A model generated the notes under the pieces. It did not search any database. It saw only the letters and a list, made by a program, of their open reading frames with translations, and was not told the origin of the DNA. DNA of 64,000 bases, from NCBI GenBank assembly GCA_024704765.1, contig JAKMXF010000309.1, positions 62,001 to 126,000 of the forward strand. The letters are read 5' to 3'. The position numbers were made by a program, and so were the translations under genes. Source of the stretch: Oopsacas minuta (lineage: Eukaryota > Animalia > Porifera). Positions 1 to 64,000 of this stretch are shown here, one piece after another. The stretch's first letter is position 1; each line of letters opens with the position of its first letter.

Positions 1-537
1 AAGTGATATTTCAGCCTAAACATCTATGCCTCCAGCTTTTTCACTTATCTTTAGTATTCTAAGACTCTAACTTGTCTGAGCCAGGCACAAAGAAATATCC
101 CTGTATACCGTAAATGAGCCCTGGGGTCTTCCAGTTTCTTCAATCAATTCTAGGCATGCCCTTGGTGTATATTTCAAGAAATACGAGAGAATTCGTTCCA
201 ACGGCTAGCTATGGAATAGTTATCGCGTATGTACGTAGACTAGATTCATATTATGATAGTTAAAGTTTATTTCTATCATTTTGTCATATAATTAATCATA
301 ATAGGACATCTTTAGACTTATAATTCTAATTATATTATTCAAAAGGCCCCAATCAGTGTTTATGGGGATAGAAAATGACTCTGAGCATTCCCAGTTTGCG
401 AACTACATATTCTTGACAACATTTTCATTAAAACAACAATAACAATTTATAGATAGAGGCAAAGTTATAAATGAGAATCCAGATAGAGCATGCGTTCTTT
501 GCAATGAAGAACAAATAACAAGCAAATATACAGCATA

Positions 538-1662
538 TTAATTGTAGATACTTTTGTGGTATGTGTTAATAAGAGGTCTGATCATCTCATCATGGAAATT
601 CTGATTTTTATTGAGTCCCTTAAGACAAACGCGAATTCCTACGCAAAATGAGTACACAAAACTTGGTACAAAATTAAGCAATCCTGCAATTGTTATGATT
701 CCTTTAATGATATCATGGAGTTTTAAAAGCGAAGATGATTTAGTTGATGGTAGCTGTATACAGGCCTCCTCCGCACTGCTAAAAGGACATTCAGAACCAA
801 TCATCATATCAACAATATTGTGGAAAATAACCGACACGATTAGTAAAAGTGTCCCAACTTTTAGTAGCAAGTAAAATACCCGAAAAGTTAGATAATTATT
901 GTATTCAAATTTATACAGTATTCCATTTCCATGGCATTGTTGTATTTCTCTAACTCTTCCAATCAATACCAGTCCTAACTTTCTTCCATAACGAATAAGA
1001 ATGAACCAGTCAATTAGTATAATGAAATATGTAAATATTCTAAAACGATTAATGGGTTTATTGGCGAACAGCAAAATAATTAAGGAAGAAAATATCCCAT
1101 ATGTTAGCAAGGGTAGCTGTTTATTTGATTTCCGATTGAGATATCTGTTGGTTAGATAACGCATTAATGAAATAATTAGTAGTAGGGTTTTATGTACGAT
1201 TACCAGTGATACTAATTCTAGCCATAGTATTATTTGTTTAAGGTATACTATAATTTTGGTAACGTATGCTAATTCTGAGTTATTTTTCGTATTATTATAT
1301 CTTTTCAAGTCACTATCAAGTAAGCCAAATCCTAGTATGTAAGCCTGTAGTGTGATATAGGTGATCTCAGTAATACAAATCGCTAATAGAAATCTTTCCT
1401 TCACAAGAAATGTAATTTCATTATATATTTTCCATTTCTGTCTTTCTTCCTCTTCAAAACTCATTCGAATATCTCTTTTCAATTGTTTGAGTGTTCTCAA
1501 TCGATTCTTGATTTTCAAAGACAATGTAATTATCCAAAATGAATATAGGGCGATTATTGATATATAAACTATTATACCAATAGTGAATTCACAATACGAC
1601 TGGGTATCATGGAACACAAAATCCCAAAATGAAGTTCTGTTTGTTTCATGACTAGTATTCAT
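538..1662 (-). CDS. Orphan intronless 7-TM-like membrane protein, family copy 1 (~374 aa)
   Basis: ORF 538..1686 begins at GTG; the likely true ATG is at 1662 (MNTSHETNRTSFW), matching the paralogue starts. About seven hydrophobic segments; shares KERFLL.ICITE, LMRYLTNRYL, IDWFILIRYGRKLG and FHDEMIRPLI with four paralogues. Confidence 0.85.
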   Translation of the reverse strand: MNTSHETNRTSFWDFVFHDTQSYCEFTIGIIVYISIIALYSFWIITLSLKIKNRLRTLKQLKRDIRMSFEEEERQKWKIYNEITFLVKERFLLAICITEITYITLQAYILGFGLLDSDLKRYNNTKNNSELAYVTKIIVYLKQIILWLELVSLVIVHKTLLLIISLMRYLTNRYLNRKSNKQLPLLTYGIFSSLIILLFANKPINRFRIFTYFIILIDWFILIRYGRKLGLVLIGRVREIQQCHGNGILYKFEYNNYLTFRVFYLLLKVGTLLLIVSVIFHNIVDMMIGSECPFSSAEEACIQLPSTKSSSLLKLHDIIKGIITIAGLLNFVPSFVYSFCVGIRVCLKGLNKNQNFHDEMIRPLINTYHKSIYN

Positions 1663-1699
1663 TTCTAGATTGTATATTAATCGCACTTTTATATTGTTA

Positions 1700-2560
1700 C
1701 TGTGCTACATAACTAAATAATGTCGTATCATAAGAGAAAAGGGACTTTCTTTAACTCAGCATGTAAGTACAATTTACACCCATTTCTAAATATGCTGAAT
1801 AGGAGATTACATCACTCTAATATGTTACTTATCTTTTCCAAAACAGTTTAAATAGTGAGTAGAGGAGTTATCTTGTTATGCTAAGATCTCCACCAAATTG
1901 GATTACATGCTAGCTTTAATAGTAACTGTAGTTGGTCATATATTAGTCATGTATTAACTATATATGATTTTACAACAGAACTCATTGCTGTAATCCTATA
2001 TTTTCTATAAAGACATTTGACATAGAAGAATTTCTAACGATAAATTCTCAAATTTGCGAACGATTGTACTCTGTATTAAGTTCCCTGTCCTGAGGATCGG
2101 GACCTGGAGAGCCGCTATATTTATAAATCTGGAGCGAAAGATGGAGTGGGCTTCATTTTTTGACGACCGATCGAATTCAGCTTACTTGTTACCCCATTAT
2201 GCTCTTTTAGAGCAGGCTTCTAGGTATATTTTGAGATTTCAACTATTTGTTTACTGTATATTCATAAAAACAACAAATAATTTCGCATATGATAAACAAG
2301 ATAAATACATTGTTATGCGACATCTCACAATTGTGAAATTCGGATTCAATACAACATTTCATAATCCTTTCCTTAACAACGGACAAACAGACACACAAAA
2401 ATAGCAAATTACAATATATATTAATTATCATTACTATAACTCTGTCATATCATAAGAGAAGGGACATTCTTTATCTCAGCATGTAAGTACAATCTTATCT
2501 CCACCTCTAAAATTTACTGATAAGGATATTACATCATTCTAATGATCTATTATTCTCTCC
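1700..2560 (+). repeat. Direct duplication of ~130 bp (1700-1830 and 2435-2560) upstream of 7-TM copy 1
   Basis: Both copies read tcataagagaa..ggac..tcttt..ctcagcatgtaagtacaat...ttacatca.tctaat. Confidence 0.7.
2225..2425 (+). mobile_element. Helitron/DINE-like non-autonomous element, 3' fragment
   Basis: Homologous to 33730-33980 and 13790-13935; ends aatcctttcctt.acaacggacaaaca... followed by aatatata. The superfamily assignment is inference. Confidence 0.5.
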
Positions 2561-4366
2561 CAAAACCATTTGAATCATGAAATTTAATCTTTTAACATCT
2601 TGGCTAAAACGAATTACATACTCTCTATTTATCTGATTGTCAATAAGGGCAGAAGTATATTGAATTGCCGATCAAATCGAGCATAGAAATTGTATGGCAA
2701 TAGATGAGGTCATAGGCGGATACAGGGGAATAGGGATGTATCCCGCATCAGGATAAATTTACTTGATATGAAATCATATTGGAATTAGAATATCATGTCA
2801 ATACACTGAAATATTGGCTATTCAAATTGAAATACCGAGTATTTTCGGCTCGCTTTGCACGCATCTCCACCTATATATCATGTTATATTATCCAAATTTC
2901 ACGGGTATACCTTGTAAAATCTAAGGATCGAAATTGCGTGAGCTAAAACGCTAGTATGTACAAGAATTATGAGCAAGACATGAATATTAATCAGTTGAAT
3001 AATTTCGGTATTTGAAGTTTCCTGACAGGAGGAAGCAACAAATGTTGTGATAAATATGGCTTTGTGTCTCTGGACCCCACTAGGAAGCTTATAGCGCCCT
3101 CTAGATCCCCAAATGGAGTTATCACCCGCCAGCAATTCCTGGATCCGTCAATGGATGATGATTCTGAAGATTGGTAGGGCCTAGGGGTAAAAAGAGTCGC
3201 AGTTTCTCAGCCTGTAGTCATAGTATATTGAAATGTCACCAAACTGTGGCCTACAGAGATATCTTACGTCATCCCTTGGTTGCTAGGGCGCTAAGCGACA
3301 GGATATACCATACTTCCCGAAATAAGCGCCGGGGGCTGAGAGTAGCTCCAAAACCTGTGAATAAAATTTATCACCACCCTCTAGAATAATATTTTGTTGA
3401 AACTTCCGCCATATTTGACCATGCTACAAATTAGGATAATTAGTTTCCTAAAGTCTATTGTATTTCTAATATTGACAAAATATTTAGAAGAAAAAAATGC
3501 CCACTCAGGGAAATACGATACCCGACACTACGTGCCTCGAAATTAAAAGTAGCTGAAATATTATGAATGCAGTATTCCTAATCCATCCCAAAATACTAAT
3601 GGTTTCCTGTGGAGGCACTGGAGTTGCTACGTATATGGAAATTTCCAATTTTTGTACAATCATGATGACGTAATAAATCCACGATGAGGATGTATTGGTG
3701 AAAATAGTGACACCTGGAGAGGGATCATATAAGGGGTACCTGTGATTTCAACTATCTAATATATCTATATTGGCTGAGCAGTGTCAAATAATGTGATTGA
3801 TTTTACGATAATCAAAAAGGTGACAATTACGTCATAATATCGTCATAGATATGAATTTTCTAGTATTATGTTCAATATATATTTGCATGTACTAAAATAC
3901 ATACGGGTATGATGATACGGTCTATATATTCCACGTTAAAACGATACATTTTCGTTGGTATAACCTAGTGCTTATACTTTCCACTCAAATTGGTCACGGT
4001 ACGCCATTGTAAATTAGTTTTTCCTGCTATTAGGGTGTCTTGGAACTATTACATGAGCCACAGAGATTTAGAAATTTACTACAAAATGTTAGCATTTTGT
4101 ATTGGATAATTAATATTATATTGAAAAATTCTTGTAAGAAATTTACTATAATATTTCTCATCGCAAAATTGTCTTACATAGAAAATTATGTTAAAATGAT
4201 ATATTCTCCTACCAAAGCAGATCCGATGTGAAAGTAGTATTTCTAATATGCTTTATGCTATCACTACTAGTTTAGTACTACAAATATGTTCGATTGGTTC
4301 ATCATATATATATGTACTTTGGTATCAGGATATATTTGTGTAATTATATTTATTTAAATCGAAACA

Positions 4367-5473
4367 ATGAATATAAGTTTTGAAACAAACAGAACTTCAT
4401 ATTGGAAATTTGTATTCTATGATTTCGGGTCGTATTGTGAATTCATTTTTATAGTATTAACTATTGGATCATTTATTGTGCTATACTTAATTTGGATAAT
4501 AGTACTGTCTCTGAAAATTCATACTCGATTAAGAAAGCTTAAACAACTCCAAACAGATAATCGATTGAGTTTTGAAGAGGAAGAAAAACTGAAATGGAAA
4601 ATATATAATGAACATACACTTCTTGTAAAGGAAAGGTTTCTACTAGTGATTTGTATTTCAGAAGGATGTTTTTTCGTGTTACAAGTTCTAATTATAGGCT
4701 ATATTAGAACTGAAAAAGCCTTGAGTATATTCGACAATGCGAACCAAGTATCAACATCCAATATAAATATAATGGAAGATATTAAATGTATTGTAATGCA
4801 ATTACTACAGGTGTTAATACACTGGATTATTCTACTAGTTATTGCATTGATGCGTTATCTAACCAACAGATATCTCATTCGGAAATCAAATAAACAGCTA
4901 CCCTTGCTAACATATGGGATAATTTCTTCCTTAATTATTTTGCTGTTCGCCAATAAACCCATTAATCATTTTAGAATATTTACATATTTCATTATACTGA
5001 TTGACTGGTTCATTCTTATTCGTTATGGAAGAAAGTTAGGACTGGTATTGATTGGAAGAGTTAGAGAAATACAACAATGCTATGGAAGCGGAAGGCTGTA
5101 TCAAATTGAATACAATAATTACCTATCTTTTCGGGTTTTCAACTTTCTACTCCAATTTGGGATACTTTTAGCCATCGTTCCAGTATTTCTCCGTATTATT
5201 GTTCGTATGATAGTGATACACATATGTCCCTCAAACTGTACGGATGTCTGTATTCACTTACCACCTACTATTTCATCTTTCCTTTCGATAAGTCCTCGTA
5301 TTACTGATGTAATGTCATTAATTGGTATAGTTATTACTATTACTCCCAAATTTGTGTACTCATTTTGCGTAGGAATTCGCGTTTGTATTAAGAGATTCAA
5401 TAGAAATCAGAGTTTCCATGATGAGATGATCAGACCTCTTATTGATAAATACCATAAAGATATTCTATATTAA
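4367..5473 (+). CDS. Orphan intronless 7-TM-like membrane protein, family copy 2 (368 aa)
   Basis: Intact ORF with the same family motifs as copy 1. Confidence 0.88.
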   Translation: MNISFETNRTSYWKFVFYDFGSYCEFIFIVLTIGSFIVLYLIWIIVLSLKIHTRLRKLKQLQTDNRLSFEEEEKLKWKIYNEHTLLVKERFLLVICISEGCFFVLQVLIIGYIRTEKALSIFDNANQVSTSNINIMEDIKCIVMQLLQVLIHWIILLVIALMRYLTNRYLIRKSNKQLPLLTYGIISSLIILLFANKPINHFRIFTYFIILIDWFILIRYGRKLGLVLIGRVREIQQCYGSGRLYQIEYNNYLSFRVFNFLLQFGILLAIVPVFLRIIVRMIVIHICPSNCTDVCIHLPPTISSFLSISPRITDVMSLIGIVITITPKFVYSFCVGIRVCIKRFNRNQSFHDEMIRPLIDKYHKDILY

Positions 5474-6534
5474 TAAACTGTATTTGTAAACTTTTTATCT
5501 ATAATATTTTATCTCATTTCTTTTCTGAGTGTTATTTGCTTGATTACTGTGGATATAATGAAGAAAATTGTTGTAACTCTAACTATCTGTAAAATTATGA
5601 AGGACAATAAAAGAAGTCTTATCCGAATTTTCAAATATGCAATATTAATAAATCCCAGATACTAACTCTTAACTGGTAATTAGAAATGTAGAATTCTTTG
5701 TTTGTCATTTAACATATACATATTTCTTAGTAGCGATTTTACATGTAACAGATATGCCCTCTCCATTCAAATGATATTAATTTACACATCCAACCTCCTA
5801 CGATTGGGTAATTACATAACTGTCAATTTTGTCCTCTACAGTAGTACTCAGTAACTCGACTTACCTATCGTTAGCAAAAAATGAGATTCTATTGCAATAC
5901 ACTACATGCTTACTTACATCAAAGTGAACGATTGATATCTAAATGTATATTCAAATTACCAAGGATGTAAAGAGCAATGCTGTTAACAGAATATGCTTGA
6001 TATCAATTGCAACTTTCAAATATGTATTTGACGGATAAGTATATATTTAACATGCTATACAATGTTTATAATATGTGAATCACTGTTTCCATACCTATTT
6101 GAAGGGAAAACAGCGATTCTAGAAAGTATCTTGATATTCGAAATAATAAGAATAAAATTGATTTTGAATGAGACAAGTCTTGGATGTTACCAGCAGCTAC
6201 TGTTATACACTCGTCCACATTTTGGACTACCTTGAAACTATTAGTTATACAAAGCAATAATACTCTATTTAAACTATTCAATGAAATGTTAGATAATCCA
6301 AAAACGAAGCAATAGAGTATTCTGGAGAGGTCATCGTGCGTTCAGAGATTTTTGAAACATGTGTCCTACAAGGCAATTACACAAGAATTATTGCATAGAT
6401 TCGATGCCAAAATGCGCCCTGGAAATTGGGAATCAGGATTAGGTGGTGAATTTTCAGACTGATGGGACTGTTAAAAATCTAAATAGTAAGTACGAAGACC
6501 GTGTAAGTCATATAGGGGGAAATAATTCTGAACT

Positions 6535-6988
6535 TCTGACAACATAACAATCGGTTGATTGTATTTTACATATTCAATGCTTCCTATAAAACTTGCAAAT
6601 TGTGGGTTAATTGTTAGACTATTGAAATGATTCAAGTCTCTTCTAAGTACAATGTAGAGTTGCAATATAAACTGTGACAAAATGCAACTAACCTCTGTAA
6701 TACAAATAATCATTAGAAAACTTTCCTTGGTAAGAAATGAGTTTCATTGTATAAGTCCCATTTCTGTTTCTCTTTCTCTTCACAAATCATTAAAATGTCT
6801 GTTTTGAGCTGTTTAAGTTTACTCTTTCGATTCTTCATCTTTAATCCCAATGTAATTATCCATGTTGTGTAGAGGATTAACATCAATGTGTAGCTTGTTA
6901 TATACCCTGATAAATTGAAATATGGCATATGACCATCAAATTCGCCCTCCAAAAATACCATTATGGGAGATTCTTGACTAATATTCAT
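6535..6988 (-). pseudogene. 7-TM family pseudogene, N-terminal half (frameshifted, truncated)
   Basis: ORFs 6713..6988 and 6471..6713 together give YTTWIITLGLKMKNR...KWDLYNET / IICITEVSCILSQ...IEYVKYNQPIVMLSE, matching copies 3 and 4, with a frameshift near 6713. Confidence 0.85.
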
Positions 6989-7415
6989 TCGATTAATGTA
7001 ATATATATAATTGTTATATTTCGTTGGAAATATTATACTTTTTCAAATTACCAAATCGTTAACATGAATAAGACTTTGGGAAGTGAAAGCTATTTGGAAT
7101 TTCTGAAATGGGATATCCTCTCCAGTTATATTTACATTTGTACTTCTAGAAACTAATCAAATCAGTGAAGTAATATGGCAATTATAGATTATAAACAATT
7201 GTGTAATCTTTAGCCAAAGTAATATAATTAAGTAAATTTTCCCAAAGTAAATGATCTAATCCCAAATATTCGACTACTTCCTTACAAGTGTTAAGAACGT
7301 ATGTGTATTTACTGACTTTAAAGTATTTGGTTTCGTATTGAATTTTTGCCAATAGTTTCGTTTCTGTTGTGACATTTAGATGTATATTGTTAAAGAGAGT
7401 TAGATGACGTAAACT
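6981..7415 (+). repeat. Inverted copy of the palindrome spacer at 12020-12455
   Basis: Reverse complement of 12020-12455, e.g. gggatatcctctccagttat and ttatagattataaacaattgtgtaatctttagccaaagt. Confidence 0.9.
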
Positions 7416-7424
7416 TGCAAGAAT

Positions 7425-7798
7425 CTGTATCAAATTGAATACAACAAATACCTATCTTTTCGGGTATTCAACATTCTATTTTGTTTAGGGTTACTGTTTG
7501 CGATAATAATTGGAATTTTTCGAATAGTTGTGGACATGTTAGCATACACATACCTTTGTAACAGTTTTGATTTGAAGGTACTATTTCTACAAAATTTTCT
7601 AGAATCTTGCTATATCTATTCAAGATTTTTGAATTTTTATCAGTAATTCCAGTATTGATTATGTTTACACCTTTTTAATTTACCCAATTTGTTTAATGAT
7701 TCTTGTTTGTGGTAAAACATTTCAAAAGAAAGCCGAATTTTCATGATGAGATGATCAGACCACTAATTGATTGCTATCATAGAGGTATTCTGTATTAA
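7425..7798 (+). pseudogene. 7-TM family pseudogene, C-terminal fragment (frameshifted)
   Basis: ctgtatcaaattgaatac...catgatgagatgatcagaccactaattgat...ctgtattaa matches the 3' third of copies 3/4 and their 3' flank, with several indels. Confidence 0.85.
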
Positions 7799-7899
7799 CC
7801 TGTATTTTATGTAAATGCTAATCGTTATCTGTGGGATTTACATAACATTACTAATCTATTGTATTATATTGTAATTGCTATATGTTTGCTTGTTCGTTA

Positions 7900-8240
7900 A
7901 TTGAATTTCAAAATCTGTATCTATGTTATTTATCTTATGATTGTCATATTTGAATATTTTTATACAATTTGCTAATAGTTCGAATGATAAAAACAATTTG
8001 GTTTGACAACAAAATATTGTGTTCATTGGTATGAAACATGTCTCAGAGCCTCAGCTGCACTACCAGTCTGATCGCTGTACATTTTTATCATTTTAGCCTA
8101 AAAGTAATGGTTGAAATAAACATATTTTGGTGTAGATTGTTACCTACCCACTAAATCTTTTTGATTGAAAGTCACATAGTTTACTCTGAGTTGATGTATA
8201 GTTATGCCTTGAGAAAATCACATAAGCTTGCTGCGTGCGA
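7900..8240 (+). repeat. Segment duplicated in inverted orientation at ~16140-16610
   Basis: catgtctcagag.ctcagctgcactaccagtctgatcgctgtacattt is the reverse complement of 16434-16480; similarity continues on both sides. Confidence 0.8.
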
Positions 8241-9364
8241 GTCCTTTTGATCTATCAAACGTTGTTCATTAAATATATCAAAAAGTTATATTTCACTAAT
8301 TTTAAGGTTTACGTGATACATTCTACATGATTTTCCTAACTATAATATACACTAATACTTTGTCATACCGTCTCAGGTTCTATTAAATTGATGTTACGAA
8401 TAAGAAAGTAAGATTTTGTGAAATACAATATCTTATCTAAACAGTTTAATGAGTCTATTATTTCTAGTTTTAGTGTACTGACTTCAGTGATTTGTTCTCG
8501 TTTATAATCTTTTTGTAAAATTCTGTCAGTTTTGTATGCTATCAGATATCCTTACACCAAAGTGAGCGTGAAATATATCAATAATTTGCAGATTATTTGA
8601 ATGGTATCAATTGCAAAAGTAAAGTCATAAATGAGCGAGACGAACATGTGTAAAGTTTGACTTGCGGAAATAGGTCATGAAATACATCAATCCACTAATG
8701 TAGCGGTGTAAAGACAACAATACAGATTCATTAATATTTGTTACAATGTCATTAATGTAAACCTAGTCCTATACAGCAAATTTATAATATAGAGAGCATG
8801 GCGTGCTAATGGGCGAATTTTGCAATTGTGCGAACTATTTACCATGCAAAACTGCACTCGATTTTAATTAGAATGTTGTTAATATGTGGATTTTGCTATT
8901 AGAAGAATTACTAATATGCAGTTTCCAATGAAATTTTCCATTCTCACTTTTGGTGAACTTTGTATAAGTAAAAATATCAGTTAATATGATCCTCAAATTA
9001 TAAGTATTCAAAACGCAGCGACAGTGAGAATGATTAGGATTACAAATCACAAATTCTCTAATCTCAATAGTAATATTATTTCGTAAGGAAACTACACCTA
9101 TGTTAGCACTGTATACAATATTATATTACTTCACTAAAGAACCACAGAATTTGCATGATGGAATATCTAATTATTTCACAAATACAAATATGATATATTC
9201 ATTCCATCATATCAATTAAACTATCCTGTATAGCTGTATTATGTAATAGTATGTCAGTAATGTACCAAATAAATATAAGGAAATGTATGTATGGGTATAG
9301 AATTATACACATATATATCTACCATTGAATTAGCTTGTGAAAACTTCACTAAATAAAAGAAAAT

Positions 9365-10489
9365 ATGAATTCTAGCCTTGATTCTTACAGAATTTCATTT
9401 TGGGAATATGAATTTAATGGTTCAAAGTCATATTTAGAGTTATCAATAGATATAATAATCTATACATTACTAATCATATCTTACACATTATGGGCAATTT
9501 CATTGTCTTTGAAAATCAAAAACCGAATAAGAAAACTTAACCAACTCAAAATAGCATTTCGAATGAGTTTTGAAGAAGAAGAGAAAAGAAAATGGAAATT
9601 ATACAATGAAAATACATTTCTTATCAAGGAAAGTTTTCTATTAATTATGTGTATTACAAACATTAGTTGTATTTTGTCAAATTCTATATTGCAACTATAT
9701 ACTATACTTCAAAGAGATTTGAAAACCTTCAATAATGTAACACTTAATCCAGAATTTGCATGTTTTATAGGAAGCATTGAATATGTAAAATACAGTCAGC
9801 CGATTATTATGTTGTCAGAAGGAATCACATGGATACTTTTACACATTTCTGGACTATTAGTTTGTGCCCTAATGCGATACTTAACAAATAGATATCTCTT
9901 ACGTAAATCAAATACACAACTACCATTAATAGCATATGGAGCATATTCTTCATTGGTGATTCTGCTATTTTTTAACAAATACACTTATTACTTTCACAGA
10001 TTTACATATATCATTTTCCTAATTGACTGGTTCATTCTTATTCGTTATGGAAGGAAGTTAGGACTGGTATTGATTGGAAGAGTTAGAGAAATACAACAAT
10101 GCTATGGAAGCGGAAGGCTGTATCAAATTGAATACAATAATTACCTATCTTTTCGGGTATTCAACTTTCTATTTTGTTTAGGGTTACTGTTTGTGATAAT
10201 AATTGGATTTTTTCGAGCAGTTCTGGACATGTTATCATACACATACCTTTGTAACAGTTTTGATTTGAAGGTACTATTTCCTGCGAAATTTTCCTCATTC
10301 ATATACCTTCTATACAGAATTTGTGATTTTTTATCAGTATTTCTACCAGTGATCACGTTTGCACCTATATTTATTTACTCAGGTTGTTTCATGATTCTTG
10401 TTTGTGTGAAAAAGTTCAAAAGAAAGCCGAATTTTCATGATGAGATGATCAGACCACTAATTGATCGCTATCATAGAGGTATTCTGTAG
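9365..10489 (+). CDS. Orphan intronless 7-TM-like membrane protein, family copy 3 (374 aa)
   Basis: Intact ORF with family motifs; closest to copy 4. Confidence 0.88.
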   Translation: MNSSLDSYRISFWEYEFNGSKSYLELSIDIIIYTLLIISYTLWAISLSLKIKNRIRKLNQLKIAFRMSFEEEEKRKWKLYNENTFLIKESFLLIMCITNISCILSNSILQLYTILQRDLKTFNNVTLNPEFACFIGSIEYVKYSQPIIMLSEGITWILLHISGLLVCALMRYLTNRYLLRKSNTQLPLIAYGAYSSLVILLFFNKYTYYFHRFTYIIFLIDWFILIRYGRKLGLVLIGRVREIQQCYGSGRLYQIEYNNYLSFRVFNFLFCLGLLFVIIIGFFRAVLDMLSYTYLCNSFDLKVLFPAKFSSFIYLLYRICDFLSVFLPVITFAPIFIYSGCFMILVCVKKFKRKPNFHDEMIRPLIDRYHRGIL

Positions 10490-10748
10490 TAACGTGTATT
10501 TTGCTGTAAATGCTAATCGTTATCTTTATGGATTACATAACATTACTATTCTATATTATGTAATTGTAATTGTTGTCTCTTTGTTTGTTAATTGCCTAGC
10601 CAAGGATTAATAGAATGTTGTTTCGAATTCGAATTTTTCTATTCTGGGTGTCGCATAACTATATACTAATGATTTATCGTGTTATCAAAGAAAAATTCAC
10701 CACATGTAAATGTATTTGTTGATTTCATGAATATAAAGTAAACAAATA

Positions 10749-11113
10749 TAGTCAAACCTGCCTAACGGCCACCTGCTCAACGCGGCCAGCGTTCTTCATT
10801 TTGCTCCCTCGCTGACGGTAAACCTGTCTGTGACGGCCACTACGTCGGTATAGCGGTCAATTCCTTTATCTAAGGGCCACTTTATATGGTGGTCGCTTCC
10901 CATAATGTCTACCATTGACAAGACCCTTGGGTGTTCATCATTAACTACTTCCACTGTACTATCTTTTATATCGATCACTTGTCTTAAAGACCGAGTTCTA
11001 TTTATCACTACCATTAACATAAAGTACTACCAAACTAGTGTATAACGATCAACCTCTCTATAACGGCCATTTTGGTTAGTCCCTTCGGTGGCCATTATAG
11101 ACAAGTTTGACTG
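10749..11113. mobile_element. Tc1/mariner-pogo-type MITE
   Basis: Imperfect TIRs (t)agtcaaacctgcctaacggccacc ... ggtggccattatagacaagtttgactg, flanked by TA, with internal TIR-like subrepeats. Confidence 0.75.
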
Positions 11114-11446
11114 TAGTTAAATATGTTAATTCATTTTGCAATTTTATACTTTAGAAATTCGAGGCACGAAGTGCCGAGTCCCATGCGAACACAAAGTGTT
11201 AGCAAGCGGCGGAGTCAGTATACATTTATATCAATTGCATATATATCTAGTTCATAAAGAATCAATAGATTTAGACTTAGTCATCAACTTCATTTATGTG
11301 GACACCATCCATCGTTTCCTGTTCATTCCTTCACTGATTGTAATTCTTTTCCTATCAATGAATAATTGTATATTTTGAAAGATTATATTTACATTAGAAA
11401 CATCATATGGAACTTTAGTGAAGTGGCCCCAAAAGGACAATTACCG

Positions 11447-11526
11447 AACTGGTTCTCAACCTGGGATCCGAACCCCATAAAATGGGCTAAAGAGGTCCGC
11501 AGGAGCAATAAGGCTGAGAACCAATG
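11447..11526. mobile_element. Short hAT-like MITE
   Basis: Termini actggttctcaac ... gctgagaaccaatg resemble CAGTGGTTCTCAA-type hAT TIRs; present only in the left palindrome arm. Confidence 0.5.
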
Positions 11527-12974
11527 ATTTACGGGATAAATATATTATTATCCCATAATATTGCAAGAATAAATTTTCGTTCCTACACGTATTTACACTT
11601 CAGGTTCAGGTCGGGTTCTGAAAAGTGGACCCGATTCCAACTCTACTGCGATACATACATTTCTTGACCATACTTTCGTGACATGGTACATGAATTGTAA
11701 ATAAGTAAATAATCACATCTTGAGTATGAACTAATAGTGGAAATCCATCAAATAGGAGCAAACACATTCATCAGTTACTATTGCACAGCTTGCAGAAGGA
11801 TCAGGGAAACCAAAAAGGGAAAAAATATACAATGTAAGCTACAAATATATTGAATGATGCACTAAAGATAGGATTGCCGTGGGAATGGGAATTGAATTCC
11901 GTTCTCACAGCAACCGTGAGTAAATAACAGATTTATTTAATACGCTATTATACTGGACCCAAAATTCGATGTTGCCGATTTTGTACACCTAAAATATTGT
12001 TACCAGATTTTCTAAAGCAAGTATGTATACGTTATCTAAGTCTCCTTGAAAATATACATCTAAATGTCACAACAGAGACGAAACTAGTTGCAAAATTCAA
12101 TACGTAATCAAAACTTTAAGTAAGTAAATACACATACGTTCTTAACACTTGTAAGGAAAATTGTCAAATAGTCAGGATTAGATCATTTACTTTAGGAAAA
12201 TCTACTTAATTATATTACTTTGGCTAAAGATTACACAATTGTTTATAATCTATAATTGCCATATTACTTCACTGATTTGATTAGTTTCTAGAAGTACAAA
12301 TGTAAAGATAACTGGAGAGGATATCCCATTTCAGAAATTCCAAATAGCTTTCACTTCCCAAATTCTTATTCATGTTAACGATTTGTAATTTTGAAAAAGT
12401 ATAATATTTCCAATGAAATATAACAATTATATATATTACATTAATCGAATGAATACTAGTCTTTAGAAGATCTGTTAACAATATTATAAGTGTACAAAAT
12501 CGGTAACATCGAATTCTGGGCCCAGTGTAATAGCGTATTCAATAAATCTGGTATTTAGTCACAATTGCCGTGAGAACGGAATTCAATTCCCTTTCCCACG
12601 GCAATCCTATCTTTAGTGCATCATTCAATATATTTTTCGCTTACATTGTATATTTTTTCCCTTTGGTTTCCCTGATCCTTCTGCAAGCTGTGCAATAATA
12701 ACTTATGAATGTGTTTGCTCATATTTGATGGATTTACACTACTAGTTCGTCTTAAGATGCGATTATTTACCCATTTATAATTCATGTACCATGTCACGAA
12801 ATGTAAGGTCAAAAAATGTATATATCGCAGGCTTTAGCCCTACTTGCAAGGGATCTTTAGCTACTGATAAGGAAAGAATTACAATTAGTTAGCGAATGAC
12901 CTGGAAACAATGAATGGTGTCCATATGAATGATGTTTATGACTAAGTCTAAATCTATTGATTCTTTATGAATTA

Positions 12975-13935
12975 TAATGTACGAGCCTTTGGCTGGTCGC
13001 TTCGCGGTGAACTTGGCGTGTTGCGCCTCGAGGTATACAGCGGAAAACAAACAGACAAACAACAATTGAGATGTAACAATATTGATGTTGTTCACAATAT
13101 TCAGACTCAGCATAACGATTACCCCAGTGTAGTCGTTCAAAGCATGATTCTATCTCAATTTTAGCATGGGACTCAGCACTTCGTGCCTCGAATTTTCAAA
13201 AGTATAAAATTGACAAAATGAATTAACATATTTAACTACAGTCAAACTTGTCTATAATGGCCACCGAAGGGATTAACCAAAAGTGGCCGTTATAGAGAGG
13301 TTGATCGTTATACACTAGTTTGGTAGTAACTTTATGTTAATGGTAGTGATAAAGAGAAGTCGGTCTTTAAGACAAGTGACCGATATAAAAGATAGTACAA
13401 TGGAAAGAATTAATGATGAACACTCAAAGGACTTGTCAAAGGTAGACATTATAGGAAGCGACCAGTATATAAAGTGGCAGTTAGATAAAGGAATTGGCCG
13501 CTATACAGAAGTAGTGGTCGTTAAAGACAGGTTAGCGCACCCAAGGGACCAAAAATGAGGCCGCATTGAGCAGGTGGCCGCTATACAGAATTATTCTAAT
13601 GGGAAATCGGAGGGAATCGTTTTAGGTGCCCGTTATAGCATGGGACCGTTATAAGATAAATATTGCCGTTAGGCATGTTTATATCACACTCATGAAATCA
13701 AAAAATACATTTACTGTAGTTGTTTCGAAAAGTGCAACAATCAGATTCCACTTATTGATAAATTTAGTCAAGTGTTATTGAATTTTGTATACTTTCTTTG
13801 ATAAAACGATAAATCATAAGTAAATAGTTATGCGACACCTCAGAAGAGAAAAATTCGAATTCGATACAACATTCCATTAATCCTTTCCTCGACAATGAAC
13901 AAACAAATAGCAACAATTACAATTGAATAATATAG
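12975..13935 (+). mobile_element. Helitron/DINE-like non-autonomous element interrupted by a MITE
   Basis: The 5' part (acgagcctttggct.gtcgcttcgcg.tgaact.ggcg..ttgcgcctcgaggtat) and the 3' part both match the uninterrupted copy at 33545-33980. Confidence 0.6.
13239..13680. mobile_element. Tc1/mariner-pogo-type MITE (mirror of 10749-11113, ~100 bp longer)
   Basis: Starts (ta)cagtcaaacttgtctataatggccacc; the other end is degenerate (gccgttaggcatgttt). Confidence 0.7.
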
Positions 13936-13993
13936 ATTAGAATGTTATGTAAATCCATAAAGATAACGATTAGCATTTACAGAAAAATACACG

Positions 13994-15118
13994 TTAATAC
14001 AGAATACCGCTATGATAGCGATCAATTAGTGGTCTGATCATCTCATCATGATAATTCGGCTTTCTTTTGAACTTTTTCACACAAACAAGAATCATTAAAC
14101 AAACTGAGTAAACAGAAAAAGGTGCAAACATGATCAATAGTGGAATTACTGATAAAAAATCATGAATTTTGTGTAGATAGTGTATGAATAAGGAAAGTTT
14201 TGCAGAATATAGTACCTTCAAATCAAAACTGTTACAGGGGTATGTGTATGATAACATGTCCAGAACTAATTGAAAAAATACAATCATTATCGCAAACAGT
14301 AACCCTAAACATAATAGAAAGTTGAATACCCGAAAAGATAGGTAATTATTGTATTCAATTTGATACAGCCTTCCATTTCCATAGCATTGTTGTATTTCTC
14401 TAACTCTTCCAATCAATACCAGTCCTAACTTCCTTCCATAACGAATAAGAATGAACCAGTCAATTAGGAAAATGAAATATGCCAAATTGTGAAAGTAATA
14501 AGTGTATTTGTTAAAAAATAGCAGAATCATCAATGAAGAATATGCTCCATATGCTATTAATGGTAGTTGTATATTTGATTTACGGAAGAGATATCTATTT
14601 GTTAGATATTTCATTAGGGCACAAACTAATAGTACTAAACTGCATAAAAGTATCACTAAAATTCCTTCTGACAACAAAACAATCGGTTGATTGTATTCTA
14701 CATATTCAATTCCTTTTAAACATGCAACTTCTGGATTAAGTGTTACATTATTGAAAGTATTCAGATCTTCATTAAGTACAATGTAAATTCGCAATATAGA
14801 CGATGACAAAATCCAACTAATCTCTGTAATACAAATAATTAATAGAAACATTTCCTTGATAAGAAATGTATTTTCATTGTATAAGTTCCATTTTCTTTTT
14901 TCTTCTTCTTCAAAACTCATTCGAAATAATATTTTGAATTGTTTAAGTTTTTTCATTCGGTTCTTGATCTTCAAAGACAATGAAATTATCCAAAATGTGT
15001 AGAATATGATTAGTAATAGAAAGATAATTATAAATATTGATAACTTTAAATATGACTTAAAACCCTTAAATTCATATTCCCAAAATGAAATTCTGTAAGA
15101 ATCAAGGCTAGAATTCAT
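13994..15118 (-). CDS. Orphan intronless 7-TM-like membrane protein, family copy 4 (374 aa)
   Basis: Intact ORF; inverted duplicate of copy 3 (MNSSLDSYRISFWEYEF start). Confidence 0.88.
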   Translation of the reverse strand: MNSSLDSYRISFWEYEFKGFKSYLKLSIFIIIFLLLIIFYTFWIISLSLKIKNRMKKLKQFKILFRMSFEEEEKRKWNLYNENTFLIKEMFLLIICITEISWILSSSILRIYIVLNEDLNTFNNVTLNPEVACLKGIEYVEYNQPIVLLSEGILVILLCSLVLLVCALMKYLTNRYLFRKSNIQLPLIAYGAYSSLMILLFFNKYTYYFHNLAYFIFLIDWFILIRYGRKLGLVLIGRVREIQQCYGNGRLYQIEYNNYLSFRVFNFLLCLGLLFAIMIVFFQLVLDMLSYTYPCNSFDLKVLYSAKLSLFIHYLHKIHDFLSVIPLLIMFAPFSVYSVCLMILVCVKKFKRKPNYHDEMIRPLIDRYHSGILY

Positions 15119-16959
15119 ATTTTAATCTAGTTAGTGAAGTTTTCACAAACTATTTCAATGGTAGATATATATGTGCATAATTCTATAATCATACATACAT
15201 TTCCTTATATATATTTGGTACATTACTGACATACCACTACATACAGGACAGTGTAATTGATATGATGGAATGAATATATCATATTTGTATTTGTGAAATA
15301 ATTAGATATTCCATCTTGCGAATTCTGCAGTTCTTTAGGGAAGTAATAATATTGTGTAAAGTGCTAACACAGGTGTAGTTTCTTTGCGAAATAATATTAC
15401 TATTGAGACTACAGAATTTAATATTTGTAATCCTAATTAATCTCACTGTCGCTGCGTTTTGAATACTTATCGTTTGAGGATCATATTAACTAACATTTGA
15501 ATTATACAAAGTTCACCAAAAGTGAGAGAATAAAATTACATTGGAAACCGCATATTAGTAATTCGTCTAATAGCAAAATCTACATATTAACAACATTCTA
15601 ATTAAAATCGAGTGCAGTTTTGCATGGTATATAGTTCGCATAATTGCACGGAAAATTCTTGCAAAATACGATTTGCTCATAGGCGGTATCCACTGTATTG
15701 TCTTCCTTTCCCAGGATCATCTAGCACTACTGCAATGATCAAAACACTCATTCCTAGATATCATAGAGGTATTCTATATTAACTTGCCATATAGTTACAC
15801 GTCATAATACTAATATTTTGTGTTATGTAGCTTGTTTTAGAAGGTTGTCATGTTTAGAACGTCATAACTCGTAAAATCAAATAGACAACTACTCTTACTA
15901 ACATACAGAATGATTTTTTCATTCTTCATTCTGTATAGTAAATAATTCTACATTAATAATATCTCATAAACCATAAAGTTTAAAATAGTGTAATTGAATT
16001 CTGATATATTAAATACCAACGTTTGACGATTGGGAGCAAGTAATTCAGGGAAGTTCCCATATTTTGGGAAGAAATGATTCCCGTGATGTTATTAATTAAA
16101 ACAGTCAGAGGATAGTAATGAGTCGTGTCCGGTCGGGTCGCAAGGACTCGCACGCAGCGGGCTTTTCGGCCGGATTCCTCCCCCCCCCCCCGGGTCCAAC
16201 TCTGGGATATTATTCAGGCACACGCGGCACGCCTACAAGCAAGAGAACAACAATTAATGTAAATCCAGGCAAATGACTGATTTTATGGGATTTCCTCAAG
16301 GCATATAACTATACAGTATACATCAACCCAGAGTAAATTATGTGACGTATAATTAGAAAGATTTACTGGATAGATAACTGTCTACACCAAAATATGTTTA
16401 TTTCAACAATACTTTCAGGATAGAATGATACAAATGTACAGCGATCAGACTGGTAGTGCAGCTGAGACTCTGAGACATGTTTCTTCTCAATGAACAAAAT
16501 ATTTTGTAGTTAAAACCAATTGATTTCTGTTATTCGAAGTATTAGTAATTTGTATGAAAAATATTTAAATATGACAATCATAAGATAAATAAGATAGATA
16601 CAGATTTGGAAATGCCAAAATTAGAATCCATTACTCAATTATCCTGATTAACCGTTGTAATGAAATCTCTAACATAATATATTGAATAAATATTGCCATA
16701 ACTACAATGGTAGTTAACTAATTGGGAGATAATGCAAGGAATAGCAGTTTAGAAAAAATCAAATTGATATCATGAATAATCATTATCAAATTTCTTCAAA
16801 TAATTACATTGACATAATCGTAATCAAGTCATAAGGTATAAAGCTTATTTCCCAATAAGATCTTTGAAATTAATACTAACATTTTTGCTTTTCACTTACG
16901 TAATTCTAGGAGTATAGAAACTATAAATACATTGAAAATTATGCAATAGAAGGGGAAAT

Positions 16960-18087
16960 ATGAACGCAAGTGAAGAACGCTCGAGTCTATCCTTTTGGAC
17001 CTATGAATTGTATGACTTTTGGTCATATGCTAAGTTTTGTGTACTGATACTATTTAGTACAATAGTTATTATCCTCTACACATCATGGATAATTACAATT
17101 GGTTTGAAAATCAGGAATCGAATGAGAAATCTTAAACAACTGAAAATAGATATTAGATTAAATTTTGAAGAGGAAGAAAAACGGAAATGGGAATTATACA
17201 ATGAAAATACATTTTTTACCAAAGAAATTTATCTATTAGTGTTGTGTATAACTGAGATTAGTACAATTATGTTGCAAGTGATATTGCAACACTATCTGCA
17301 ACTTCGAAAGGACTGGATGCAATTCAAACAGAATACATCAGAATTTAATCGATTTGAATGTGTAAACGGGACAACATATTATACAAAATATTACCAAATC
17401 GCCATTTATATGAAGGGAATTTTGTTGATATTATTGCACATTATAATATTAACAGTTTGCAGCTTAATGTGTTATCTAACAAAAAGATATTTATCCCGCA
17501 AAACTGAGAGACAACTGCCATTGTCATTTTATGGAATTATCTCTTCATTGGTAATACTGTTGTTCCACAATAAATATACTTACTCATATAGGTTTTTTGA
17601 GAACATTGTGTTTGTAATTGACTGGTTCATTCTTATTCGTTATGGAAGAAAGTTAGGACTGGTGTTGATTGGAAGAGTTAGAGAAATACAACAATGCTAT
17701 GGAAGCGGAAGGCTGTATCAAATTGAATACAATAATTACCTATCTTTTCGGGTATTCAACTTTCTATTTTGTTTAGGGCTATTTGTAAGCCTCATACCCA
17801 ATAGCATCAATTTATTTACTGATTTTGTAAAACAACAAGCGTACCCATGTGATAGCATAATTGTTCTTGAATTATCAAATCAATTTTACCATTTTCTGCT
17901 TATATGATCGGATATTTCAAATTTCATTTTTTCTATTGGATTATTCATTACTTTTGCACCAACAATAGTACTTTCACTTTGTGTTAGCATTCGTGCTTGT
18001 GTAAAAAGATTCAAGAGAAATAAGAATTTTCATGAAGAGATGATCAGGCCACTAATTAATAAATACCATAAGAGTATTTTACATTAA
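16960..18087 (+). pseudogene. 7-TM family copy 5, full length but with one in-frame TGA at 17905-17907
   Basis: After the TGA the same frame continues SDISNFIFSIGLFITFAPTIVLSLCVSIRACVKRFKRNKNFHEEMIRPLINKYHKSILH* to TAA 18085-18087. Confidence 0.8.
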
Positions 18088-18689
18088 TAATCATATTAGC
18101 CATGAAGGATGCTCATCAATACTTGTAGCGTGTTTAATAACAAAATAATCTGTATTAAGATTGTAGTTGTATATATATAAACGGAATATATTACTGATAA
18201 ATGAAATGAGATGGTGCAGTGTTTTTCAAATTCGGCGATACGAGACTTGAGGGGGACGATAAAACAGTCAGGGGCGTTAAGGCTACTGGGTTGGGGAAGG
18301 GCGATGGTTCTACACAAGTTTTATGTAGATGTAGTTCTTGTGGGTGGGATCCGCTAAGGGGGCGAACCCCTGAAAACCGCTGATATAGTGCTAACTGATA
18401 GGAGGGCAAACGAGACTCAATATTTGTAGATTATATGTCTCTGAATTTTACCTTATGTAAGTATATTAACTGCATATTGTCAAAATATAAATGTTCACTG
18501 AAGGATATTTATAACAGTGATATATTCCATAGCCAATGGGTCATGGCTTTCATTTGCATAATACCCGGCACGGCCGACAGTATTGAGGCTTCTATTTAAC
18601 CATACTGTAGAACCTAGAAGTCACGTCAAATAAAGACTAACCATTGCTGGACCATGGACTTTAGTCAATTATAGATTATGAAATATAGA

Positions 18690-18973
18690 GGGTATCGGTT
18701 ATAAATCTCCGTACGATACGAGATATCGGTAAAATATTTGAAAATATCCGATAAATTATCAAAATATCGGAAATATCGGAAATATCGGAAAATAATAAAA
18801 TATCTGAGAAAATATCAAAATTTAGGGAAAATATCGAAAATAACGAAAGAAAAGATGGAAAATCAACATTGATATTTCGATATTTTCCGATATTTTCGAT
18901 ATTTCGAAATGTTCTTGATATGTCTTCGGAAATCCTGATATTGATGTTTTTGATATTTTTTCATAACCAATAT
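18690..18973. repeat. Foldback-like repeat built of 9-bp AATATCGGA units facing inverted units
   Basis: aaatatcggaaatatcggaaatatcgga followed by gatatttcga/tattttccga units; related copy at 35855-36125. Confidence 0.65.
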
Positions 18974-19324
18974 TAGGGCTTGCAATCTCGGGATCCCGAA
19001 CTTGTATAAGTTAGTTGTTCTCTTTTGTAAGTGCAATTGGCTTAACTTCAGTTACTATGAAACTATTCTCATTTTCATTATTATTGAACTGGATTGAGCG
19101 ACAGGACTTTGAATACTCTTTATTTCATTAGAAATACAAGTTAAATATAGATAATAAATAAGATAGGCCAAGTTCATTATTATATTACATATATTACATA
19201 TCTTGTGCGTAAATGCAGCAAAGTTTAACTTCATTCAATAAAATACAACTTATTATATAATTGTAATAATTATTAATCCCGAAGATCCCGGGATTACAAA
19301 AAAAGCCCGGGATTGCAAGCCCTA
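18974..19324. mobile_element. hAT-superfamily MITE (351 bp) with perfect 8-bp TSD
   Basis: TIR tagggcttgcaatc ... gattgcaagcccta; identical TSD accaatat at 18966-18973 and 19325-19332. Confidence 0.9.
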
Positions 19325-19891
19325 ACCAATATACCAATGGTTGTCGTGTATTATAGTGAATATAGGTCAAATCAGGAATAACTAAAAGCTCCCGTGTCCC
19401 GACGATAAATTCAAATAATTATGAATACTAATGTAAAAGCATGTACAACTCATAATGATAATTCCTCTATCATTACGAGTTGTATATGCATTTTGCATTA
19501 GTATTCATAATTGTTTGAATTTATCGTAGGGACGAAAGTTGAAAGTATAATTATTATAATGACATAATATTAATTAACATTCTACTGTCCCTGAGTGAAT
19601 TATATTAATCAGAATAATTACAGAATTGTGTATAATCATACTACCCCAAATTCTATAAAAATACTTTTAAACTGATTACAAATTATATCATAAGATATTA
19701 CAATCTGTGCCGACAGCTTAGTCTATTAACTAAGTGGGACTAGTAATTGGAGGCACTATAACAGGTGAGGTTTGCCTCCAATTACTATAATGATACACAA
19801 ATTTAATTAATATGCTAAGCTCTCGGCATAGAATGTAATTTAGATTTTTACTCTGCCGAGACTACTATTGTGTAAAGCGTACCTAAATGCT

Positions 19892-19892
<1 letters not shown>

Positions 19893-19929
<37 letters not shown>
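19893..19929. repeat. (TAT)n microsatellite, about 12 units
   Basis: Direct reading. Confidence 0.95.
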
Positions 19930-22493
19930 TATCATATGATTAATCAAATTTTCACACCTTTTGGGGAATATTCAAAATTGTCCTAGAGATTAGCTTTCAC
20001 GGCTATTTAGGCTAAATAAGGATGTAGAATTCGATAACGACACTCTCATCTGTTAAAACACGATTATTAATATACAATTTTATTTGCTAAAACGGATAAT
20101 ATAGTTTCAATAATCCAATGAAATAATTGGTAAAATTAAGTCGGCGCATACTGTGATTTGAGATTTTTAATATATTATAATCTTTGTTTACAAAATTCGA
20201 ATTCGTAAACGTATTAATCTTTCTAAATACCACACCGGCTGGATTCGGTTAGCCGGTTAACCGCTGCTATATCCAGTTAACTGCTAGGATAAATATATTC
20301 GGTTAACCGAATAGTGTCATTTTCATCAATATGTTCAGTGTTGCTGAGTTTTGAGATGTACGAAAATTATACACGAATTCTGCTAATTAGGTATTTATGT
20401 GAAGTTACAAAACTGATACGCGATCTGTGATCCATTGTGCATACGCGTAGTAGATGAAAATTCAATGTGAAAATACAACTGAATAACTTCATTAGGAGTT
20501 ACAAAATATACTGAATATATTCAATATTTGTATTTCTATGTATATTAGCATATGATTCATGCATGAATTGAATATTTAACATACAATAATTGAGAAATTA
20601 ACTGATATTATCTGGAAGATATTTCTTATCCATAATTACTATGAGAATGTAGAATTTAAATAATTCTTCAAGACAGAGTTTATCCCTCAATTAAGGATAA
20701 ATATATTAATATTCTAAAACTTAGTAGAAATTAATAGAAAATTTGTATACCCATTAAAATAATTTTCTAAAACTAATCCTGAGAATTGATATGGGTCTAC
20801 AAATAGCAATGCATTAAAGGAGGTGAAGCACACCCCGCTTGTGACATGGAGGCGAGGGAGAGCACTTAATTCTCTGACAAATAGGTATATGTCTAAATAA
20901 GATTATACAATATCTATTCATTTAAATAAATCGTTTGAATACTCTATACTTATATCAGCATTTTAACTCGCACTATCTAGAAATTAATTAAGTCTTAGGG
21001 CTTATAATTAACTACCAAAAAGCCATAAGAAAATTGGGAGATAAATGCATATACGTATGTGTATAAAAAGATTAATTCATATTAAATAATAAAGAGCAAA
21101 CAGCATTGCATAATTCACATTAATACTTTTCGTTGAAATAATTAATGGATAAAAGAGAAGCTTGGAATTTAGATGGAAGTAAAAAGACAGATTATTTAAT
21201 GGCCAAAAGGAAACAGAAATTGGTACGTCTTTGTATATTAAAATATTTATTGAACGCATATCGCGAAAAACGTTATAATTTCGAGAATTAATGAAATTTG
21301 ATAAAATAATTTTGTGAAAGAATTTCAAATAATATCCGGTCGAAATAAGAGGCAAATTTTAACTCAAAAACCTCATTAGTAGTTGGAACTGAATGGATAA
21401 CATTATAGATACACAAGCTAAATGTGTGAAAATACGATTAATCAAAGATAAATTCTGTACTCAAATATCTAGAAATACAAAAATAGGAATCTAGAAATCC
21501 AGATTAGGCCTGACTAGTATTTGAAATGGAATATCTAGCATCATTCTGAAATACGAGCCTAGAGCAAAATGTGTGAAAGTTGACTAACCATTTGAAAAAT
21601 CTATATACTATTTGTGTATGATATTATCTGAAAACGGCTAGATGCACTAAGGTACCTCAAACAAATGTTGAAACCTAATCTTTAGCATGATTTTAATTTT
21701 TTGTTTGTATAGCCGCGAAATACGATTAATCAACAAAATGATGTCAAAGAGTTCACTTAAGAAAATCCATACCCTAGGTGCTAATCTCCTTCAAAAATGT
21801 ATATTATAACATTATCAAATCAATTTGATTTACACTTGATATATATTTGTAGAAATATTGTTAATTATCCTTTGTATAAACTTATATTTTAAGGTAAACT
21901 GATCATTTCTGTTTCAACTCTTCGCGGTATACATATAATATAATTGAGAGTATGTTGATTCAAATTATTGATTTATTTCACTTGAAAACAATACAAAATC
22001 ATACATTTTCATCTCTGCAGAGAATTTTAACTCATTAGAAGTTCACGGCCATTATTACAAAACCTGATCAAGCAGCTGATCAGAGTGTGGTCAGGATACA
22101 AATTAATTAATAGTTTAATCAAGGTTGAAACCGATCAAACTGAATATCAGTATTCATGAATAGCAACCTAACCGAATACTGAATACTGATATCCGGTTGG
22201 CAACCCAATATTGAACTATTCGGTTGCAACCTTGATATATTTGTATAAATGTATCTTGGAGTGGAGATTTGGTTGCAGTAATCACTCCAAGGATCCGGGG
22301 GGTATATGCTATGGAAAATTTTTTTGGACCTTAGCTCCTAGAAATTTCCCTTCAATAGGTTTGATACCCCAGGATATTTGCCTGATTTCTCTGATTTGTT
22401 GGTTGTACCCCAGAAACATTGGCTGTATCCTCGTCGGATGTGCTGCTCAAAACACTGTTTAGTGAAATTTTAATCACAATTTCTAATCTATAG

Positions 22494-22767
22494 AATCTTA
22501 GTACTGAAAGTTTAGCCAGTGGTATCAGTTCATCATATTATCCAACATCAAGAAATAGTCTGCCTGTGAACACACAAGAGATGAAATGCATTATCGAAAG
22601 CTGGAAAACTCCACTTCACAATGCAGCAGCTGCAGGACGATGTGATGAATTAAATCTTTTGCTGGAGTTTCCTCATATTAATGTGAACATACAAACTAAG
22701 AGATACAACGAGTATGAGGGACTGATTACCCTTGACAATACTCCGCTACATCTAGCTGCTAAAAATG
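22494..22767 (+). CDS. Ankyrin-repeat TRP channel, first recognisable exon (5' end uncertain)
   Basis: KTPLHNAAAAGR and NTPLHLAAKN ankyrin motifs; donor g|gtaaat at 22767/22768. The frame is open back to a tag acceptor at 22491-22493, so an upstream exon probably exists. Confidence 0.75.
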
Positions 22768-23171
22768 GTAAATAACTACATATATACTGCTGATCTGGAA
22801 ATTTCGAATAAATAAATTTGCAAAAAGTTTTCGAAAAATCTTTTACTTGAGCCGAGGCTAAGATCCAAGATACTATACAAAAATTTCCAACTTTGATATT
22901 TTTCATTATCCAATTTATTTATTTCGTGGCTTACATATTAACACAAACCAAGAGCAAACGAATTTTCATATATACAGTAAGTATTGACTCTCATTTAACT
23001 GATATCTGTATTGTGACAATCGTCTCAGAGCCACACACTAAAGTTCAATTCGGAAGTAGAAGATATGGAAATCACTTGATTAAATAAATTCTTTACGAGT
23101 AAGAACTTGGGTAATAGTCAATTTGTACAATTATCTATGTGAGCGTTGTTTGGATTACCTATAATTTCTAG

Positions 23172-23339
23172 GTAGAGAACAAGCAGTTAGTATTTTATTA
23201 AAGAGCGGAGCTGCCTGTGATATTCTGAACTCAGATGGCGCTACTGCATTGCACTTAGCTACTATTAACGGAGCTTCATACGAGGTTGTTTATAATCTGG
23301 CGAAAGAGAAGAAAACATTGTCAATGAAAGATAATAAAG
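23172..23339 (+). CDS. Ankyrin-repeat TRP channel, exon
   Basis: ctag| ... |gtaac, phase 1/1; encodes GREQAVSILLKSGAACDILNSDGATALHLATING...KDNK (ankyrin). Not in the ORF track. Confidence 0.85.
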
Positions 23340-23640
23340 GTAACAACCATATATACAGTAGACTATGAAAATGATGATTGTAATGACGTTCTATCGTGAT
23401 AATAACAAAGAGACAGTAAACATCTAAAATTATTAACGTATATAGAAATGCACCCGTTACTCGAATTCCCGTTATCTAGAATATTCACGATTTTGGAATG
23501 TTCTTTTCGCCTCAGCGTAAACCTACCAGTCTTAATGCCAATTATCCTGAACATTCAGTATTTTGAACAGAGTTTGATTTTCCCAAAAAGGTTCGAGATA
23601 ACAGATATCAACTATATTATCTATATTTTGTTTTCACCAG

Positions 23641-24048
23641 GGCGTACAGCTCTATTTTGTGCAGCTGTTGAAGGCTGGCACACACTAATCCCTATTCTTG
23701 CTGAGGAGAATATAGAAGATACCGATCTTATTGGAGAAACACCACTCATTGCTGCCACCAAAAATGGATTCTCACAGACTATGAAATCACTTATAGAACA
23801 CGGTGCATATATTACTAAAAGAGATAAAAAGGGTAATTGTGCATTAGACTATGCATTGATTGTGGACGAGAAATCTATTCAGGATGAAGAAATATTTGAT
23901 AATATTGTCTCTCAAATGCTAAAGTCTCAACCCAAAGAAAAAGCACTCTCGCATTTACGGCAATTGTTAGGGAAATATAACCATTTGAAATTGAAACAGA
24001 GTGTTTTTACATTGTTTGACATGATTCCAGAATTGAGAGCAATCCAGG
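23641..24048 (+). CDS. Ankyrin-repeat TRP channel, exon
   Basis: ttttcaccag| acceptor; GRTALFCAAVEG, GETPLIAATKNG, GNCALDYAL; donor g|gtgagt at 24049. Confidence 0.85.
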
Positions 24049-24966
24049 GTGAGTGTACATTACTATACATCTAATGCTAAAGCGAATTCTAACAATTTAT
24101 TCAGTTTTGCTGATTATGGACAAAAATGATAGATTTGAACCAGAATTAGGATCGGGTTCGGTCGGGTTCAACGGTGTCAGATTCAGTTCTAGCCGGCCCC
24201 TGACAAGTGAACTCGATTCAAAAACTCAGATTTGAACATCTTCATGACTTTGTATCGGTTGGCAGGTTTTGACATGAACTTTACATAAACCTGAAAATTT
24301 TTCCAATTGAAATTATATTGGTTTTGGATGGAGAAATTGGGGTACAAGGGCGGAATCAGGAATTTTGCATAGCGGATTGCTAATGTATTCATTCTAGGTT
24401 CCCAAATTTCCCTACAGCCAGCAATGACTATAGGACGGTTGGAACCCCACAAACCCCACTCTAAGATAAACAAATGTTTAGCCAACCGACTGGTAGTGCA
24501 GCTTAAGGTTATGCTTTTTTGTTCTTTTCAGGGCGGACACCTCCCTGACCCCCGTGTTGAAAAATATACAAAAAGGTGTAAAAAGTGTATGATTAATTAT
24601 ATGATAAAACCATGCTGATAGATAGAGAAAGGAAATTGTGTTCTTGAGTTATTGATGTAAACATTTCTGAGTAATTAACGTGCAATAAGTAACAAGTCAG
24701 CGGTTCCCACCCTTGGTGGACAACGGACGACAGCAGGGGATCCATAGTACCTCAAATATTGTATCGCTGTCTATGGGAAGAAGTTCATTAGTATAGAGGT
24801 TAGAACCGTAGCATTAAGGGCTGGAAAGTATTATGGATTAGAGACGAAAGGAATAGTAAAAGTAAAGGAAAGATTCATTAATGGAAACACGACAAAATAT
24901 TTAGTGGAAAAAAATAACAAAAATGTAGAAAAATGGGTAACATAAAGTAGTAAATATCTAAGAGTA

Positions 24967-25876
24967 TTAGAATATCTGTAGACAATTCTTATTAGCACCA
25001 CTCACAACAATAATTCTATCTTTATCATCTACTGTAATTCCTGATGGTTCAGGAATAGAGATTTTGTGGATACATTTATATTTAGAATTGAAAATACGAA
25101 TAGAATTAGAACCATAATCTGAGATTAGAATATTATCAGAATTGTCTAGAAAGAAGAAACAGGGAGATATCACTTGCTCTCCTTTTCCTCTAGAAATGAT
25201 ATTCTTCTGCAGAACTAGATCTTTATTGAAAATGTGTAGACAAGGATTTGATTTATCCAGGATAAAAATGTTGTCTCGATTGAGTTTGATATCACGCGGT
25301 TTTGTGAGAATATCTTTACCAAACTGAGACTTGTAATGAAGATTTTCTGAAAGTATTTGAATGCGATCGTTACACTGATCACAAATGTAAACATCTCCAT
25401 TTAATTCGTCGATTGTTATGCCCCAAGGATAATTAAACTTTAAATTTCCTTTTCCATATTTACCAACTTTGGAAATAAACTTTCCATCTAGTTGATAGCT
25501 CATTATACAGTGGCTATATTGAGAAATAAGAATTCTATTCCCAAAAATAGTTGAACCTCTCGGGGAGTCCATCTTACTTTCACCTCTACTGTCACAGAAT
25601 TTAAACAAATACTTAGCAGTACTGTCAAACACTTTAACACAGTGATTATATTGATCTGCTATATAAATATTTTCTGTTTGCTTATCTACAGTAACACCCC
25701 GTGGCCAGTTGAGTTTTCCATTTCCATATCCAAACTCACAAACACGAACTAGAGTGTTTCTTATTTGTATAATCGATTACTCCAGCTTTAATTTCAATTC
25801 TCTCCTTTATTCGATGTATTTCTAGAATAAAGTTATCTTCTCCATGATCTGTATCTTCTCTATGAGCAGTAGTCAT
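24967..25876 (-). pseudogene. NHL-repeat beta-propeller gene nested antisense in the TRP intron; frameshift near 25753
   Basis: Repeats such as FNYPWGITIDELNGDVYICDQCNDRIQIL and LNWPRGVTVDKQTENIYIADQYNHCVKVFD. The ATG at 25876 (MTTAHRED...VIDYTNKKH) is out of frame with the propeller. Confidence 0.75.
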
Positions 25877-26529
25877 TCTACAAATCTTAATTATAAGCTT
25901 ATTAAACTAAAATGGATATAAATAGAATAAGAATACTTTCAATGTAATATAATACTATAGCATTATATACAATACAAATAGATTGTTATGGATATTAAAG
26001 TAATACAAGTTATTCAATACAGTCAACTCCTGGTATATCCAAGCTCAAGGGGCCGTGATAAATACTGCGATATAAATCATGTAATATATATATTGCTTTG
26101 ACGGTCTGAGGCCATATTTGTATACAATTTAAGACTTGATATAATCGGGTATTTGGATGTATCTGTGTTTGATATAACAGGAGTTGACTGTAGATATTCG
26201 ATAGAGACAATGGATTTATGAAAGACAGTGCAACGTTAATAGGACAGCGTCGATGTATATACTCCGTATTAATAATAATATCCTGCCAATAACGAATAAC
26301 TCCCATTCAGATACGTAGTCAAGGATACCCAGATTATCCCGAGATGTTAAGAAATCCAGTGAAGAATTTGAAATCCTAGAAAATTTCTGTTCCCTTTTTC
26401 CAAATAATAGCCTGAGTTTGCTCCGTATTTTTGATGTAAAACTAGGAAATCCAGTGAATTTCAAAATCCCTACGATTTAGTTGATAAATACATACTCAAT
26501 AGAACGAACAATAAGAAATACAATGTCCA

Positions 26530-27150
26530 GGCAACAGACTTGTATTTCAGCTCAGGGTTATATATTTTCGTTCTTTTCCTGGGTGACGTGCCCCTTCTGA
26601 CCCCAGTGTAAATGCCGCAATGCACCAGGCCCGACTGATTTTGTGCTTATGAATCTGATAAATATTTCAGGATATTCAATATTATTCGTCTCCTAACGTA
26701 CTTCATGTTTTATCCTCAAATCATATTGATAAAATTCTGGATAATTATCCTACAATTACCCCCCCGGTCTAACTTTTGAACCGAAATCTCTAGCATCAAT
26801 TTTAAATATGTGCAAAAAGGTGTGGAAATATGATTAATCATATGATAAATCAGTTATATATATATATATTTTAAAATATCAAAATTGAAATCTAAATACT
26901 CGATTACCAATTACTAGCAGATAAAACGAGTTATCTAGCATGACTTTGAATAATATGCACAACGGTGTGAAAATATGATTATTCATATGATAAATCTGTG
27001 AATTTGTAACTTTCAGATTATGAAATTCTCAAAATTGGGCTCTACGCACCCAATTACCCCTGACAACATGTTGAAACCTAATATCTAGCTTGATTTTGTA
27101 TTTTACATAGAAAGGTGTGAAAATATGATTATCACCAAAAAATTGTGAAA
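26530..27150 (+). repeat. Interspersed ~600-bp repeat family (cagactggtagtgcag / caattacccc / aaggtgtgaaaatatgattaatcatatgataaatc)
   Basis: Other copies at ~24485-24615, 49400-49985 (-), 53095-53460 and 55845-56420; fragments at ~19930-19965 and 40390-40435. Confidence 0.7.
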
Positions 27151-27524
27151 TATTCACTATAGAAAAATTCATAAATCTGACTGTTAGATTTCGCACGGCC
27201 GCGCAGATGGACTGACGGAAGTACTGACGTAGCACAGCGTCCATGGCATTAGTGTATCTCCCTATAGAAGCTGCACTAAAAATTGAATTATAATACGTAA
27301 ACTCGAAAGAAGTTAGTATAACTTGATGAAAGGAGCCTTTGAAAGTCAATCCTCCTTTCCTGATTGTTTCAAAATATTTAGAAATATCCTGGGATTCGAT
27401 TCAAATTCCCAATGAATGACAAATATGAGTGTTTCACACATAATAATATGAACTATATACAAATTTTGTAATAAGCAATAGAAAATACAGAGATGGTAAA
27501 AATTAATAGATTACATTCCTTTAG

Positions 27525-28513
27525 TTATAATACATTCAAAGTACTTAGAAAGTGATAGAAACGGTTTCACGCCAGATCAGAAAGAATACCAACACAGCTC
27601 CATAACTGCTCTACAGATGATAGCAGATACAAGAGATATCGATTTAGCATTCCACCCTTGCATTAGGACAGTAGTTGACAAGAAAATGTGGAAGATTGGC
27701 AATTACTTCCTTCTAGCCGAAATTATTTATTTTATTTTCTTTCTTATATGCATTGGATTCATCTTTATATCAACAGCTGTACAACCAAATCCGAATATAT
27801 ACGATGAGCCAATAGACATAGTGAGAGGAATAGTTGAGGTTATAGTTGCTATTTTGTGGGTAACTCGTGTATTTTTCTTTGTGCTAGGCATAGTTACAGG
27901 TTTAGTATGGGAATACCATCGAGACACGTATGAACAAGGTGAAAATCATGACAAGACATTATCCAAAGGTAAACTTGCGTATAATGTAGTTAAAGGCTTA
28001 GCAAGTGATCCATTCAATTATTATAGTGTGATTTCTATTGTCAGTCTTTTCCTGGTGATGCCTCTACGTGCTGTAGATAGTCCAGCTCAATGGATATTCG
28101 CGGTGTGCGCAGTAATTTTCAGCTTTCTAGGGTTGCTCAAGACGATTCGCTTGTTGCCAGGGTTTGGTACGTATGTCCATACAATTACATTGATTATGAT
28201 CTATGATGTGCCGAAATTTACGATTGTATGCATAACATTAACTCTAGTGCTTTCTCAGTGCTTTTTTATTTCGCTTCGTGTTCCATATGGTAGTGGTAGA
28301 CCGGATAATATGAGTGCAGGATCATTAGGTGAAGAAGGAATGACTTCAGAATACCATTGGACTTTCCTATTGTTCGTTCGGTTGCTGTTAGAAGGACAGA
28401 GTATTCTGGAGCATAACTATCTTGCTGACCACTTAAACTGGATGAGTAGTGTGATATACATGTGTGCACTCTTACTTATGATTGTAATCCTTCTAAATAT
28501 TTTCATTGCTCAG
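27525..28513 (+). CDS. TRP channel exon encoding the pre-S1 region and S1-S6
   Basis: ttag| acceptor, phase 1, compatible with the 24048 donor. TALQMIAD...LAFHPCIRTVVDKKMW, six hydrophobic helices, ...ILLNIFIAQ|gtttgt. Confidence 0.85.
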
Positions 28514-29066
28514 GTTTGTTGTTTCAATAGTACATATCTTGGTGCATATTTTTAAAACAGTAAAATTTGGGATTTAATACTTCGTTTGTTGGACATTTCA
28601 TCCTCGGTGACATCATTTAATTGACAAATATTGAGATTTTCTATCGGATAAGTACTGTGGTCCATGGCGCAAAAGGTTAGGTAACATCGCCCTAAATGTC
28701 GAAGAAGATTTAGAGTGACGTAAGATATTTTGTGAGATTTTGGTGCTTATGTATTTTGATTTTTAGTGCGAATTGTTGGTATTCTGAACAAAATCTTCAA
28801 GCGGCGAAATTTCCGCTATTCGTGAATATATCAAGAAATTTTAAGGAGATCCTAACTTTCAAATTGGGCCTCTCATCTCCTCGAATGCATGTCGCAGGAA
28901 ATTTCGTTACATAGAAAATCAAGAGAATTTACTCCATAGCAAAAAATCTATTTTCTCCGAGCTCAAATTAGTTACCTATAATATTACATGTAAGGGTTCC
29001 ACACAAAACTTTTGGATAGCACTTTGGATACCTGTTATCAACAGATTTAAATATGTATTGATTTAG

Positions 29067-29235
29067 GTAAGTGATACCTATGCAACATCAAAATCTAAAT
29101 CAGAACGAGTTGTAGCACTATACCGCCTTGAATATATCGTACGTATCACTGTCAACACATTCGGAATGAGTAGGAAAAAAGGTTATGTCAACATTATTAA
29201 TCTGAAAGGAAACTACTGGAAGTCATTACAAAGAG
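29067..29235 (+). CDS. TRP channel exon (post-S6, TRP-like helix)
   Basis: tttag|VSDTYATSKSKSERVVALYRLEYIVRI...KSLQR g|gtgagt; completes the IAQVSDTY motif (cf. IAMMGDT in TRPV channels). Confidence 0.8.
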
Positions 29236-29684
29236 GTGAGTAGCTATTATATTACATTCAATTGTGCATAACAACAGGTTGCTAGAAGACCAATATGTTC
29301 ACGGAATTAGAGATTATGTCAAACGGAAATGATTTGTTTTAAAAATAAGCCTGTCAGATAACAATTTATTTGAAACGAAATTGCGAATCTTTACTAAAGT
29401 CTAGAAGTCGCAATGGAGCAAGTTTTCTTGGCCCGCCTAACGGCCAGAAGCTCAAACTGGGCCAAAGCCGACGTGGTCCTAAGCCTGCCTTCTGAAATTC
29501 GTCCCTAATCAACTTTGATATCCACCCAATCCAACTCAGATTTGAGAAATAAATATTTACATATGTGATAAAGCTGTTAAGGACTGAACAGAAATAATTC
29601 GAAATATAATTGCAGTTTATTCGGGGACCTACAGCACCGGGCGTGCGATTTCTAATACTAGCTCTCTAAATACTTGTATTATAG

Positions 29685-29896
29685 ATTCTGACGATATGTA
29701 TTCAGATATTCGCTTGTTACTGGAGAAACAACAGAGCAACTTTGACCAACTAAAACAATGTATAAGCACACTTAAAAAGATGGCACTGTTGAAGTTTGAA
29801 AGCGCAGGTTTAGATAAATGTTCTATTCAAAGTGACTGTAACTCTACTACAAGTATATGCAAAGATTTACCAGAAATAACTATGAATGAAGTATAA
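29685..29896 (+). CDS. TRP channel last exon (coiled-coil-like tail)
   Basis: tatag| phase 1, in frame with ORF 29696..29896 (DSDDMYSDIRLLLEKQQSNFDQLKQ...EV*). Confidence 0.7.
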
Positions 29897-30383
29897 CACA
29901 TAATAACATAAACAATCCCAAAATTTAATCAGCTGCAGATTATGTTACCATTTAGTATGTATTGCTCGAGCTATTTCATGTACTAATTCCAAATATTGGC
30001 TGTAATTTCCAGTTATCAGAATACAATAAGCCCCAATATTTTGTCCTAGGTGGAATTCTTCATTACGAGTCAGGACCCAGGGTATTATAATTATTTCCAG
30101 TTATTTACAAGGCCATGTCAGATAACATATAATATCTATATTTAACTGAAACTAAGTATGTTCACTAAGCACAGTGGAACCTCCCAAAACGGATACTCAG
30201 CCCAGACAAGCGGACAACTTCTTTACAGATGATAACTGCTTCGCAATTATCGTTACGTTTTCGGAGGTACAACTGCAATAAACGTATTACAGTATACTGA
30301 CAATATTCAATGAATTACAAGATTATCAAAAGTCAGAGTATAAACCAGCGAATATAACAGTGAATATGTTCATTATTATTAAT

Positions 30384-30647
30384 TCATTGTATCTGTTTCT
30401 GATCCACATTCTTCTGTTTAACGATATTCTTAATGTAATATTCTCCAGCTTTGTATGAAGATCTAACCAAAGGTCCGCTTGCTGTGTATGAGAACCCCAG
30501 TTGGTTACCTACACTCTCCCAGAATTTGAATTTCTCTGGTGTGACATACTCTTTAACTTTTATATGATTCTTTGTCGGACGCATATACTGACCAAGGGTG
30601 AGGCAATCAACTCCAGCGCTTCGCAGATCTTTCATAGTTTCTAGGAC
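30384..30647 (-). CDS. LIAS: Lipoyl synthase, exon 3
   Basis: ttag|[26 protein letters not shown]...[13 protein letters not shown], with the conserved RSSY motif. Confidence 0.95.
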
Positions 30648-30859
30648 CTAACAGATAGTAGTGTAATTCAGGGTGTGATAATCTCGCTGTACACTTTTGA
30701 GTTTTGATGCACTTTTATGAAAATATACAGTCTCGACAAATACCAAGGAAGTTCAGTTAATGTAATGGTATGACTCAGCCAAATACAGAAGCAAATATAA
30801 TTGTACGTACTTATAAAGATTGAACAAACATGTACAACATCCAGCGGTCGAAGTACACG

Positions 30860-30947
30860 CAGTGGCGGTCCCAAGGGGAGGGACAAACGGGGCAAATTCT
30901 TAGCCCCGACCTTGCCTCGGGTATGCAAAATCGTGGTACCGCCCCTG
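30860..30947. mobile_element. Short hAT-like MITE in LIAS intron 2
   Basis: Termini cagtggcggtcc ... gtaccgcccctg; near-TSD agtacacg/ggtgcacg; related copy at ~45863-45952. Confidence 0.55.
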
Positions 30948-32054
30948 GGTGCACGTTTCTTTTACGGAACGACTTAATTACGTACATACAATAGTTAAAG
31001 TGCGTTTTGTCATGTATGCTATTAATTAGAGAAAATGCATGATTTGATGTACTTGTAATCTACGTACAATAACTCAAATGTCTAGTCCTAGATATACTGT
31101 GCTATAACAAACCTATCGAGACACTAATAATGGAAATCTAATAATCCTAAATTTTTCTGAATAAAGAGGAGATGCTCTCCTTTTTCAGGTAACAATCTGT
31201 AGCGCCTTTCTTCAAATACAATTCCAGCACTACTACTAAATAATCTTTCACTATATACAGAGCTAGGTGGAGTACCCAAATATTTAACAAAAGTATCCGG
31301 TATCCGGCCGGATAACCGGGAAATTAGAAACCGGATATGTTATCCGGCCGGATGGGAAATGTTCATATCCGGTGCATCTCTACTATTAATATATTCAATT
31401 TGAATCTTGTATATGATCACAAATGATTTTTGTTTTCAAATGACCGAACTATACTCTATGTTGATTAAAATCATAAAATACCATAAATTGAGAAACCCTG
31501 GCTAATTTAAGAATTAAAATTTTCTCAACAAGTATGTATACGTAAATATCATTAAATATACTTTTAGAAAGGTAATTTGTTCTTGGTATGTGTATTGTAG
31601 TTGGTGCTTCACTGGGAATGTAAAACATAAATGCTTATTTATGGAAAGTAAGAACAAATACAGACAATGGAAATTGATTGTATAATCATAAATAGTGTGG
31701 AAAGCTGAATTTGACCTACGAACAGTTCGGGATATGCCTTACGGTTCTATAAGTATTCTAATGTTGGAATAAGTCCTACTCCATATTTTGGAATATATCT
31801 AATAAATATTGTTGCCCCAGTGTCTTAACTAGTTATTAAAGTTATCTGGAAAGATTTTTAATGGATTAGCGCAAGACAAATTCCAACCTTAGAATACTTG
31901 TAGGACAAATTCCCACTTCTCAAATAGTATAGAATCATAATAGAATTCTAAATTTCCCATTGTCAGAATGTTAAAGTATTATTTTAGAATACAGACTGAC
32001 GAATGGCATTTTCAAAATTCTGACAATCAATGCATACACCCATCACATAACTAC

Positions 32055-32412
32055 CTGGTCATCAGTTTCTCCAAATCCTAACATGATAGAAGACTTTGTA
32101 ACCATACTACATTTAGTCTGTTTCACATACTCTAACACAGCAAGACTCTGTGAATAATTAGCACGAGGATCTCTTACTAGCCATTGTAGTTGTCGGACAG
32201 TCTCTATGTTGTGTGCATACACATCTAGTCCGGACAGGGCAACCTGTTTCACTGCGTTCATATCACCGCGAAAATCTGGCGTTAAACACTCCACAAGAAT
32301 GTGTGGTGCACGCTTTTTCAGTTGTCTAACTGTTTCTGCGAAATGTTCAGCACCTCCGTCAGGCAGATCGTCACGGTCTACTGACGTTAGAACAACGTAA
32401 TCAACATTCCAA
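32055..32412 (-). CDS. LIAS: Lipoyl synthase, exon 2
   Basis: [25 protein letters not shown]...HNIETV...[14 protein letters not shown]; GT-AG boundaries in the correct phase. Confidence 0.95.
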
Positions 32413-32936
32413 CTACATGATAGACAAGCATAATCACAAATTAGCAAATTATCAGTGTTTTTTCATAGTTTTCGAATAAATAAGCTCAATATTTCTAAAT
32501 GAATTAGTCTTAATCAGATTTTTCAAAACTTAAGCAATAAACTGGTAAATATGCGCAATAACTTCATTCCTAAAAAAGTTAAATCACCTCCAAAATATGT
32601 CAAAGCTCTATACTTATCAAATATTTTGTAAACATTTCAATGAAGCACTAGTCCACCACCCATTACTTCTAGAAAAAGTCAGCGAAATAACAGCTAAGGA
32701 GGTTAGCTACATACGTAATTATATTAGGCCATTAACAAATGCACTATATAGTTAAATTCCGTTATATAAAGCTCATGGACCGGGCCGGGGTGATTACTTC
32801 GATATATCTGATGTCATTTATGTTACTTTGGCTATTTAGGACCAGTTCGGGACCTTATTGTATAGTTTTAGCCTTCGATATCAGCGGGTATTTACATATA
32901 TCTATGTTCGATAAGACGGGAGTTGACTGTATATAC

Positions 32937-33406
32937 CTTGCAATAGCTTCTGCAGTATTTCTGGGCTCATTCGGATCTGGCGGTTCGGGTCGTCTTACAG
33001 TCTTAACAGAACAGAATCTACAACCTCTAGTACACTCATCTCCCAAGACCATGATGGTAGCAGTAGCTGGAGCTCCCCCCTTACCCCCCCAACACTCCCC
33101 AATATTAGGACAACGAGCTTCTTCACAAACTGTATGTAGTTCGAGTCCACGCAGAGATTTCTTTAATTTTGAGAAATTCTCTCCATGAGGAATTTCAGTT
33201 TTTAACCAGGAAGGTAGTTTTAGATGTGTGCCTTTAACTCTTTTCAGCTCGTTCGGTGATTGTGGAGCCGATTGTAAGAACTGTTCCAAGCCTGGCCCCT
33301 TCGCGATTTCATTTCGCTTGTCACTCGATAGTGTACTGTTTATACGTACACAAACACGAGCCCAAATATTTGTCGTCTTCGGGATAGTATTTATACAGAG
33401 ATGCAT
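32937..33406 (-). CDS. LIAS: Lipoyl synthase, exon 1 (spliced CDS 1092 nt, 363 aa)
   Basis: CEEARCPNIGEC (CX4CX5C) and CTRGCRFC (radical SAM CX3CX2C); donor ag|gtatat at 32937/32936. Confidence 0.95.
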
Positions 33407-33544
33407 AGGGGATAGGAGGCTATCATTGTAAAAGTATTGATATTTTATTTATGTAATCAAAATTTGGTGATCTTGCCAATGCCGAATTTACAAAGGCCAG
33501 TAGTTTGTAATATTTTCATGCCCAAAATACGATTGAATATATTA

Positions 33545-33980
33545 TAATTACAACGAGCCTTTGGCTCGTCGCTTCGCGATGAACTCGGCGCATTGCGCCT
33601 CGAGGTATTCAACGGAAACAAACAGACAAATAACAATTGTAGCTAAATCATATTGATGTTATTTAAGATATTCAGACTCAGCATATTCGATTCTCCCAGT
33701 ATAGTCGTTGAAAGTATGATTCTAGCTCAATTTTGAAATTTGTTTACTTTATATTCATAAAAACAACAATAAATTTACATATGATTAATTCAAAAGTGTG
33801 AAAATCGGATTCAGCATGTTCGATATATTTACTGAAGTTTTATTGAATTCTATTTACTTCCTTGATAAATACGATAAATACATAGTTATGTGACAATTTC
33901 AAAATTGTATACCGTAAATCCTTTCCTTGACAACGGACAAACAAACAAACAAACAACAATTGTGATTTAATATATAGATT
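33545..33980 (+). mobile_element. Helitron/DINE-like non-autonomous element (most complete copy)
   Basis: GC-rich 5' stem region, internal (CAAA)n microsatellite after acaacggacaa, ends ttaatatatagatt; related copies at 2225 and 12975. Confidence 0.55.
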
Positions 33981-34259
33981 GTATAGTATTTCTCTGAATA
34001 GTAGCGTATACAATTAAACATATTTTAATCATATATCAGCCTTTTAAACTTTACGTATCGACAAAACTCACAGAAGCGAAGATATAATCAAGAAGTTTTT
34101 AGTATACATAGAATACGCTAGGACTATGAATTGTCTGATTGATATAAGTAATAGGTTAGCAATTCGATAACAAAGATTCTATAATTTCTAGTATCGATTA
34201 GTTTCTATCTGAAAAAGTAAATGAAAGGTCTATACAGCAAAACTAAAATCTCTCAAAAA

Positions 34260-35470
34260 CTAAATAGGAATATCTTGTAACATCCAATTATCTTTTCCAT
34301 CACAAACAACAAGATTACCTCTCTCATCAATATCCATACACATTGGAGATTTCAATCCATATGGAGTATTTTCTGATTCTATAGTACGAATCAATTTTCC
34401 TTGATTTGAGAAGATAAGGATTTGACTGTTAGTTTCATCTCGAAGGATTATCGTGTTTAAAGTCAAACAAATTCCTACTAAGTCATGGGTTAAATCCTCT
34501 CCAAGAATTACGCTGAGGATGCGACCATTTAAATCAAAAGCTTGAAGAGGGTAAATAGAATTCTTGAATAACACATAGAATATATCGTTAAAAATTTTCA
34601 TGTCTCGAAATGATACATTTGGTTGAGAACTGTATATGGAAGGTTGAATGGCAATGTGGGGACTAGTCAATGTGATTTGTTCTCGTTTAAGCATATAAGA
34701 GTTCCAACATTCTATAACGAATTGATTATTATCTATGCACATAACATAAATAGCTTCTTTGTAAATGTTAATAACATATCCCTAGGATTAAGTTTAACAA
34801 TTGAGAGAGTATCCAAATCAATTGTGGATATCTTAAAAAGATTAATCTTTGTCAAAACATATAAATAACGTCTGTCGATTGTCATGCTCAGAGGATTCCT
34901 AAGTTTAGTATGAGTATACGAGTCCAACATATCCCCTTTTCGTGTAAAAATTTTAATCGCATTTGCTTTATTATCAGCTACATATATCTTTTCCTTATAA
35001 ACTTTCATAGCTTGAAGAAAACCAGATAATTGGCCAGGGCCTTCTCCTTTAGTTACCTGTTTATCGATCTTCACATTTGTTGCTGATCCATCGATGTGAA
35101 TCAAATTTTCCAAATCATTAGGGATATTCCAAGAAAATTTAATTCTTGTTAGATTCTGAATTTGAGAGTTCAAATTTTCAATAGTTGAATCGAAGTTTTG
35201 AGAAAGTAATTTCAGGTGATTAGAATTTTGCATGGATTCTGAGAGTGTTACCTTCGATTCCAATGTTTGCGTTCTGCACTCTTGTAGTTCTTGTATTGAT
35301 TTCAAATTTTCGGAATAAATCGCATTGAGTTGATCAATAATAAATCTCTCTTGTAAATCTAAATTTGCTTTAATTGAATTGAATTTTGTCTGTATTTCAA
35401 ACTTAGAAGCATTCAAGTTGACAGTTAATTCGGCAATATAGTCTGGTTCACTGAGACGGAGACATTCCAT
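34260..35470 (-). pseudogene. Coiled-coil plus NHL-like propeller paralogue, frameshifted near 34740
   Basis: Two overlapping ORFs (34733..35470, 34260..34742) match the N- and C-terminal parts of the 36611..37936 protein. Confidence 0.75.
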
Positions 35471-35854
35471 GGAGCAATGAATCTAACTAAATTAGAAAGT
35501 AATATCCAATGAAGGTAAACATAAAGTGAGACTGAGAGAATTTGATTGGGGGATCAGAAATCACATGCTTTAAAATTTAAATATATTCCATTTTTATTGG
35601 AAAACGATTAAATTTCAATAATTCCTGAGCTCTGATAGAGATAAGTTATTCTCGGTGCTCAGTGTTCGTTCCTCAGCACGCACGATATTAGCTTATGGTC
35701 TGAAATGATTAAAAAACCTATGCAAAATCCTTCGGAATTGAATATTGAAAATTTTTCCTTATCGCTGTATATTCCCATGGAATGGGATTAACTATCAATG
35801 TAAATTCTGAAATTATCTAAATTGTATATACGCCTTAAACGTATAATACGTCTA

Positions 35855-36125
35855 GGCTAATCTCGAAATTTGAGATTTTGATATTTTTTATTTCGAAATA
35901 TCCGAAATTATTCATATATTTTTTCTTATATTTCGATGTCAATCTCGCCAATTTCAAAGTCGAGTAATACCATAGCTAAGTTAAAAACTCTAAGACTAGA
36001 GCAAAATATCGGAAATATCGGAAATATCGGAAATATCGGCGAATTTTTCGATACTTTCTTTTGGGAATTTCCGATATTTTCGAAATTTCGAAATTTTTTA
36101 AAACCCAATATATCGATGTCAATCC
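35855..36125. repeat. AATATCGGA 9-mer foldback-like repeat, second copy
   Basis: (aaatatcgg) x4 followed by ccgatattttcga units. Confidence 0.65.
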
Positions 36126-36610
36126 TTGTGTCTTCATTGAAAGTTGTATTAAACAACTTAGGTAGTAATAATGATAGCAGAATTTAGATTTTCAGATAAA
36201 TCTGATAACTTTTGTTTGCACGATATTGATAATGTAATTTGGTATATATTATCAAGTGAATGGCCTATTACTACAAGCCTGTAATATTATCTGGTTAGAT
36301 AAATTTTATGTTTTGAATAACATATTTTCCTGAATTGTAAGTTTCATATTGATAGGAAAATTGTTAGGTTAACTACCTAAGAGCCGTTGAAACTTTACTT
36401 ATCGATAAATGCGTATAAATGCACAACCAAACAGGGTGCAAATAGATTAGTTCAAAACCAGATGGCTACACTAGTTTAATATAGAAATATAAAATGAATG
36501 CATAATTGATATATCGGTCAACAATTCGACATAGAATAAATTGTAATTCTAGTATTATCTTGCTCCTATAAAAGTCTATACGGTACGGTATAACAAAAAT
36601 CTCTCAAAAA

Positions 36611-37936
36611 CTAAATAGGAATATCTTGTAACATCCAATTATCTTTTCCATCACAAACAACAAGATTACCTCTCTCATCAATATCCATACACATTGGAGA
36701 TTTCAACCCATATGGAGTGTCTGCTGATTCTATAGTACGAATCAATTTTTCTTGATTTGAGAAGATAAGGATTTGACTGTTGGTTTCATCTCGAAGGATT
36801 ATTACGTCATTTTCCTGTTGCATTAAAGTCATACCTACAATATTCCGAGTTAAGTCTTCTTCAAGAATTGCTCTGAGGCGGTTTCCGTTCAGGTCAAAAG
36901 ATTGAAAAAGGTAGATAGAATTACTGAATAAAATGAATATTTCAGTATTATGCAATTTGATATCATAGAATAATACAAGATTTTTGTTCTGCTGATAGCG
37001 GGTCTTTAACTTTGAATCACGAGAACTGGGAATATATTTATCGCGGTATAAACGAAGAGCATTTTCTCGGAATTTCAAACTAAAATTCCAACTTTCAAAT
37101 TTCAACCGCTGCTTGGAAAGACCATCATACCTTTCACCTTGTAATAAATAGAGACATTTTCCGTTAGTATCAATTACACCATAAGAAGAATTTATCTGTA
37201 AAATGAAAATAGTTTCTAAATTACGAGTAGATATTCTGAACAGTAATATTGATTCAGGATATCTGGTTAGGTGGTCGTCTGCGTCAGTATTCTGATCAGT
37301 CAGAACATATAAGTTATGTTTGTGTATAGTCATGCTTCCAGGTGATAACAACCTAGCATTGGTATAGGAATCCAAATATTGGCCACTTCGTCTAAATATC
37401 TTGATAGCATTCGCACTTTTATCAGATACATAGATCTTTTCTTCATATATTCTCATATCTTTGAGATTGCGTGATAATTTACCATTAGTCTTCCCCTGAC
37501 ACACATCTTTAACAATTTTTGTAGGAACTTGATCTTTATCTAGTGTCTTTCCAGTTTCGTCGATACTGATCAAATTTTCCCAAAGGTTATCGGGGATATT
37601 CCATGAAAATTTGATGCTGGTTAGATTTTCAATTTGTGAACTCAAATTTTCAAGAGTTGAATCAATATTATGAGAAAGTGATTGTAAGAGACTAGCATCT
37701 TGAGAAGCTTTAGATATTGATTCCTTCGATTCCAATGTTTGTGCTCTGAAAGTTTGTAATTCTTTAATAGTTTTCATATTTTCAGAAAATATTCCATCTA
37801 TTTGATCAATAATATTCTTCTCTTGTAAATCTAAATTTTCCTTAATCAATTCAAATTTTGTCTGTATTTCATTCTTAGAAGCTTCCATATTAGCAGTTAA
37901 AAGGGCAATATAATCTGGTATGATAGGAGTTGCCAT
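36611..37936 (-). CDS. Coiled-coil plus NHL-like beta-propeller protein (441 aa; TRIM-NHL-like tail without RING/B-box)
   Basis: Helical N-terminus (KNEIQTKFELIKENLDLQEK); propeller-type blades KIYVSDKSANAIKIF and LKSPMCMDIDERGNLVVCDGKDNWMLQ. Confidence 0.75.
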   Translation of the reverse strand: MATPIIPDYIALLTANMEASKNEIQTKFELIKENLDLQEKNIIDQIDGIFSENMKTIKELQTFRAQTLESKESISKASQDASLLQSLSHNIDSTLENLSSQIENLTSIKFSWNIPDNLWENLISIDETGKTLDKDQVPTKIVKDVCQGKTNGKLSRNLKDMRIYEEKIYVSDKSANAIKIFRRSGQYLDSYTNARLLSPGSMTIHKHNLYVLTDQNTDADDHLTRYPESILLFRISTRNLETIFILQINSSYGVIDTNGKCLYLLQGERYDGLSKQRLKFESWNFSLKFRENALRLYRDKYIPSSRDSKLKTRYQQNKNLVLFYDIKLHNTEIFILFSNSIYLFQSFDLNGNRLRAILEEDLTRNIVGMTLMQQENDVIILRDETNSQILIFSNQEKLIRTIESADTPYGLKSPMCMDIDERGNLVVCDGKDNWMLQDIPI

Positions 37937-38760
37937 TAAGTGATGTAGTTAGCTAAATAACAAGAATAAGAATTCGCTGTGTAAAAGGGAGAATAGAAAT
38001 TGGGTTTATAGGCGCCGAAACTGAGGGGACAGGGGAGCTAGAGTTTTACATGGATTTTCAAGACGCTATTAGCTCTAATTTAAATTTTTTACAACGCGAG
38101 TGTCCGAAAGCCGCCCAGCGCAAGAAAGCAAAGCCTGTTTGAATTCAATCAACTTTATAATAATTAAGGTTTCACAATAAACTATCCATTTGATGCAGAA
38201 ATTCATCCACCATACCATTCTAATAACGTGATATCTGCTATCTAACAGTTTTCAAACGGGATTTACCAGAAACTAAGAAAAATCCACAAAGATAAACATT
38301 GAGCTCTATTTATTAGGTTAACAAAATTGATGCAATGTCTTGCAAAATTAATTAAATGTCTTACAGATTTGATGAAAAGTCTAACAATTTTGATATATTC
38401 GCTAAGTAGCACAGTAGGCAAACGCAAATTGGGGTACTCCCAAACCGGGACACACCTCTCAGATTTTGAGTTTTCTGTAACGAAATCACTATAGCGAAAT
38501 AGATGGATGGATGGATGCAACGAAGTCCGCTCGTAGCAACCCCAGTTGATGTAATTCCCCTCAAATTGATATGCCATAACATAAACTCCGTATTCAACAA
38601 AAGACTTCTGCTATTAGTGACATAATTTTACAAACAAATGTGTATTTAACATACTCCGGTTACAAGTTACAACAAACTCCGCTCTTAACGAAATGAAACC
38701 GAGGTCCCGTTTGTTATACGTATTCTATAACAATTTTGTTTGCCTAATAAATATAACCCA

Positions 38761-40029
38761 TTAACAATTAGCAAATCTTTCTCTCATAATTTCCTTAAGA
38801 ATTCTGTTGAATTTTACTTCTCCCTCTGCTATCCTCTGACAACAAACATATTTGGAAGCTTTTTCACTTAATTCTGGGAATTTAAGAAGGCAAAGTCCCC
38901 CATTTACTATTCTATATTGGTTTGGATTCAAGCAGAATTGTGAAATTCGTGAATTCAATCTTTCTATAATATCAACCTCGTGACTTAAGTCATATTTCAG
39001 ACTTGACTTGATGGATCCAAATTTATCAAGCATTCTCTGGTACAAAAGCCAATCAATATAACTCCATTCTATGATAAGATCTTGTTGTTGTTCGGTTAAT
39101 TCATCTTTGCTATTATTCTTTACTGCTGAGTTTATTTGGAAATGAGCTACGTCACTATAATCTAGTTGGAACATTTTCCTGAAAATTGCCATTGACTCAA
39201 TAAAGTGTTCAGTAATAAATACGAATTCAACTTCTCTATCTACTCTTTCTAAGAATTTATCGATTTCTTGTTGGTAAATTACATTTTCTAGAATTTGTTT
39301 ACGACCAACTCCAGCAGGTATTTTATAATCATAGAGACCGAAAACCTGAGATTGCTGATTCCAGGTAACAAATTCTCTTGGGTAATCAAATAATTTGAAA
39401 TATTTGGGGTAACCGAAATATTTTCTTGAGTACTGTAATGGGTTTTCAATAAACTTATCGAACGTTATGCCTTTCTTGTTCAGAACAGCTGCAGTATTCA
39501 TAAAATTATAATATGACATTAATTGACTGATCGGATTACGAACACTGGCAAATATCCTCGTGCCTTTTGGCATAGTTTTGACAAGTAACTCCTTCCCTTC
39601 ATATCTACTATGAATTGTACTCAGATTGTATGTTTTACCACACGAAGGTATCAATGGGTACTTCGAAACAGTGTCCAAATGTGAGTATGGAAATATTTGG
39701 TTCGTTTTTAACGAATATGGTTCTACAAAAGACAAACCATGCTTCAAACCATAACGATATAACACATTAGAGAGTGTGCTACTCGCTGCTTTGTATGATT
39801 TGATGAGATAGAAATTTTGTATATTCTCTCCAGTAGATTTCTCACATTGTAAGAAAGATTTGAATTCTGATTCTACCTCTGTTTTAGCTAAGTTTCTAGT
39901 GGTTGTGTTTCCAAACACAATTTCTGTTACATCTTCATAAGTACCAGTATTGCCTATAAATAGTACCATAGCTGTTATATATAGAATGCAAACAGAAATA
40001 TATAGGAAAAGTGAATTTTTCCTTGGCAT
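38761..40029 (-). CDS. Galactose-3-O-sulfotransferase-like type II membrane protein (422 aa, intronless)
   Basis: N-terminal TM anchor; KSYKAASSTLSNVLYRYG resembles the GAL3ST 5'-PSB (KTHKTASSTL.NIL.R.G); ASVRNP..QLMSYYNF resembles the 3'-PB; FVFITEHFIESM. Confidence 0.85.
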   Translation of the reverse strand: MPRKNSLFLYISVCILYITAMVLFIGNTGTYEDVTEIVFGNTTTRNLAKTEVESEFKSFLQCEKSTGENIQNFYLIKSYKAASSTLSNVLYRYGLKHGLSFVEPYSLKTNQIFPYSHLDTVSKYPLIPSCGKTYNLSTIHSRYEGKELLVKTMPKGTRIFASVRNPISQLMSYYNFMNTAAVLNKKGITFDKFIENPLQYSRKYFGYPKYFKLFDYPREFVTWNQQSQVFGLYDYKIPAGVGRKQILENVIYQQEIDKFLERVDREVEFVFITEHFIESMAIFRKMFQLDYSDVAHFQINSAVKNNSKDELTEQQQDLIIEWSYIDWLLYQRMLDKFGSIKSSLKYDLSHEVDIIERLNSRISQFCLNPNQYRIVNGGLCLLKFPELSEKASKYVCCQRIAEGEVKFNRILKEIMRERFANC

Positions 40030-40601
40030 TCTTCCTGGCAGATCTGCTTTTAATTCCCAGATTTATTACACAGTGAATATATGTTCAATAGAAATTATAC
40101 ATTATTGAGTGCATATTTAGTATCAAATAGCTTATATCTGCATGCTCTTAAACACATTTAGAATACTTACAAAATAAACAAGAAATATTCAAAATTTGAA
40201 TCTTGAACATTAATCAGATCTTTGAGACTACAAAAATACTAATTTTTACTTGGAAATCATAGGTGCAATCCCATTCACAAATAATTATGCATGCAGCTGA
40301 AGTACTCTAAATAAAATTAATTTTGATAGATAATCCCTTCAAACATCCTCAAACACACATTTGATATTTTCAAATGTATAATTACAATTCAACATGATCT
40401 ATCATATGATTCGCTATATTTTCACACCTTTAGAATCATTGGTTCTACGGTCAGTTAGGGTAGCCTCCGAGCTGCACTCCTAGTATGTCTACTGAACGTT
40501 TTTTAGTTAACTGAATTAACTCAGAACCTTGGGTATAAGAACACATATAGCTACTCCCAAGTGCTTCTTATAACAGGTATCCAAAGAATAATTATACTAT
40601 T

Positions 40602-42134
40602 TCAATAAGCTTTAATAACAGATATATATAGTATTATTGCAAAAACACAAGCACTTATCGCCAAAGTAACTAAATACCTACAAACTATGAAGCTTTTTGA
40701 ATTTAGGATAGAAGTTTTGAGTTTATGAAATTCTTCAGCTTGTAGGTTACTAGTTTTCTTGTTGGTATTTTGTGTGACAACATCAGTAATCTTCTCCCAG
40801 TTACTACAAGAAAGTATGAGCAAGGGAATTACTGAGCAAATTGTATTTGTAACTGCGAATTGGACATAGATACTAAGAGCCTTCCATTCAACAAAATGTA
40901 TCAACAAAACTGAAGCCACTGAGCCTAAGATTATCTGAAAAATAAATTTAACTGCTGTTTGAATTCCTTGCTTACAACACGCATTCATTACTCCTTGTAT
41001 CACAACCTTTACGTCAGAATTCATTAGGAATGAGTACATTCTGAAATTCCACGTTAACTCTTTGGCAAAATTTGCATCTGTCGTGAAGAGATGACTCAAT
41101 GGTTCACTAACTGCAAATACTATGATAGTACACATTACTATTGTAAGCTGTGCTATGATTAAGTCCAATATTGCTGCTTTTCTAGCTCGTTTGGATTGAT
41201 TTTCTCCCAACAAATGTGCTACACGAACTGTTATACCACTGCCAAACCCGACGGCACCCATGTCGATTAACCACCAAATCGAGAATGTAATTGAGTATAT
41301 TGCTAGCTGTTCCTTATTGTCTGCGACCATTCCAATACATATTACAGGTAGTATTGTCGCTGGTGCTGCCCCAATAATGGTTTGAATAATTGGAACAACG
41401 GCGTATCTTGCTGTATGATACCAGTCAGAAATCAATTCAATACTCCATTCATGTGAAATTGTCTTGTGTACATGAGAGAGTTGTATGTGTGAGAATACTA
41501 AAAGTGCAATTAAGTAATTACTTATGACGTAACCAGCTGCTACACCTTGCATGCTCGTATTGTATTGAAAGATGAGAATATATTGTATTATTCCATTCAG
41601 AGTTATTCCTATGAGAAGATACAATACAGGACCCCAAACTATGTTCAATGCCTGAAGGAAACGAATACCTATTTTGTAGTACAAATACGCAGGATAACCG
41701 AAACATAGAATATCTGTGTAGCTACCACTATACTCAGCTAACTCCCAATCTTGGAATACAAGTAGACGATAGGACGGACGCTAATTAATATTGTGAATAC
41801 AGGGAAGCAGACTAGATTTGCCATTAGTAGAGCTTTGTGGAAATAGAACCCCACTAGTTTGTTTTGCTCCACACGCCTAAGAGCATAGTATGTTTACGTA
41901 TACAACAATCCCCTCAGCTATCGGATAGTTGATGATACAAATTGCTGTTTGACCGTTACACATGGCACTTAACAATATTCCAATATTATTCCCAGAGCTT
42001 CTTCCAATGAATATATTACTTAATTTCATCTGTAATCCTTCTGTAAAGCATTCTATAGAAGTTGGGAGTGCTAAGGCGAAAAGGAATACTATCTCTTCCA
42101 AGATCCAATTAGTTTTTAGTACTTCTAGTTTCAT
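40602..42134 (-). pseudogene. MATE copy M1, disrupted (stop at 41877-41879 and indels at ~41760-41870)
   Basis: N-terminal ORF ends ILCS*; the C-terminal 360 aa is almost identical to M7, including the 3' flank. Confidence 0.85.
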
Positions 42135-43126
42135 GACTATCAACTCGATTTCTTACTTGCAAACTATAATTCCTCATACGTATATAGTATTTATACCTAA
42201 GTTGACTAATTCATGAATTATTGAATAATTCATTATTCACTAGGATAAAAATGAATAGTTCTTTTTTGAATAATTCTTTTTGAATTACTAACTTTCTGGC
42301 ACCAATTTTAATGTATAAATAGGATTTGTATTATGTCGAGTTGATAAATATGAATTCTCTATATTACGAACAGTTTCTCTAGTCCCCTAGTGGTTCAGAA
42401 TTCGCGACACTGACATATATTATTCAATATCATTATGAATTGTAATGATATTGAATAATATATGTCAATTTGATTCAAAACACCATCATTTACTGGTTTC
42501 AACATTCTCAATCCAGATTGCCATTCACTGGGCATTTTCTTGGTGAGAAAGCTTCTGATAATATGATTCGAAGACTTATAATGTAATTCATACATTAATA
42601 CCTACTAATAATTCATTCTTTTTACTGTGCCGACTAGTACGTAGTCGGTCAGTATTGAAATCACTGCCTGTTTATTTTCTCAGCGTCAACGCTACTGCCA
42701 TAACTGACTAGAATCAAGGTGTTATATGATAGTTTAAAAGTTTAAGAGATTAGTCCGGTGTGATTCTCCCCTTTGCTATCCGATTGGACAGTTTTTGACA
42801 TCAGACAAACTTTTGTCTGACCTCTAGTAATATTATGAAACGAAAGGTACCAAAAATTTAACACCTTTCCAAAGAGAAAATTCTACACCTTTATACTCTT
42901 CTTGAATTATATATTGGTTATAGTATTTTGTTAAATGTATTTTAAAAATATGAATTTTATAGCACTATGTCATAGCCGTCAATACAAATATCTACGAACA
43001 CAGGTAGAGTGAAAACCAAAGTTTAATATAGTTAGCACAATAAATATGTATCGAAGAATAACTGCGCTAGAATATCACCAATTTCCAGAACAAAGTAATA
43101 TAAAGATACTACGAATATGGAGCAGA

Positions 43127-44674
43127 CTAACACAGAAATTGCTTCAGTATTAGTATAGTAGTGAAAACTGTAATAGAAACAGCTAGACAAACTAGATACC
43201 TTGATAATATAAATGCCTTTGACCTAAGGATTAGTTTAATCAAGGTAAGATTTCGAAATATACGTTGGGGCTCTTTTTCAGTGCTAGTGTTCGTTTCTGT
43301 ATTTGTCTTGACAACCGAAGCAATCTTTCTCCAATCACTGCAAAAGAGTATGAAGAGATCGATTACCATGACAAAGGCAGTATTGATCGTAACCTGAAAG
43401 TATATACTTAGTGCTTTCCATTTAACAAAATTTACTAACAAGAATGTTGCAATTGTTCCGAGAAATATTTGAAGAATGAACTTCAATACTGTTTGTATTC
43501 TTTGTTTACAACAGGCATTCATGACGCCCTGGATAATATAGTTCGAATTACAATTGAGTAAGAATGATAACCACATGATGTTCCATGCTAATTCTTTTGC
43601 AAAGTCAGTATCTGTCGTAAAGAGATGGCTCAATGGTTCGCTTATACCTAACAGTACAAGATTAACCAAAGCCAACAGCACTGGTCCCACAACGATACCT
43701 AATACTGCGGCTTTCTTTGCTCTCTTTGGGTCATCAGCTCCTAGCAAGTTACCGACACGAACAGTTATTGCACTTGAGAATCCCATGATCCCAAGGCTGG
43801 TTACCCATCCAATCGAGTATATAATAGAGTAAATGGCTAGTTGTCTCTTATCATTTGCAAACACACCAATTGCTAATATAGGTAAAATAACTAATGGAGC
43901 AGAACTAACTAAAGTTTGAACGATGGTAGAAATTGCATATTTACTTGTATGATACCAGTCAGAAATCAATTCAATACTCCATTCATGTGAAATTGTCTTG
44001 TGTACATGAGAGAGTTGTATGTGTGAGAATACCAAAAGTGCAACTAAGTAATTACTTATGACGTAACCAGCTGCTGCACCTTGTATATTCGTATTGTATT
44101 GAAAGATGAGAATATATTGTATTATTCCATTCAGAGTTATTCCTATGAGAAGATACAATGCAGGACCCCAAACTATGTTCAATGCTTGAAGGAAACGAAT
44201 TCCTATTTTATAATACAAATATGCAGGATAACCGAAACATAGAATATCTGTGTAGCTACCACTATACTCAGCTAACTCCCAATCTTGGAATACCAAGTAG
44301 ACGATAGGACGGACGCTAATCAAGATTGTGAATACAGGGAAGCAGACTAGAGTTGCCATTAGTAGAGCTCTGTGGAAATAGAACCCCACTAGTTTGTATT
44401 GTTTTGCTCCATATGCCTGAGAGCATAGGATGTTTACATACAAAGCTATCCCTTCAGCTATTGGGTAAGATATTAGAGAAATAGCTGTTTGACCAATAAA
44501 CAGAGCGCTTAACAATATTTCAATATTATTCCCAGAGCTTCTCCCAATGAATATATTACTCAATTTCATTTGTAATCCTTCTGTCAAGCATTCTATAGAA
44601 GTTGGGAGTGCTAAGGCGAAAAGGAATGCTATCTCTTCCAAAATCCAATTAGTTTTTAGAACTTCAAATTTCAT
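43127..44674 (-). CDS. MATE/SLC47-like transporter M2 (515 aa, intronless)
   Basis: LCSQAYGAKQYK, GAAAGYVISNYL, TVRVGNLLGA and QGVMNACCKQ match MATE lobe motifs; extra C-terminal helix as in animal SLC47. Confidence 0.9.
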   Translation of the reverse strand: MKFEVLKTNWILEEIAFLFALALPTSIECLTEGLQMKLSNIFIGRSSGNNIEILLSALFIGQTAISLISYPIAEGIALYVNILCSQAYGAKQYKLVGFYFHRALLMATLVCFPVFTILISVRPIVYLVFQDWELAEYSGSYTDILCFGYPAYLYYKIGIRFLQALNIVWGPALYLLIGITLNGIIQYILIFQYNTNIQGAAAGYVISNYLVALLVFSHIQLSHVHKTISHEWSIELISDWYHTSKYAISTIVQTLVSSAPLVILPILAIGVFANDKRQLAIYSIIYSIGWVTSLGIMGFSSAITVRVGNLLGADDPKRAKKAAVLGIVVGPVLLALVNLVLLGISEPLSHLFTTDTDFAKELAWNIMWLSFLLNCNSNYIIQGVMNACCKQRIQTVLKFILQIFLGTIATFLLVNFVKWKALSIYFQVTINTAFVMVIDLFILFCSDWRKIASVVKTNTETNTSTEKEPQRIFRNLTLIKLILRSKAFILSRYLVCLAVSITVFTTILILKQFLC

Positions 44675-46421
44675 TACAATTGTCTAGATTTTCTATCTTT
44701 TAGTGAATTTTCTTTATACATATATGAACTAAAAAACATTATCAATTTGTATTTTCATCCCACTTGCATTTTTTTTTGGTGAATTGGAAAAATGTTATCA
44801 TAACCTATGCTAGGAGTTCGATATGAATATAGCCTAAACCTTTCATTCGTTTTATCTTTTTCCTTAACTGATATAAATTACTGTTTTCTGTAGTATTATA
44901 TCAGCTCCATTCATTAATTAGATGAAATCTTTATAACTTTCATGAGATTCCTATTTGGTGAAATAGTATCAGTAGATTCAATACTAATGTATTAATGCCT
45001 CTGGACACTGATCGAGTCAAAAACTAATTAATATATATAATATGGTATAGATTACACAGTAACAAATATATTCAAGAATAATGCATCTCATCAATTTACA
45101 CTTATCAACAGGAATGAATTATCCACTGAATACAGAATAGAACTGCAATAGAACAGCTGGAAAAAGTAAATACCTTGATAATATAAATAAACCTCTACAG
45201 TAGACCTGTTTCCCCAGTTGATCCGTAGCTCGATAATCCGAACCCTTGCAAATCAGAACAGGACATCAAGCTGAATGATTTTTGGAAAATGATGCCAAAT
45301 ATTTGTAAAAAGTAATTGTTAAACATTTAACTGAGAATAATAATTACACATGCCTGCAGCTGCAGCCATGCTTTCTCCTATTTCATACTAATATTATTCT
45401 ACTAATATATTGTTTTAATGAAATTCATTAATCCGGACAAATATTTTTGTCAGTGACACAGAGCTTTCGGATTAGCTAAAGCTACTAGAATAATATATAT
45501 TTAATCTAATTTGAATTTCACTAAACCAGCATCTGGGTGTACAAACTCGACACGAATTATTTAACAATCTCATAGTAATGCCACTTACAGTATTGTAGGT
45601 TTCCAATATGCATAAATGGGTCAACAATAACTTTCCTATGATTGACAGTTATACGTAAAAACTTTACTATTCAATAAATACATTTTCTTAGATGCAAATA
45701 TTTAGTTCGCATATCCTGATGCATATTTACCAACCCAAAATCAATTTACTTTCCTCTACATTGCAAAAATGTAAATAGAATGTAGGACTAAACTTGGATA
45801 AGCATATACAACACTTAAGTACAGAGACGATTTTCGTGGGGCAAAATCTGATTATATTATAGGCAGTGGTGAGCCGAGGGACCGAAGACCGGGAGGGCCA
45901 GGGAAAGATTTCAAATCTGGTTACCCCGTTTGCCCTCTCCTAGGACCGCCACATTTAAAGTGACATTTGTGTAGAGTAAAATATGAATGGCGGAAGTTTT
46001 CTTTTGAGTGGAATAGTACCTTAAAATACACTGGAACTAAACTTTTACCCACTAAACTAGGTAAATACGCTCGACAAAATATCTCCATACACAAATGAAG
46101 AGCATAAAGTTAAAATATATTAATTAAGTAGACTAGAAATCAGACTTAAGCATAGCCACTAGTTCTCATTACTGTTAATTAAAGAGTTTGGCTATACCAC
46201 TGTGAGTGTAGAGGGTAGTATATAGTTACACATGAGATAGTATCACGTGTGGAGTTTAAAATAATCATCAATCATAAGCATATATGCAATTATACATAAA
46301 TTATAGCGGTATATTCTTGGTGAGAAATTGATAGCATATTATATGCATTGATGGAAAGTATTGTATATACAAGGATGAATAAATTACAACAGAAGATATT
46401 GTAGAAAAAGAGCAGGGCAAT

Positions 46422-47963
46422 ATGAAATACCCAAAATTGAGATGGTTTGTGGAGGAAATGGGATTTCTCATTGTGTTAGCATTACCCGCATCAATAGAAT
46501 GCTTTACAGAAGGTTTACAGATGAAATTGAGTAATATTTACATCGGGAGAATTTCAAGGAACAATTTTTCTACAATGTTAAGCGCTCTGTTTATTGGTCA
46601 AACAGCTATTTCTCTAATATCCTATCCAATAGCTGAAGGGATAGCTTTGTATGTAAACATCCTATGCTCTCAGGCATATGGAGCAAAACAATACAAACTA
46701 GTGGGGTTCTATTTCCACAGAGCTCTACTAATGGCAACTCTAGTCTGCTTCCCTGTATTCACAATCTTGATTAGCGTCCGTCCTATCGTCTACTTGGTAT
46801 TCCAAGATTGGGAGTTAGCTGAGTATAGTGGTAGCTACACAGATATTCTATGTTTCGGTTATCCTGCATATTTGTATTATAAAATAGGAATTCGTTTCCT
46901 TCAAGCATTGAACATAGTTTGGGGTCCTGCATTGTATCTTCTCATAGGAATAACTCTGAATGGAATAATACAATATATTCTCATCTTTCAATACAATACG
47001 AATATACAAGGTGCAGCAGCTGGTTACGTCATAAGTAATTACTTAGTTGCACTTTTGGTATTCTCACACATACAACTCTCTCATGTACACAAGACAATTT
47101 CACATGAATGGAGTATTGAATTGATTTCTGACTGGTATCATACAAGTAAATATGCAATTTCGACCATCGTTCAAACTTTAGTTAGTTCTGCTCCATTAGT
47201 TATTTTACCTATATTAGCAATTGGTGTGTTTGCAAATGATAAGAGACAACTAGCCATTTACTCTATTATATACTCGATTGGATGGGTAACCAGCCTTGGA
47301 ACTATGGGATTCTCAAGTGCAATAACTGTTCGTGTTGGTAACTTGCTAGGAGCTGATGACCCAAAGAGAGCAAAGAAAGCCGCAATATTAGGTATCGTCG
47401 TAGGACAAGTACTATTGATTTTGGTTAATCTAGTACTGTTAGGTATAAGCGGACCATTGAGCCATCTCTTTACGACAGATACTGAATTTGCAAAGGAATT
47501 AAAATGGAATATCATTATATTTTCATTTGCACTCAACACTAACACAAACTTTATTGTGCAGGGCGTAATGAATGCTTGTTGTAAGCAAGGAATACAAACA
47601 GTTCTGAAATTCATTTTTCAAATAATATTCGCAACAATTGCCACATTCCTATTGGCGCATTTTGTTGAATGGAAAGCACTTAGCATAATTGTGCAATTCT
47701 CAGTTGGAAGTGCATTCTGCATGGTAATCGCTCTATTTATACTCTTTTGCAGTGATTGGAGAAAAATCGCACTAGTCGTCAACAGAAACACGAAAAAGAA
47801 CACTAGCACTGAAAAAGAGCTCAAAGGGTTCTTTCGGAATCCTTCTTTGTTTAAAATAATCCTTAGGTCAAAGGTAGGTATACTATCAAGGTATTTGACT
47901 TGTCTAGCTGTTTCTATTATAGTTTTCACCAGTATGTTAACACTAAAATTTACATATTTGTAA
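46422..47963 (+). CDS. MATE/SLC47-like transporter M3 (513 aa)
   Basis: Intact ORF with the same motifs; the central ~240 aa is nearly identical to M2. Confidence 0.9.
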   Translation: MKYPKLRWFVEEMGFLIVLALPASIECFTEGLQMKLSNIYIGRISRNNFSTMLSALFIGQTAISLISYPIAEGIALYVNILCSQAYGAKQYKLVGFYFHRALLMATLVCFPVFTILISVRPIVYLVFQDWELAEYSGSYTDILCFGYPAYLYYKIGIRFLQALNIVWGPALYLLIGITLNGIIQYILIFQYNTNIQGAAAGYVISNYLVALLVFSHIQLSHVHKTISHEWSIELISDWYHTSKYAISTIVQTLVSSAPLVILPILAIGVFANDKRQLAIYSIIYSIGWVTSLGTMGFSSAITVRVGNLLGADDPKRAKKAAILGIVVGQVLLILVNLVLLGISGPLSHLFTTDTEFAKELKWNIIIFSFALNTNTNFIVQGVMNACCKQGIQTVLKFIFQIIFATIATFLLAHFVEWKALSIIVQFSVGSAFCMVIALFILFCSDWRKIALVVNRNTKKNTSTEKELKGFFRNPSLFKIILRSKVGILSRYLTCLAVSIIVFTSMLTLKFTYL

Positions 47964-48919
47964 TATAGTTTGTATTTACGTGTATATATCATTTGACAAA
48001 TACCTAATTTGAAAATAATATCAAAATTTTCCATCACATACATAAGTGAGCTTATTTCAGGATTCGTATTACACGAAGCCCTCGTCGTTCGCGGTTTCGA
48101 CTATTCGTGGATGATATTTTTGGCTTGTTTTGTAGTTCTTGACTCATTCCTTCATATATTCGCGGTTATCACTACACATATCTGCGGTTTGATTGAAAAT
48201 TTCACAATTTATATAAATATTCTATATATACTCTTACTATCAAATGTACAGGTAACCTCAGAAATGCGGCACATTTGGAAGAAGTGCTTGTGCCGGATCC
48301 TCAGAGGTTGTCGTATTTCGGAGGTTGCCCCTATATAGTAACACATTATATGAAGGTCAATCAGGAAAATGGTTTTGTGTCGTATTTCAGAGGTTTACTT
48401 GTATAGATTTCGAACCTTCCATTAGCATTAGACATATCAATCACTAGCTCACAAGTGCCTAAAAGCAGTTCTTACTTCTTTACAGTCTGAGCAATAAAAT
48501 AAATAAAGAAAAAACCGGCTGTACTCTATAACTGGGTGGAACATAGGTCCCCTTTTTAGTAGAGTTGAAATAGAGTTTACTTTTTAGAACACGACCGAAT
48601 CCGAAAAACTGAACACAATTCCAATTCTAGAGTAGAGATATTTCTAGAAACTCTGTGATTGGAACAGCCCAAATTCAAACTAGAATCGGGATACAGACAC
48701 AAGAATTGAATATCAGAACAGGAGCAGTAAGAGTTACAAAGAATAATAAGTCTTTAAGTCAAAGTAATGATTCAGAAGCGTTGTAACAGTAATAAGATTA
48801 TGCAGGATAAGAATTGAAAACATGAGAGATACCATGAGGTATGAAAGGGAATTTAAATCAATAAAAGTCTATATATATAAAGAAAACTTGGTAATGATCA
48901 GAAAGGCTTGTTAATAGCC

Positions 48920-49279
48920 ATGAAATTAGAAGTACTAAAAGATAATTGAATTTTGGAAGAAATACTATACCTTTTCGCTTTAGCACTCCCCACCTATATA
49001 GAATGCTTTACAGAAGGATTACAGATGAAATTGAGTAATGTATTCATTGGAAGAACCTCTGGGAAGAATATTGAAATATTAATAAGTGCCATGTTTATTG
49101 GTCAAACAGCATTTTCTATAATTAACTATCCGATAGCTGAGGGGATTGCAGTATACGTCAACATACTATGCTCTCAGGCGTATGGAGCAAAACAATACAA
49201 ATAAGTCGGACTCTACTTCTACAGAGCCCTATTCATGTCAGCTCTCACCTGTATATGTCGCAAACTACAAATAAAATAA
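48920..49279 (+). pseudogene. MATE copy M4: N-terminus fused in frame to the last codons of an M6-type gene; two nonsense codons
   Basis: TGA at 48947 (W codon in paralogues) and TAA at 49202 (Q). After ...SALTCI the sequence jumps to CRKLQIK*, equivalent to M6 CCKLQIE*, followed by the M6 3' flank. Confidence 0.85.
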
Positions 49280-49399
49280 TTAAAACTTGCTCGAATATAT
49301 TATCTTTGCATTTTGAGTTTTGACAATATTTTCGATATGATGTTTTAAAATTTCTAAATATCACAAGATTCTAACAGAATTTTATGTAGAAATATATTG

Positions 49400-49985
49400 C
49401 AGGGTTGTCGTAGGAATGAGAATAGTTTGGCATATAGCAGTGATGTCCAAAAATAAAAGCAAGATAGTGATTAGATTTCAACATGTTGTTAGGGGTAATT
49501 GGGTACGTAAAGTACGATTTTGAGATTTTGAGAGTCTGAAAGTTACAAATTCCCAGATTCATCATATGAATAATGATATTTTCACAAATTTTTGCATTTT
49601 TGTTCAACTGCTAGTCAAGTATAATCGAGTATGCAGATACCAATATTGACATTTCCAAATCTCTGACTCAGTGATTAATCATATTTAGACACCATTTTGC
49701 ACATATTTCAAATTGATGGTAGATAAATCATTTTCAAATGTTAGACAGGGGTAATTGCAGGGTCATTATTCAGAATTTAATCCATAGGATTTCAGGATGG
49801 ACTTGAAAATTATGTAGGGGACGAATAATATTGAATATCCTGAAACATTTTCCAGATCCAGGGCCCAAAAGCAGTCAGGGTCTGGGGCATTGCGGCATCT
49901 ACATGGGGATTAAGGTGGGCATTCCCCCCATGAAAAGAACAAAACACCTTACCCTGACCTGCACTACCAGTCTGTCGGCTGGACA
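49400..49985 (-). repeat. Copy of the cagactggtagtgcag repeat family, left arm of the MATE palindrome
   Basis: Reverse complement of 55845-56420. Confidence 0.8.
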
Positions 49986-50198
49986 CTTTTTAGTATAGCG
50001 AAGAGAGAGACTCAATATTTTTTCAAAGGGAGAGCTCCAAAATTTATCTAACGCTCTTTATACTCAATACTGTAAAATTGGTTGAGCTTATCAATCTTAA
50101 CAAAAAATGGCATTCAAATCTTTGGAAAATGAATTTACCTTGCACTCAACTCGCTAGTGCCGATTTATTCCTATAGCTACACGTAATATCATAGAATA

Positions 50199-50387
50199 TA
50201 GAGTGGAGTCTCCCATAACGGACACTCCAAGAAGCGAACAATCCCTCTACAACGGACAAACCTCCTGAAACGGAATGAATTAGTAACATAAATGTATTAC
50301 TTTAGCAGTCTCCAAGAAACGGACAAGTCCCTGAGAGGGACAGGAACGATGTCTCCAACGTGTCCGTTATTCAGAGACTCTACTGTA
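50199..50387. mobile_element. Tc1/pogo-type MITE (mirror copy 55442-55630)
   Basis: Termini agagtggagtctcccataacggacac ... gtgtccgttattcagagactctactgta. Confidence 0.7.
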
Positions 50388-50592
50388 GGTGAAAATATGG
50401 GAGTGGTGAGATTATTGGAAAGTAAGTGAGCGAGAGTGCTAGAATTATCGGAAACAGAACGCAAGCGCAAACATGGCGCTCTTCTGTCAACACAGGTACC
50501 ATGGGGGACGAGTTACCATTTATGTATTTAATCCTCATCAATTTACAAATCAGAGTACTATTAGATAATACATAGAGCAGAGTACCATAGAA

Positions 50593-52236
50593 CTATCTAA
50601 GGACCAGTATAGTAGTAAAACCTGTAATAGAAACAGCTAGACAAATGAGATACCTTGATAGTATAAATGCCTTTGAGCTAAGGATTAGTTTAATCAAGGT
50701 AAGATTTTGAAATATACGTTGGGGCTCTTTTTCAGTGCTAGTATTCGTTTCCGTATTTGTCTTGACAACCGAAGCAATCTTTCTCCAATCACTGCAAAAG
50801 AGTATGAAGAGATCGATTACCATGACAAAGGCAGTATTGATCGTATACTGAACGAAAATACTTTGTGCTTTCCATTCAACAAAATTTACTAACAAGAATG
50901 TTGCAATTGTTCCAAGAAATATTTGAAAAATGAACTTCAATGCTGTGTGTATTCTTTGTTTACAACAGGCATTCATGACGCCCTGGATAATATAGTTCGA
51001 CATACAATTGAGGAAGAATGATAACCACATGATGTTCCATTTTAATTCTTTTGCAAAGTCAGTATCTGTAGTAAAGAGATGGCTCAATGGTTCGCTTATA
51101 CTTAACAGTACTAGATTAATCAAAGTCAATAGAAGTTGACCAACGACGATACCTAAAATCGTGATTTTCTTTGCTCTTCTTGGATTATCGGCTCCTAACA
51201 AATTACCAACACGAACTGTCATAGCACTTGAAAATCCCATTGCTCCCAGACAGAAAACCCATCCAATCGAGTATAAAATAGAGTAAATGGCTAGTTGTCT
51301 CTTATCGTTAGCAAACACACCAATTGCTAATATAGGTAAAATAGCTAATGGAGCAGAACTAACTAAAGTTTGAATGATGGTAGAAATTGCATATTTACTT
51401 GTATGATACCAGTCAGAAATCAATTCAGTACCCCATTCATGTGAAATTGTCTTGTGTACATGAGAGAGTTGTATGTGTGAGAATACTAAAACTGCAACTA
51501 AGTAATTACTTATGACGTAACCAGCTGCTGCACCTTGTATATTCGTATTGTATTGAAAGATGAGAATATATTGTATTATTCCATTCAGAGTTATTCCTAT
51601 AAGAAGATACAATACTGGAGCCCAAACTATGTTCAATGCTTGAAGGAAACGAATTCCTATTTTATAGTACAAATACGCAGGATAACCGAAACATAGGATA
51701 TCTGTGTAGCTACCACTATACTCAGCTAACTCCCAATCTTGGAATATCAAGTAGACGATAGGACGGACGCTAATCAAGATTGTGAATACAGGGAAGCAGA
51801 CTAGAGTTGCCATTAGTAGAGCTCTGTGGAAATAGAACCCCACTAGTTTGTATTGTTTTGCTCCATATGCCTGAGAGCATAGGATGTTTACATACAAAGC
51901 TATCCCTTCAGCTATTGGATAGGATATTAGAGAAGTAGCTGTTTGACCAATAAACAGAGCGCTTAACAATATTTCAATATTATTCCCTGAGCTTCTCCCA
52001 ATGAGTATATTACTCACTTTCATATGCAATCCTTCTGTAAAGCATTCTACTGACACAGGTATTGCTAATACTAAAAGGAATACTATCTCTTCCAAGATCC
52101 AATTAATTTTTCGAACTTCAAATTTCATGATTCTTACTACATTGCCTATACCAACGTGAACTTTCTTTATATATGAACTATTTGATTCAATTTCTCTTGC
52201 ATAAAATTGTATTCGTAACTTTCTAAATTCTTTCAT
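50593..52236 (-). CDS. MATE/SLC47-like transporter M5 (547 aa including a 36-aa N-terminal extension)
   Basis: Intact ORF; head-to-head inverted duplicate of M5'. Confidence 0.9.
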   Translation of the reverse strand: MKEFRKLRIQFYAREIESNSSYIKKVHVGIGNVVRIMKFEVRKINWILEEIVFLLVLAIPVSVECFTEGLHMKVSNILIGRSSGNNIEILLSALFIGQTATSLISYPIAEGIALYVNILCSQAYGAKQYKLVGFYFHRALLMATLVCFPVFTILISVRPIVYLIFQDWELAEYSGSYTDILCFGYPAYLYYKIGIRFLQALNIVWAPVLYLLIGITLNGIIQYILIFQYNTNIQGAAAGYVISNYLVAVLVFSHIQLSHVHKTISHEWGTELISDWYHTSKYAISTIIQTLVSSAPLAILPILAIGVFANDKRQLAIYSILYSIGWVFCLGAMGFSSAMTVRVGNLLGADNPRRAKKITILGIVVGQLLLTLINLVLLSISEPLSHLFTTDTDFAKELKWNIMWLSFFLNCMSNYIIQGVMNACCKQRIHTALKFIFQIFLGTIATFLLVNFVEWKAQSIFVQYTINTAFVMVIDLFILFCSDWRKIASVVKTNTETNTSTEKEPQRIFQNLTLIKLILSSKAFILSRYLICLAVSITGFTTILVLR

Positions 52237-52319
52237 TTTATCATTGCTGCTATTTGGATTTGAAAACTTATTATTTTATTACATTAAACTCATGAGTTCG
52301 ATACTCAATTATAATTCAT

Positions 52320-52530
52320 TCATTTTATTTCCCCAATGAGTATATTATTCACTTTCATCTGTAGTCATTCTGTAATGCATTCTTTGACACAGGTATTCCT
52401 AATACTAAAAGGAATACTATCTCTTCAAATATTCAATTCGTTAATGAACATCTAATTTCATGATTATTACTATATTATCAATTCTAAAGTGAATTTTCTT
52501 TATATTTGAACTATTTGATTCAATTATCAT
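52320..52530 (-). pseudogene. Decayed duplicate (stub) of a MATE 5' end upstream of M5
   Basis: Reverse strand reads ...aatcatgaaattagatgttc...gaagagatagtattcc.tttagtattag.aatacctgtgtca.agaatgc.ttacaga...atgaaagtga.taatatactcattgg, a degenerate version of the M5 start. Confidence 0.75.
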
Positions 52531-52730
52531 GCACCCACATAAGTATTTTACGTTCTTTATTCCTGTTTCAATTATACTTGCATTTATTTTAAGGTTCTCG
52601 AACAGCGATGATCGTTCCCAATGATGTGCACTATTTTGTATTGAAATACCCCTACAACATCAAAAGGATACTTCAATAATTCTTAAAATGTGACCTTTCT
52701 ATTAAACTAGTACTAATTGAAGTACATTAA

Positions 52731-53083
52731 GGCGAACGATCATCGCCCGTCAGACAAACTCAATTTTTATCTGTAACCCATGAGCTCGAAACTCACTCAC
52801 AATATTTTCATTTCATATTTTCTAACTGATGATTCTACATAGGATTCCCATGGGGACGTTCCATTGGGAATCCTGTGTGAATACTGTGAAAATCGAATGG
52901 GAATCCATTGGGGAAAATGAAATCATAAAACCGATAAATGACTAGACAATAGATGAGAATTCAATATTGAAAAGAATTATATCAGTTAGAAAAAATGAAA
53001 TGAATGTATTGTAAGTAAGTTTCGACCTCATGGGTTACAGATCAAATACGAGTTTGTCAAACGGGCGATGATCGTTTGCCTCG
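52731..53083. mobile_element. Foldback element with ~110-bp TIRs in the spacer of the M5/M5' palindrome
   Basis: cgatcatcgcccgt...gtaacccatgag.tcgaaact...ttctaactgat mirrored by atcagttagaa...agtttcga.ctcatgggttac...acgggcgatgatcg. Confidence 0.75.
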
Positions 53084-53094
53084 TTAAATATGTC

Positions 53095-53460
53095 GAGCCG
53101 ACAGACTGGTAGTACAGCTCAGGGTTGTGTGGTTTTTTCTTCAGGGTGGGCATGCCCCCTTAATCCCCATATAGATGCCGCAATGCCCCAGACCCTGACT
53201 GATTTTAGGCTCCTGGATCTGATAAATATTTCAGGATATTCAATATTATTCGTCCCCTTATGTACTTCTTGTTCTATCCTGAAATCCAATGGATTGAATT
53301 ATAAATAATGACCCTGCAATTACCCCTGTCTAACTTTTGAAACGAAAATTCTAGCATCGTTTTGAATTATATGCAAAAAGTGCGAAAAAGTGAAAATTGG
53401 AATATACAAACTCGGTAACCTTTGCATTGAAGCTAAACGAAATCTCTAGTATGACTGAAT
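53095..53460 (+). repeat. Copy of the cagactggtagtgcag repeat family
   Basis: Matches 55845-56200. Confidence 0.8.
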
Positions 53461-53592
53461 AATGTGCAAAAAGTTATGATAAGTGAGTGAGTAATATACT
53501 CATTGGAGGAATGAATTGTATTGAGTATCGAACTCATGGGTTTAAGATAATAAAATAATAAGTTTTCAAATCCAAATATCTGCACTGATAAA

Positions 53593-55236
53593 ATGAAAGA
53601 ATTTAGAAAGTTACGAATACAATTTTATGCAAGAGAATTTGCATCAAATAGTTCATATATAAAGAAAATTCACATTGGTATAGGTAATATAGTAATAATC
53701 ATGAAATTAAACCTTCTAAAAATTAATTGGATCTTGGAAGAGATAGCATTCCTTTTAGTATTAGCAATACCTGTGTCAGTAGAATGCTTTACAGAAGGAT
53801 TGCATATGAAAGTGAGTAATATACTCATTGGACGATCATCAGGGAATAATATAGCATTATTGATAAGTGCTCTATTTATCGGCCAAACAGTTACTTCCAT
53901 TATCTCGTATCCAATAGCTGAAGGGAGCGCTATATACGTCAACATACTATGCTCTCAGGCGTATGGAGCAAAACAATACAAACAAGTAGGACTCTACTTC
54001 TACAGAGCTCTATTCATGTCAGCTCTCACCTACATACCAGTATTCACAATATTGATTAGTATCCGTCCTATCGTCTACTTGTTATTTCAAGATGGGGAGT
54101 TAGCTGAGTATAGTGGTAGCTACACAGATATCCTATGTTTCGGTTATCCTGCATATTTGTATTATAAAATAGGAATTCGTTTCCTTCAAGCATTGAACAT
54201 AGTTTGGACTCCAGTATTGTATCTTCTCATAGGAATAACTCTGAATGGAATAATACAATATATTCTCATCTTTCAATACAATACGAATATACAAGGTGCA
54301 GCAGCTGGTTACGTCATAAGTAATTACTTAGTTGCAGTTTTAGTATTCTCACACATACAACTCTCTCATGTACACAAGACAATTTCACATGAATGGAGTA
54401 TTGAATTGATTTCTGACTGGTATCATACAAGTAAATATGCAATTTCTACCATCGTTCAAACTTTAGGTAGTTCTGCTCCATTAGCTATTTTACCTATATT
54501 AGCAATTGGTGTGTTTGCTAACGATAAGAGACAACTAGCCATTTACTCTATTTTATACTCGATTGTATGGGTTTTTAGTATGGGAGCAATGGGATTTTCA
54601 AGTGCTATGACAGTTCGTGTTGGTAATTTGTTAGGAGCCGATAATCCAAGAAGAGCAAAGAAAATCACGATTTTAGGTATCGTCGTTGGTCAACTTCTAT
54701 TGACTTTGATTAATCTAGTACTGTTAAGTATAAGCGAACCATTGAGCCATCTCTTTACTACAGATACTGACTTTGCAAAAGAATTAAAATGGAACATCAT
54801 GTGGTTATCATTCTTCCTCAATTGTATGTCGAACTTTATTATCCAGGGCGTCATGAATGCCTGTTGTAAACAAAGAATACACACAACATTGAAGTTTATT
54901 TTTCAAATATTTCTTGGAACAATTGCAACATTCTTGTTAGTAAATTTTGTTGAATGGAAAGCACAAAGTATTTTCGTTCAGTATACGATCAATACTGCCT
55001 TTGTCATGGTAATCGATCTCTTCATACTCTTTTGCAGTGATTGGAGAAAGATTGCTTCGGTTGTCAAGACAAATACGGAAACGAATACTAGCACTGAAAA
55101 AGAGCCCCAACGTATATTTCAAAATCTTACCTTGATTAAACTAATCCTTAGCTCAAAGGCATTTATACTATCAAGGTATCTCATTTGTCTAGCTGTTTCT
55201 ATTACAGGTTTTACTACTATACTGGTCCTTAGATAG
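53593..55236 (+). CDS. MATE/SLC47-like transporter M5' (547 aa)
   Basis: Intact ORF; C-terminus identical to M5. Confidence 0.9.
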   Translation: MKEFRKLRIQFYAREFASNSSYIKKIHIGIGNIVIIMKLNLLKINWILEEIAFLLVLAIPVSVECFTEGLHMKVSNILIGRSSGNNIALLISALFIGQTVTSIISYPIAEGSAIYVNILCSQAYGAKQYKQVGLYFYRALFMSALTYIPVFTILISIRPIVYLLFQDGELAEYSGSYTDILCFGYPAYLYYKIGIRFLQALNIVWTPVLYLLIGITLNGIIQYILIFQYNTNIQGAAAGYVISNYLVAVLVFSHIQLSHVHKTISHEWSIELISDWYHTSKYAISTIVQTLGSSAPLAILPILAIGVFANDKRQLAIYSILYSIVWVFSMGAMGFSSAMTVRVGNLLGADNPRRAKKITILGIVVGQLLLTLINLVLLSISEPLSHLFTTDTDFAKELKWNIMWLSFFLNCMSNFIIQGVMNACCKQRIHTTLKFIFQIFLGTIATFLLVNFVEWKAQSIFVQYTINTAFVMVIDLFILFCSDWRKIASVVKTNTETNTSTEKEPQRIFQNLTLIKLILSSKAFILSRYLICLAVSITGFTTILVLR

Positions 55237-55844
55237 TTCTATGGTACTCTGCTCTATGTATTATCTAATAGTACTCTGATTTGTAAATTGATGAGGATTA
55301 AATACATAAATGGTAACTCGTCCCCCATGGTACCTGTGTTGACAGAAGAGCGCCATGTTTGCGCTTGCGTTCTGTTTCCGATAATTCTAGCACTCTCGCT
55401 CACTTACTTTCCAATAATCTCACCACTCCCATATTTTCACCTACAGTAGAGTCTCTGAATAACGGACACGTTGGAGACATCGTTCCTGTCCCTCTCAGGG
55501 ACTTGTCCGTTTCTTGGAGACTGCTAAAGTAATACATTTATGTTACTAATTCATTCCGTTTCAGGAGGTTTGTCCGTTGTAGAGGGATTGTTCGCTTCTT
55601 GGAGTGTCCGTTATGGGAGACTCCACTCTATATTCTATGATATTACGTGTAGCTATAGGAATAAATCGGCACTAGCGAGTTGAGTGCAAGGTAAATTCAT
55701 TTTCCAAAGATTTGAATGCCATTTTTTGTTAAGATTGATAAGCTCAACCAATTTTACAGTATTGAGTATAAAGAGCGTTAGATAAATTTTGGAGCTCTCC
55801 CTTTGAAAAAATATTGAGTCTCTCTCTTCGCTATACTAAAAAGT

Positions 55845-56420
55845 GTCCAGCCGACAGACTGGTAGTGCAGGTCAGGGTAAGGTGTTTTGTTCTTTTCATG
55901 GGGGGAATGCCCACCTTAATCCCCATGTAGATGCCGCAATGCCCCAGACCCTGACTGCTTTTGGGCCCTGGATCTGGAAAATGTTTCAGGATATTCAATA
56001 TTATTCGTCCCCTACATAATTTTCAAGTCCATCCTGAAATCCTATGGATTAAATTCTGAATAATGACCCTGCAATTACCCCTGTCTAACATTTGAAAATG
56101 ATTTATCTACCATCAATTTGAAATATGTGCAAAAGGTGTGAAAATATGATTAATCATATGATAAATCATGTAGATATAGATTTGAAATGTAAAATTTGAA
56201 ATATACAAACTCTGTAACCTCTGAATTGCAGCTAAACGAAATCTCTAGTATGGCTGAATAATTTGCAAAAAGTTGTGAAAATATGATTATTCATATGATA
56301 AATCTGTGAATTTGTAACTTTCAGACTCTCAAAATCTCAAAATCGTACTTTACGTACCCAATTACCCCTAACAACATGTTGAAATCTAATCTCTAGCTTG
56401 CTTTTTTATTTGGACATCAC
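55845..56420 (+). repeat. Copy of the cagactggtagtgcag repeat family, right arm of the MATE palindrome
   Basis: Mirror of 49400-49985; has ~100 extra bp near 56160-56270. Confidence 0.8.
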
Positions 56421-56582
56421 TGCTATGTACAAAATGATTCTCATTCCTACGACAACCCTGAAATATATTTCTACGTGGAAATTCTGTTAGAATCTTGTGA
56501 TATTTAGAAATTTTAAAACATCATATCGAAAATATTGTCTAAAACTCAAAATGCAAAGATAATATATTCGAGCAAGTTTTAA

Positions 56583-58107
56583 TTATTCTATTTGTAGTTT
56601 GCAACAAAAGATTACAAATATAGAAACACTAGCTGCCAAAAAGCATATATATCTGCACATTACGAAAGCTATTGAATGCGAGATGTTAGTGTTATTATGA
56701 GGATATTCATCAGCTGGTTCTTTTTGTGTGTCCGTATTATGTTTGACTAAAATTGTAATACTTCCCCAATCACTAGTACGGAATAAGATTAGCAATGGAA
56801 TCACTATGCAAATGACATTGGAGACTGAATATTGAACGAAGATACTTAGAACTTTCCATTCAACGAAATGTACCAACAAGACTGAAGCCATCGTGCCTAA
56901 AATTACTTGAGCCATAAATTTAACTGCTGTTTGTATTCCTTGCTTACAACACGCATCCATTACCCCTTCTATCACAAGTTTTATGTCAGTATTTAATAGA
57001 AAAGAGAATATTCTTATATTCTGAGTTAATTCTATTGCAAAACTGACATCTGTCGTGAAGAAATAACTCAATGGTTCACTAGCTACAAATACTATGATAT
57101 TACACATTACTGTTATAAGCTGTGCTATGATTAAGTGCAATATTGCTGCTTTTCTAGCTCGTTTTAGTTGATTGGCTCCTGACAAATGGCCTATACGAAT
57201 TGTGGTGGCGCTGGACAGCCCCATTATACCCATGCCGATTATCCACCAAATAGAGTATATAATTGAGTATATTGCTAGCTCTTTCTCACTGCCTGCCATC
57301 AATCCAAGGCACACTGCCGGTAGTAGTGTCACTGGTACTGTTCCAATAAAGATTTGAATAATTGGAACAACGGCGTATCTTGCTGTATGATACCAGTCAG
57401 AAATCAATTCAATACTCCATTCATGTGAAATTGTCTTGTGTACATGAGACAGTTGTATGTGTGAGAATACTAACAGTGCAACCAAGTAGTTGCCTATGAC
57501 GTAACCAGCTGCTGCACCTTGTATATTCGTATTGTATTGAAAGATGAGAATATATTGTATTATTCCATTCACAGTTATTCCTATGAGAAGATACAATACA
57601 GGACCCCAAACTATGTTCAATGCCTGAAGGAAACGAATACCTATTTTATTGCACAAATACGCAGGATAACCGAAACATAGAATATCTGTGTAGCTACCAC
57701 TATACTCAGCTAACTCCCAATCTTGGAATAACAAGTAGACGATAGGACGGATGCTAATCAAGATTGTGAATACTGGTATACAGGTGAGAGCTGACATGAA
57801 TAGAGCTCTGTAGAAGTAGAGTCCTACTTGTTTGTATTGTTTTGCTCCATGCGCCTGAGAGCATAGTATGTTGACGTAGATACCGAAACCTTCGCAAATT
57901 GGGAAGGCTATAATGCATGTGACTGTTTGACCAATGAATAGTGCACTTAACATTAATGAAATATTATCTCTTGATGTCCTTCCAATGAATATATTACTCA
58001 GTTTCATTTGTAGTCCTAGTGTAAAACATTCTATTGCATTTTGGGAGTGCTAAAACTACAAGGAGTATCATCTCTTCAAAAATCCATCGAACCTTATGAA
58101 TTTTCAT
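56583..58107 (-). pseudogene. MATE copy M6, full length but with a +1 frameshift in a 4-nt homopolymer at 58039-58042
   Basis: ATG at 58107 gives MKIHKVRWIFEEMILLVVLALP; removing one A restores NAIECFTLGLQMKLSN, joining the 474-aa ORF. Could be an assembly error. Confidence 0.7.
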
Positions 58108-58991
58108 ATCTACCAATACTAGTCTTTCTTGAAATTGCTCTTTATATACGTACTATGTATTTACTCTCTATTCTTATTCATATTCTCAGTTCCAGTGGGT
58201 TATCTAGTTGTATTACAAGATTTTTGTAAGATAGTCGTATTTAAGAGCCATAAATCTAACTTTTAGCGGTTGTCTCTAATATTGTGTAACTTTGATGAAT
58301 TTTCCCTATATAACAGAATGCATGCCTTGCTGGATTGCGCTGCGCGGCTATCGAACGTTTTGTGTTCTCCTAATGCTGTTGGGGTACTTCTAATATGTCT
58401 ATGGAGCATATAAATAATATATTGTTTATACTATTAAAACGCTATTACCCGTATTTCCCTGAATACGCGTCTGGGGATAGGAAAACGCTCCAAGACCTAT
58501 GAATTAGAATTTATTACCACTCTCTAGAAGACTTTTGTTGAAATTTACGCCACATTTGATCATGCAACAAGTTATAATAATTATTATGTGAGTATTTTCA
58601 CACCTCAGGCCCGCCAGGCCAAATATTTCATGACAATCCCATGTAATCCATTACGTATATATGTTACCGTCCAAATTGAGTATCCGATAAACTGAGTTAA
58701 CGCTTTGTAGGTTGTCAACACTCATTATTTCGCCGATTAGTTGATTCCAAGCAAGAATTAAGTTTACGGAGAAATTTTTTGATTTAGAGCCTCGGGTGTT
58801 ATGGAAATGAGTGTCACTTGCAAGTCTTAAACATTTCTGCATATCTTTTGTAACTAAGAGTTGTAAGAATTAAATATTAGCGTATATTGTCTGAAGGATA
58901 CTATCTTTCTGTCAGGGTGTGCCAGCCCATATTTACTTGTATGATAAACGGAGCACTTATCAATAATGCTTGATTATTCCCTTATGAACGA

Positions 58992-59425
58992 TTTGATTCA
59001 ATTATCAGGCACCCACAAAAGAGTGTTTTGCATTCTCTATTCCTGTAATCAATTACACTTGGATTGTATTTAAGGTTCACTAACAGCGATGAATGTTCTG
59101 AATAATGAGCACTATGTCAACTTTTATGGGTCACTTCAATAATCCTTAAAAGGTGACCTTTCTATTAAGCTAATACAAATTGGAGTTCATCGAGGCGATG
59201 ATCGTTCACCTCGATGAACACCAATTTGTATTAGCCTAATAGAAGGTCACATTTTAAGGATTATTGAAGTATCCTTTTCATGTTGTAGGGGTATTTCAAA
59301 ACAAAATAGTGCACATCATTGGGAACGATCATCGCTGTTCGAGAACCTTAAAATAAATGCAAGTATAATTGAAACAGGAATAAAGAACGTAAATACTTAT
59401 GTGGGTGCATGATAATTGAATCAAT
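58992..59425. repeat. Imperfect ~430-bp palindrome between M6 and M7, centred on a collapsed foldback end
   Basis: Centre gttcatcgagg-cgatgatcgttca-cctcgatgaac; arms cttcaataatccttaaaa.gtgacctt.tctatta and taatagaaggtcacattttaaggattattgaag. Confidence 0.8.
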
Positions 59426-59620
59426 TAGTTCAAATATAAAGAAACTACACTTTAGAATTGATAATATAGTAATAATCATGAAATTAGATGTTCATTAACG
59501 AATTGAATATTTGAAGAGATAGTATTCCTTTTCGTATTAGTAATACCTGTGTCAAAGAATGCATTACAGAATGATTACAGATGAAAGTGAGTAATATACT
59601 CATTGGAGAAATAAAATGAA
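59420..59620 (+). pseudogene. Decayed MATE 5' stub upstream of M7
   Basis: Near-identical to the reverse complement of 52320-52530. Confidence 0.75.
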
Positions 59621-59819
59621 TGAATAGTAATTGAGCATCGACTCATGGTTTTAAGATAATAAAATAATAAGTTTTCAAATCCAAATATCTGCACCGATAA
59701 AATGTAAGAATTTATAAAGTTTAGAATAGAATTTTGCACGCAAGAGAAATTGAATCAAATAGTGAATATATATAGAAAAATCACTTAGAATTTGGAAAAT
59801 TATTGAATAGTCAATAGTC

Positions 59820-61358
59820 ATGAGAGTGAAAGTTCTAAAAACTAATTGGATCTTGGAAGAGATAGTATTCCTTTTCGCCTTGGCACTACCAACTTCTATA
59901 GAATGCTTTACAGAAGGATTACAGATGAAATTGAGTAATATATTCATTGGAAGAAGCTCTGGGAATAATATTGAAATATTAATAAGTGCCATGTTTATCG
60001 GTCAAACAGCAATTACTATCATCAACTATCCGATAGCTGAGGGGATTGCTATATACGTAAGCATACTATGCTCTCAGGCGCATGGAGCAAAACAATATAA
60101 ACAAGTAGGATTCTACTTCTACAGAGCTCTATTCATGTCAGCTCTCACCTGTATACCAGTATTCACAGTCTTGATTAGTATCCGTCATATCGTCTACTTG
60201 TTATTTCAAGATTGGGAGTTAGCTGAGTATAGTGGTAGCTACACAGATATTCTATGTTTCGGTTATCCTGCGTATTTGTACTATAAAATTGGAATTCGTT
60301 TCCTTCAGGCATTGAACATAGTTTGGGGTCCTGTATTGTATCTTCTCATAGGAATAACTGTGAATGGAATAATACAGTATATTCTCATCTTTCAATACAA
60401 TACGAATATACAAGGTGCAGCAGCTGGTTACGTCATAGGCAACTACTTGGTTGCACTGTTAGTATTCTCACACATACAACTCTCTCATGTACACAAGACA
60501 ATTTCACATGAATGGAGTATTGAATTGATTTCTGACTGGTATCATACAGCAAGATACGCCGTTGTTGCAATTATTCAAACCATTATTGGGGCAGCACCAG
60601 CGACAATACTACCTGTAATATGTATTGGAATGGTCGCAGACAATAAAGAACAGCTAGCAATATACTCAATTACATTCTCGATTTGGTGGTTAATCAGCAT
60701 GGCTGCCATCGGGTTTGGCAGTGGTATAACAGTTCGTGTAGCACATTTGTTGGGAAAAAATCAATCCAAACGAGCTAGAAAAGCAGCAATATTGGACTTA
60801 ATCATAGCACAGCTTACAATAGTAATGTGTACTATCATAGTATTTGCAGTTAGTGAACCATTGAGTCATCTCTTCACGACAGATGCAAATTTTGCCAAAG
60901 AGTTAACGTGGAATCTCAGAATTTTCTCTTTCCTACTCAATACTGATATAAAGCTTGTGATACAAGGAGTAATGAATGCGTGTTGTAAGCAAGGAATTCA
61001 AACAGCAGTTAAATTTATTTTTCAGACAATTTTAGGCTCAGTGGCTTCAGTTTTGTTGATACATTTTGTTGAATGGAAGGCTCTTAGTATCTATGTCCAA
61101 TTCGCAGTTACAAATACAATTTGCTCAGTAATTCCCTTGCTCATACTTTCTTGTAGTAACTGGGAGAAGATTACTGATGTTGTCACACAAAATACCAACA
61201 AGAAAACTAGTAACCTACAAGCTGAAGAATTTCATAAACTCAAAACTTCTATCCTAAATTCAAAAAGCTTCATAGTTTGTAGGTATTTAGCTTCTTTGGC
61301 GATAAGTGTTTGTGTTTTTGCAATAATACTATATGTATCTGTCATTAAAGCTTATTGA
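59820..61358 (+). CDS. MATE/SLC47-like transporter M7 (512 aa)
   Basis: Intact ORF with a type-A C-lobe (TARYAVV...). Confidence 0.9.
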   Translation: MRVKVLKTNWILEEIVFLFALALPTSIECFTEGLQMKLSNIFIGRSSGNNIEILISAMFIGQTAITIINYPIAEGIAIYVSILCSQAHGAKQYKQVGFYFYRALFMSALTCIPVFTVLISIRHIVYLLFQDWELAEYSGSYTDILCFGYPAYLYYKIGIRFLQALNIVWGPVLYLLIGITVNGIIQYILIFQYNTNIQGAAAGYVIGNYLVALLVFSHIQLSHVHKTISHEWSIELISDWYHTARYAVVAIIQTIIGAAPATILPVICIGMVADNKEQLAIYSITFSIWWLISMAAIGFGSGITVRVAHLLGKNQSKRARKAAILDLIIAQLTIVMCTIIVFAVSEPLSHLFTTDANFAKELTWNLRIFSFLLNTDIKLVIQGVMNACCKQGIQTAVKFIFQTILGSVASVLLIHFVEWKALSIYVQFAVTNTICSVIPLLILSCSNWEKITDVVTQNTNKKTSNLQAEEFHKLKTSILNSKSFIVCRYLASLAISVCVFAIILYVSVIKAY

Positions 61359-61482
61359 AATAGTATAATTATTCCTTGGATACCTGTTATAAGAAGCACT
61401 TGGGATTGGGAGTATGTGTTTCTATAACCGGAGTTGCAGTACAAGGGTCTCTCAAATTTAGTCCCACCAGCTAATGGTTCTG

Positions 61483-61544
61483 AGCTAAGGCACCAGGGCC
61501 ACTGTGTCAGATGTTGTTAACACAATGGCCCTGGTGCCTTAGCT
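61483..61544. other. GC-rich stem-loop (19-bp perfect stem, one mismatch, 5 more bp)
   Basis: agctaaggcaccagggcca (61483-61501) and tggccctggtgccttagct (61526-61544) are exact reverse complements. Confidence 0.9.
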
Positions 61545-61600
61545 GACTGGTATCATACAGCAAGATACTACGGCGTATCTTGCTGTATGATACCAGTCAG
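61543..61600. other. Perfect 26-bp hairpin with 6-nt loop made of MATE coding sequence
   Basis: ctgactggtatcatacagcaagatac-tacggc-gtatcttgctgtatgataccagtcag. Confidence 0.95.
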
Positions 61601-62313
61601 AAATCAATTCAATACTCCATTCATGTGAAATTATCTTGTGTACATGAGAGAGTTGTATGTGTGAGAATACTAACAATGCAATTAAGTGGTTGCCTATGAC
61701 GTAACCAGCTGCTGCACCTTGCATACTAGTATTGTATTGTAAAATGAGAATATCCTATATTTTTCCATTCAGAGTTATTCCTATGAGAAGATACAATACA
61801 GGACCCCAAACTATGTTCAATGCTTGGAGGAAGCGAATACCTATTTTATTGTACAAATACGCAGGATAACCGAAACATAGAATATCTGTGTAGCTACCAC
61901 TATACTCAGCTAACTCCCAATCTTGGAATACTAAGTAGACGATAGGACGGATACTAATCAAGATTGTGAATACTGGTATACAGGTGAGAGCAGACATGAA
62001 TAGAGCCCTGTAGAAGTAGTGTCCGATTTGTTTTGTATTGTTTTGCTCCATACACCTGAGAGCATAGAACATTTACGTATACACCGAAACCTTCAGCGAT
62101 TGGATAAGCTATCAGGCCAATATACACTTGACCGATAAACAAAGAGCTTAACATTAACGCTACATTACTCCCTGATGTTCTTCCAATGAATATATTACTC
62201 AATTTTATCTGTAATCCTTCTGTAAAGCATTCTATAGAAGTTGGGAGTGCCAAGGCGAAAAGGAATACTATCTCTTCCAAGATCCAATTCATTTTTAGAA
62301 CTTTCACTCCCAT
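61575..62313 (-). pseudogene. MATE copy M8: N-lobe only, two frameshifts, truncated after SDWYHTARYA
   Basis: ORFs 61954..62313, 61755..62072 and 61539..61724 tile the N-terminal half. Confidence 0.88.
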
Positions 62314-62509
62314 AACTATTGACTATTCAATAATTTTCCAAATTCTAAGTGATTTTTCTATATACAAATATTCACTATTTGATTCAATTTCTCTTGCGTG
62401 CAAAATTCTATTCTAAACTTTATAATTCTTACATTTTATCAGTGCAGATAGTTGGATTTGAAAACTTATTATTTTATTATCTTAAACCCATGAGTTCGAT
62501 ACTCAATTA

Positions 62510-62720
62510 CAATTCATTCATTTTATTTCTCCAATGAGTATATTACTCACTTTCATCTGTAGTCATTCTGTAATGCATTCTTTGACACAGGTATTGCTAA
62601 TACGAAAAGGAATACTATCTCTTCAAATATTCAATTCGTTTAATGAACATCTAATTTCATGATTGTTACTATATTATCAATTCTAAAATGAACTTTCTTT
62701 ATATTTGAACTATTTGATTC
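62510..62720 (-). pseudogene. Decayed MATE 5' stub upstream of M8
   Basis: Same stub as 52320-52530; mirrored again at 63930-64000. Confidence 0.75.
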
Positions 62721-64000
62721 AATTATTATGCACATTCCGAGCATTTACGTTCTCTATTCATGTTTCAATTATGCTTGCATTTATTTTAAGGTTCTCGAAC
62801 AGCGATGATCGTTCCGAATGATGAGCATTATTTTGTATTGAAATACCCCTGCAACATCAAAAGGATGCTTCAATAATTCTTGAAACTTGACCTTTCTATT
62901 AAATTAATACTAATTGGAGTAACATCGAGGTGAACGATCATCGCGCGTCAGACAAACTTGTATTCTATCAGTAACCCATGAGCTCGAAACTCACTGACAA
63001 TACAATCATTTCATTTTTTTCTAACTGATGATTCACACAGGATTCCGGGGCGTATGCATTAGGTCGAATTTCGGTGTTGGCATTAATTCAAATTCTGAGC
63101 GCATGCATTAGGTCGAATTCAATTTAGCTATGTTGTCGATAGATAAATATAGAAAATGGATTTATAGAAACGAGGACGTAATTGGACATTTTATTGTATT
63201 AATTATAAACCCGTACCATTGGGAGGGGATTAAGGATTTTGTTCACTACCTTATCGGTCTGGGAGTTTTCATTTGTACTCGTTATTAAGCTACCTAGGGG
63301 CGGGGATGTGGAGTCCATGCTAATTTTGTGTTTGGATGGACCTTTGTTGGATTAATTATCAGAAAAGTTTGCAAAATGGGGGATCGCTGGATTTTTTGCT
63401 TTTAAAACGTTTGTGCAGGTTTATTAGAAATTTAAGGATGTATTCCGTGTTCCTCCAAAATGAATTAGCCCTAAATGAGATATTCGCAGCTAATATCCAT
63501 TCGCTCTATCGACAACATAGCCAAAATTGAATTCGACCCAATGCATGCGCTCCGAATTTGAATTAATGCCAACACCGAAATTCGACTTAATGCATACGCC
63601 CCGGAATCCTGTGTGAATCATCAGTTAGAAAAAAATGAAATGATTGTATTGTCAGTGAGTTTCGAGCTCATGGGTTACTGATAGAATACGAGTTTGTCTG
63701 ACGCGCGATGATCGTTCACCTCGATGTTACTCCAATTAATATTAGTTTAATAGAAAGGTCACGTTTTAAGAATTATTGAAGTATCCTTTTGATGTTATAG
63801 GAGTATTTCAATACAAAATAATGCTCATCATTCGGAACGATCGAAGCTGATCGAGAACCTTAAAATAAATGCAAATATAATTGAAACACGAACAGAGAAC
63901 GTAAATAGTCTCTATGTGTATGATAATTGAATCAAATAGTTCAAATATAAAGAAAATTCACTTTAGAATTGATAATATAGTAATAATCATGAAACTAAAT
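62650..64000. repeat. Palindrome (arms ~62650-63148 and ~63503 to window end) containing the foldback element with a nested inverted-repeat insert (63045-63604)
   Basis: catcgaggtgaacgatcatcgcgcgtcagacaaac mirrored at 63690-63726; inner ccggggcgtatgcattaggtcgaatttcgg mirrored at 63575-63604. Confidence 0.85.

Follow-up and report, generated by a model that had tools for sequence, protein, structure and literature searches.

The window analyzed here, a 64,000-nucleotide stretch of contig C309 of Oopsacas minuta, holds two neighboring gene arrays, both confirmed by self-BLAST. The order and orientation of their copies are as given by one public assembly, a hybrid build made with SPAdes, Pilon and GapFiller (PMC10280926). 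The first array consists of five single-exon orphan genes of a predicted GPCR fold (7TM) at 0.5-18 kb:

538-1662, minus strand: R1, single-exon orphan 7TM gene with an open frame; homogenized block at 868-1014
4367-5473, plus strand: R2, 7TM gene head-to-head with R1; block at 5000-5146
6533-8225, no strand assigned: scrambled 7TM by-product region (self-BLAST)
6533-6988, minus strand: N-terminal 7TM piece in the scrambled region
6976-7414: copy of the R3/R4 palindrome spacer in the scrambled region
7314-7894, plus strand: C-terminal 7TM piece in the scrambled region, where a further flank piece is also present
8821-15648: R3/R4 palindrome, arms of ~3.4 kb, 89% identical, center near 12238, spacer of ~430 nt
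9365-10489, plus strand: R3, 7TM gene in this palindrome; block at 10022-10168
13994-15118, minus strand: R4, 7TM gene in this palindrome; block at 14318-14464
16960-18090, plus strand: R5, 7TM copy with one in-frame TGA, the open frame ending at 17907; block at 17617-17763

A Pfam search of the 7TM proteins gave no match, to the Pfam 7tm family or any other. An AlphaFold2 model (pLDDT 76) obtained only E-values of 0.1 or more in Foldseek; the best 50 VIA-align matches of the model were all GPCRs, with Z of 13-15 over ~250 residues, where a helical-bundle arrangement alone can give a Z of ~13. Relatives of the family were found only in ENA assemblies taken as those of other glass sponges. The 147-nt block that the copies share is the cytoplasmic TM5-loop-TM6 part of the protein.

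The second array comprises ten MATE copies, at 40-64 kb in the window and extending to 71 kb:

26524-27103, plus strand: interspersed repeat, with at least 663 first-look candidates genome-wide
40531-42160, minus strand: M1, broken MATE copy with premature stops and frameshifts
43127-44674, minus strand: M2, head-to-head with M3 (pair 43127-47963); block at 43946-44290
46422-47963, plus strand: M3, head-to-head with M2; block at 46800-47144
48840-49255, plus strand: MATE stub, an upstream region and the first ~112 codons
49256-56606: M4/M5 palindrome, 94% identical over 3.1 kb per arm
49449-49985, 53091-53482 and 55844-56411: copies of the 26524-27103 repeat inside the array
50593-52236, minus strand: M4; block at 51400-51744
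53593-55236, plus strand: M5; block at 54085-54429
56583-58007, minus strand: M6, with an N-terminal frameshift, head-to-head with M7 (pair 56583-61429); block at 57384-57728
59820-61358, plus strand: M7, head-to-head with M6; block at 60204-60548
61483-61600: two back-to-back hairpins at the M8 break
61569-62306, minus strand: M8, truncated, N-lobe only, ending at about codon 246
61569-64000: besides M8, the window part of the M8/M9 palindrome, 94% identical, center at about 63322, running beyond the window to 65076
just beyond the window end: M9 (plus strand), then M10 (minus strand)

Pfam matched MatE (PF01554) with E-values of 1e-27 to 4e-35, in two stretches each for the six open-frame copies M2-M7 and in a single stretch for the broken M1. 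With two MatE repeats and twelve or more TM segments as the mark of the family, the copies belong to it; the hydropathy profile has 11 peaks, one of which, close to the C-terminus (493-511), could represent a 13th TM, and two of the TMs expected (about 140-160 and 360-380) do not reach the threshold. In these genes the block is 345 nt long and covers the latter half of the N-lobe (about TM4-TM6) as far as the N-lobe/C-lobe junction. In the public gene set, M1 is fused with an adjoining sulfotransferase.

The first-pass annotation had described the two arrays as sharing one architecture, with copies of mostly alternating orientation, multi-kb palindromes, truncated or scrambled by-products between the genes, and one near-identical block per family. 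All of these features are present (self-BLAST, pS): the orientations read - + + - + for R1-R5 and - - + - + - + - + - for M1-M10; the R3/R4 and M4/M5 palindromes span several kilobases; and by-products are represented by the scrambled 7TM region, the MATE stub and M8. The same annotation saw none of this in the single-copy genes between the arrays (TRP, LIAS). Duplication does occur in that region, however: it contains a direct pair (34.2-37.9 kb), and its repeat at 26524-27103 has copies within the MATE array. Moreover, single-copy genes lack donor copies, so that the absence of conversion in them is uninformative.

Arm identity in the palindromes of both arrays ranged from 77% to 97%. The highest value was that of M9/M10 (97%), and the older inverted pairs were M2/M3 (89%), M6/M7 (82%) and R1/R2 (77%). 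Of the M8/M9 palindrome, the window takes in the left arm, the center and ~500 nt at the beginning of the right arm. Differences between arms were mainly substitutions (146 mismatches versus 9 gap openings in M4/M5, 50 versus 0 in M9/M10), and the arm genes are open frames, except for the truncated M8 and the frameshifted M6. Near-identity was confined to sub-tracts such as the C-lobes of M4/M5 and of M9/M10 (pS 0.01 in each), and these are not palindromes of the sex-chromosome type, with long arms >99% identical throughout. The end of the MATE stub directly abuts the left arm of the M4/M5 palindrome, and the M8 break coincides exactly with the 3' edge of the MATE block. At this break, a perfect 26-nt hairpin (61543-61568/61575-61600) copies MATE coding sequence from the block 3' edge in snap-back fashion; the adjacent hairpin, of 25 nt (61483-61544), occurs nowhere else in the genome. 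The self-complementary center of the M6/M7 pair (58985-59432) is almost confined to this array. Self-BLAST also revealed direct repeats offset by 7.3-7.5 kb and 4.2-4.5 kb, i.e., head-to-head pairs had been copied as units, so that few inversion events are needed; the alternating orientation is largely accounted for by tandem copying of such pairs.

Across 7TM codons 221-270, DNA identity was 97-100% in all five copies, versus 30-70% in the flanks. The block of R5 is still homogenized despite its in-frame TGA; that in the scrambled region is decayed, without homogenization. An additional tract, at alignment codons about 171-240, is shared by R1 and R2 only (97-100% identity). In the MATE genes, alignment columns about 480-800 were at least 93% identical in all pairs, versus 45-70% for the 3' half between types. 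At synonymous sites, the 7TM block had a pS of 0.03-0.14 versus 0.56-0.67 in the flanks for all pairs in the window except two that have recently exchanged sequence (R3-R4, flank pS 0.09; R1-R2, 0.33), with binomial p values of 1e-7 to 1e-10 in the six pairs tested. For the MATE genes, pS was 0-0.16 in the block versus 0.5-0.8 in the C-lobe between types (p = 1e-21 to 1e-33). The description of one near-identical internal block per family between diverged flanks therefore holds at synonymous sites also.

Between genomes, by contrast, pS in the 7TM block was 0.6-0.9, which shows that its synonymous sites are free to change, and in the MATE block it was 0.43-0.61 between species. Another species, D, had the same MATE contrast (block pS 0.05-0.07, C-lobe 0.38-0.71). 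Thus, in both families, and again in species D, the block is more alike within a genome than between genomes at synonymous sites. An unlinked MATE copy on contig C111 has escaped homogenization of the array, with a block pS of 0.20-0.24 versus the array copies. GC3 in the window MATE copies was 0.27-0.33 in the block and 0.29-0.40 in the flanks, and the blocks, having no GC3 excess, give no sign of GC-biased conversion; enrichment in GC is a common, though not a defining, trait of converted tracts. The universal block is the most conserved segment of each protein, also across species.

Segment trees of the MATE genes were incongruent, as the first-pass annotation had anticipated. The C-lobe tree contained the trans-specific clades {M6,M7,D1,D2} and {D3,E1,M2-M5}; in the block tree D1-D3 grouped together (support 100/100) and the window copies lay within branches of at most 0.03; the single copy E1 also fell among the latter, but its branch was long (0.21). 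For clades chosen after inspection of the trees, AU tests rejected the C-lobe topology with the block data (p-AU 2e-68) and the monophyly of the window copies with the C-lobe data (p = 0.005). C-lobe types are common to several species and are older than the species splits, whereas the block clusters by genome. For the 7TM flanks, monophyly of the window copies was not rejected (p = 0.34), so that the old age of these paralogues rests solely on saturated flank pS; branch lengths were incongruent between segments.

The GENECONV-type check that had been proposed for the paralogues gave significant mosaic tracts in many pairs, at the permutation floor of p = 0.0005 (shuffled polymorphic sites), and mosaic patches were visible in a site-by-site table of the MATE copies. 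M1, an inverted counterpart of M7 with 94% identity, carries an M2-M4-type patch immediately before the block; M5 has an M6/M7-type patch at about 53950-54070; and M2 and M3 have zero differences at polymorphic sites over a 534-nt stretch of the codon alignment. In seven contig groups from other assemblies, protein identity was 94-100% in the MATE block versus 36-77% in the C-lobe, and the 3' edge of the block was identical, after a DWYHT motif at the N-lobe/C-lobe junction. One further contig group lacked homogenization (block identity 57-83%). Independent assemblies of other glass sponges also have an inverted MATE pair adjoining LIAS. Conversion and mosaicism are therefore present at this locus, and the block recurs in other glass sponges: the pattern is one of concerted evolution restricted to a domain and due to gene conversion, and the mosaic patches are real.

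Both arrays are very probably ordinary birth-and-death multigene families shaped by two generic DNA-repair processes. The first is local duplication, often inverted, in which breaks inside or beside genes would have yielded palindromes with spacers from about 0.1-0.4 kb (R3/R4, M4/M5, M8/M9) to about 3 kb (M9/M10), as well as scrambled pieces and truncated stubs; the alternation then results from the copying of head-to-head pairs, in tandem and as units. The inversions themselves probably arose by fold-back or template switching. The second is interlocus gene conversion between linked copies, repeatedly overwriting a segment still similar enough to pair, which coincides with the most constrained part of each protein. 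The flanks would be too diverged for pairing, and conversion there is probably selected against, so that they stay old; tract edges would thus be set by a homology threshold and selection. Occasional longer or offset tracts create chimeras, e.g., M1, M5 and R1/R2. The block/flank pattern may have a functional meaning.

The first-pass annotation had gone further, proposing that a recurrent process seeded by inverted repeats generates variants of both families. Its ingredients (inverted duplication, block-wise conversion and chimeric copies) are all real and have strong statistics (pS contrasts, AU tests, GENECONV-style runs), but the single family-directed diversification system was not supported. 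A dedicated system of this kind, perhaps with hotspots at block edges, would fit the layout common to two unrelated families 20 kb apart, the MATE block edge at one residue in seven contig groups, the breakage of M8 exactly there with a snap-back hairpin, and the chimeras. We nevertheless regard it as highly improbable. A search in cis of the two clusters revealed neither a locus-linked enzyme nor recombination signals: among non-array open frames of at least 90 amino acids in and between both arrays, no Pfam family was matched, so that reverse transcriptase, transposase and recombinase were not detected in cis, and neither an Rfam family nor a tRNA was found in the window. The universal block is homogenized instead of varied. 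The same structure occurs in an inverted pair (palindrome) of NHL-repeat genes on the same contig, which do not encode membrane proteins, and in an additional 7TM-like pair on contig C340, whereas the 7TM array of a related sponge consists purely of direct copies. Most of the alternation is accounted for by copying of pair units, and ordinary conversion is expected to end tracts at homology cliffs.

Even less probable is that all copies are young and that hypermutation or positive selection made their flanks diverge fast, the block being an unmutated remnant. Young 7TM pairs do have pN/pS near or above 1 (1.35 for R3-R4, not significant, p = 0.15), but synonymous sites of the flanks are saturated too, MATE C-lobe types recur in other species, and the window copies were rejected as a monophyletic group. 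A DNA- or RNA-level constraint on the block (an embedded element or extreme codon constraint), which would suit its status as the most conserved protein segment across species, has hardly any credibility given the differences at synonymous sites of the same blocks between genomes, the empty Rfam and tRNA searches, the non-homogenized MATE contig group and the drift of the C111 copy. Finally, although assembly of a hybrid de Bruijn build with Pilon and GapFiller could in principle have mis-threaded or over-polished identical tracts of 150-530 nt, longer than the largest k-mer, least credible of all is an origin of the palindromes or identical tracts in chimeric long reads, the assembler itself or polishing with short reads, since the arms differ by 3-23%, mostly by substitutions, most arm genes keep open frames, and block homogenization and the inverted MATE pair by LIAS recur in independent glass sponge assemblies.

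Birth and death with domain-limited conversion is a known process, not a dedicated diversification machine, and no new mechanism is revealed. Region-restricted gene conversion was reportedly described in clustered protocadherin genes by Noonan et al. in 2004, and similar cases are the globin, opsin, MHC and olfactory-receptor clusters. As in protocadherin-type clusters, linked paralogues share one segment homogenized within species and diverged between them, specificity-determining parts escape conversion, and segment trees are incongruent. The present case differs in that it concerns a hexactinellid sponge and single-exon genes, for MATE transporters and for an orphan family of predicted GPCR fold; the constant MATE segment ends at a lobe junction in several species, and many copies are inverted. 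Resemblance to DGRs, AID-driven conversion of chicken immunoglobulin pseudogenes and V(D)J recombination is in outcome only (constant and variable parts, templated copying): we saw neither reverse transcriptase nor recombinase here, and neither signal sequences nor template/variable-repeat asymmetry, the changes are germline and evolutionary, and what is copied is the constant part.

Palindromes that bear genes and undergo arm-to-arm conversion occur on primate X and Y and willow sex chromosomes (PMC8327919, PMC3403216, PMC7023750). The present arrays likewise have gene pairs on inverted arms that exchange sequence (the C-lobes of M4/M5 and M9/M10), but their arms are 1-3.5 kb and 77-97% identical overall and also take tracts from non-arm donors, and nothing links this contig to a sex chromosome. 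In Caenorhabditis elegans, closely spaced inverted duplicates are in excess, the inverted share among linked duplicates in animals generally is 20-50%, and preferential homogenization of close inverted pairs has been proposed (PMC3194840). Here, too, inverted local duplicates are common and arise directly; our orientation control covered 283 kb of one contig, with one further inverted pair and five direct duplicate families outside both arrays.

It is conceivable, though we think it unlikely, that glass-sponge genomes have unusually active short-tract ectopic conversion and fold-back inverted duplication, which maintain families with a constant core plus a variable module, and that the MATE tract edge, pinned at the lobe junction in many species, is a recurrent break and exchange point. 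If so, whole C-lobes would be swappable between copies.

As a natural case of concerted evolution limited to one domain, the locus is very clean: the different C-lobes of the copies have persisted from a time before the species split, and yet the copies share an N-lobe core that is rewritten within each genome. Whole-gene trees of paralogues will mislead here, a warning for annotation. For sponge biology, the arrays represent a MATE repertoire that has expanded, with the C-lobe as its variable half, and a previously undescribed, predicted GPCR-fold family whose cytoplasmic TM5-TM6 face is kept uniform.

The 61.46 Mb assembly comprises 365 contigs, and the window occupies positions 62001-126000 of a contig of 423,723 bp, with a GC content of ~33%. 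A cluster of five single-exon ORFs (R1-R5) of ~370 amino acids each, encoding a 7TM family, lies at 0.5-18 kb. From 40.5 kb, a MATE array with seven MatE (PF01554) copies plus fragments was identified with Pfam inside the window, and this array (numbered from M1) goes on beyond the window end with M9 (+) and M10 (-), a convergent pair. In the M9/M10 spacer is a 490-aa open frame (67672-69144, +, in extended window coordinates) that had no Pfam match. The two arrays are separated by an ankyrin/ion-transport (TRP-like) gene, NHL-type frames, LIAS and a Gal-3-O-sulfotransferase gene. The first-pass annotation had treated the intervening genes as single-copy; this description has to be modified, because a direct tandem pair of frames is present at 34233-37936 (-), so that the middle region holds duplicates too. 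The two frames (34260-35470 and 36611-37936) share ~70-84% identity over parts of their length; any match to a beta-propeller is weak at best. The TRP-like gene has an NHL-repeat frame (24967-25632, -) lying antisense between two of its exons, those for ankyrin (23448-24074) and ion transport (27617-28555), and this frame may represent a nested, intronic gene. A 687-aa public gene model (P0091, 38761-42160) combines Gal-3-O-sulfotransferase and MatE domains, and probably represents the sulfotransferase gene merged with the broken MATE copy M1.

The 7TM family had no credible Pfam match, whether searched as single sequences or as all 21 aligned members. An AlphaFold2 model with 21 homologues as input (pLDDT 76) contained seven long helices and one terminal helix. 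GPCRs made up all of the 50 best matches to this model using VIA-align (Z 13-15 over ~250 residues); Foldseek against the PDB returned weak E-values, none of them significant, and a protein atlas gave only weak leads (≤0.90), to THH1/TOM1/GPR137-like 7TM families. Homologues were found solely in ENA assemblies, at 43-53% identity, and in a related species the family forms a five-copy array, all direct. Two distant relatives of 384 aa (23-24% identity) at L009 (G000:C340:190800-195900) form a convergent palindrome, 88% identical over 1.76 kb with a spacer of 214 nt. A decayed C-terminal fragment of the family at 7314-7652 has a dispersed copy at L008 (G000:C123:15500-18000), so the fragment itself has been copied onto another contig.

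As the first-pass annotation had proposed, each family contains an internal block that is nearly identical across copies, with diverged sequence beside it. In the 7TM genes, codons 221-270 were 97-100% identical in DNA across all five copies, with flanks at 30-70%. Synonymous divergence (pS, Nei-Gojobori) was 0.03-0.14 in the block and 0.56-0.67 in the flanks, except for R3-R4 (0.09) and R1-R2 (0.33), and the contrast was significant in six pairs (p 1e-7 to 1e-10). In the AlphaFold2 model, the block is predicted to take in TM5 and TM6 over their cytoplasmic halves, along with the intervening loop. In the MATE genes, codons 128-243 had a pS of 0-0.16 in all pairs, M9 and M10 included, whereas pS between C-lobes of different types was 0.5-0.8 (p 1e-21 to 1e-33). 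By hydropathy, this block covers the second half of the N-lobe (~TM4-TM6) and ends in the linker before TM7; in relatives, the homogenised segment begins near TM3.

Several copies are mosaics. M1 is M7-like at both ends and M2-M4-like directly before the block, M5 is M4-like apart from a ~120-nt patch of M6/M7 type, and M2 and M3 show no differences at polymorphic sites over 534 nt of the codon alignment, with a pS of 0.5-0.75 further 3'. R1 and R2 share an additional tract (codons 171-240). In a GENECONV-style permutation of polymorphic sites, long shared runs were significant for many pairs in both families. There was no signature of GC-biased conversion in the blocks. For R3 versus R4 (9365-15118), pN/pS was 1.35, suggestive of relaxed or diversifying selection; with p = 0.15 this was not significant evidence of positive selection.

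The possibility that constraint on the nucleotides themselves keeps the blocks alike is rejected by block pS between genomes, which was 0.6-0.9 for the 7TM genes and 0.43-0.61 for the MATE genes. Another glass-sponge assembly (L004) contains three MATE genes (D1-D3) around LIAS, in the order + - LIAS -, with a pS of 0.05-0.07 in the block and 0.38-0.71 in the C-lobe. The C-lobe tree, which included the single copy of a further species (E1), contained the trans-specific clades {M6,M7,D1,D2} and {D3,E1,M2-M5}. D1-D3 came out as a clade (support 100/100) in the block tree, where the window copies lay on branches of ≤0.03, with E1 among them on a long branch. The segment trees are thus incongruent in MATE: in AU tests, for which clades were named only after the trees had been seen, the C-lobe topology was rejected by the block data (p-AU 2e-68) and monophyly of the window copies by the C-lobe data (p 0.005), and monophyly of the D copies was not rejected (p 0.11).

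Five further glass-sponge MATE arrays were compared at the protein level. Within each of seven contig groups, block identities were 94-100% and C-lobe identities 36-77%, the fall coming at the same residue, after a DWYHT motif. Between contig groups, the block was 52-90% identical (98% for two near-identical groups), and in a contig group with unhomogenised MATE paralogues block identity was just 57-83%. An unlinked MATE copy on contig C111 has a C-lobe nearest to that of M7 (pS 0.31), and its block differs from that of every array copy (pS 0.20-0.24); homogenisation thus acts locally, within the array. Both in the window and on C123, pseudogene fragments of the 7TM family carry a decayed block.

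By self-BLAST, orientations were - + (- + fragments) + - + in the 7TM cluster and - - + - + - + - + - from M1 to M10, with inverted pairs 77% to 97% identical. The alternation claimed by the first-pass annotation is thus seen in both arrays, but it does not require many separate inversions. Direct repeats occur at offsets of 7.3-7.5 kb (M2 to M4, 91%; M3 to M5, 84%) and of 4.2-4.5 kb (M6/M7 to M8/M9, 86-87%). Judged from the contig sequence, these two sets show that head-to-head pairs were copied in tandem, each as a unit, so that few separate inversions are needed. The genes within the arms are mostly open frames, the exceptions being the truncated M8 and M6, which has an N-terminal frameshift. 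The assembly was made with SPAdes in a hybrid approach and polished with Pilon, and identical tracts may have been over-polished or mis-threaded. However, the arms differ across kilobases, overwhelmingly by substitutions, and the same pattern recurs in independent assemblies of other species, so the phenomenon is real. Copy order and orientation, taken from the assembled contig alone, are provisional, and long reads are still needed.

Duplication breakpoints lie within genes. The end of a MATE stub (48840-49255, the first ~112 codons) coincides exactly with the left-arm start of the M4/M5 palindrome, and M8 ends at ~codon 246, where the homogenised block has its 3' edge. The M8 break carries a perfect 26-nt hairpin, derived from an inverted copy of the adjoining MATE coding sequence; it adjoins a second hairpin, unique in the genome (DNA fold at the M8-break hairpins, z = -13.5). 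This looks like snap-back synthesis in break repair, and is direct, small-scale evidence for a fold-back type of event. By extension, such events could also be the source of the larger inversions.

Transposon seeding of the head-to-head junctions was rejected: a 448-nt self-complementary element, nearly confined to the MATE array, consists of the centre of the palindrome together with upstream sequence and is not mobile. A 580-nt repeat (26524-27103) is a genuine interspersed repeat, and was rejected as a junction seed since it lies inside arms and not at their ends. Inter-gene frames of at least 90 aa had no Pfam match, and no Rfam families or tRNAs were found. Duplicates outside both arrays, in 283 kb of the contig, comprised five direct families and one palindrome:

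117109-119268 (window coordinates; L015:4109-6268), NHL-repeat gene palindrome of 2.2 kb with two genes, arms ~94-96% identical, spacer ~100 nt

In other animals, 20-50% of linked duplicates are inverted (PMC3194840). The diversification system envisaged in the first-pass annotation was not borne out, the controls revealing no machinery encoded nearby, an NHL-gene palindrome on this contig, a palindromic pair of distant 7TM relatives on C340 and an all-direct 7TM array in a related species. The mechanism is very probably generic. Local duplication, frequently inverted, would build the arrays, and a constrained core still alignable between copies would be repeatedly overwritten by conversion. 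This homogenises the universal block, and diversity in the arrays stems from old flanks and occasional chimeras. The arrays are a well-documented case of a known kind of process, and not a new system.

Follow-up and report, generated by a model that had tools for sequence, protein, structure and literature searches.

A cluster of drug-efflux MATE genes in the genome of the glass sponge Oopsacas minuta is a true patchwork, and represents a clean example of a known process with no new mechanism involved. In our assessment the array has probably been shaped by sub-genic concerted evolution, acting through interlocus gene conversion together with recent inverted duplications and short patches. Since a homogenised core lies beside old, diverged halves with separate histories, each gene has become a patchwork, and under sub-genic concerted evolution the mosaic would be a by-product.

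The window, a stretch of 64,000 nucleotides from contig C309 (JAKMXF010000309.1) without N runs, contains nine intronless MATE/SLC47-like copies, identified by tblastn and DNA alignment (Table 1). For M1 and M4 these matches cover 42134-40605 and 48920-49255, respectively. Five copies have intact reading frames, M6 lacks the 5' end, and the other three (M1, M4 and M8) are broken. Two further copies, M9 (C309:126333-127847) and M10, lie directly beyond the window end, and about 40 MATE loci were counted genome-wide, each matching as a single uninterrupted stretch. M1 resembles M7 (94% over 1616 bp) and carries a stop within the CSQAYGA motif, deletions of 6 bp and of 1 bp, and, at about 41751-41861, a patch of the L type. 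M2 and M3 are oriented head-to-head. The M4 relic retains the N-terminus up to TM3, with in-frame stops, and at 49256 this part joins the last ~22 nt of an M6-like coding sequence followed by the 3' flank of that gene. The reading frame of M5 extends to 52236, while that of its mirror copy M5' starts at 53593. In M6 the first ~35 codons are disrupted, leaving 474 aa from an internal Met. Between the genes there are only inverted repeats and a high-copy element.

Table 1 Gene copies, cores and repeat structures of the MATE array, in window positions
Feature	Position	Strand	Description
M1	42134-40602	-	pseudogene, A-type C-lobe
M2	44674-43127	-	intact, 515 aa; a-type TM1, L-type TM3, B-type C-lobe
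M3	46422-47963	+	intact, 513 aa; divergent TM1, L-type TM3, B-type C-lobe
M4	48920-49278	+	relic with internal deletion
M5	52128-50593	-	intact; c-type TM1, L-type TM2-TM3 patch, B-type C-lobe
M5'	53701-55236	+	intact; c-type TM1, Q-type TM3, B-type C-lobe
M6	58112-56583	-	Q-type TM3, divergent A-type C-lobe
M7	59820-61358	+	intact, 512 aa; a-type TM1, Q-type TM3, A-type C-lobe
M8	62313-61563	-	truncated, frameshifted inverted copy of M9
Core in M1	41413-41777		same block as M7 core
Core in M2	43947-44312		same block as M7 core
Core in M3	46778-47143		same block as M7 core
Core in M5	51401-51766		same block as M7 core
Core in M5'	54063-54428		same block as M7 core
Core in M6	57385-57750		same block as M7 core
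Core in M7	60182-60547	+	alignment columns 373-738
Core in M8	61585-61950		same block as M7 core
Inverted duplication, left arm	49256..52353		carries M5 and 1.3 kb of 3' flank
Inverted duplication, right arm	53486..56606		carries M5' and 3' flank; ends within last codons of M6
Two hairpins, back to back	61483..61600		at M8 break

M7 and M2 matched Pfam MatE (PF01554) with 103.2 and 100.4 bits, respectively, against a cut-off of 24.9 (E = 1e-29), in two stretches each. The AlphaFold2 model of M7, our reference copy for structure (pLDDT 90.7, pTM 0.89), predicts twelve TM helices in two six-helix lobes with a cytoplasmic linker between them, TM1-6 occupying residues 2-221, the linker 224-238, TM7-12 240-445 and a 13th helix 482-511. 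On this model, of the kind that the earlier note on this DNA had proposed for mapping, the main break fell exactly at the junction of the N-lobe and the C-lobe, at the first turn of TM7.

The main feature of the array, absent from that note, is a core of roughly 390 bp common to all copies. It comprises the end of TM3 to TM6 and the inter-lobe linker (about residues 117-243 of M7), and its 3' edge lies within one or two codons of the first turn of TM7. Identity in the core is 94-100% among all array copies, which nevertheless retain differences specific to single copies. The homogenisation reaches synonymous sites, core dS among array copies being 0.07-0.16, compared with 0.4-0.5 in TM1-2 and with values from 0.86 to saturated between C-lobe types, so that within the same gene pairs the synonymous divergence of core and C-lobe differs more than tenfold. 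A dispersed copy on contig C111, whose C-lobe is sister to that of M7 (82-84% identity), has a core that falls outside all eight array cores, at 90-91% identity versus 94-100% among the array. Both the low dS of the core relative to the C-lobe and the position of this dispersed copy suggest that the core homogeneity is caused by conversion, not by constraint.

Around the core the copies carry discrete segment types. The TM3 segment is of type L or Q (97-100% identity within a type, 67-73% between types), and the C-lobes of types A and B share 55-62% identity, with M8 and M9 representing the third of the three old C-lobe types in the array. All four combinations of L or Q with A or B were seen, namely L-A in M1, L-B in M2, M3 and M5, Q-B in M5', and Q-A in M6 and M7, and the linkage of L with B and of Q with A is broken only by M1, a pseudogene, and M5'. 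The a-type TM1 is found at 92-94% identity on the A-type copies M1 and M7 and on the B-type M2, a single TM1 type occurs on A-, B- and third-type C-lobes, and the mosaic does put the same N-terminal helices onto different C-lobes. The pN/pS of the whole C-lobe (0.3-0.45, with pN of 0.30-0.35) shows relaxed constraint rather than overall positive selection.

The motifs quoted in the earlier note were all present in the copies named, and its statement that no single tree fits the array was borne out by our segment-wise phylogenies, in which the DNA segment trees conflict with 96-100% support. AU tests, whose groupings were picked after the trees had been seen, rejected the alternatives with p from 1e-3 to 5e-69, and in a PHI-type permutation the observed value was reached in 0 of 1000 shuffles (z = -32.5). 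The mismatch maps showed discrete tracts whose edges are abrupt and vary between pairs. The same note had described three segments that assort independently among the copies M1 to M8. N-terminal types do occur on different C-lobe types, but the segments do not assort freely, and the pattern is instead that of a homogenised core uncoupling its flanks, plus four recent duplicate pairs and one short L-type patch spread among neighbours. The L block is confined to M1, M2, M3 and M5, adjacent copies on the left-hand side of the array, and is thus distributed by position rather than independently; a genome-wide search for an outside donor of this TM3 block found none, the block being present in those four copies only. 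The proposed TM1 type b, shared by M3 and M6, does not form a class, as these two are only 68-69% identical there, no closer to one another than to the remaining copies, and M8, which had been given a type A C-lobe, carries the third type as a truncated copy of M9. The copies listed as chimeras are true mosaics, although three of them (M1, M4 and M8) survive as pseudogenes or fragments and M6 is disrupted at its 5' end.

The same block with the same 3' edge is present in the MATE arrays of three other assemblies (ENA ERZ25072730, ERZ25072740 and ERZ25766962). In two of these, ERZ25072740 and ERZ25766962, the last codon of the block is the same to within about 3 codons, and core dS is 0.06-0.13 within an assembly but 0.3-0.74 between assemblies. 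The core DNA tree groups by assembly (support 100/100, 100/99 and 95/93), whereas the C-lobe tree groups by type across assemblies (100/100), and array monophyly on the C-lobe data is rejected (p = 8e-59). Core paralogues are therefore closer within a genome than orthologues are between genomes, while the flanks are orthologous across genomes, which is the pattern that defines concerted evolution; recombination is indicated by the PHI and AU results and by an identical run of 545 bp in M2 and M3. Between assemblies no other part of the protein is as well conserved as the core (75-85% aa), and among apparent orthologues dS is lower in the core than in the C-lobe by a factor of about 2.5, so part of the core similarity reflects constraint or a lower rate.

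Four recent duplicate pairs were recognised: M1/M7, M2/M3, M5/M5', and M9/M10 with M8. The M5/M5' inverted duplication measures 3.1 kb, with arms that are 94% identical, and the L-type TM2-TM3 patch of M5 (~51748-52009) is identical to M2 and M3. The 545-bp run, in which M3 46626-47161 and M2 43929-44464 are 100% identical, crosses the border between core and C-lobe, and outside it the pair is 71-82% identical. M8 is 100% identical to M9 over alignment columns 1-180 and breaks off 14 nt beyond the core border. Of the hairpins at this break, one has perfect 26-nt arms (61543-61568 and 61575-61600) formed by the final bases of the core and the initial ones of the C-lobe, and the other has 25-nt arms (61483-61507 and 61520-61544). 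The possibility that this second hairpin is a repeated element was rejected, as its sequence was unique in a genome-wide search.

Under sub-genic concerted evolution, ectopic conversion would repeatedly copy the central block (the end of TM3, TM4-TM6 and the linker) between array members, so that the core becomes near-identical in every copy, and the conversion tracts would end at the first turn of TM7. Past this border the C-lobes, three ancient types with 55-70% nucleotide identity, would be too diverged for pairing, and chimeric C-lobes may also face negative selection. Toward the 5' end conversion would be rarer and patchier, with discrete TM1/TM2/TM3 haplotypes remaining, and the L block would have passed among the neighbouring copies M1, M2, M3 and M5. 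Recent inverted duplications (M5/M5', M8/M9 and M2/M3, the last with a conversion tract of about 850 bp) and the decay of M1, M4 and M8 would then be superimposed. We infer that DSB repair by conversion is the molecular route and that the divergence past the border keeps it stable; an effect of the mosaic on substrate range is conceivable.

The core could also have been kept by selection as a recombination handle, the array being a modular generator that shuffles N-terminal helices and C-lobes for new substrate ranges, a strong form of the suggestion in the earlier note that lobe swapping could create new specificities. We regard this as unlikely, even though in three assemblies or more the border of the block coincides with the structural junction of the lobes, since homology-limited conversion and the old divergence of the C-lobes explain a stable border without selection for shuffling. 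One TM1 type is indeed found on all three C-lobe types and the genome does hold about 40 MATE loci, yet the L-B and Q-A linkage is broken in two copies only, one of them a pseudogene, the whole-lobe pN/pS is 0.3-0.45, and the C-lobe types have one-to-one relatives across assemblies, meaning that the lobes are stable lineages and not freely swapped modules. The break of M8, the sole truncated copy, lies within a hairpin 14 nt past the border and hints at a site prone to breakage; that the nucleotide-identical TM4-TM6/linker block of glass-sponge MATE arrays is a handle ending at such a site, where re-pairing of N- and C-lobes rapidly yields new efflux specificities, nonetheless seems improbable to us. 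If true, it would make the array a transporter-level modular counterpart of mosaic antigen gene families.

We consider it very unlikely that the mosaics are wholly or partly assembly artefacts, arising from a wrong path through near-identical repeats or from short-read polishing that homogenised paralogues. The O. minuta assembly is a hybrid made with SPAdes (k up to 99), SSPACE and Pilon (PMC10280926), the identical runs of 180-545 bp exceed k, and linkage across the 390-bp core rests on this assembly; however, the segment types and the common core are independent of phase, and the same architecture is present in three other, independently built assemblies. Reads were checked over 5,001 letters at M5/M5', using Logan contigs of 70-770 bp from four runs of one sample, probably the assembly's own data. 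These contigs break at the core borders, leaving the core unbridged, and all four runs disagree with the assembly at 51747 and 51935, but the TM1-TM3 junctions are bridged: exact contigs connect the c-type TM1 with the L block of M5 and with the M5'-specific TM2. Moreover the patch that distinguishes M5 from M5' is flanked on both sides by the near-identity of the palindrome arms, the cores retain copy-specific differences, and the window is gap-free. A history with no recombination, in which recent duplicates have very fast-diverging flanks and a constrained core, is extremely improbable. Although protein conservation across assemblies is highest in the core and C-lobe pN is high, the more than tenfold gap in synonymous divergence between core and C-lobe in the same pairs, the closer relationship of the C-lobe types to copies in other assemblies than to each other within the array (100/100), and the abrupt tract edges that differ between pairs all argue against it. 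Rate heterogeneity as the only cause is ruled out by dS and tree topology.

RHD/RHCE, the opsins and the gamma-globins are classical cases of interlocus conversion. The HMA4 metal-pump triplicate of Arabidopsis halleri has also been reported to undergo such conversion, its tandem paralogues having diverged as mosaics (bioRxiv 10.1101/2025.10.29.685298). The sponge array resembles these cases, and HMA4 in particular, in its tandem or inverted transporter paralogues, a conversion rate that is uneven along the gene, and homogenised blocks beside diverged ones, the converted part being more alike among paralogues of one genome than among orthologues. It differs from them in that the limit of the block is the junction between the two pseudo-symmetric lobes of a transporter, with a 3' edge common to several genomes, and in that the flanking C-lobes are ancient cross-genome types, not young duplicates. 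Since the sponge genes are intronless, exon-intron structure does not determine where the tracts end. In mosaic multigene families such as Plasmodium var and trypanosome arrays, recombination runs through blocks of conserved homology, and these families share with the sponge array conserved blocks between variable segments and chimeric paralogues; unlike in var- or VSG-like systems, nothing in the sponge window points to high-rate or programmed recombination, antigenic function, donor cassettes or dedicated machinery.

Our literature search found no papers on MATE gene conversion or sponge MATE arrays, and the O. minuta genome paper (PMC10280926) makes no mention of multidrug transporters or gene conversion. 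The mechanism behind the array is a textbook one. As a natural instance of conversion limited to part of a gene the array is unusually clean: a sharp block edge at a protein-domain junction has persisted over several genomes while the neighbouring domain kept its ancient types. It therefore provides a system for asking what sets conversion boundaries, be it divergence between the sequences, a hotspot of breakage, or selection against lobe chimeras, and its natural N-lobe/C-lobe chimeras can be used to ask which of the two lobes determines MATE specificity. For gene-family phylogenies in sponges the array serves as a caution, as whole-gene trees of these MATEs would be wrong.

The vertebrate SLC47 proteins MATE1 and MATE2-K are H+/organic-cation antiporters. 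Judged by their matches, the array proteins appear to be eukaryotic SLC47-type MATEs, with nearest solved relatives that are eukaryotic rather than NorM/DinF: the best is human MATE1 (9r10, E = 6e-28; further structures 9r1e, 9r1f and 9r1g), followed by plant DTX14 (4e-20), with NorM at 1e-8. The intronless genes are unlikely to stem from horizontal transfer, since all MATE loci of the genome are uninterrupted and the nearest relatives are eukaryotic MATEs. As in vertebrate SLC47, the MatE repeats are present and 12 TM helices make up two lobes, with a 13th helix added at the C-terminus, but identity is ~25-30%, and the sponge genes are intronless and occupy about 40 loci. Finally, the columns of E273, E278 and E300, the conserved C-lobe glutamates of human MATE1, correspond in phmmer alignments to G257, T262 and F286 in M7 and to G/S, T and F/Y in the array, a tentative placement given the low identity; since these columns differ in the sponge copies, coupling and substrates may differ as well.

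Alignment columns 373-738 (~390 bp) were 94-100% identical across all ten copies of the array, pseudogenes included, and the flanks of this core differed by 20-45% among the same copies. This homogenised core is the feature that the earlier note had missed. On an AlphaFold2 model of M7 (pLDDT 90.7) the helix positions place the core from the end of TM3 through TM6 and the inter-lobe linker, and its 3' edge lies in the modelled first turn of TM7, the predicted junction between the N-lobe and the C-lobe.

Positions of the MATE-like copies (window coordinates unless prefixed with contig C309) and of the M7 helices
Feature	Position	Strand	Source
M1	42134-40605	-	tblastn
M2	44674-43127	-	tblastn
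M3	46422-47963	+	tblastn
M4	48920-49255	+	tblastn
M5	52128-50593	-	tblastn
M5'	53701-55236	+	tblastn
M6	58112-56583	-	tblastn
M7	59820-61358	+	tblastn
M8	62313-61563	-	tblastn
M9	C309:126333-127847	+	array continuing past window
M10	C309:131418-132923	-	array continuing past window
M7 TM1	residues 2-46		AlphaFold2 model
M7 TM2	residues 51-89		AlphaFold2 model
M7 TM3	residues 93-129		AlphaFold2 model
M7 TM4	residues 132-164		AlphaFold2 model
M7 TM5	residues 169-192		AlphaFold2 model
M7 TM6	residues 196-221		AlphaFold2 model
M7 linker	residues 224-238		AlphaFold2 model
M7 TM7	starts residue 240		AlphaFold2 model
M7 13th helix	residues 482-511		AlphaFold2 model

With one copy as query, tblastn returned nine MATE-like stretches within 40.6-62.3 kb of the window (C309:62001-126000 of a 61.5-Mb genome in 365 contigs); a single dispersed relative of the array lies on contig C111. 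The ORFs of M2, M3, M5, M5' and M7 are intact, M6 lacks its first ~35 codons, M1 is broken by a stop and by deletions of 6 bp and 1 bp, and M8 is an inverted, truncated copy of M9. M4 (48920-49278 with its 3' remnant) is an internal-deletion derivative, its TM1-TM3 running directly, at 49256, into the final ~22 nt of an M6-like CDS, and this join coincides with the outer end of a 3.1-kb inverted duplication (49256-52353 versus 53486-56606, 94% identical) that holds M5 and M5'. Intact copies matched Pfam MatE (E = 1e-29), human MATE1 being their best solved relative (E = 6e-28), and going by family the array genes probably encode MATE-type efflux antiporters. Aligned with human MATE1, the sponge copies appear to lack its glutamates E273, E278 and E300, and their coupling and substrates may differ. 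Every array copy lacks introns, as do ~40 other MATE loci genome-wide, since each matches as one uninterrupted stretch. For an animal, ~40 loci in 61 Mb is a large expansion, with further clusters on C166, C330, C313 and C310.

Nei-Gojobori estimates from the same gene pairs gave a dS among array copies of 0.07-0.16 in the core, 0.4-0.5 in TM1-2, and 0.86 to saturated between C-lobe types. Purifying selection on the protein was rejected as the cause, since it cannot yield such a contrast between core and C-lobe at synonymous sites. The dispersed C111 copy provides a control: in the C-lobe it groups as sister to M7 (82-84% identity, support 98/97), but its core falls outside all eight array cores (90-91% versus 94-100%), and therefore the array members exchanged cores among themselves.

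A word search found MATEs 57-65% identical on large contigs of ENA assemblies, whose source taxa, judged by sequence, would be other sponges. Four loci were compared: L031 (ERZ25072730), L032 and L033 (both ERZ25072740) and L034 (ERZ25766962), three of which have three MATE genes each. Paralogues within each assembly shared 95-100% of core residues (dS 0.06-0.13) and 37-53% of C-lobe residues (dS 1.4-2.4), and core dS between assemblies was 0.3-0.74. Sliding identity plots put the 3' edge of the block at the same codon in every array (M7 residues 240-245); its start is earlier, near residue 81, in the other two. The core DNA tree grouped sequences by assembly (support 100/100, 100/99 and 95/93), and C-lobe trees grouped them by type across assemblies, the Oopsacas B type with foreign proteins P0010/12/14/22 (100/100), the A type with a second foreign set (95/87) and a third type, borne by M9 and M10, with P0023/P0030 (91/81); C-lobe data rejected a monophyletic Oopsacas array (p = 8e-59). 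This contrast between cores and C-lobes, as read from the trees, marks concerted evolution limited to a single part of the gene. In L031 and L034 the MATE genes are flanked by genes for lipoyl synthase and Tmemb_cc2: this interval holds a single MATE copy in one assembly and two in the other, where a third lies immediately upstream of lipoyl synthase.

The earlier note had proposed that three segments, which correspond to TM1, TM3 and the C-lobe, assort independently, and each motif it quoted was found in the copies named. The TM3 segment (columns 282-349) is of type L or Q, 97-100% identical within and 67-73% between types, and C-lobes A and B are 55-62% identical, all at the DNA level. Conflicting segment trees had support of 96-100%, and AU tests rejected forcing M1+M7 together on the TM3 segment (p = 5e-69), M5+M5' on columns 166-372 (p = 8e-6) and the L-type set on the C-lobe (p = 5e-16); these groupings were picked after the trees had been seen, but the rejections are by very wide margins. 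A PHI-type incompatibility statistic lay 32 SD below permutations, none of 1000 shuffles being as low. N-terminal and C-lobe histories are thus uncoupled and the chimeras are real. Some of the detail did not hold: M3 and M6, joined as TM1 type b, are only 68-69% identical in TM1 and do not form a class; M8, assigned C-lobe type A, groups with M9 instead; and the L block is confined to four adjacent left-hand copies (M1, M2, M3 and M5), a spatial distribution rather than independent assortment.

Most likely, the core is copied from gene to gene when double-strand breaks are repaired on neighbouring copies, many of which are inverted. The C-lobes would be too diverged for pairing, so that tracts could not extend into them, and any tract that did would make mixed C-lobes, likely selected against; the border would therefore reinforce itself. 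Toward the 5' end, rarer and shorter tracts would leave TM1-TM3 haplotypes, and the two ends of the gene would come to have separate histories. The chimeras are most likely a by-product: no evidence points to selection for new combinations (whole-lobe pN/pS was 0.3-0.45 for the C-lobe and ~0.15 for the core), and a role for the core as a retained handle for shuffling lobes seems improbable. The array is a further case of a known process, interlocus gene conversion, for which region-specific rates and mosaic divergence in tandem paralogues are well described, as in the HMA4 transporter triplicate of Arabidopsis halleri (10.1101/2025.10.29.685298). What distinguishes it from known cases is an edge that coincides with the lobe junction and has been retained in several genomes, next to C-lobe types that those genomes have in common. 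Our literature search found no report of interlocus gene conversion for MATE genes or sponge arrays, and the genome paper (PMC10280926) does not mention these genes.

Individual events can be seen in several copies. M2 and M3, a head-to-head pair, are 71% identical in TM1 and 74-82% over the last 570 bp, and between these diverged ends share a tract of ~850 bp, within which 545 bp are an identical run. Nearly all differences between M5 and M5' fall in columns 121-420, where the M5 sequence is that of M2/M3, and M1 equals M7 save in columns ~190-400, an L-type patch bordered by the two deletions that help inactivate M1. M8 breaks off in a perfect hairpin with 26-nt arms, 14 nt beyond the core/C-lobe border, and a second hairpin with 25-nt arms follows (together 61483-61600); both are unique in the genome. 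This single case suggests a break at the core border, and the hairpins resemble the scar of a foldback repair, located just where conversion tracts stop. Inverted repeats are also present in the array spacers. About 200 bp upstream of each of M5, M5', M7 and M8 is a degenerate ~200-bp copy of the gene's 5' end (74-85% identical; 52332-52525, 53628-53832, 59414-59607 and 62530-62724). These copies comprise the 5' leader and the first ~45 codons with frameshifts, and may represent either relics of tandem duplication or alternative first segments.

The assembly is a hybrid SPAdes assembly with SSPACE and Pilon (PMC10280926), and identical runs in the array exceed the assembler's largest k. Against a mis-join stand the unbroken palindrome symmetry around the M5/M5' patch, the absence of N runs from the window, and the agreement of the other assemblies. 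We checked 5,001 letters covering M5/M5' against Logan contigs of one sample (runs X1-X4, probably the assembly's own data), which here are pieces of 70-770 bp. In M5 the c-type TM1 is linked to the L block by contigs X4 record 28 and X1 record 4, and X3 record 22 links the c-type TM1 to the M5'-specific TM2. The contigs break off on reaching the core borders (at 54429 the loose ends have A-type letters), and phase across the core is therefore that of the assembly, which bears on M1 and M5', the only copies breaking the L-B/Q-A linkage.

At 51747 and 51935, two sites that bound a run identical to M3, all four runs have the M2/M3 letter, and at 51766-51769 X2 and X3 have three Q-type letters within otherwise L-type sequence; allelic tract ends, sequence from another copy or base errors in the assembly could each account for this. 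Word depth at 53072-53405 reached 7,400 against ~100 nearby in all runs, which marks a high-copy repeat in the spacer between M5 and M5'; loose ends are numerous at 53096-53258. X4 contigs cover the M5 gene body (50578-51340 and 51712-52102), one ending 15 nt past the stop codon, and leave the spacers uncovered, a pattern expected of RNA; M5 may be transcribed.

The array adjoins a Gal-3-O-sulfotransferase gene, and a public protein of 687 aa (P0039; window 38761-41684), in which Pfam recognises both MatE and Gal-3-O-sulfotransferase, joins the M1 remnant ORF to this neighbour, probably as an annotation artefact. Elsewhere in the window, ORFs of ~370 aa at 538-18087 form an intronless family without a Pfam match, and its members include an inverted pair (8821-10693 and 13793-15648, 89%).
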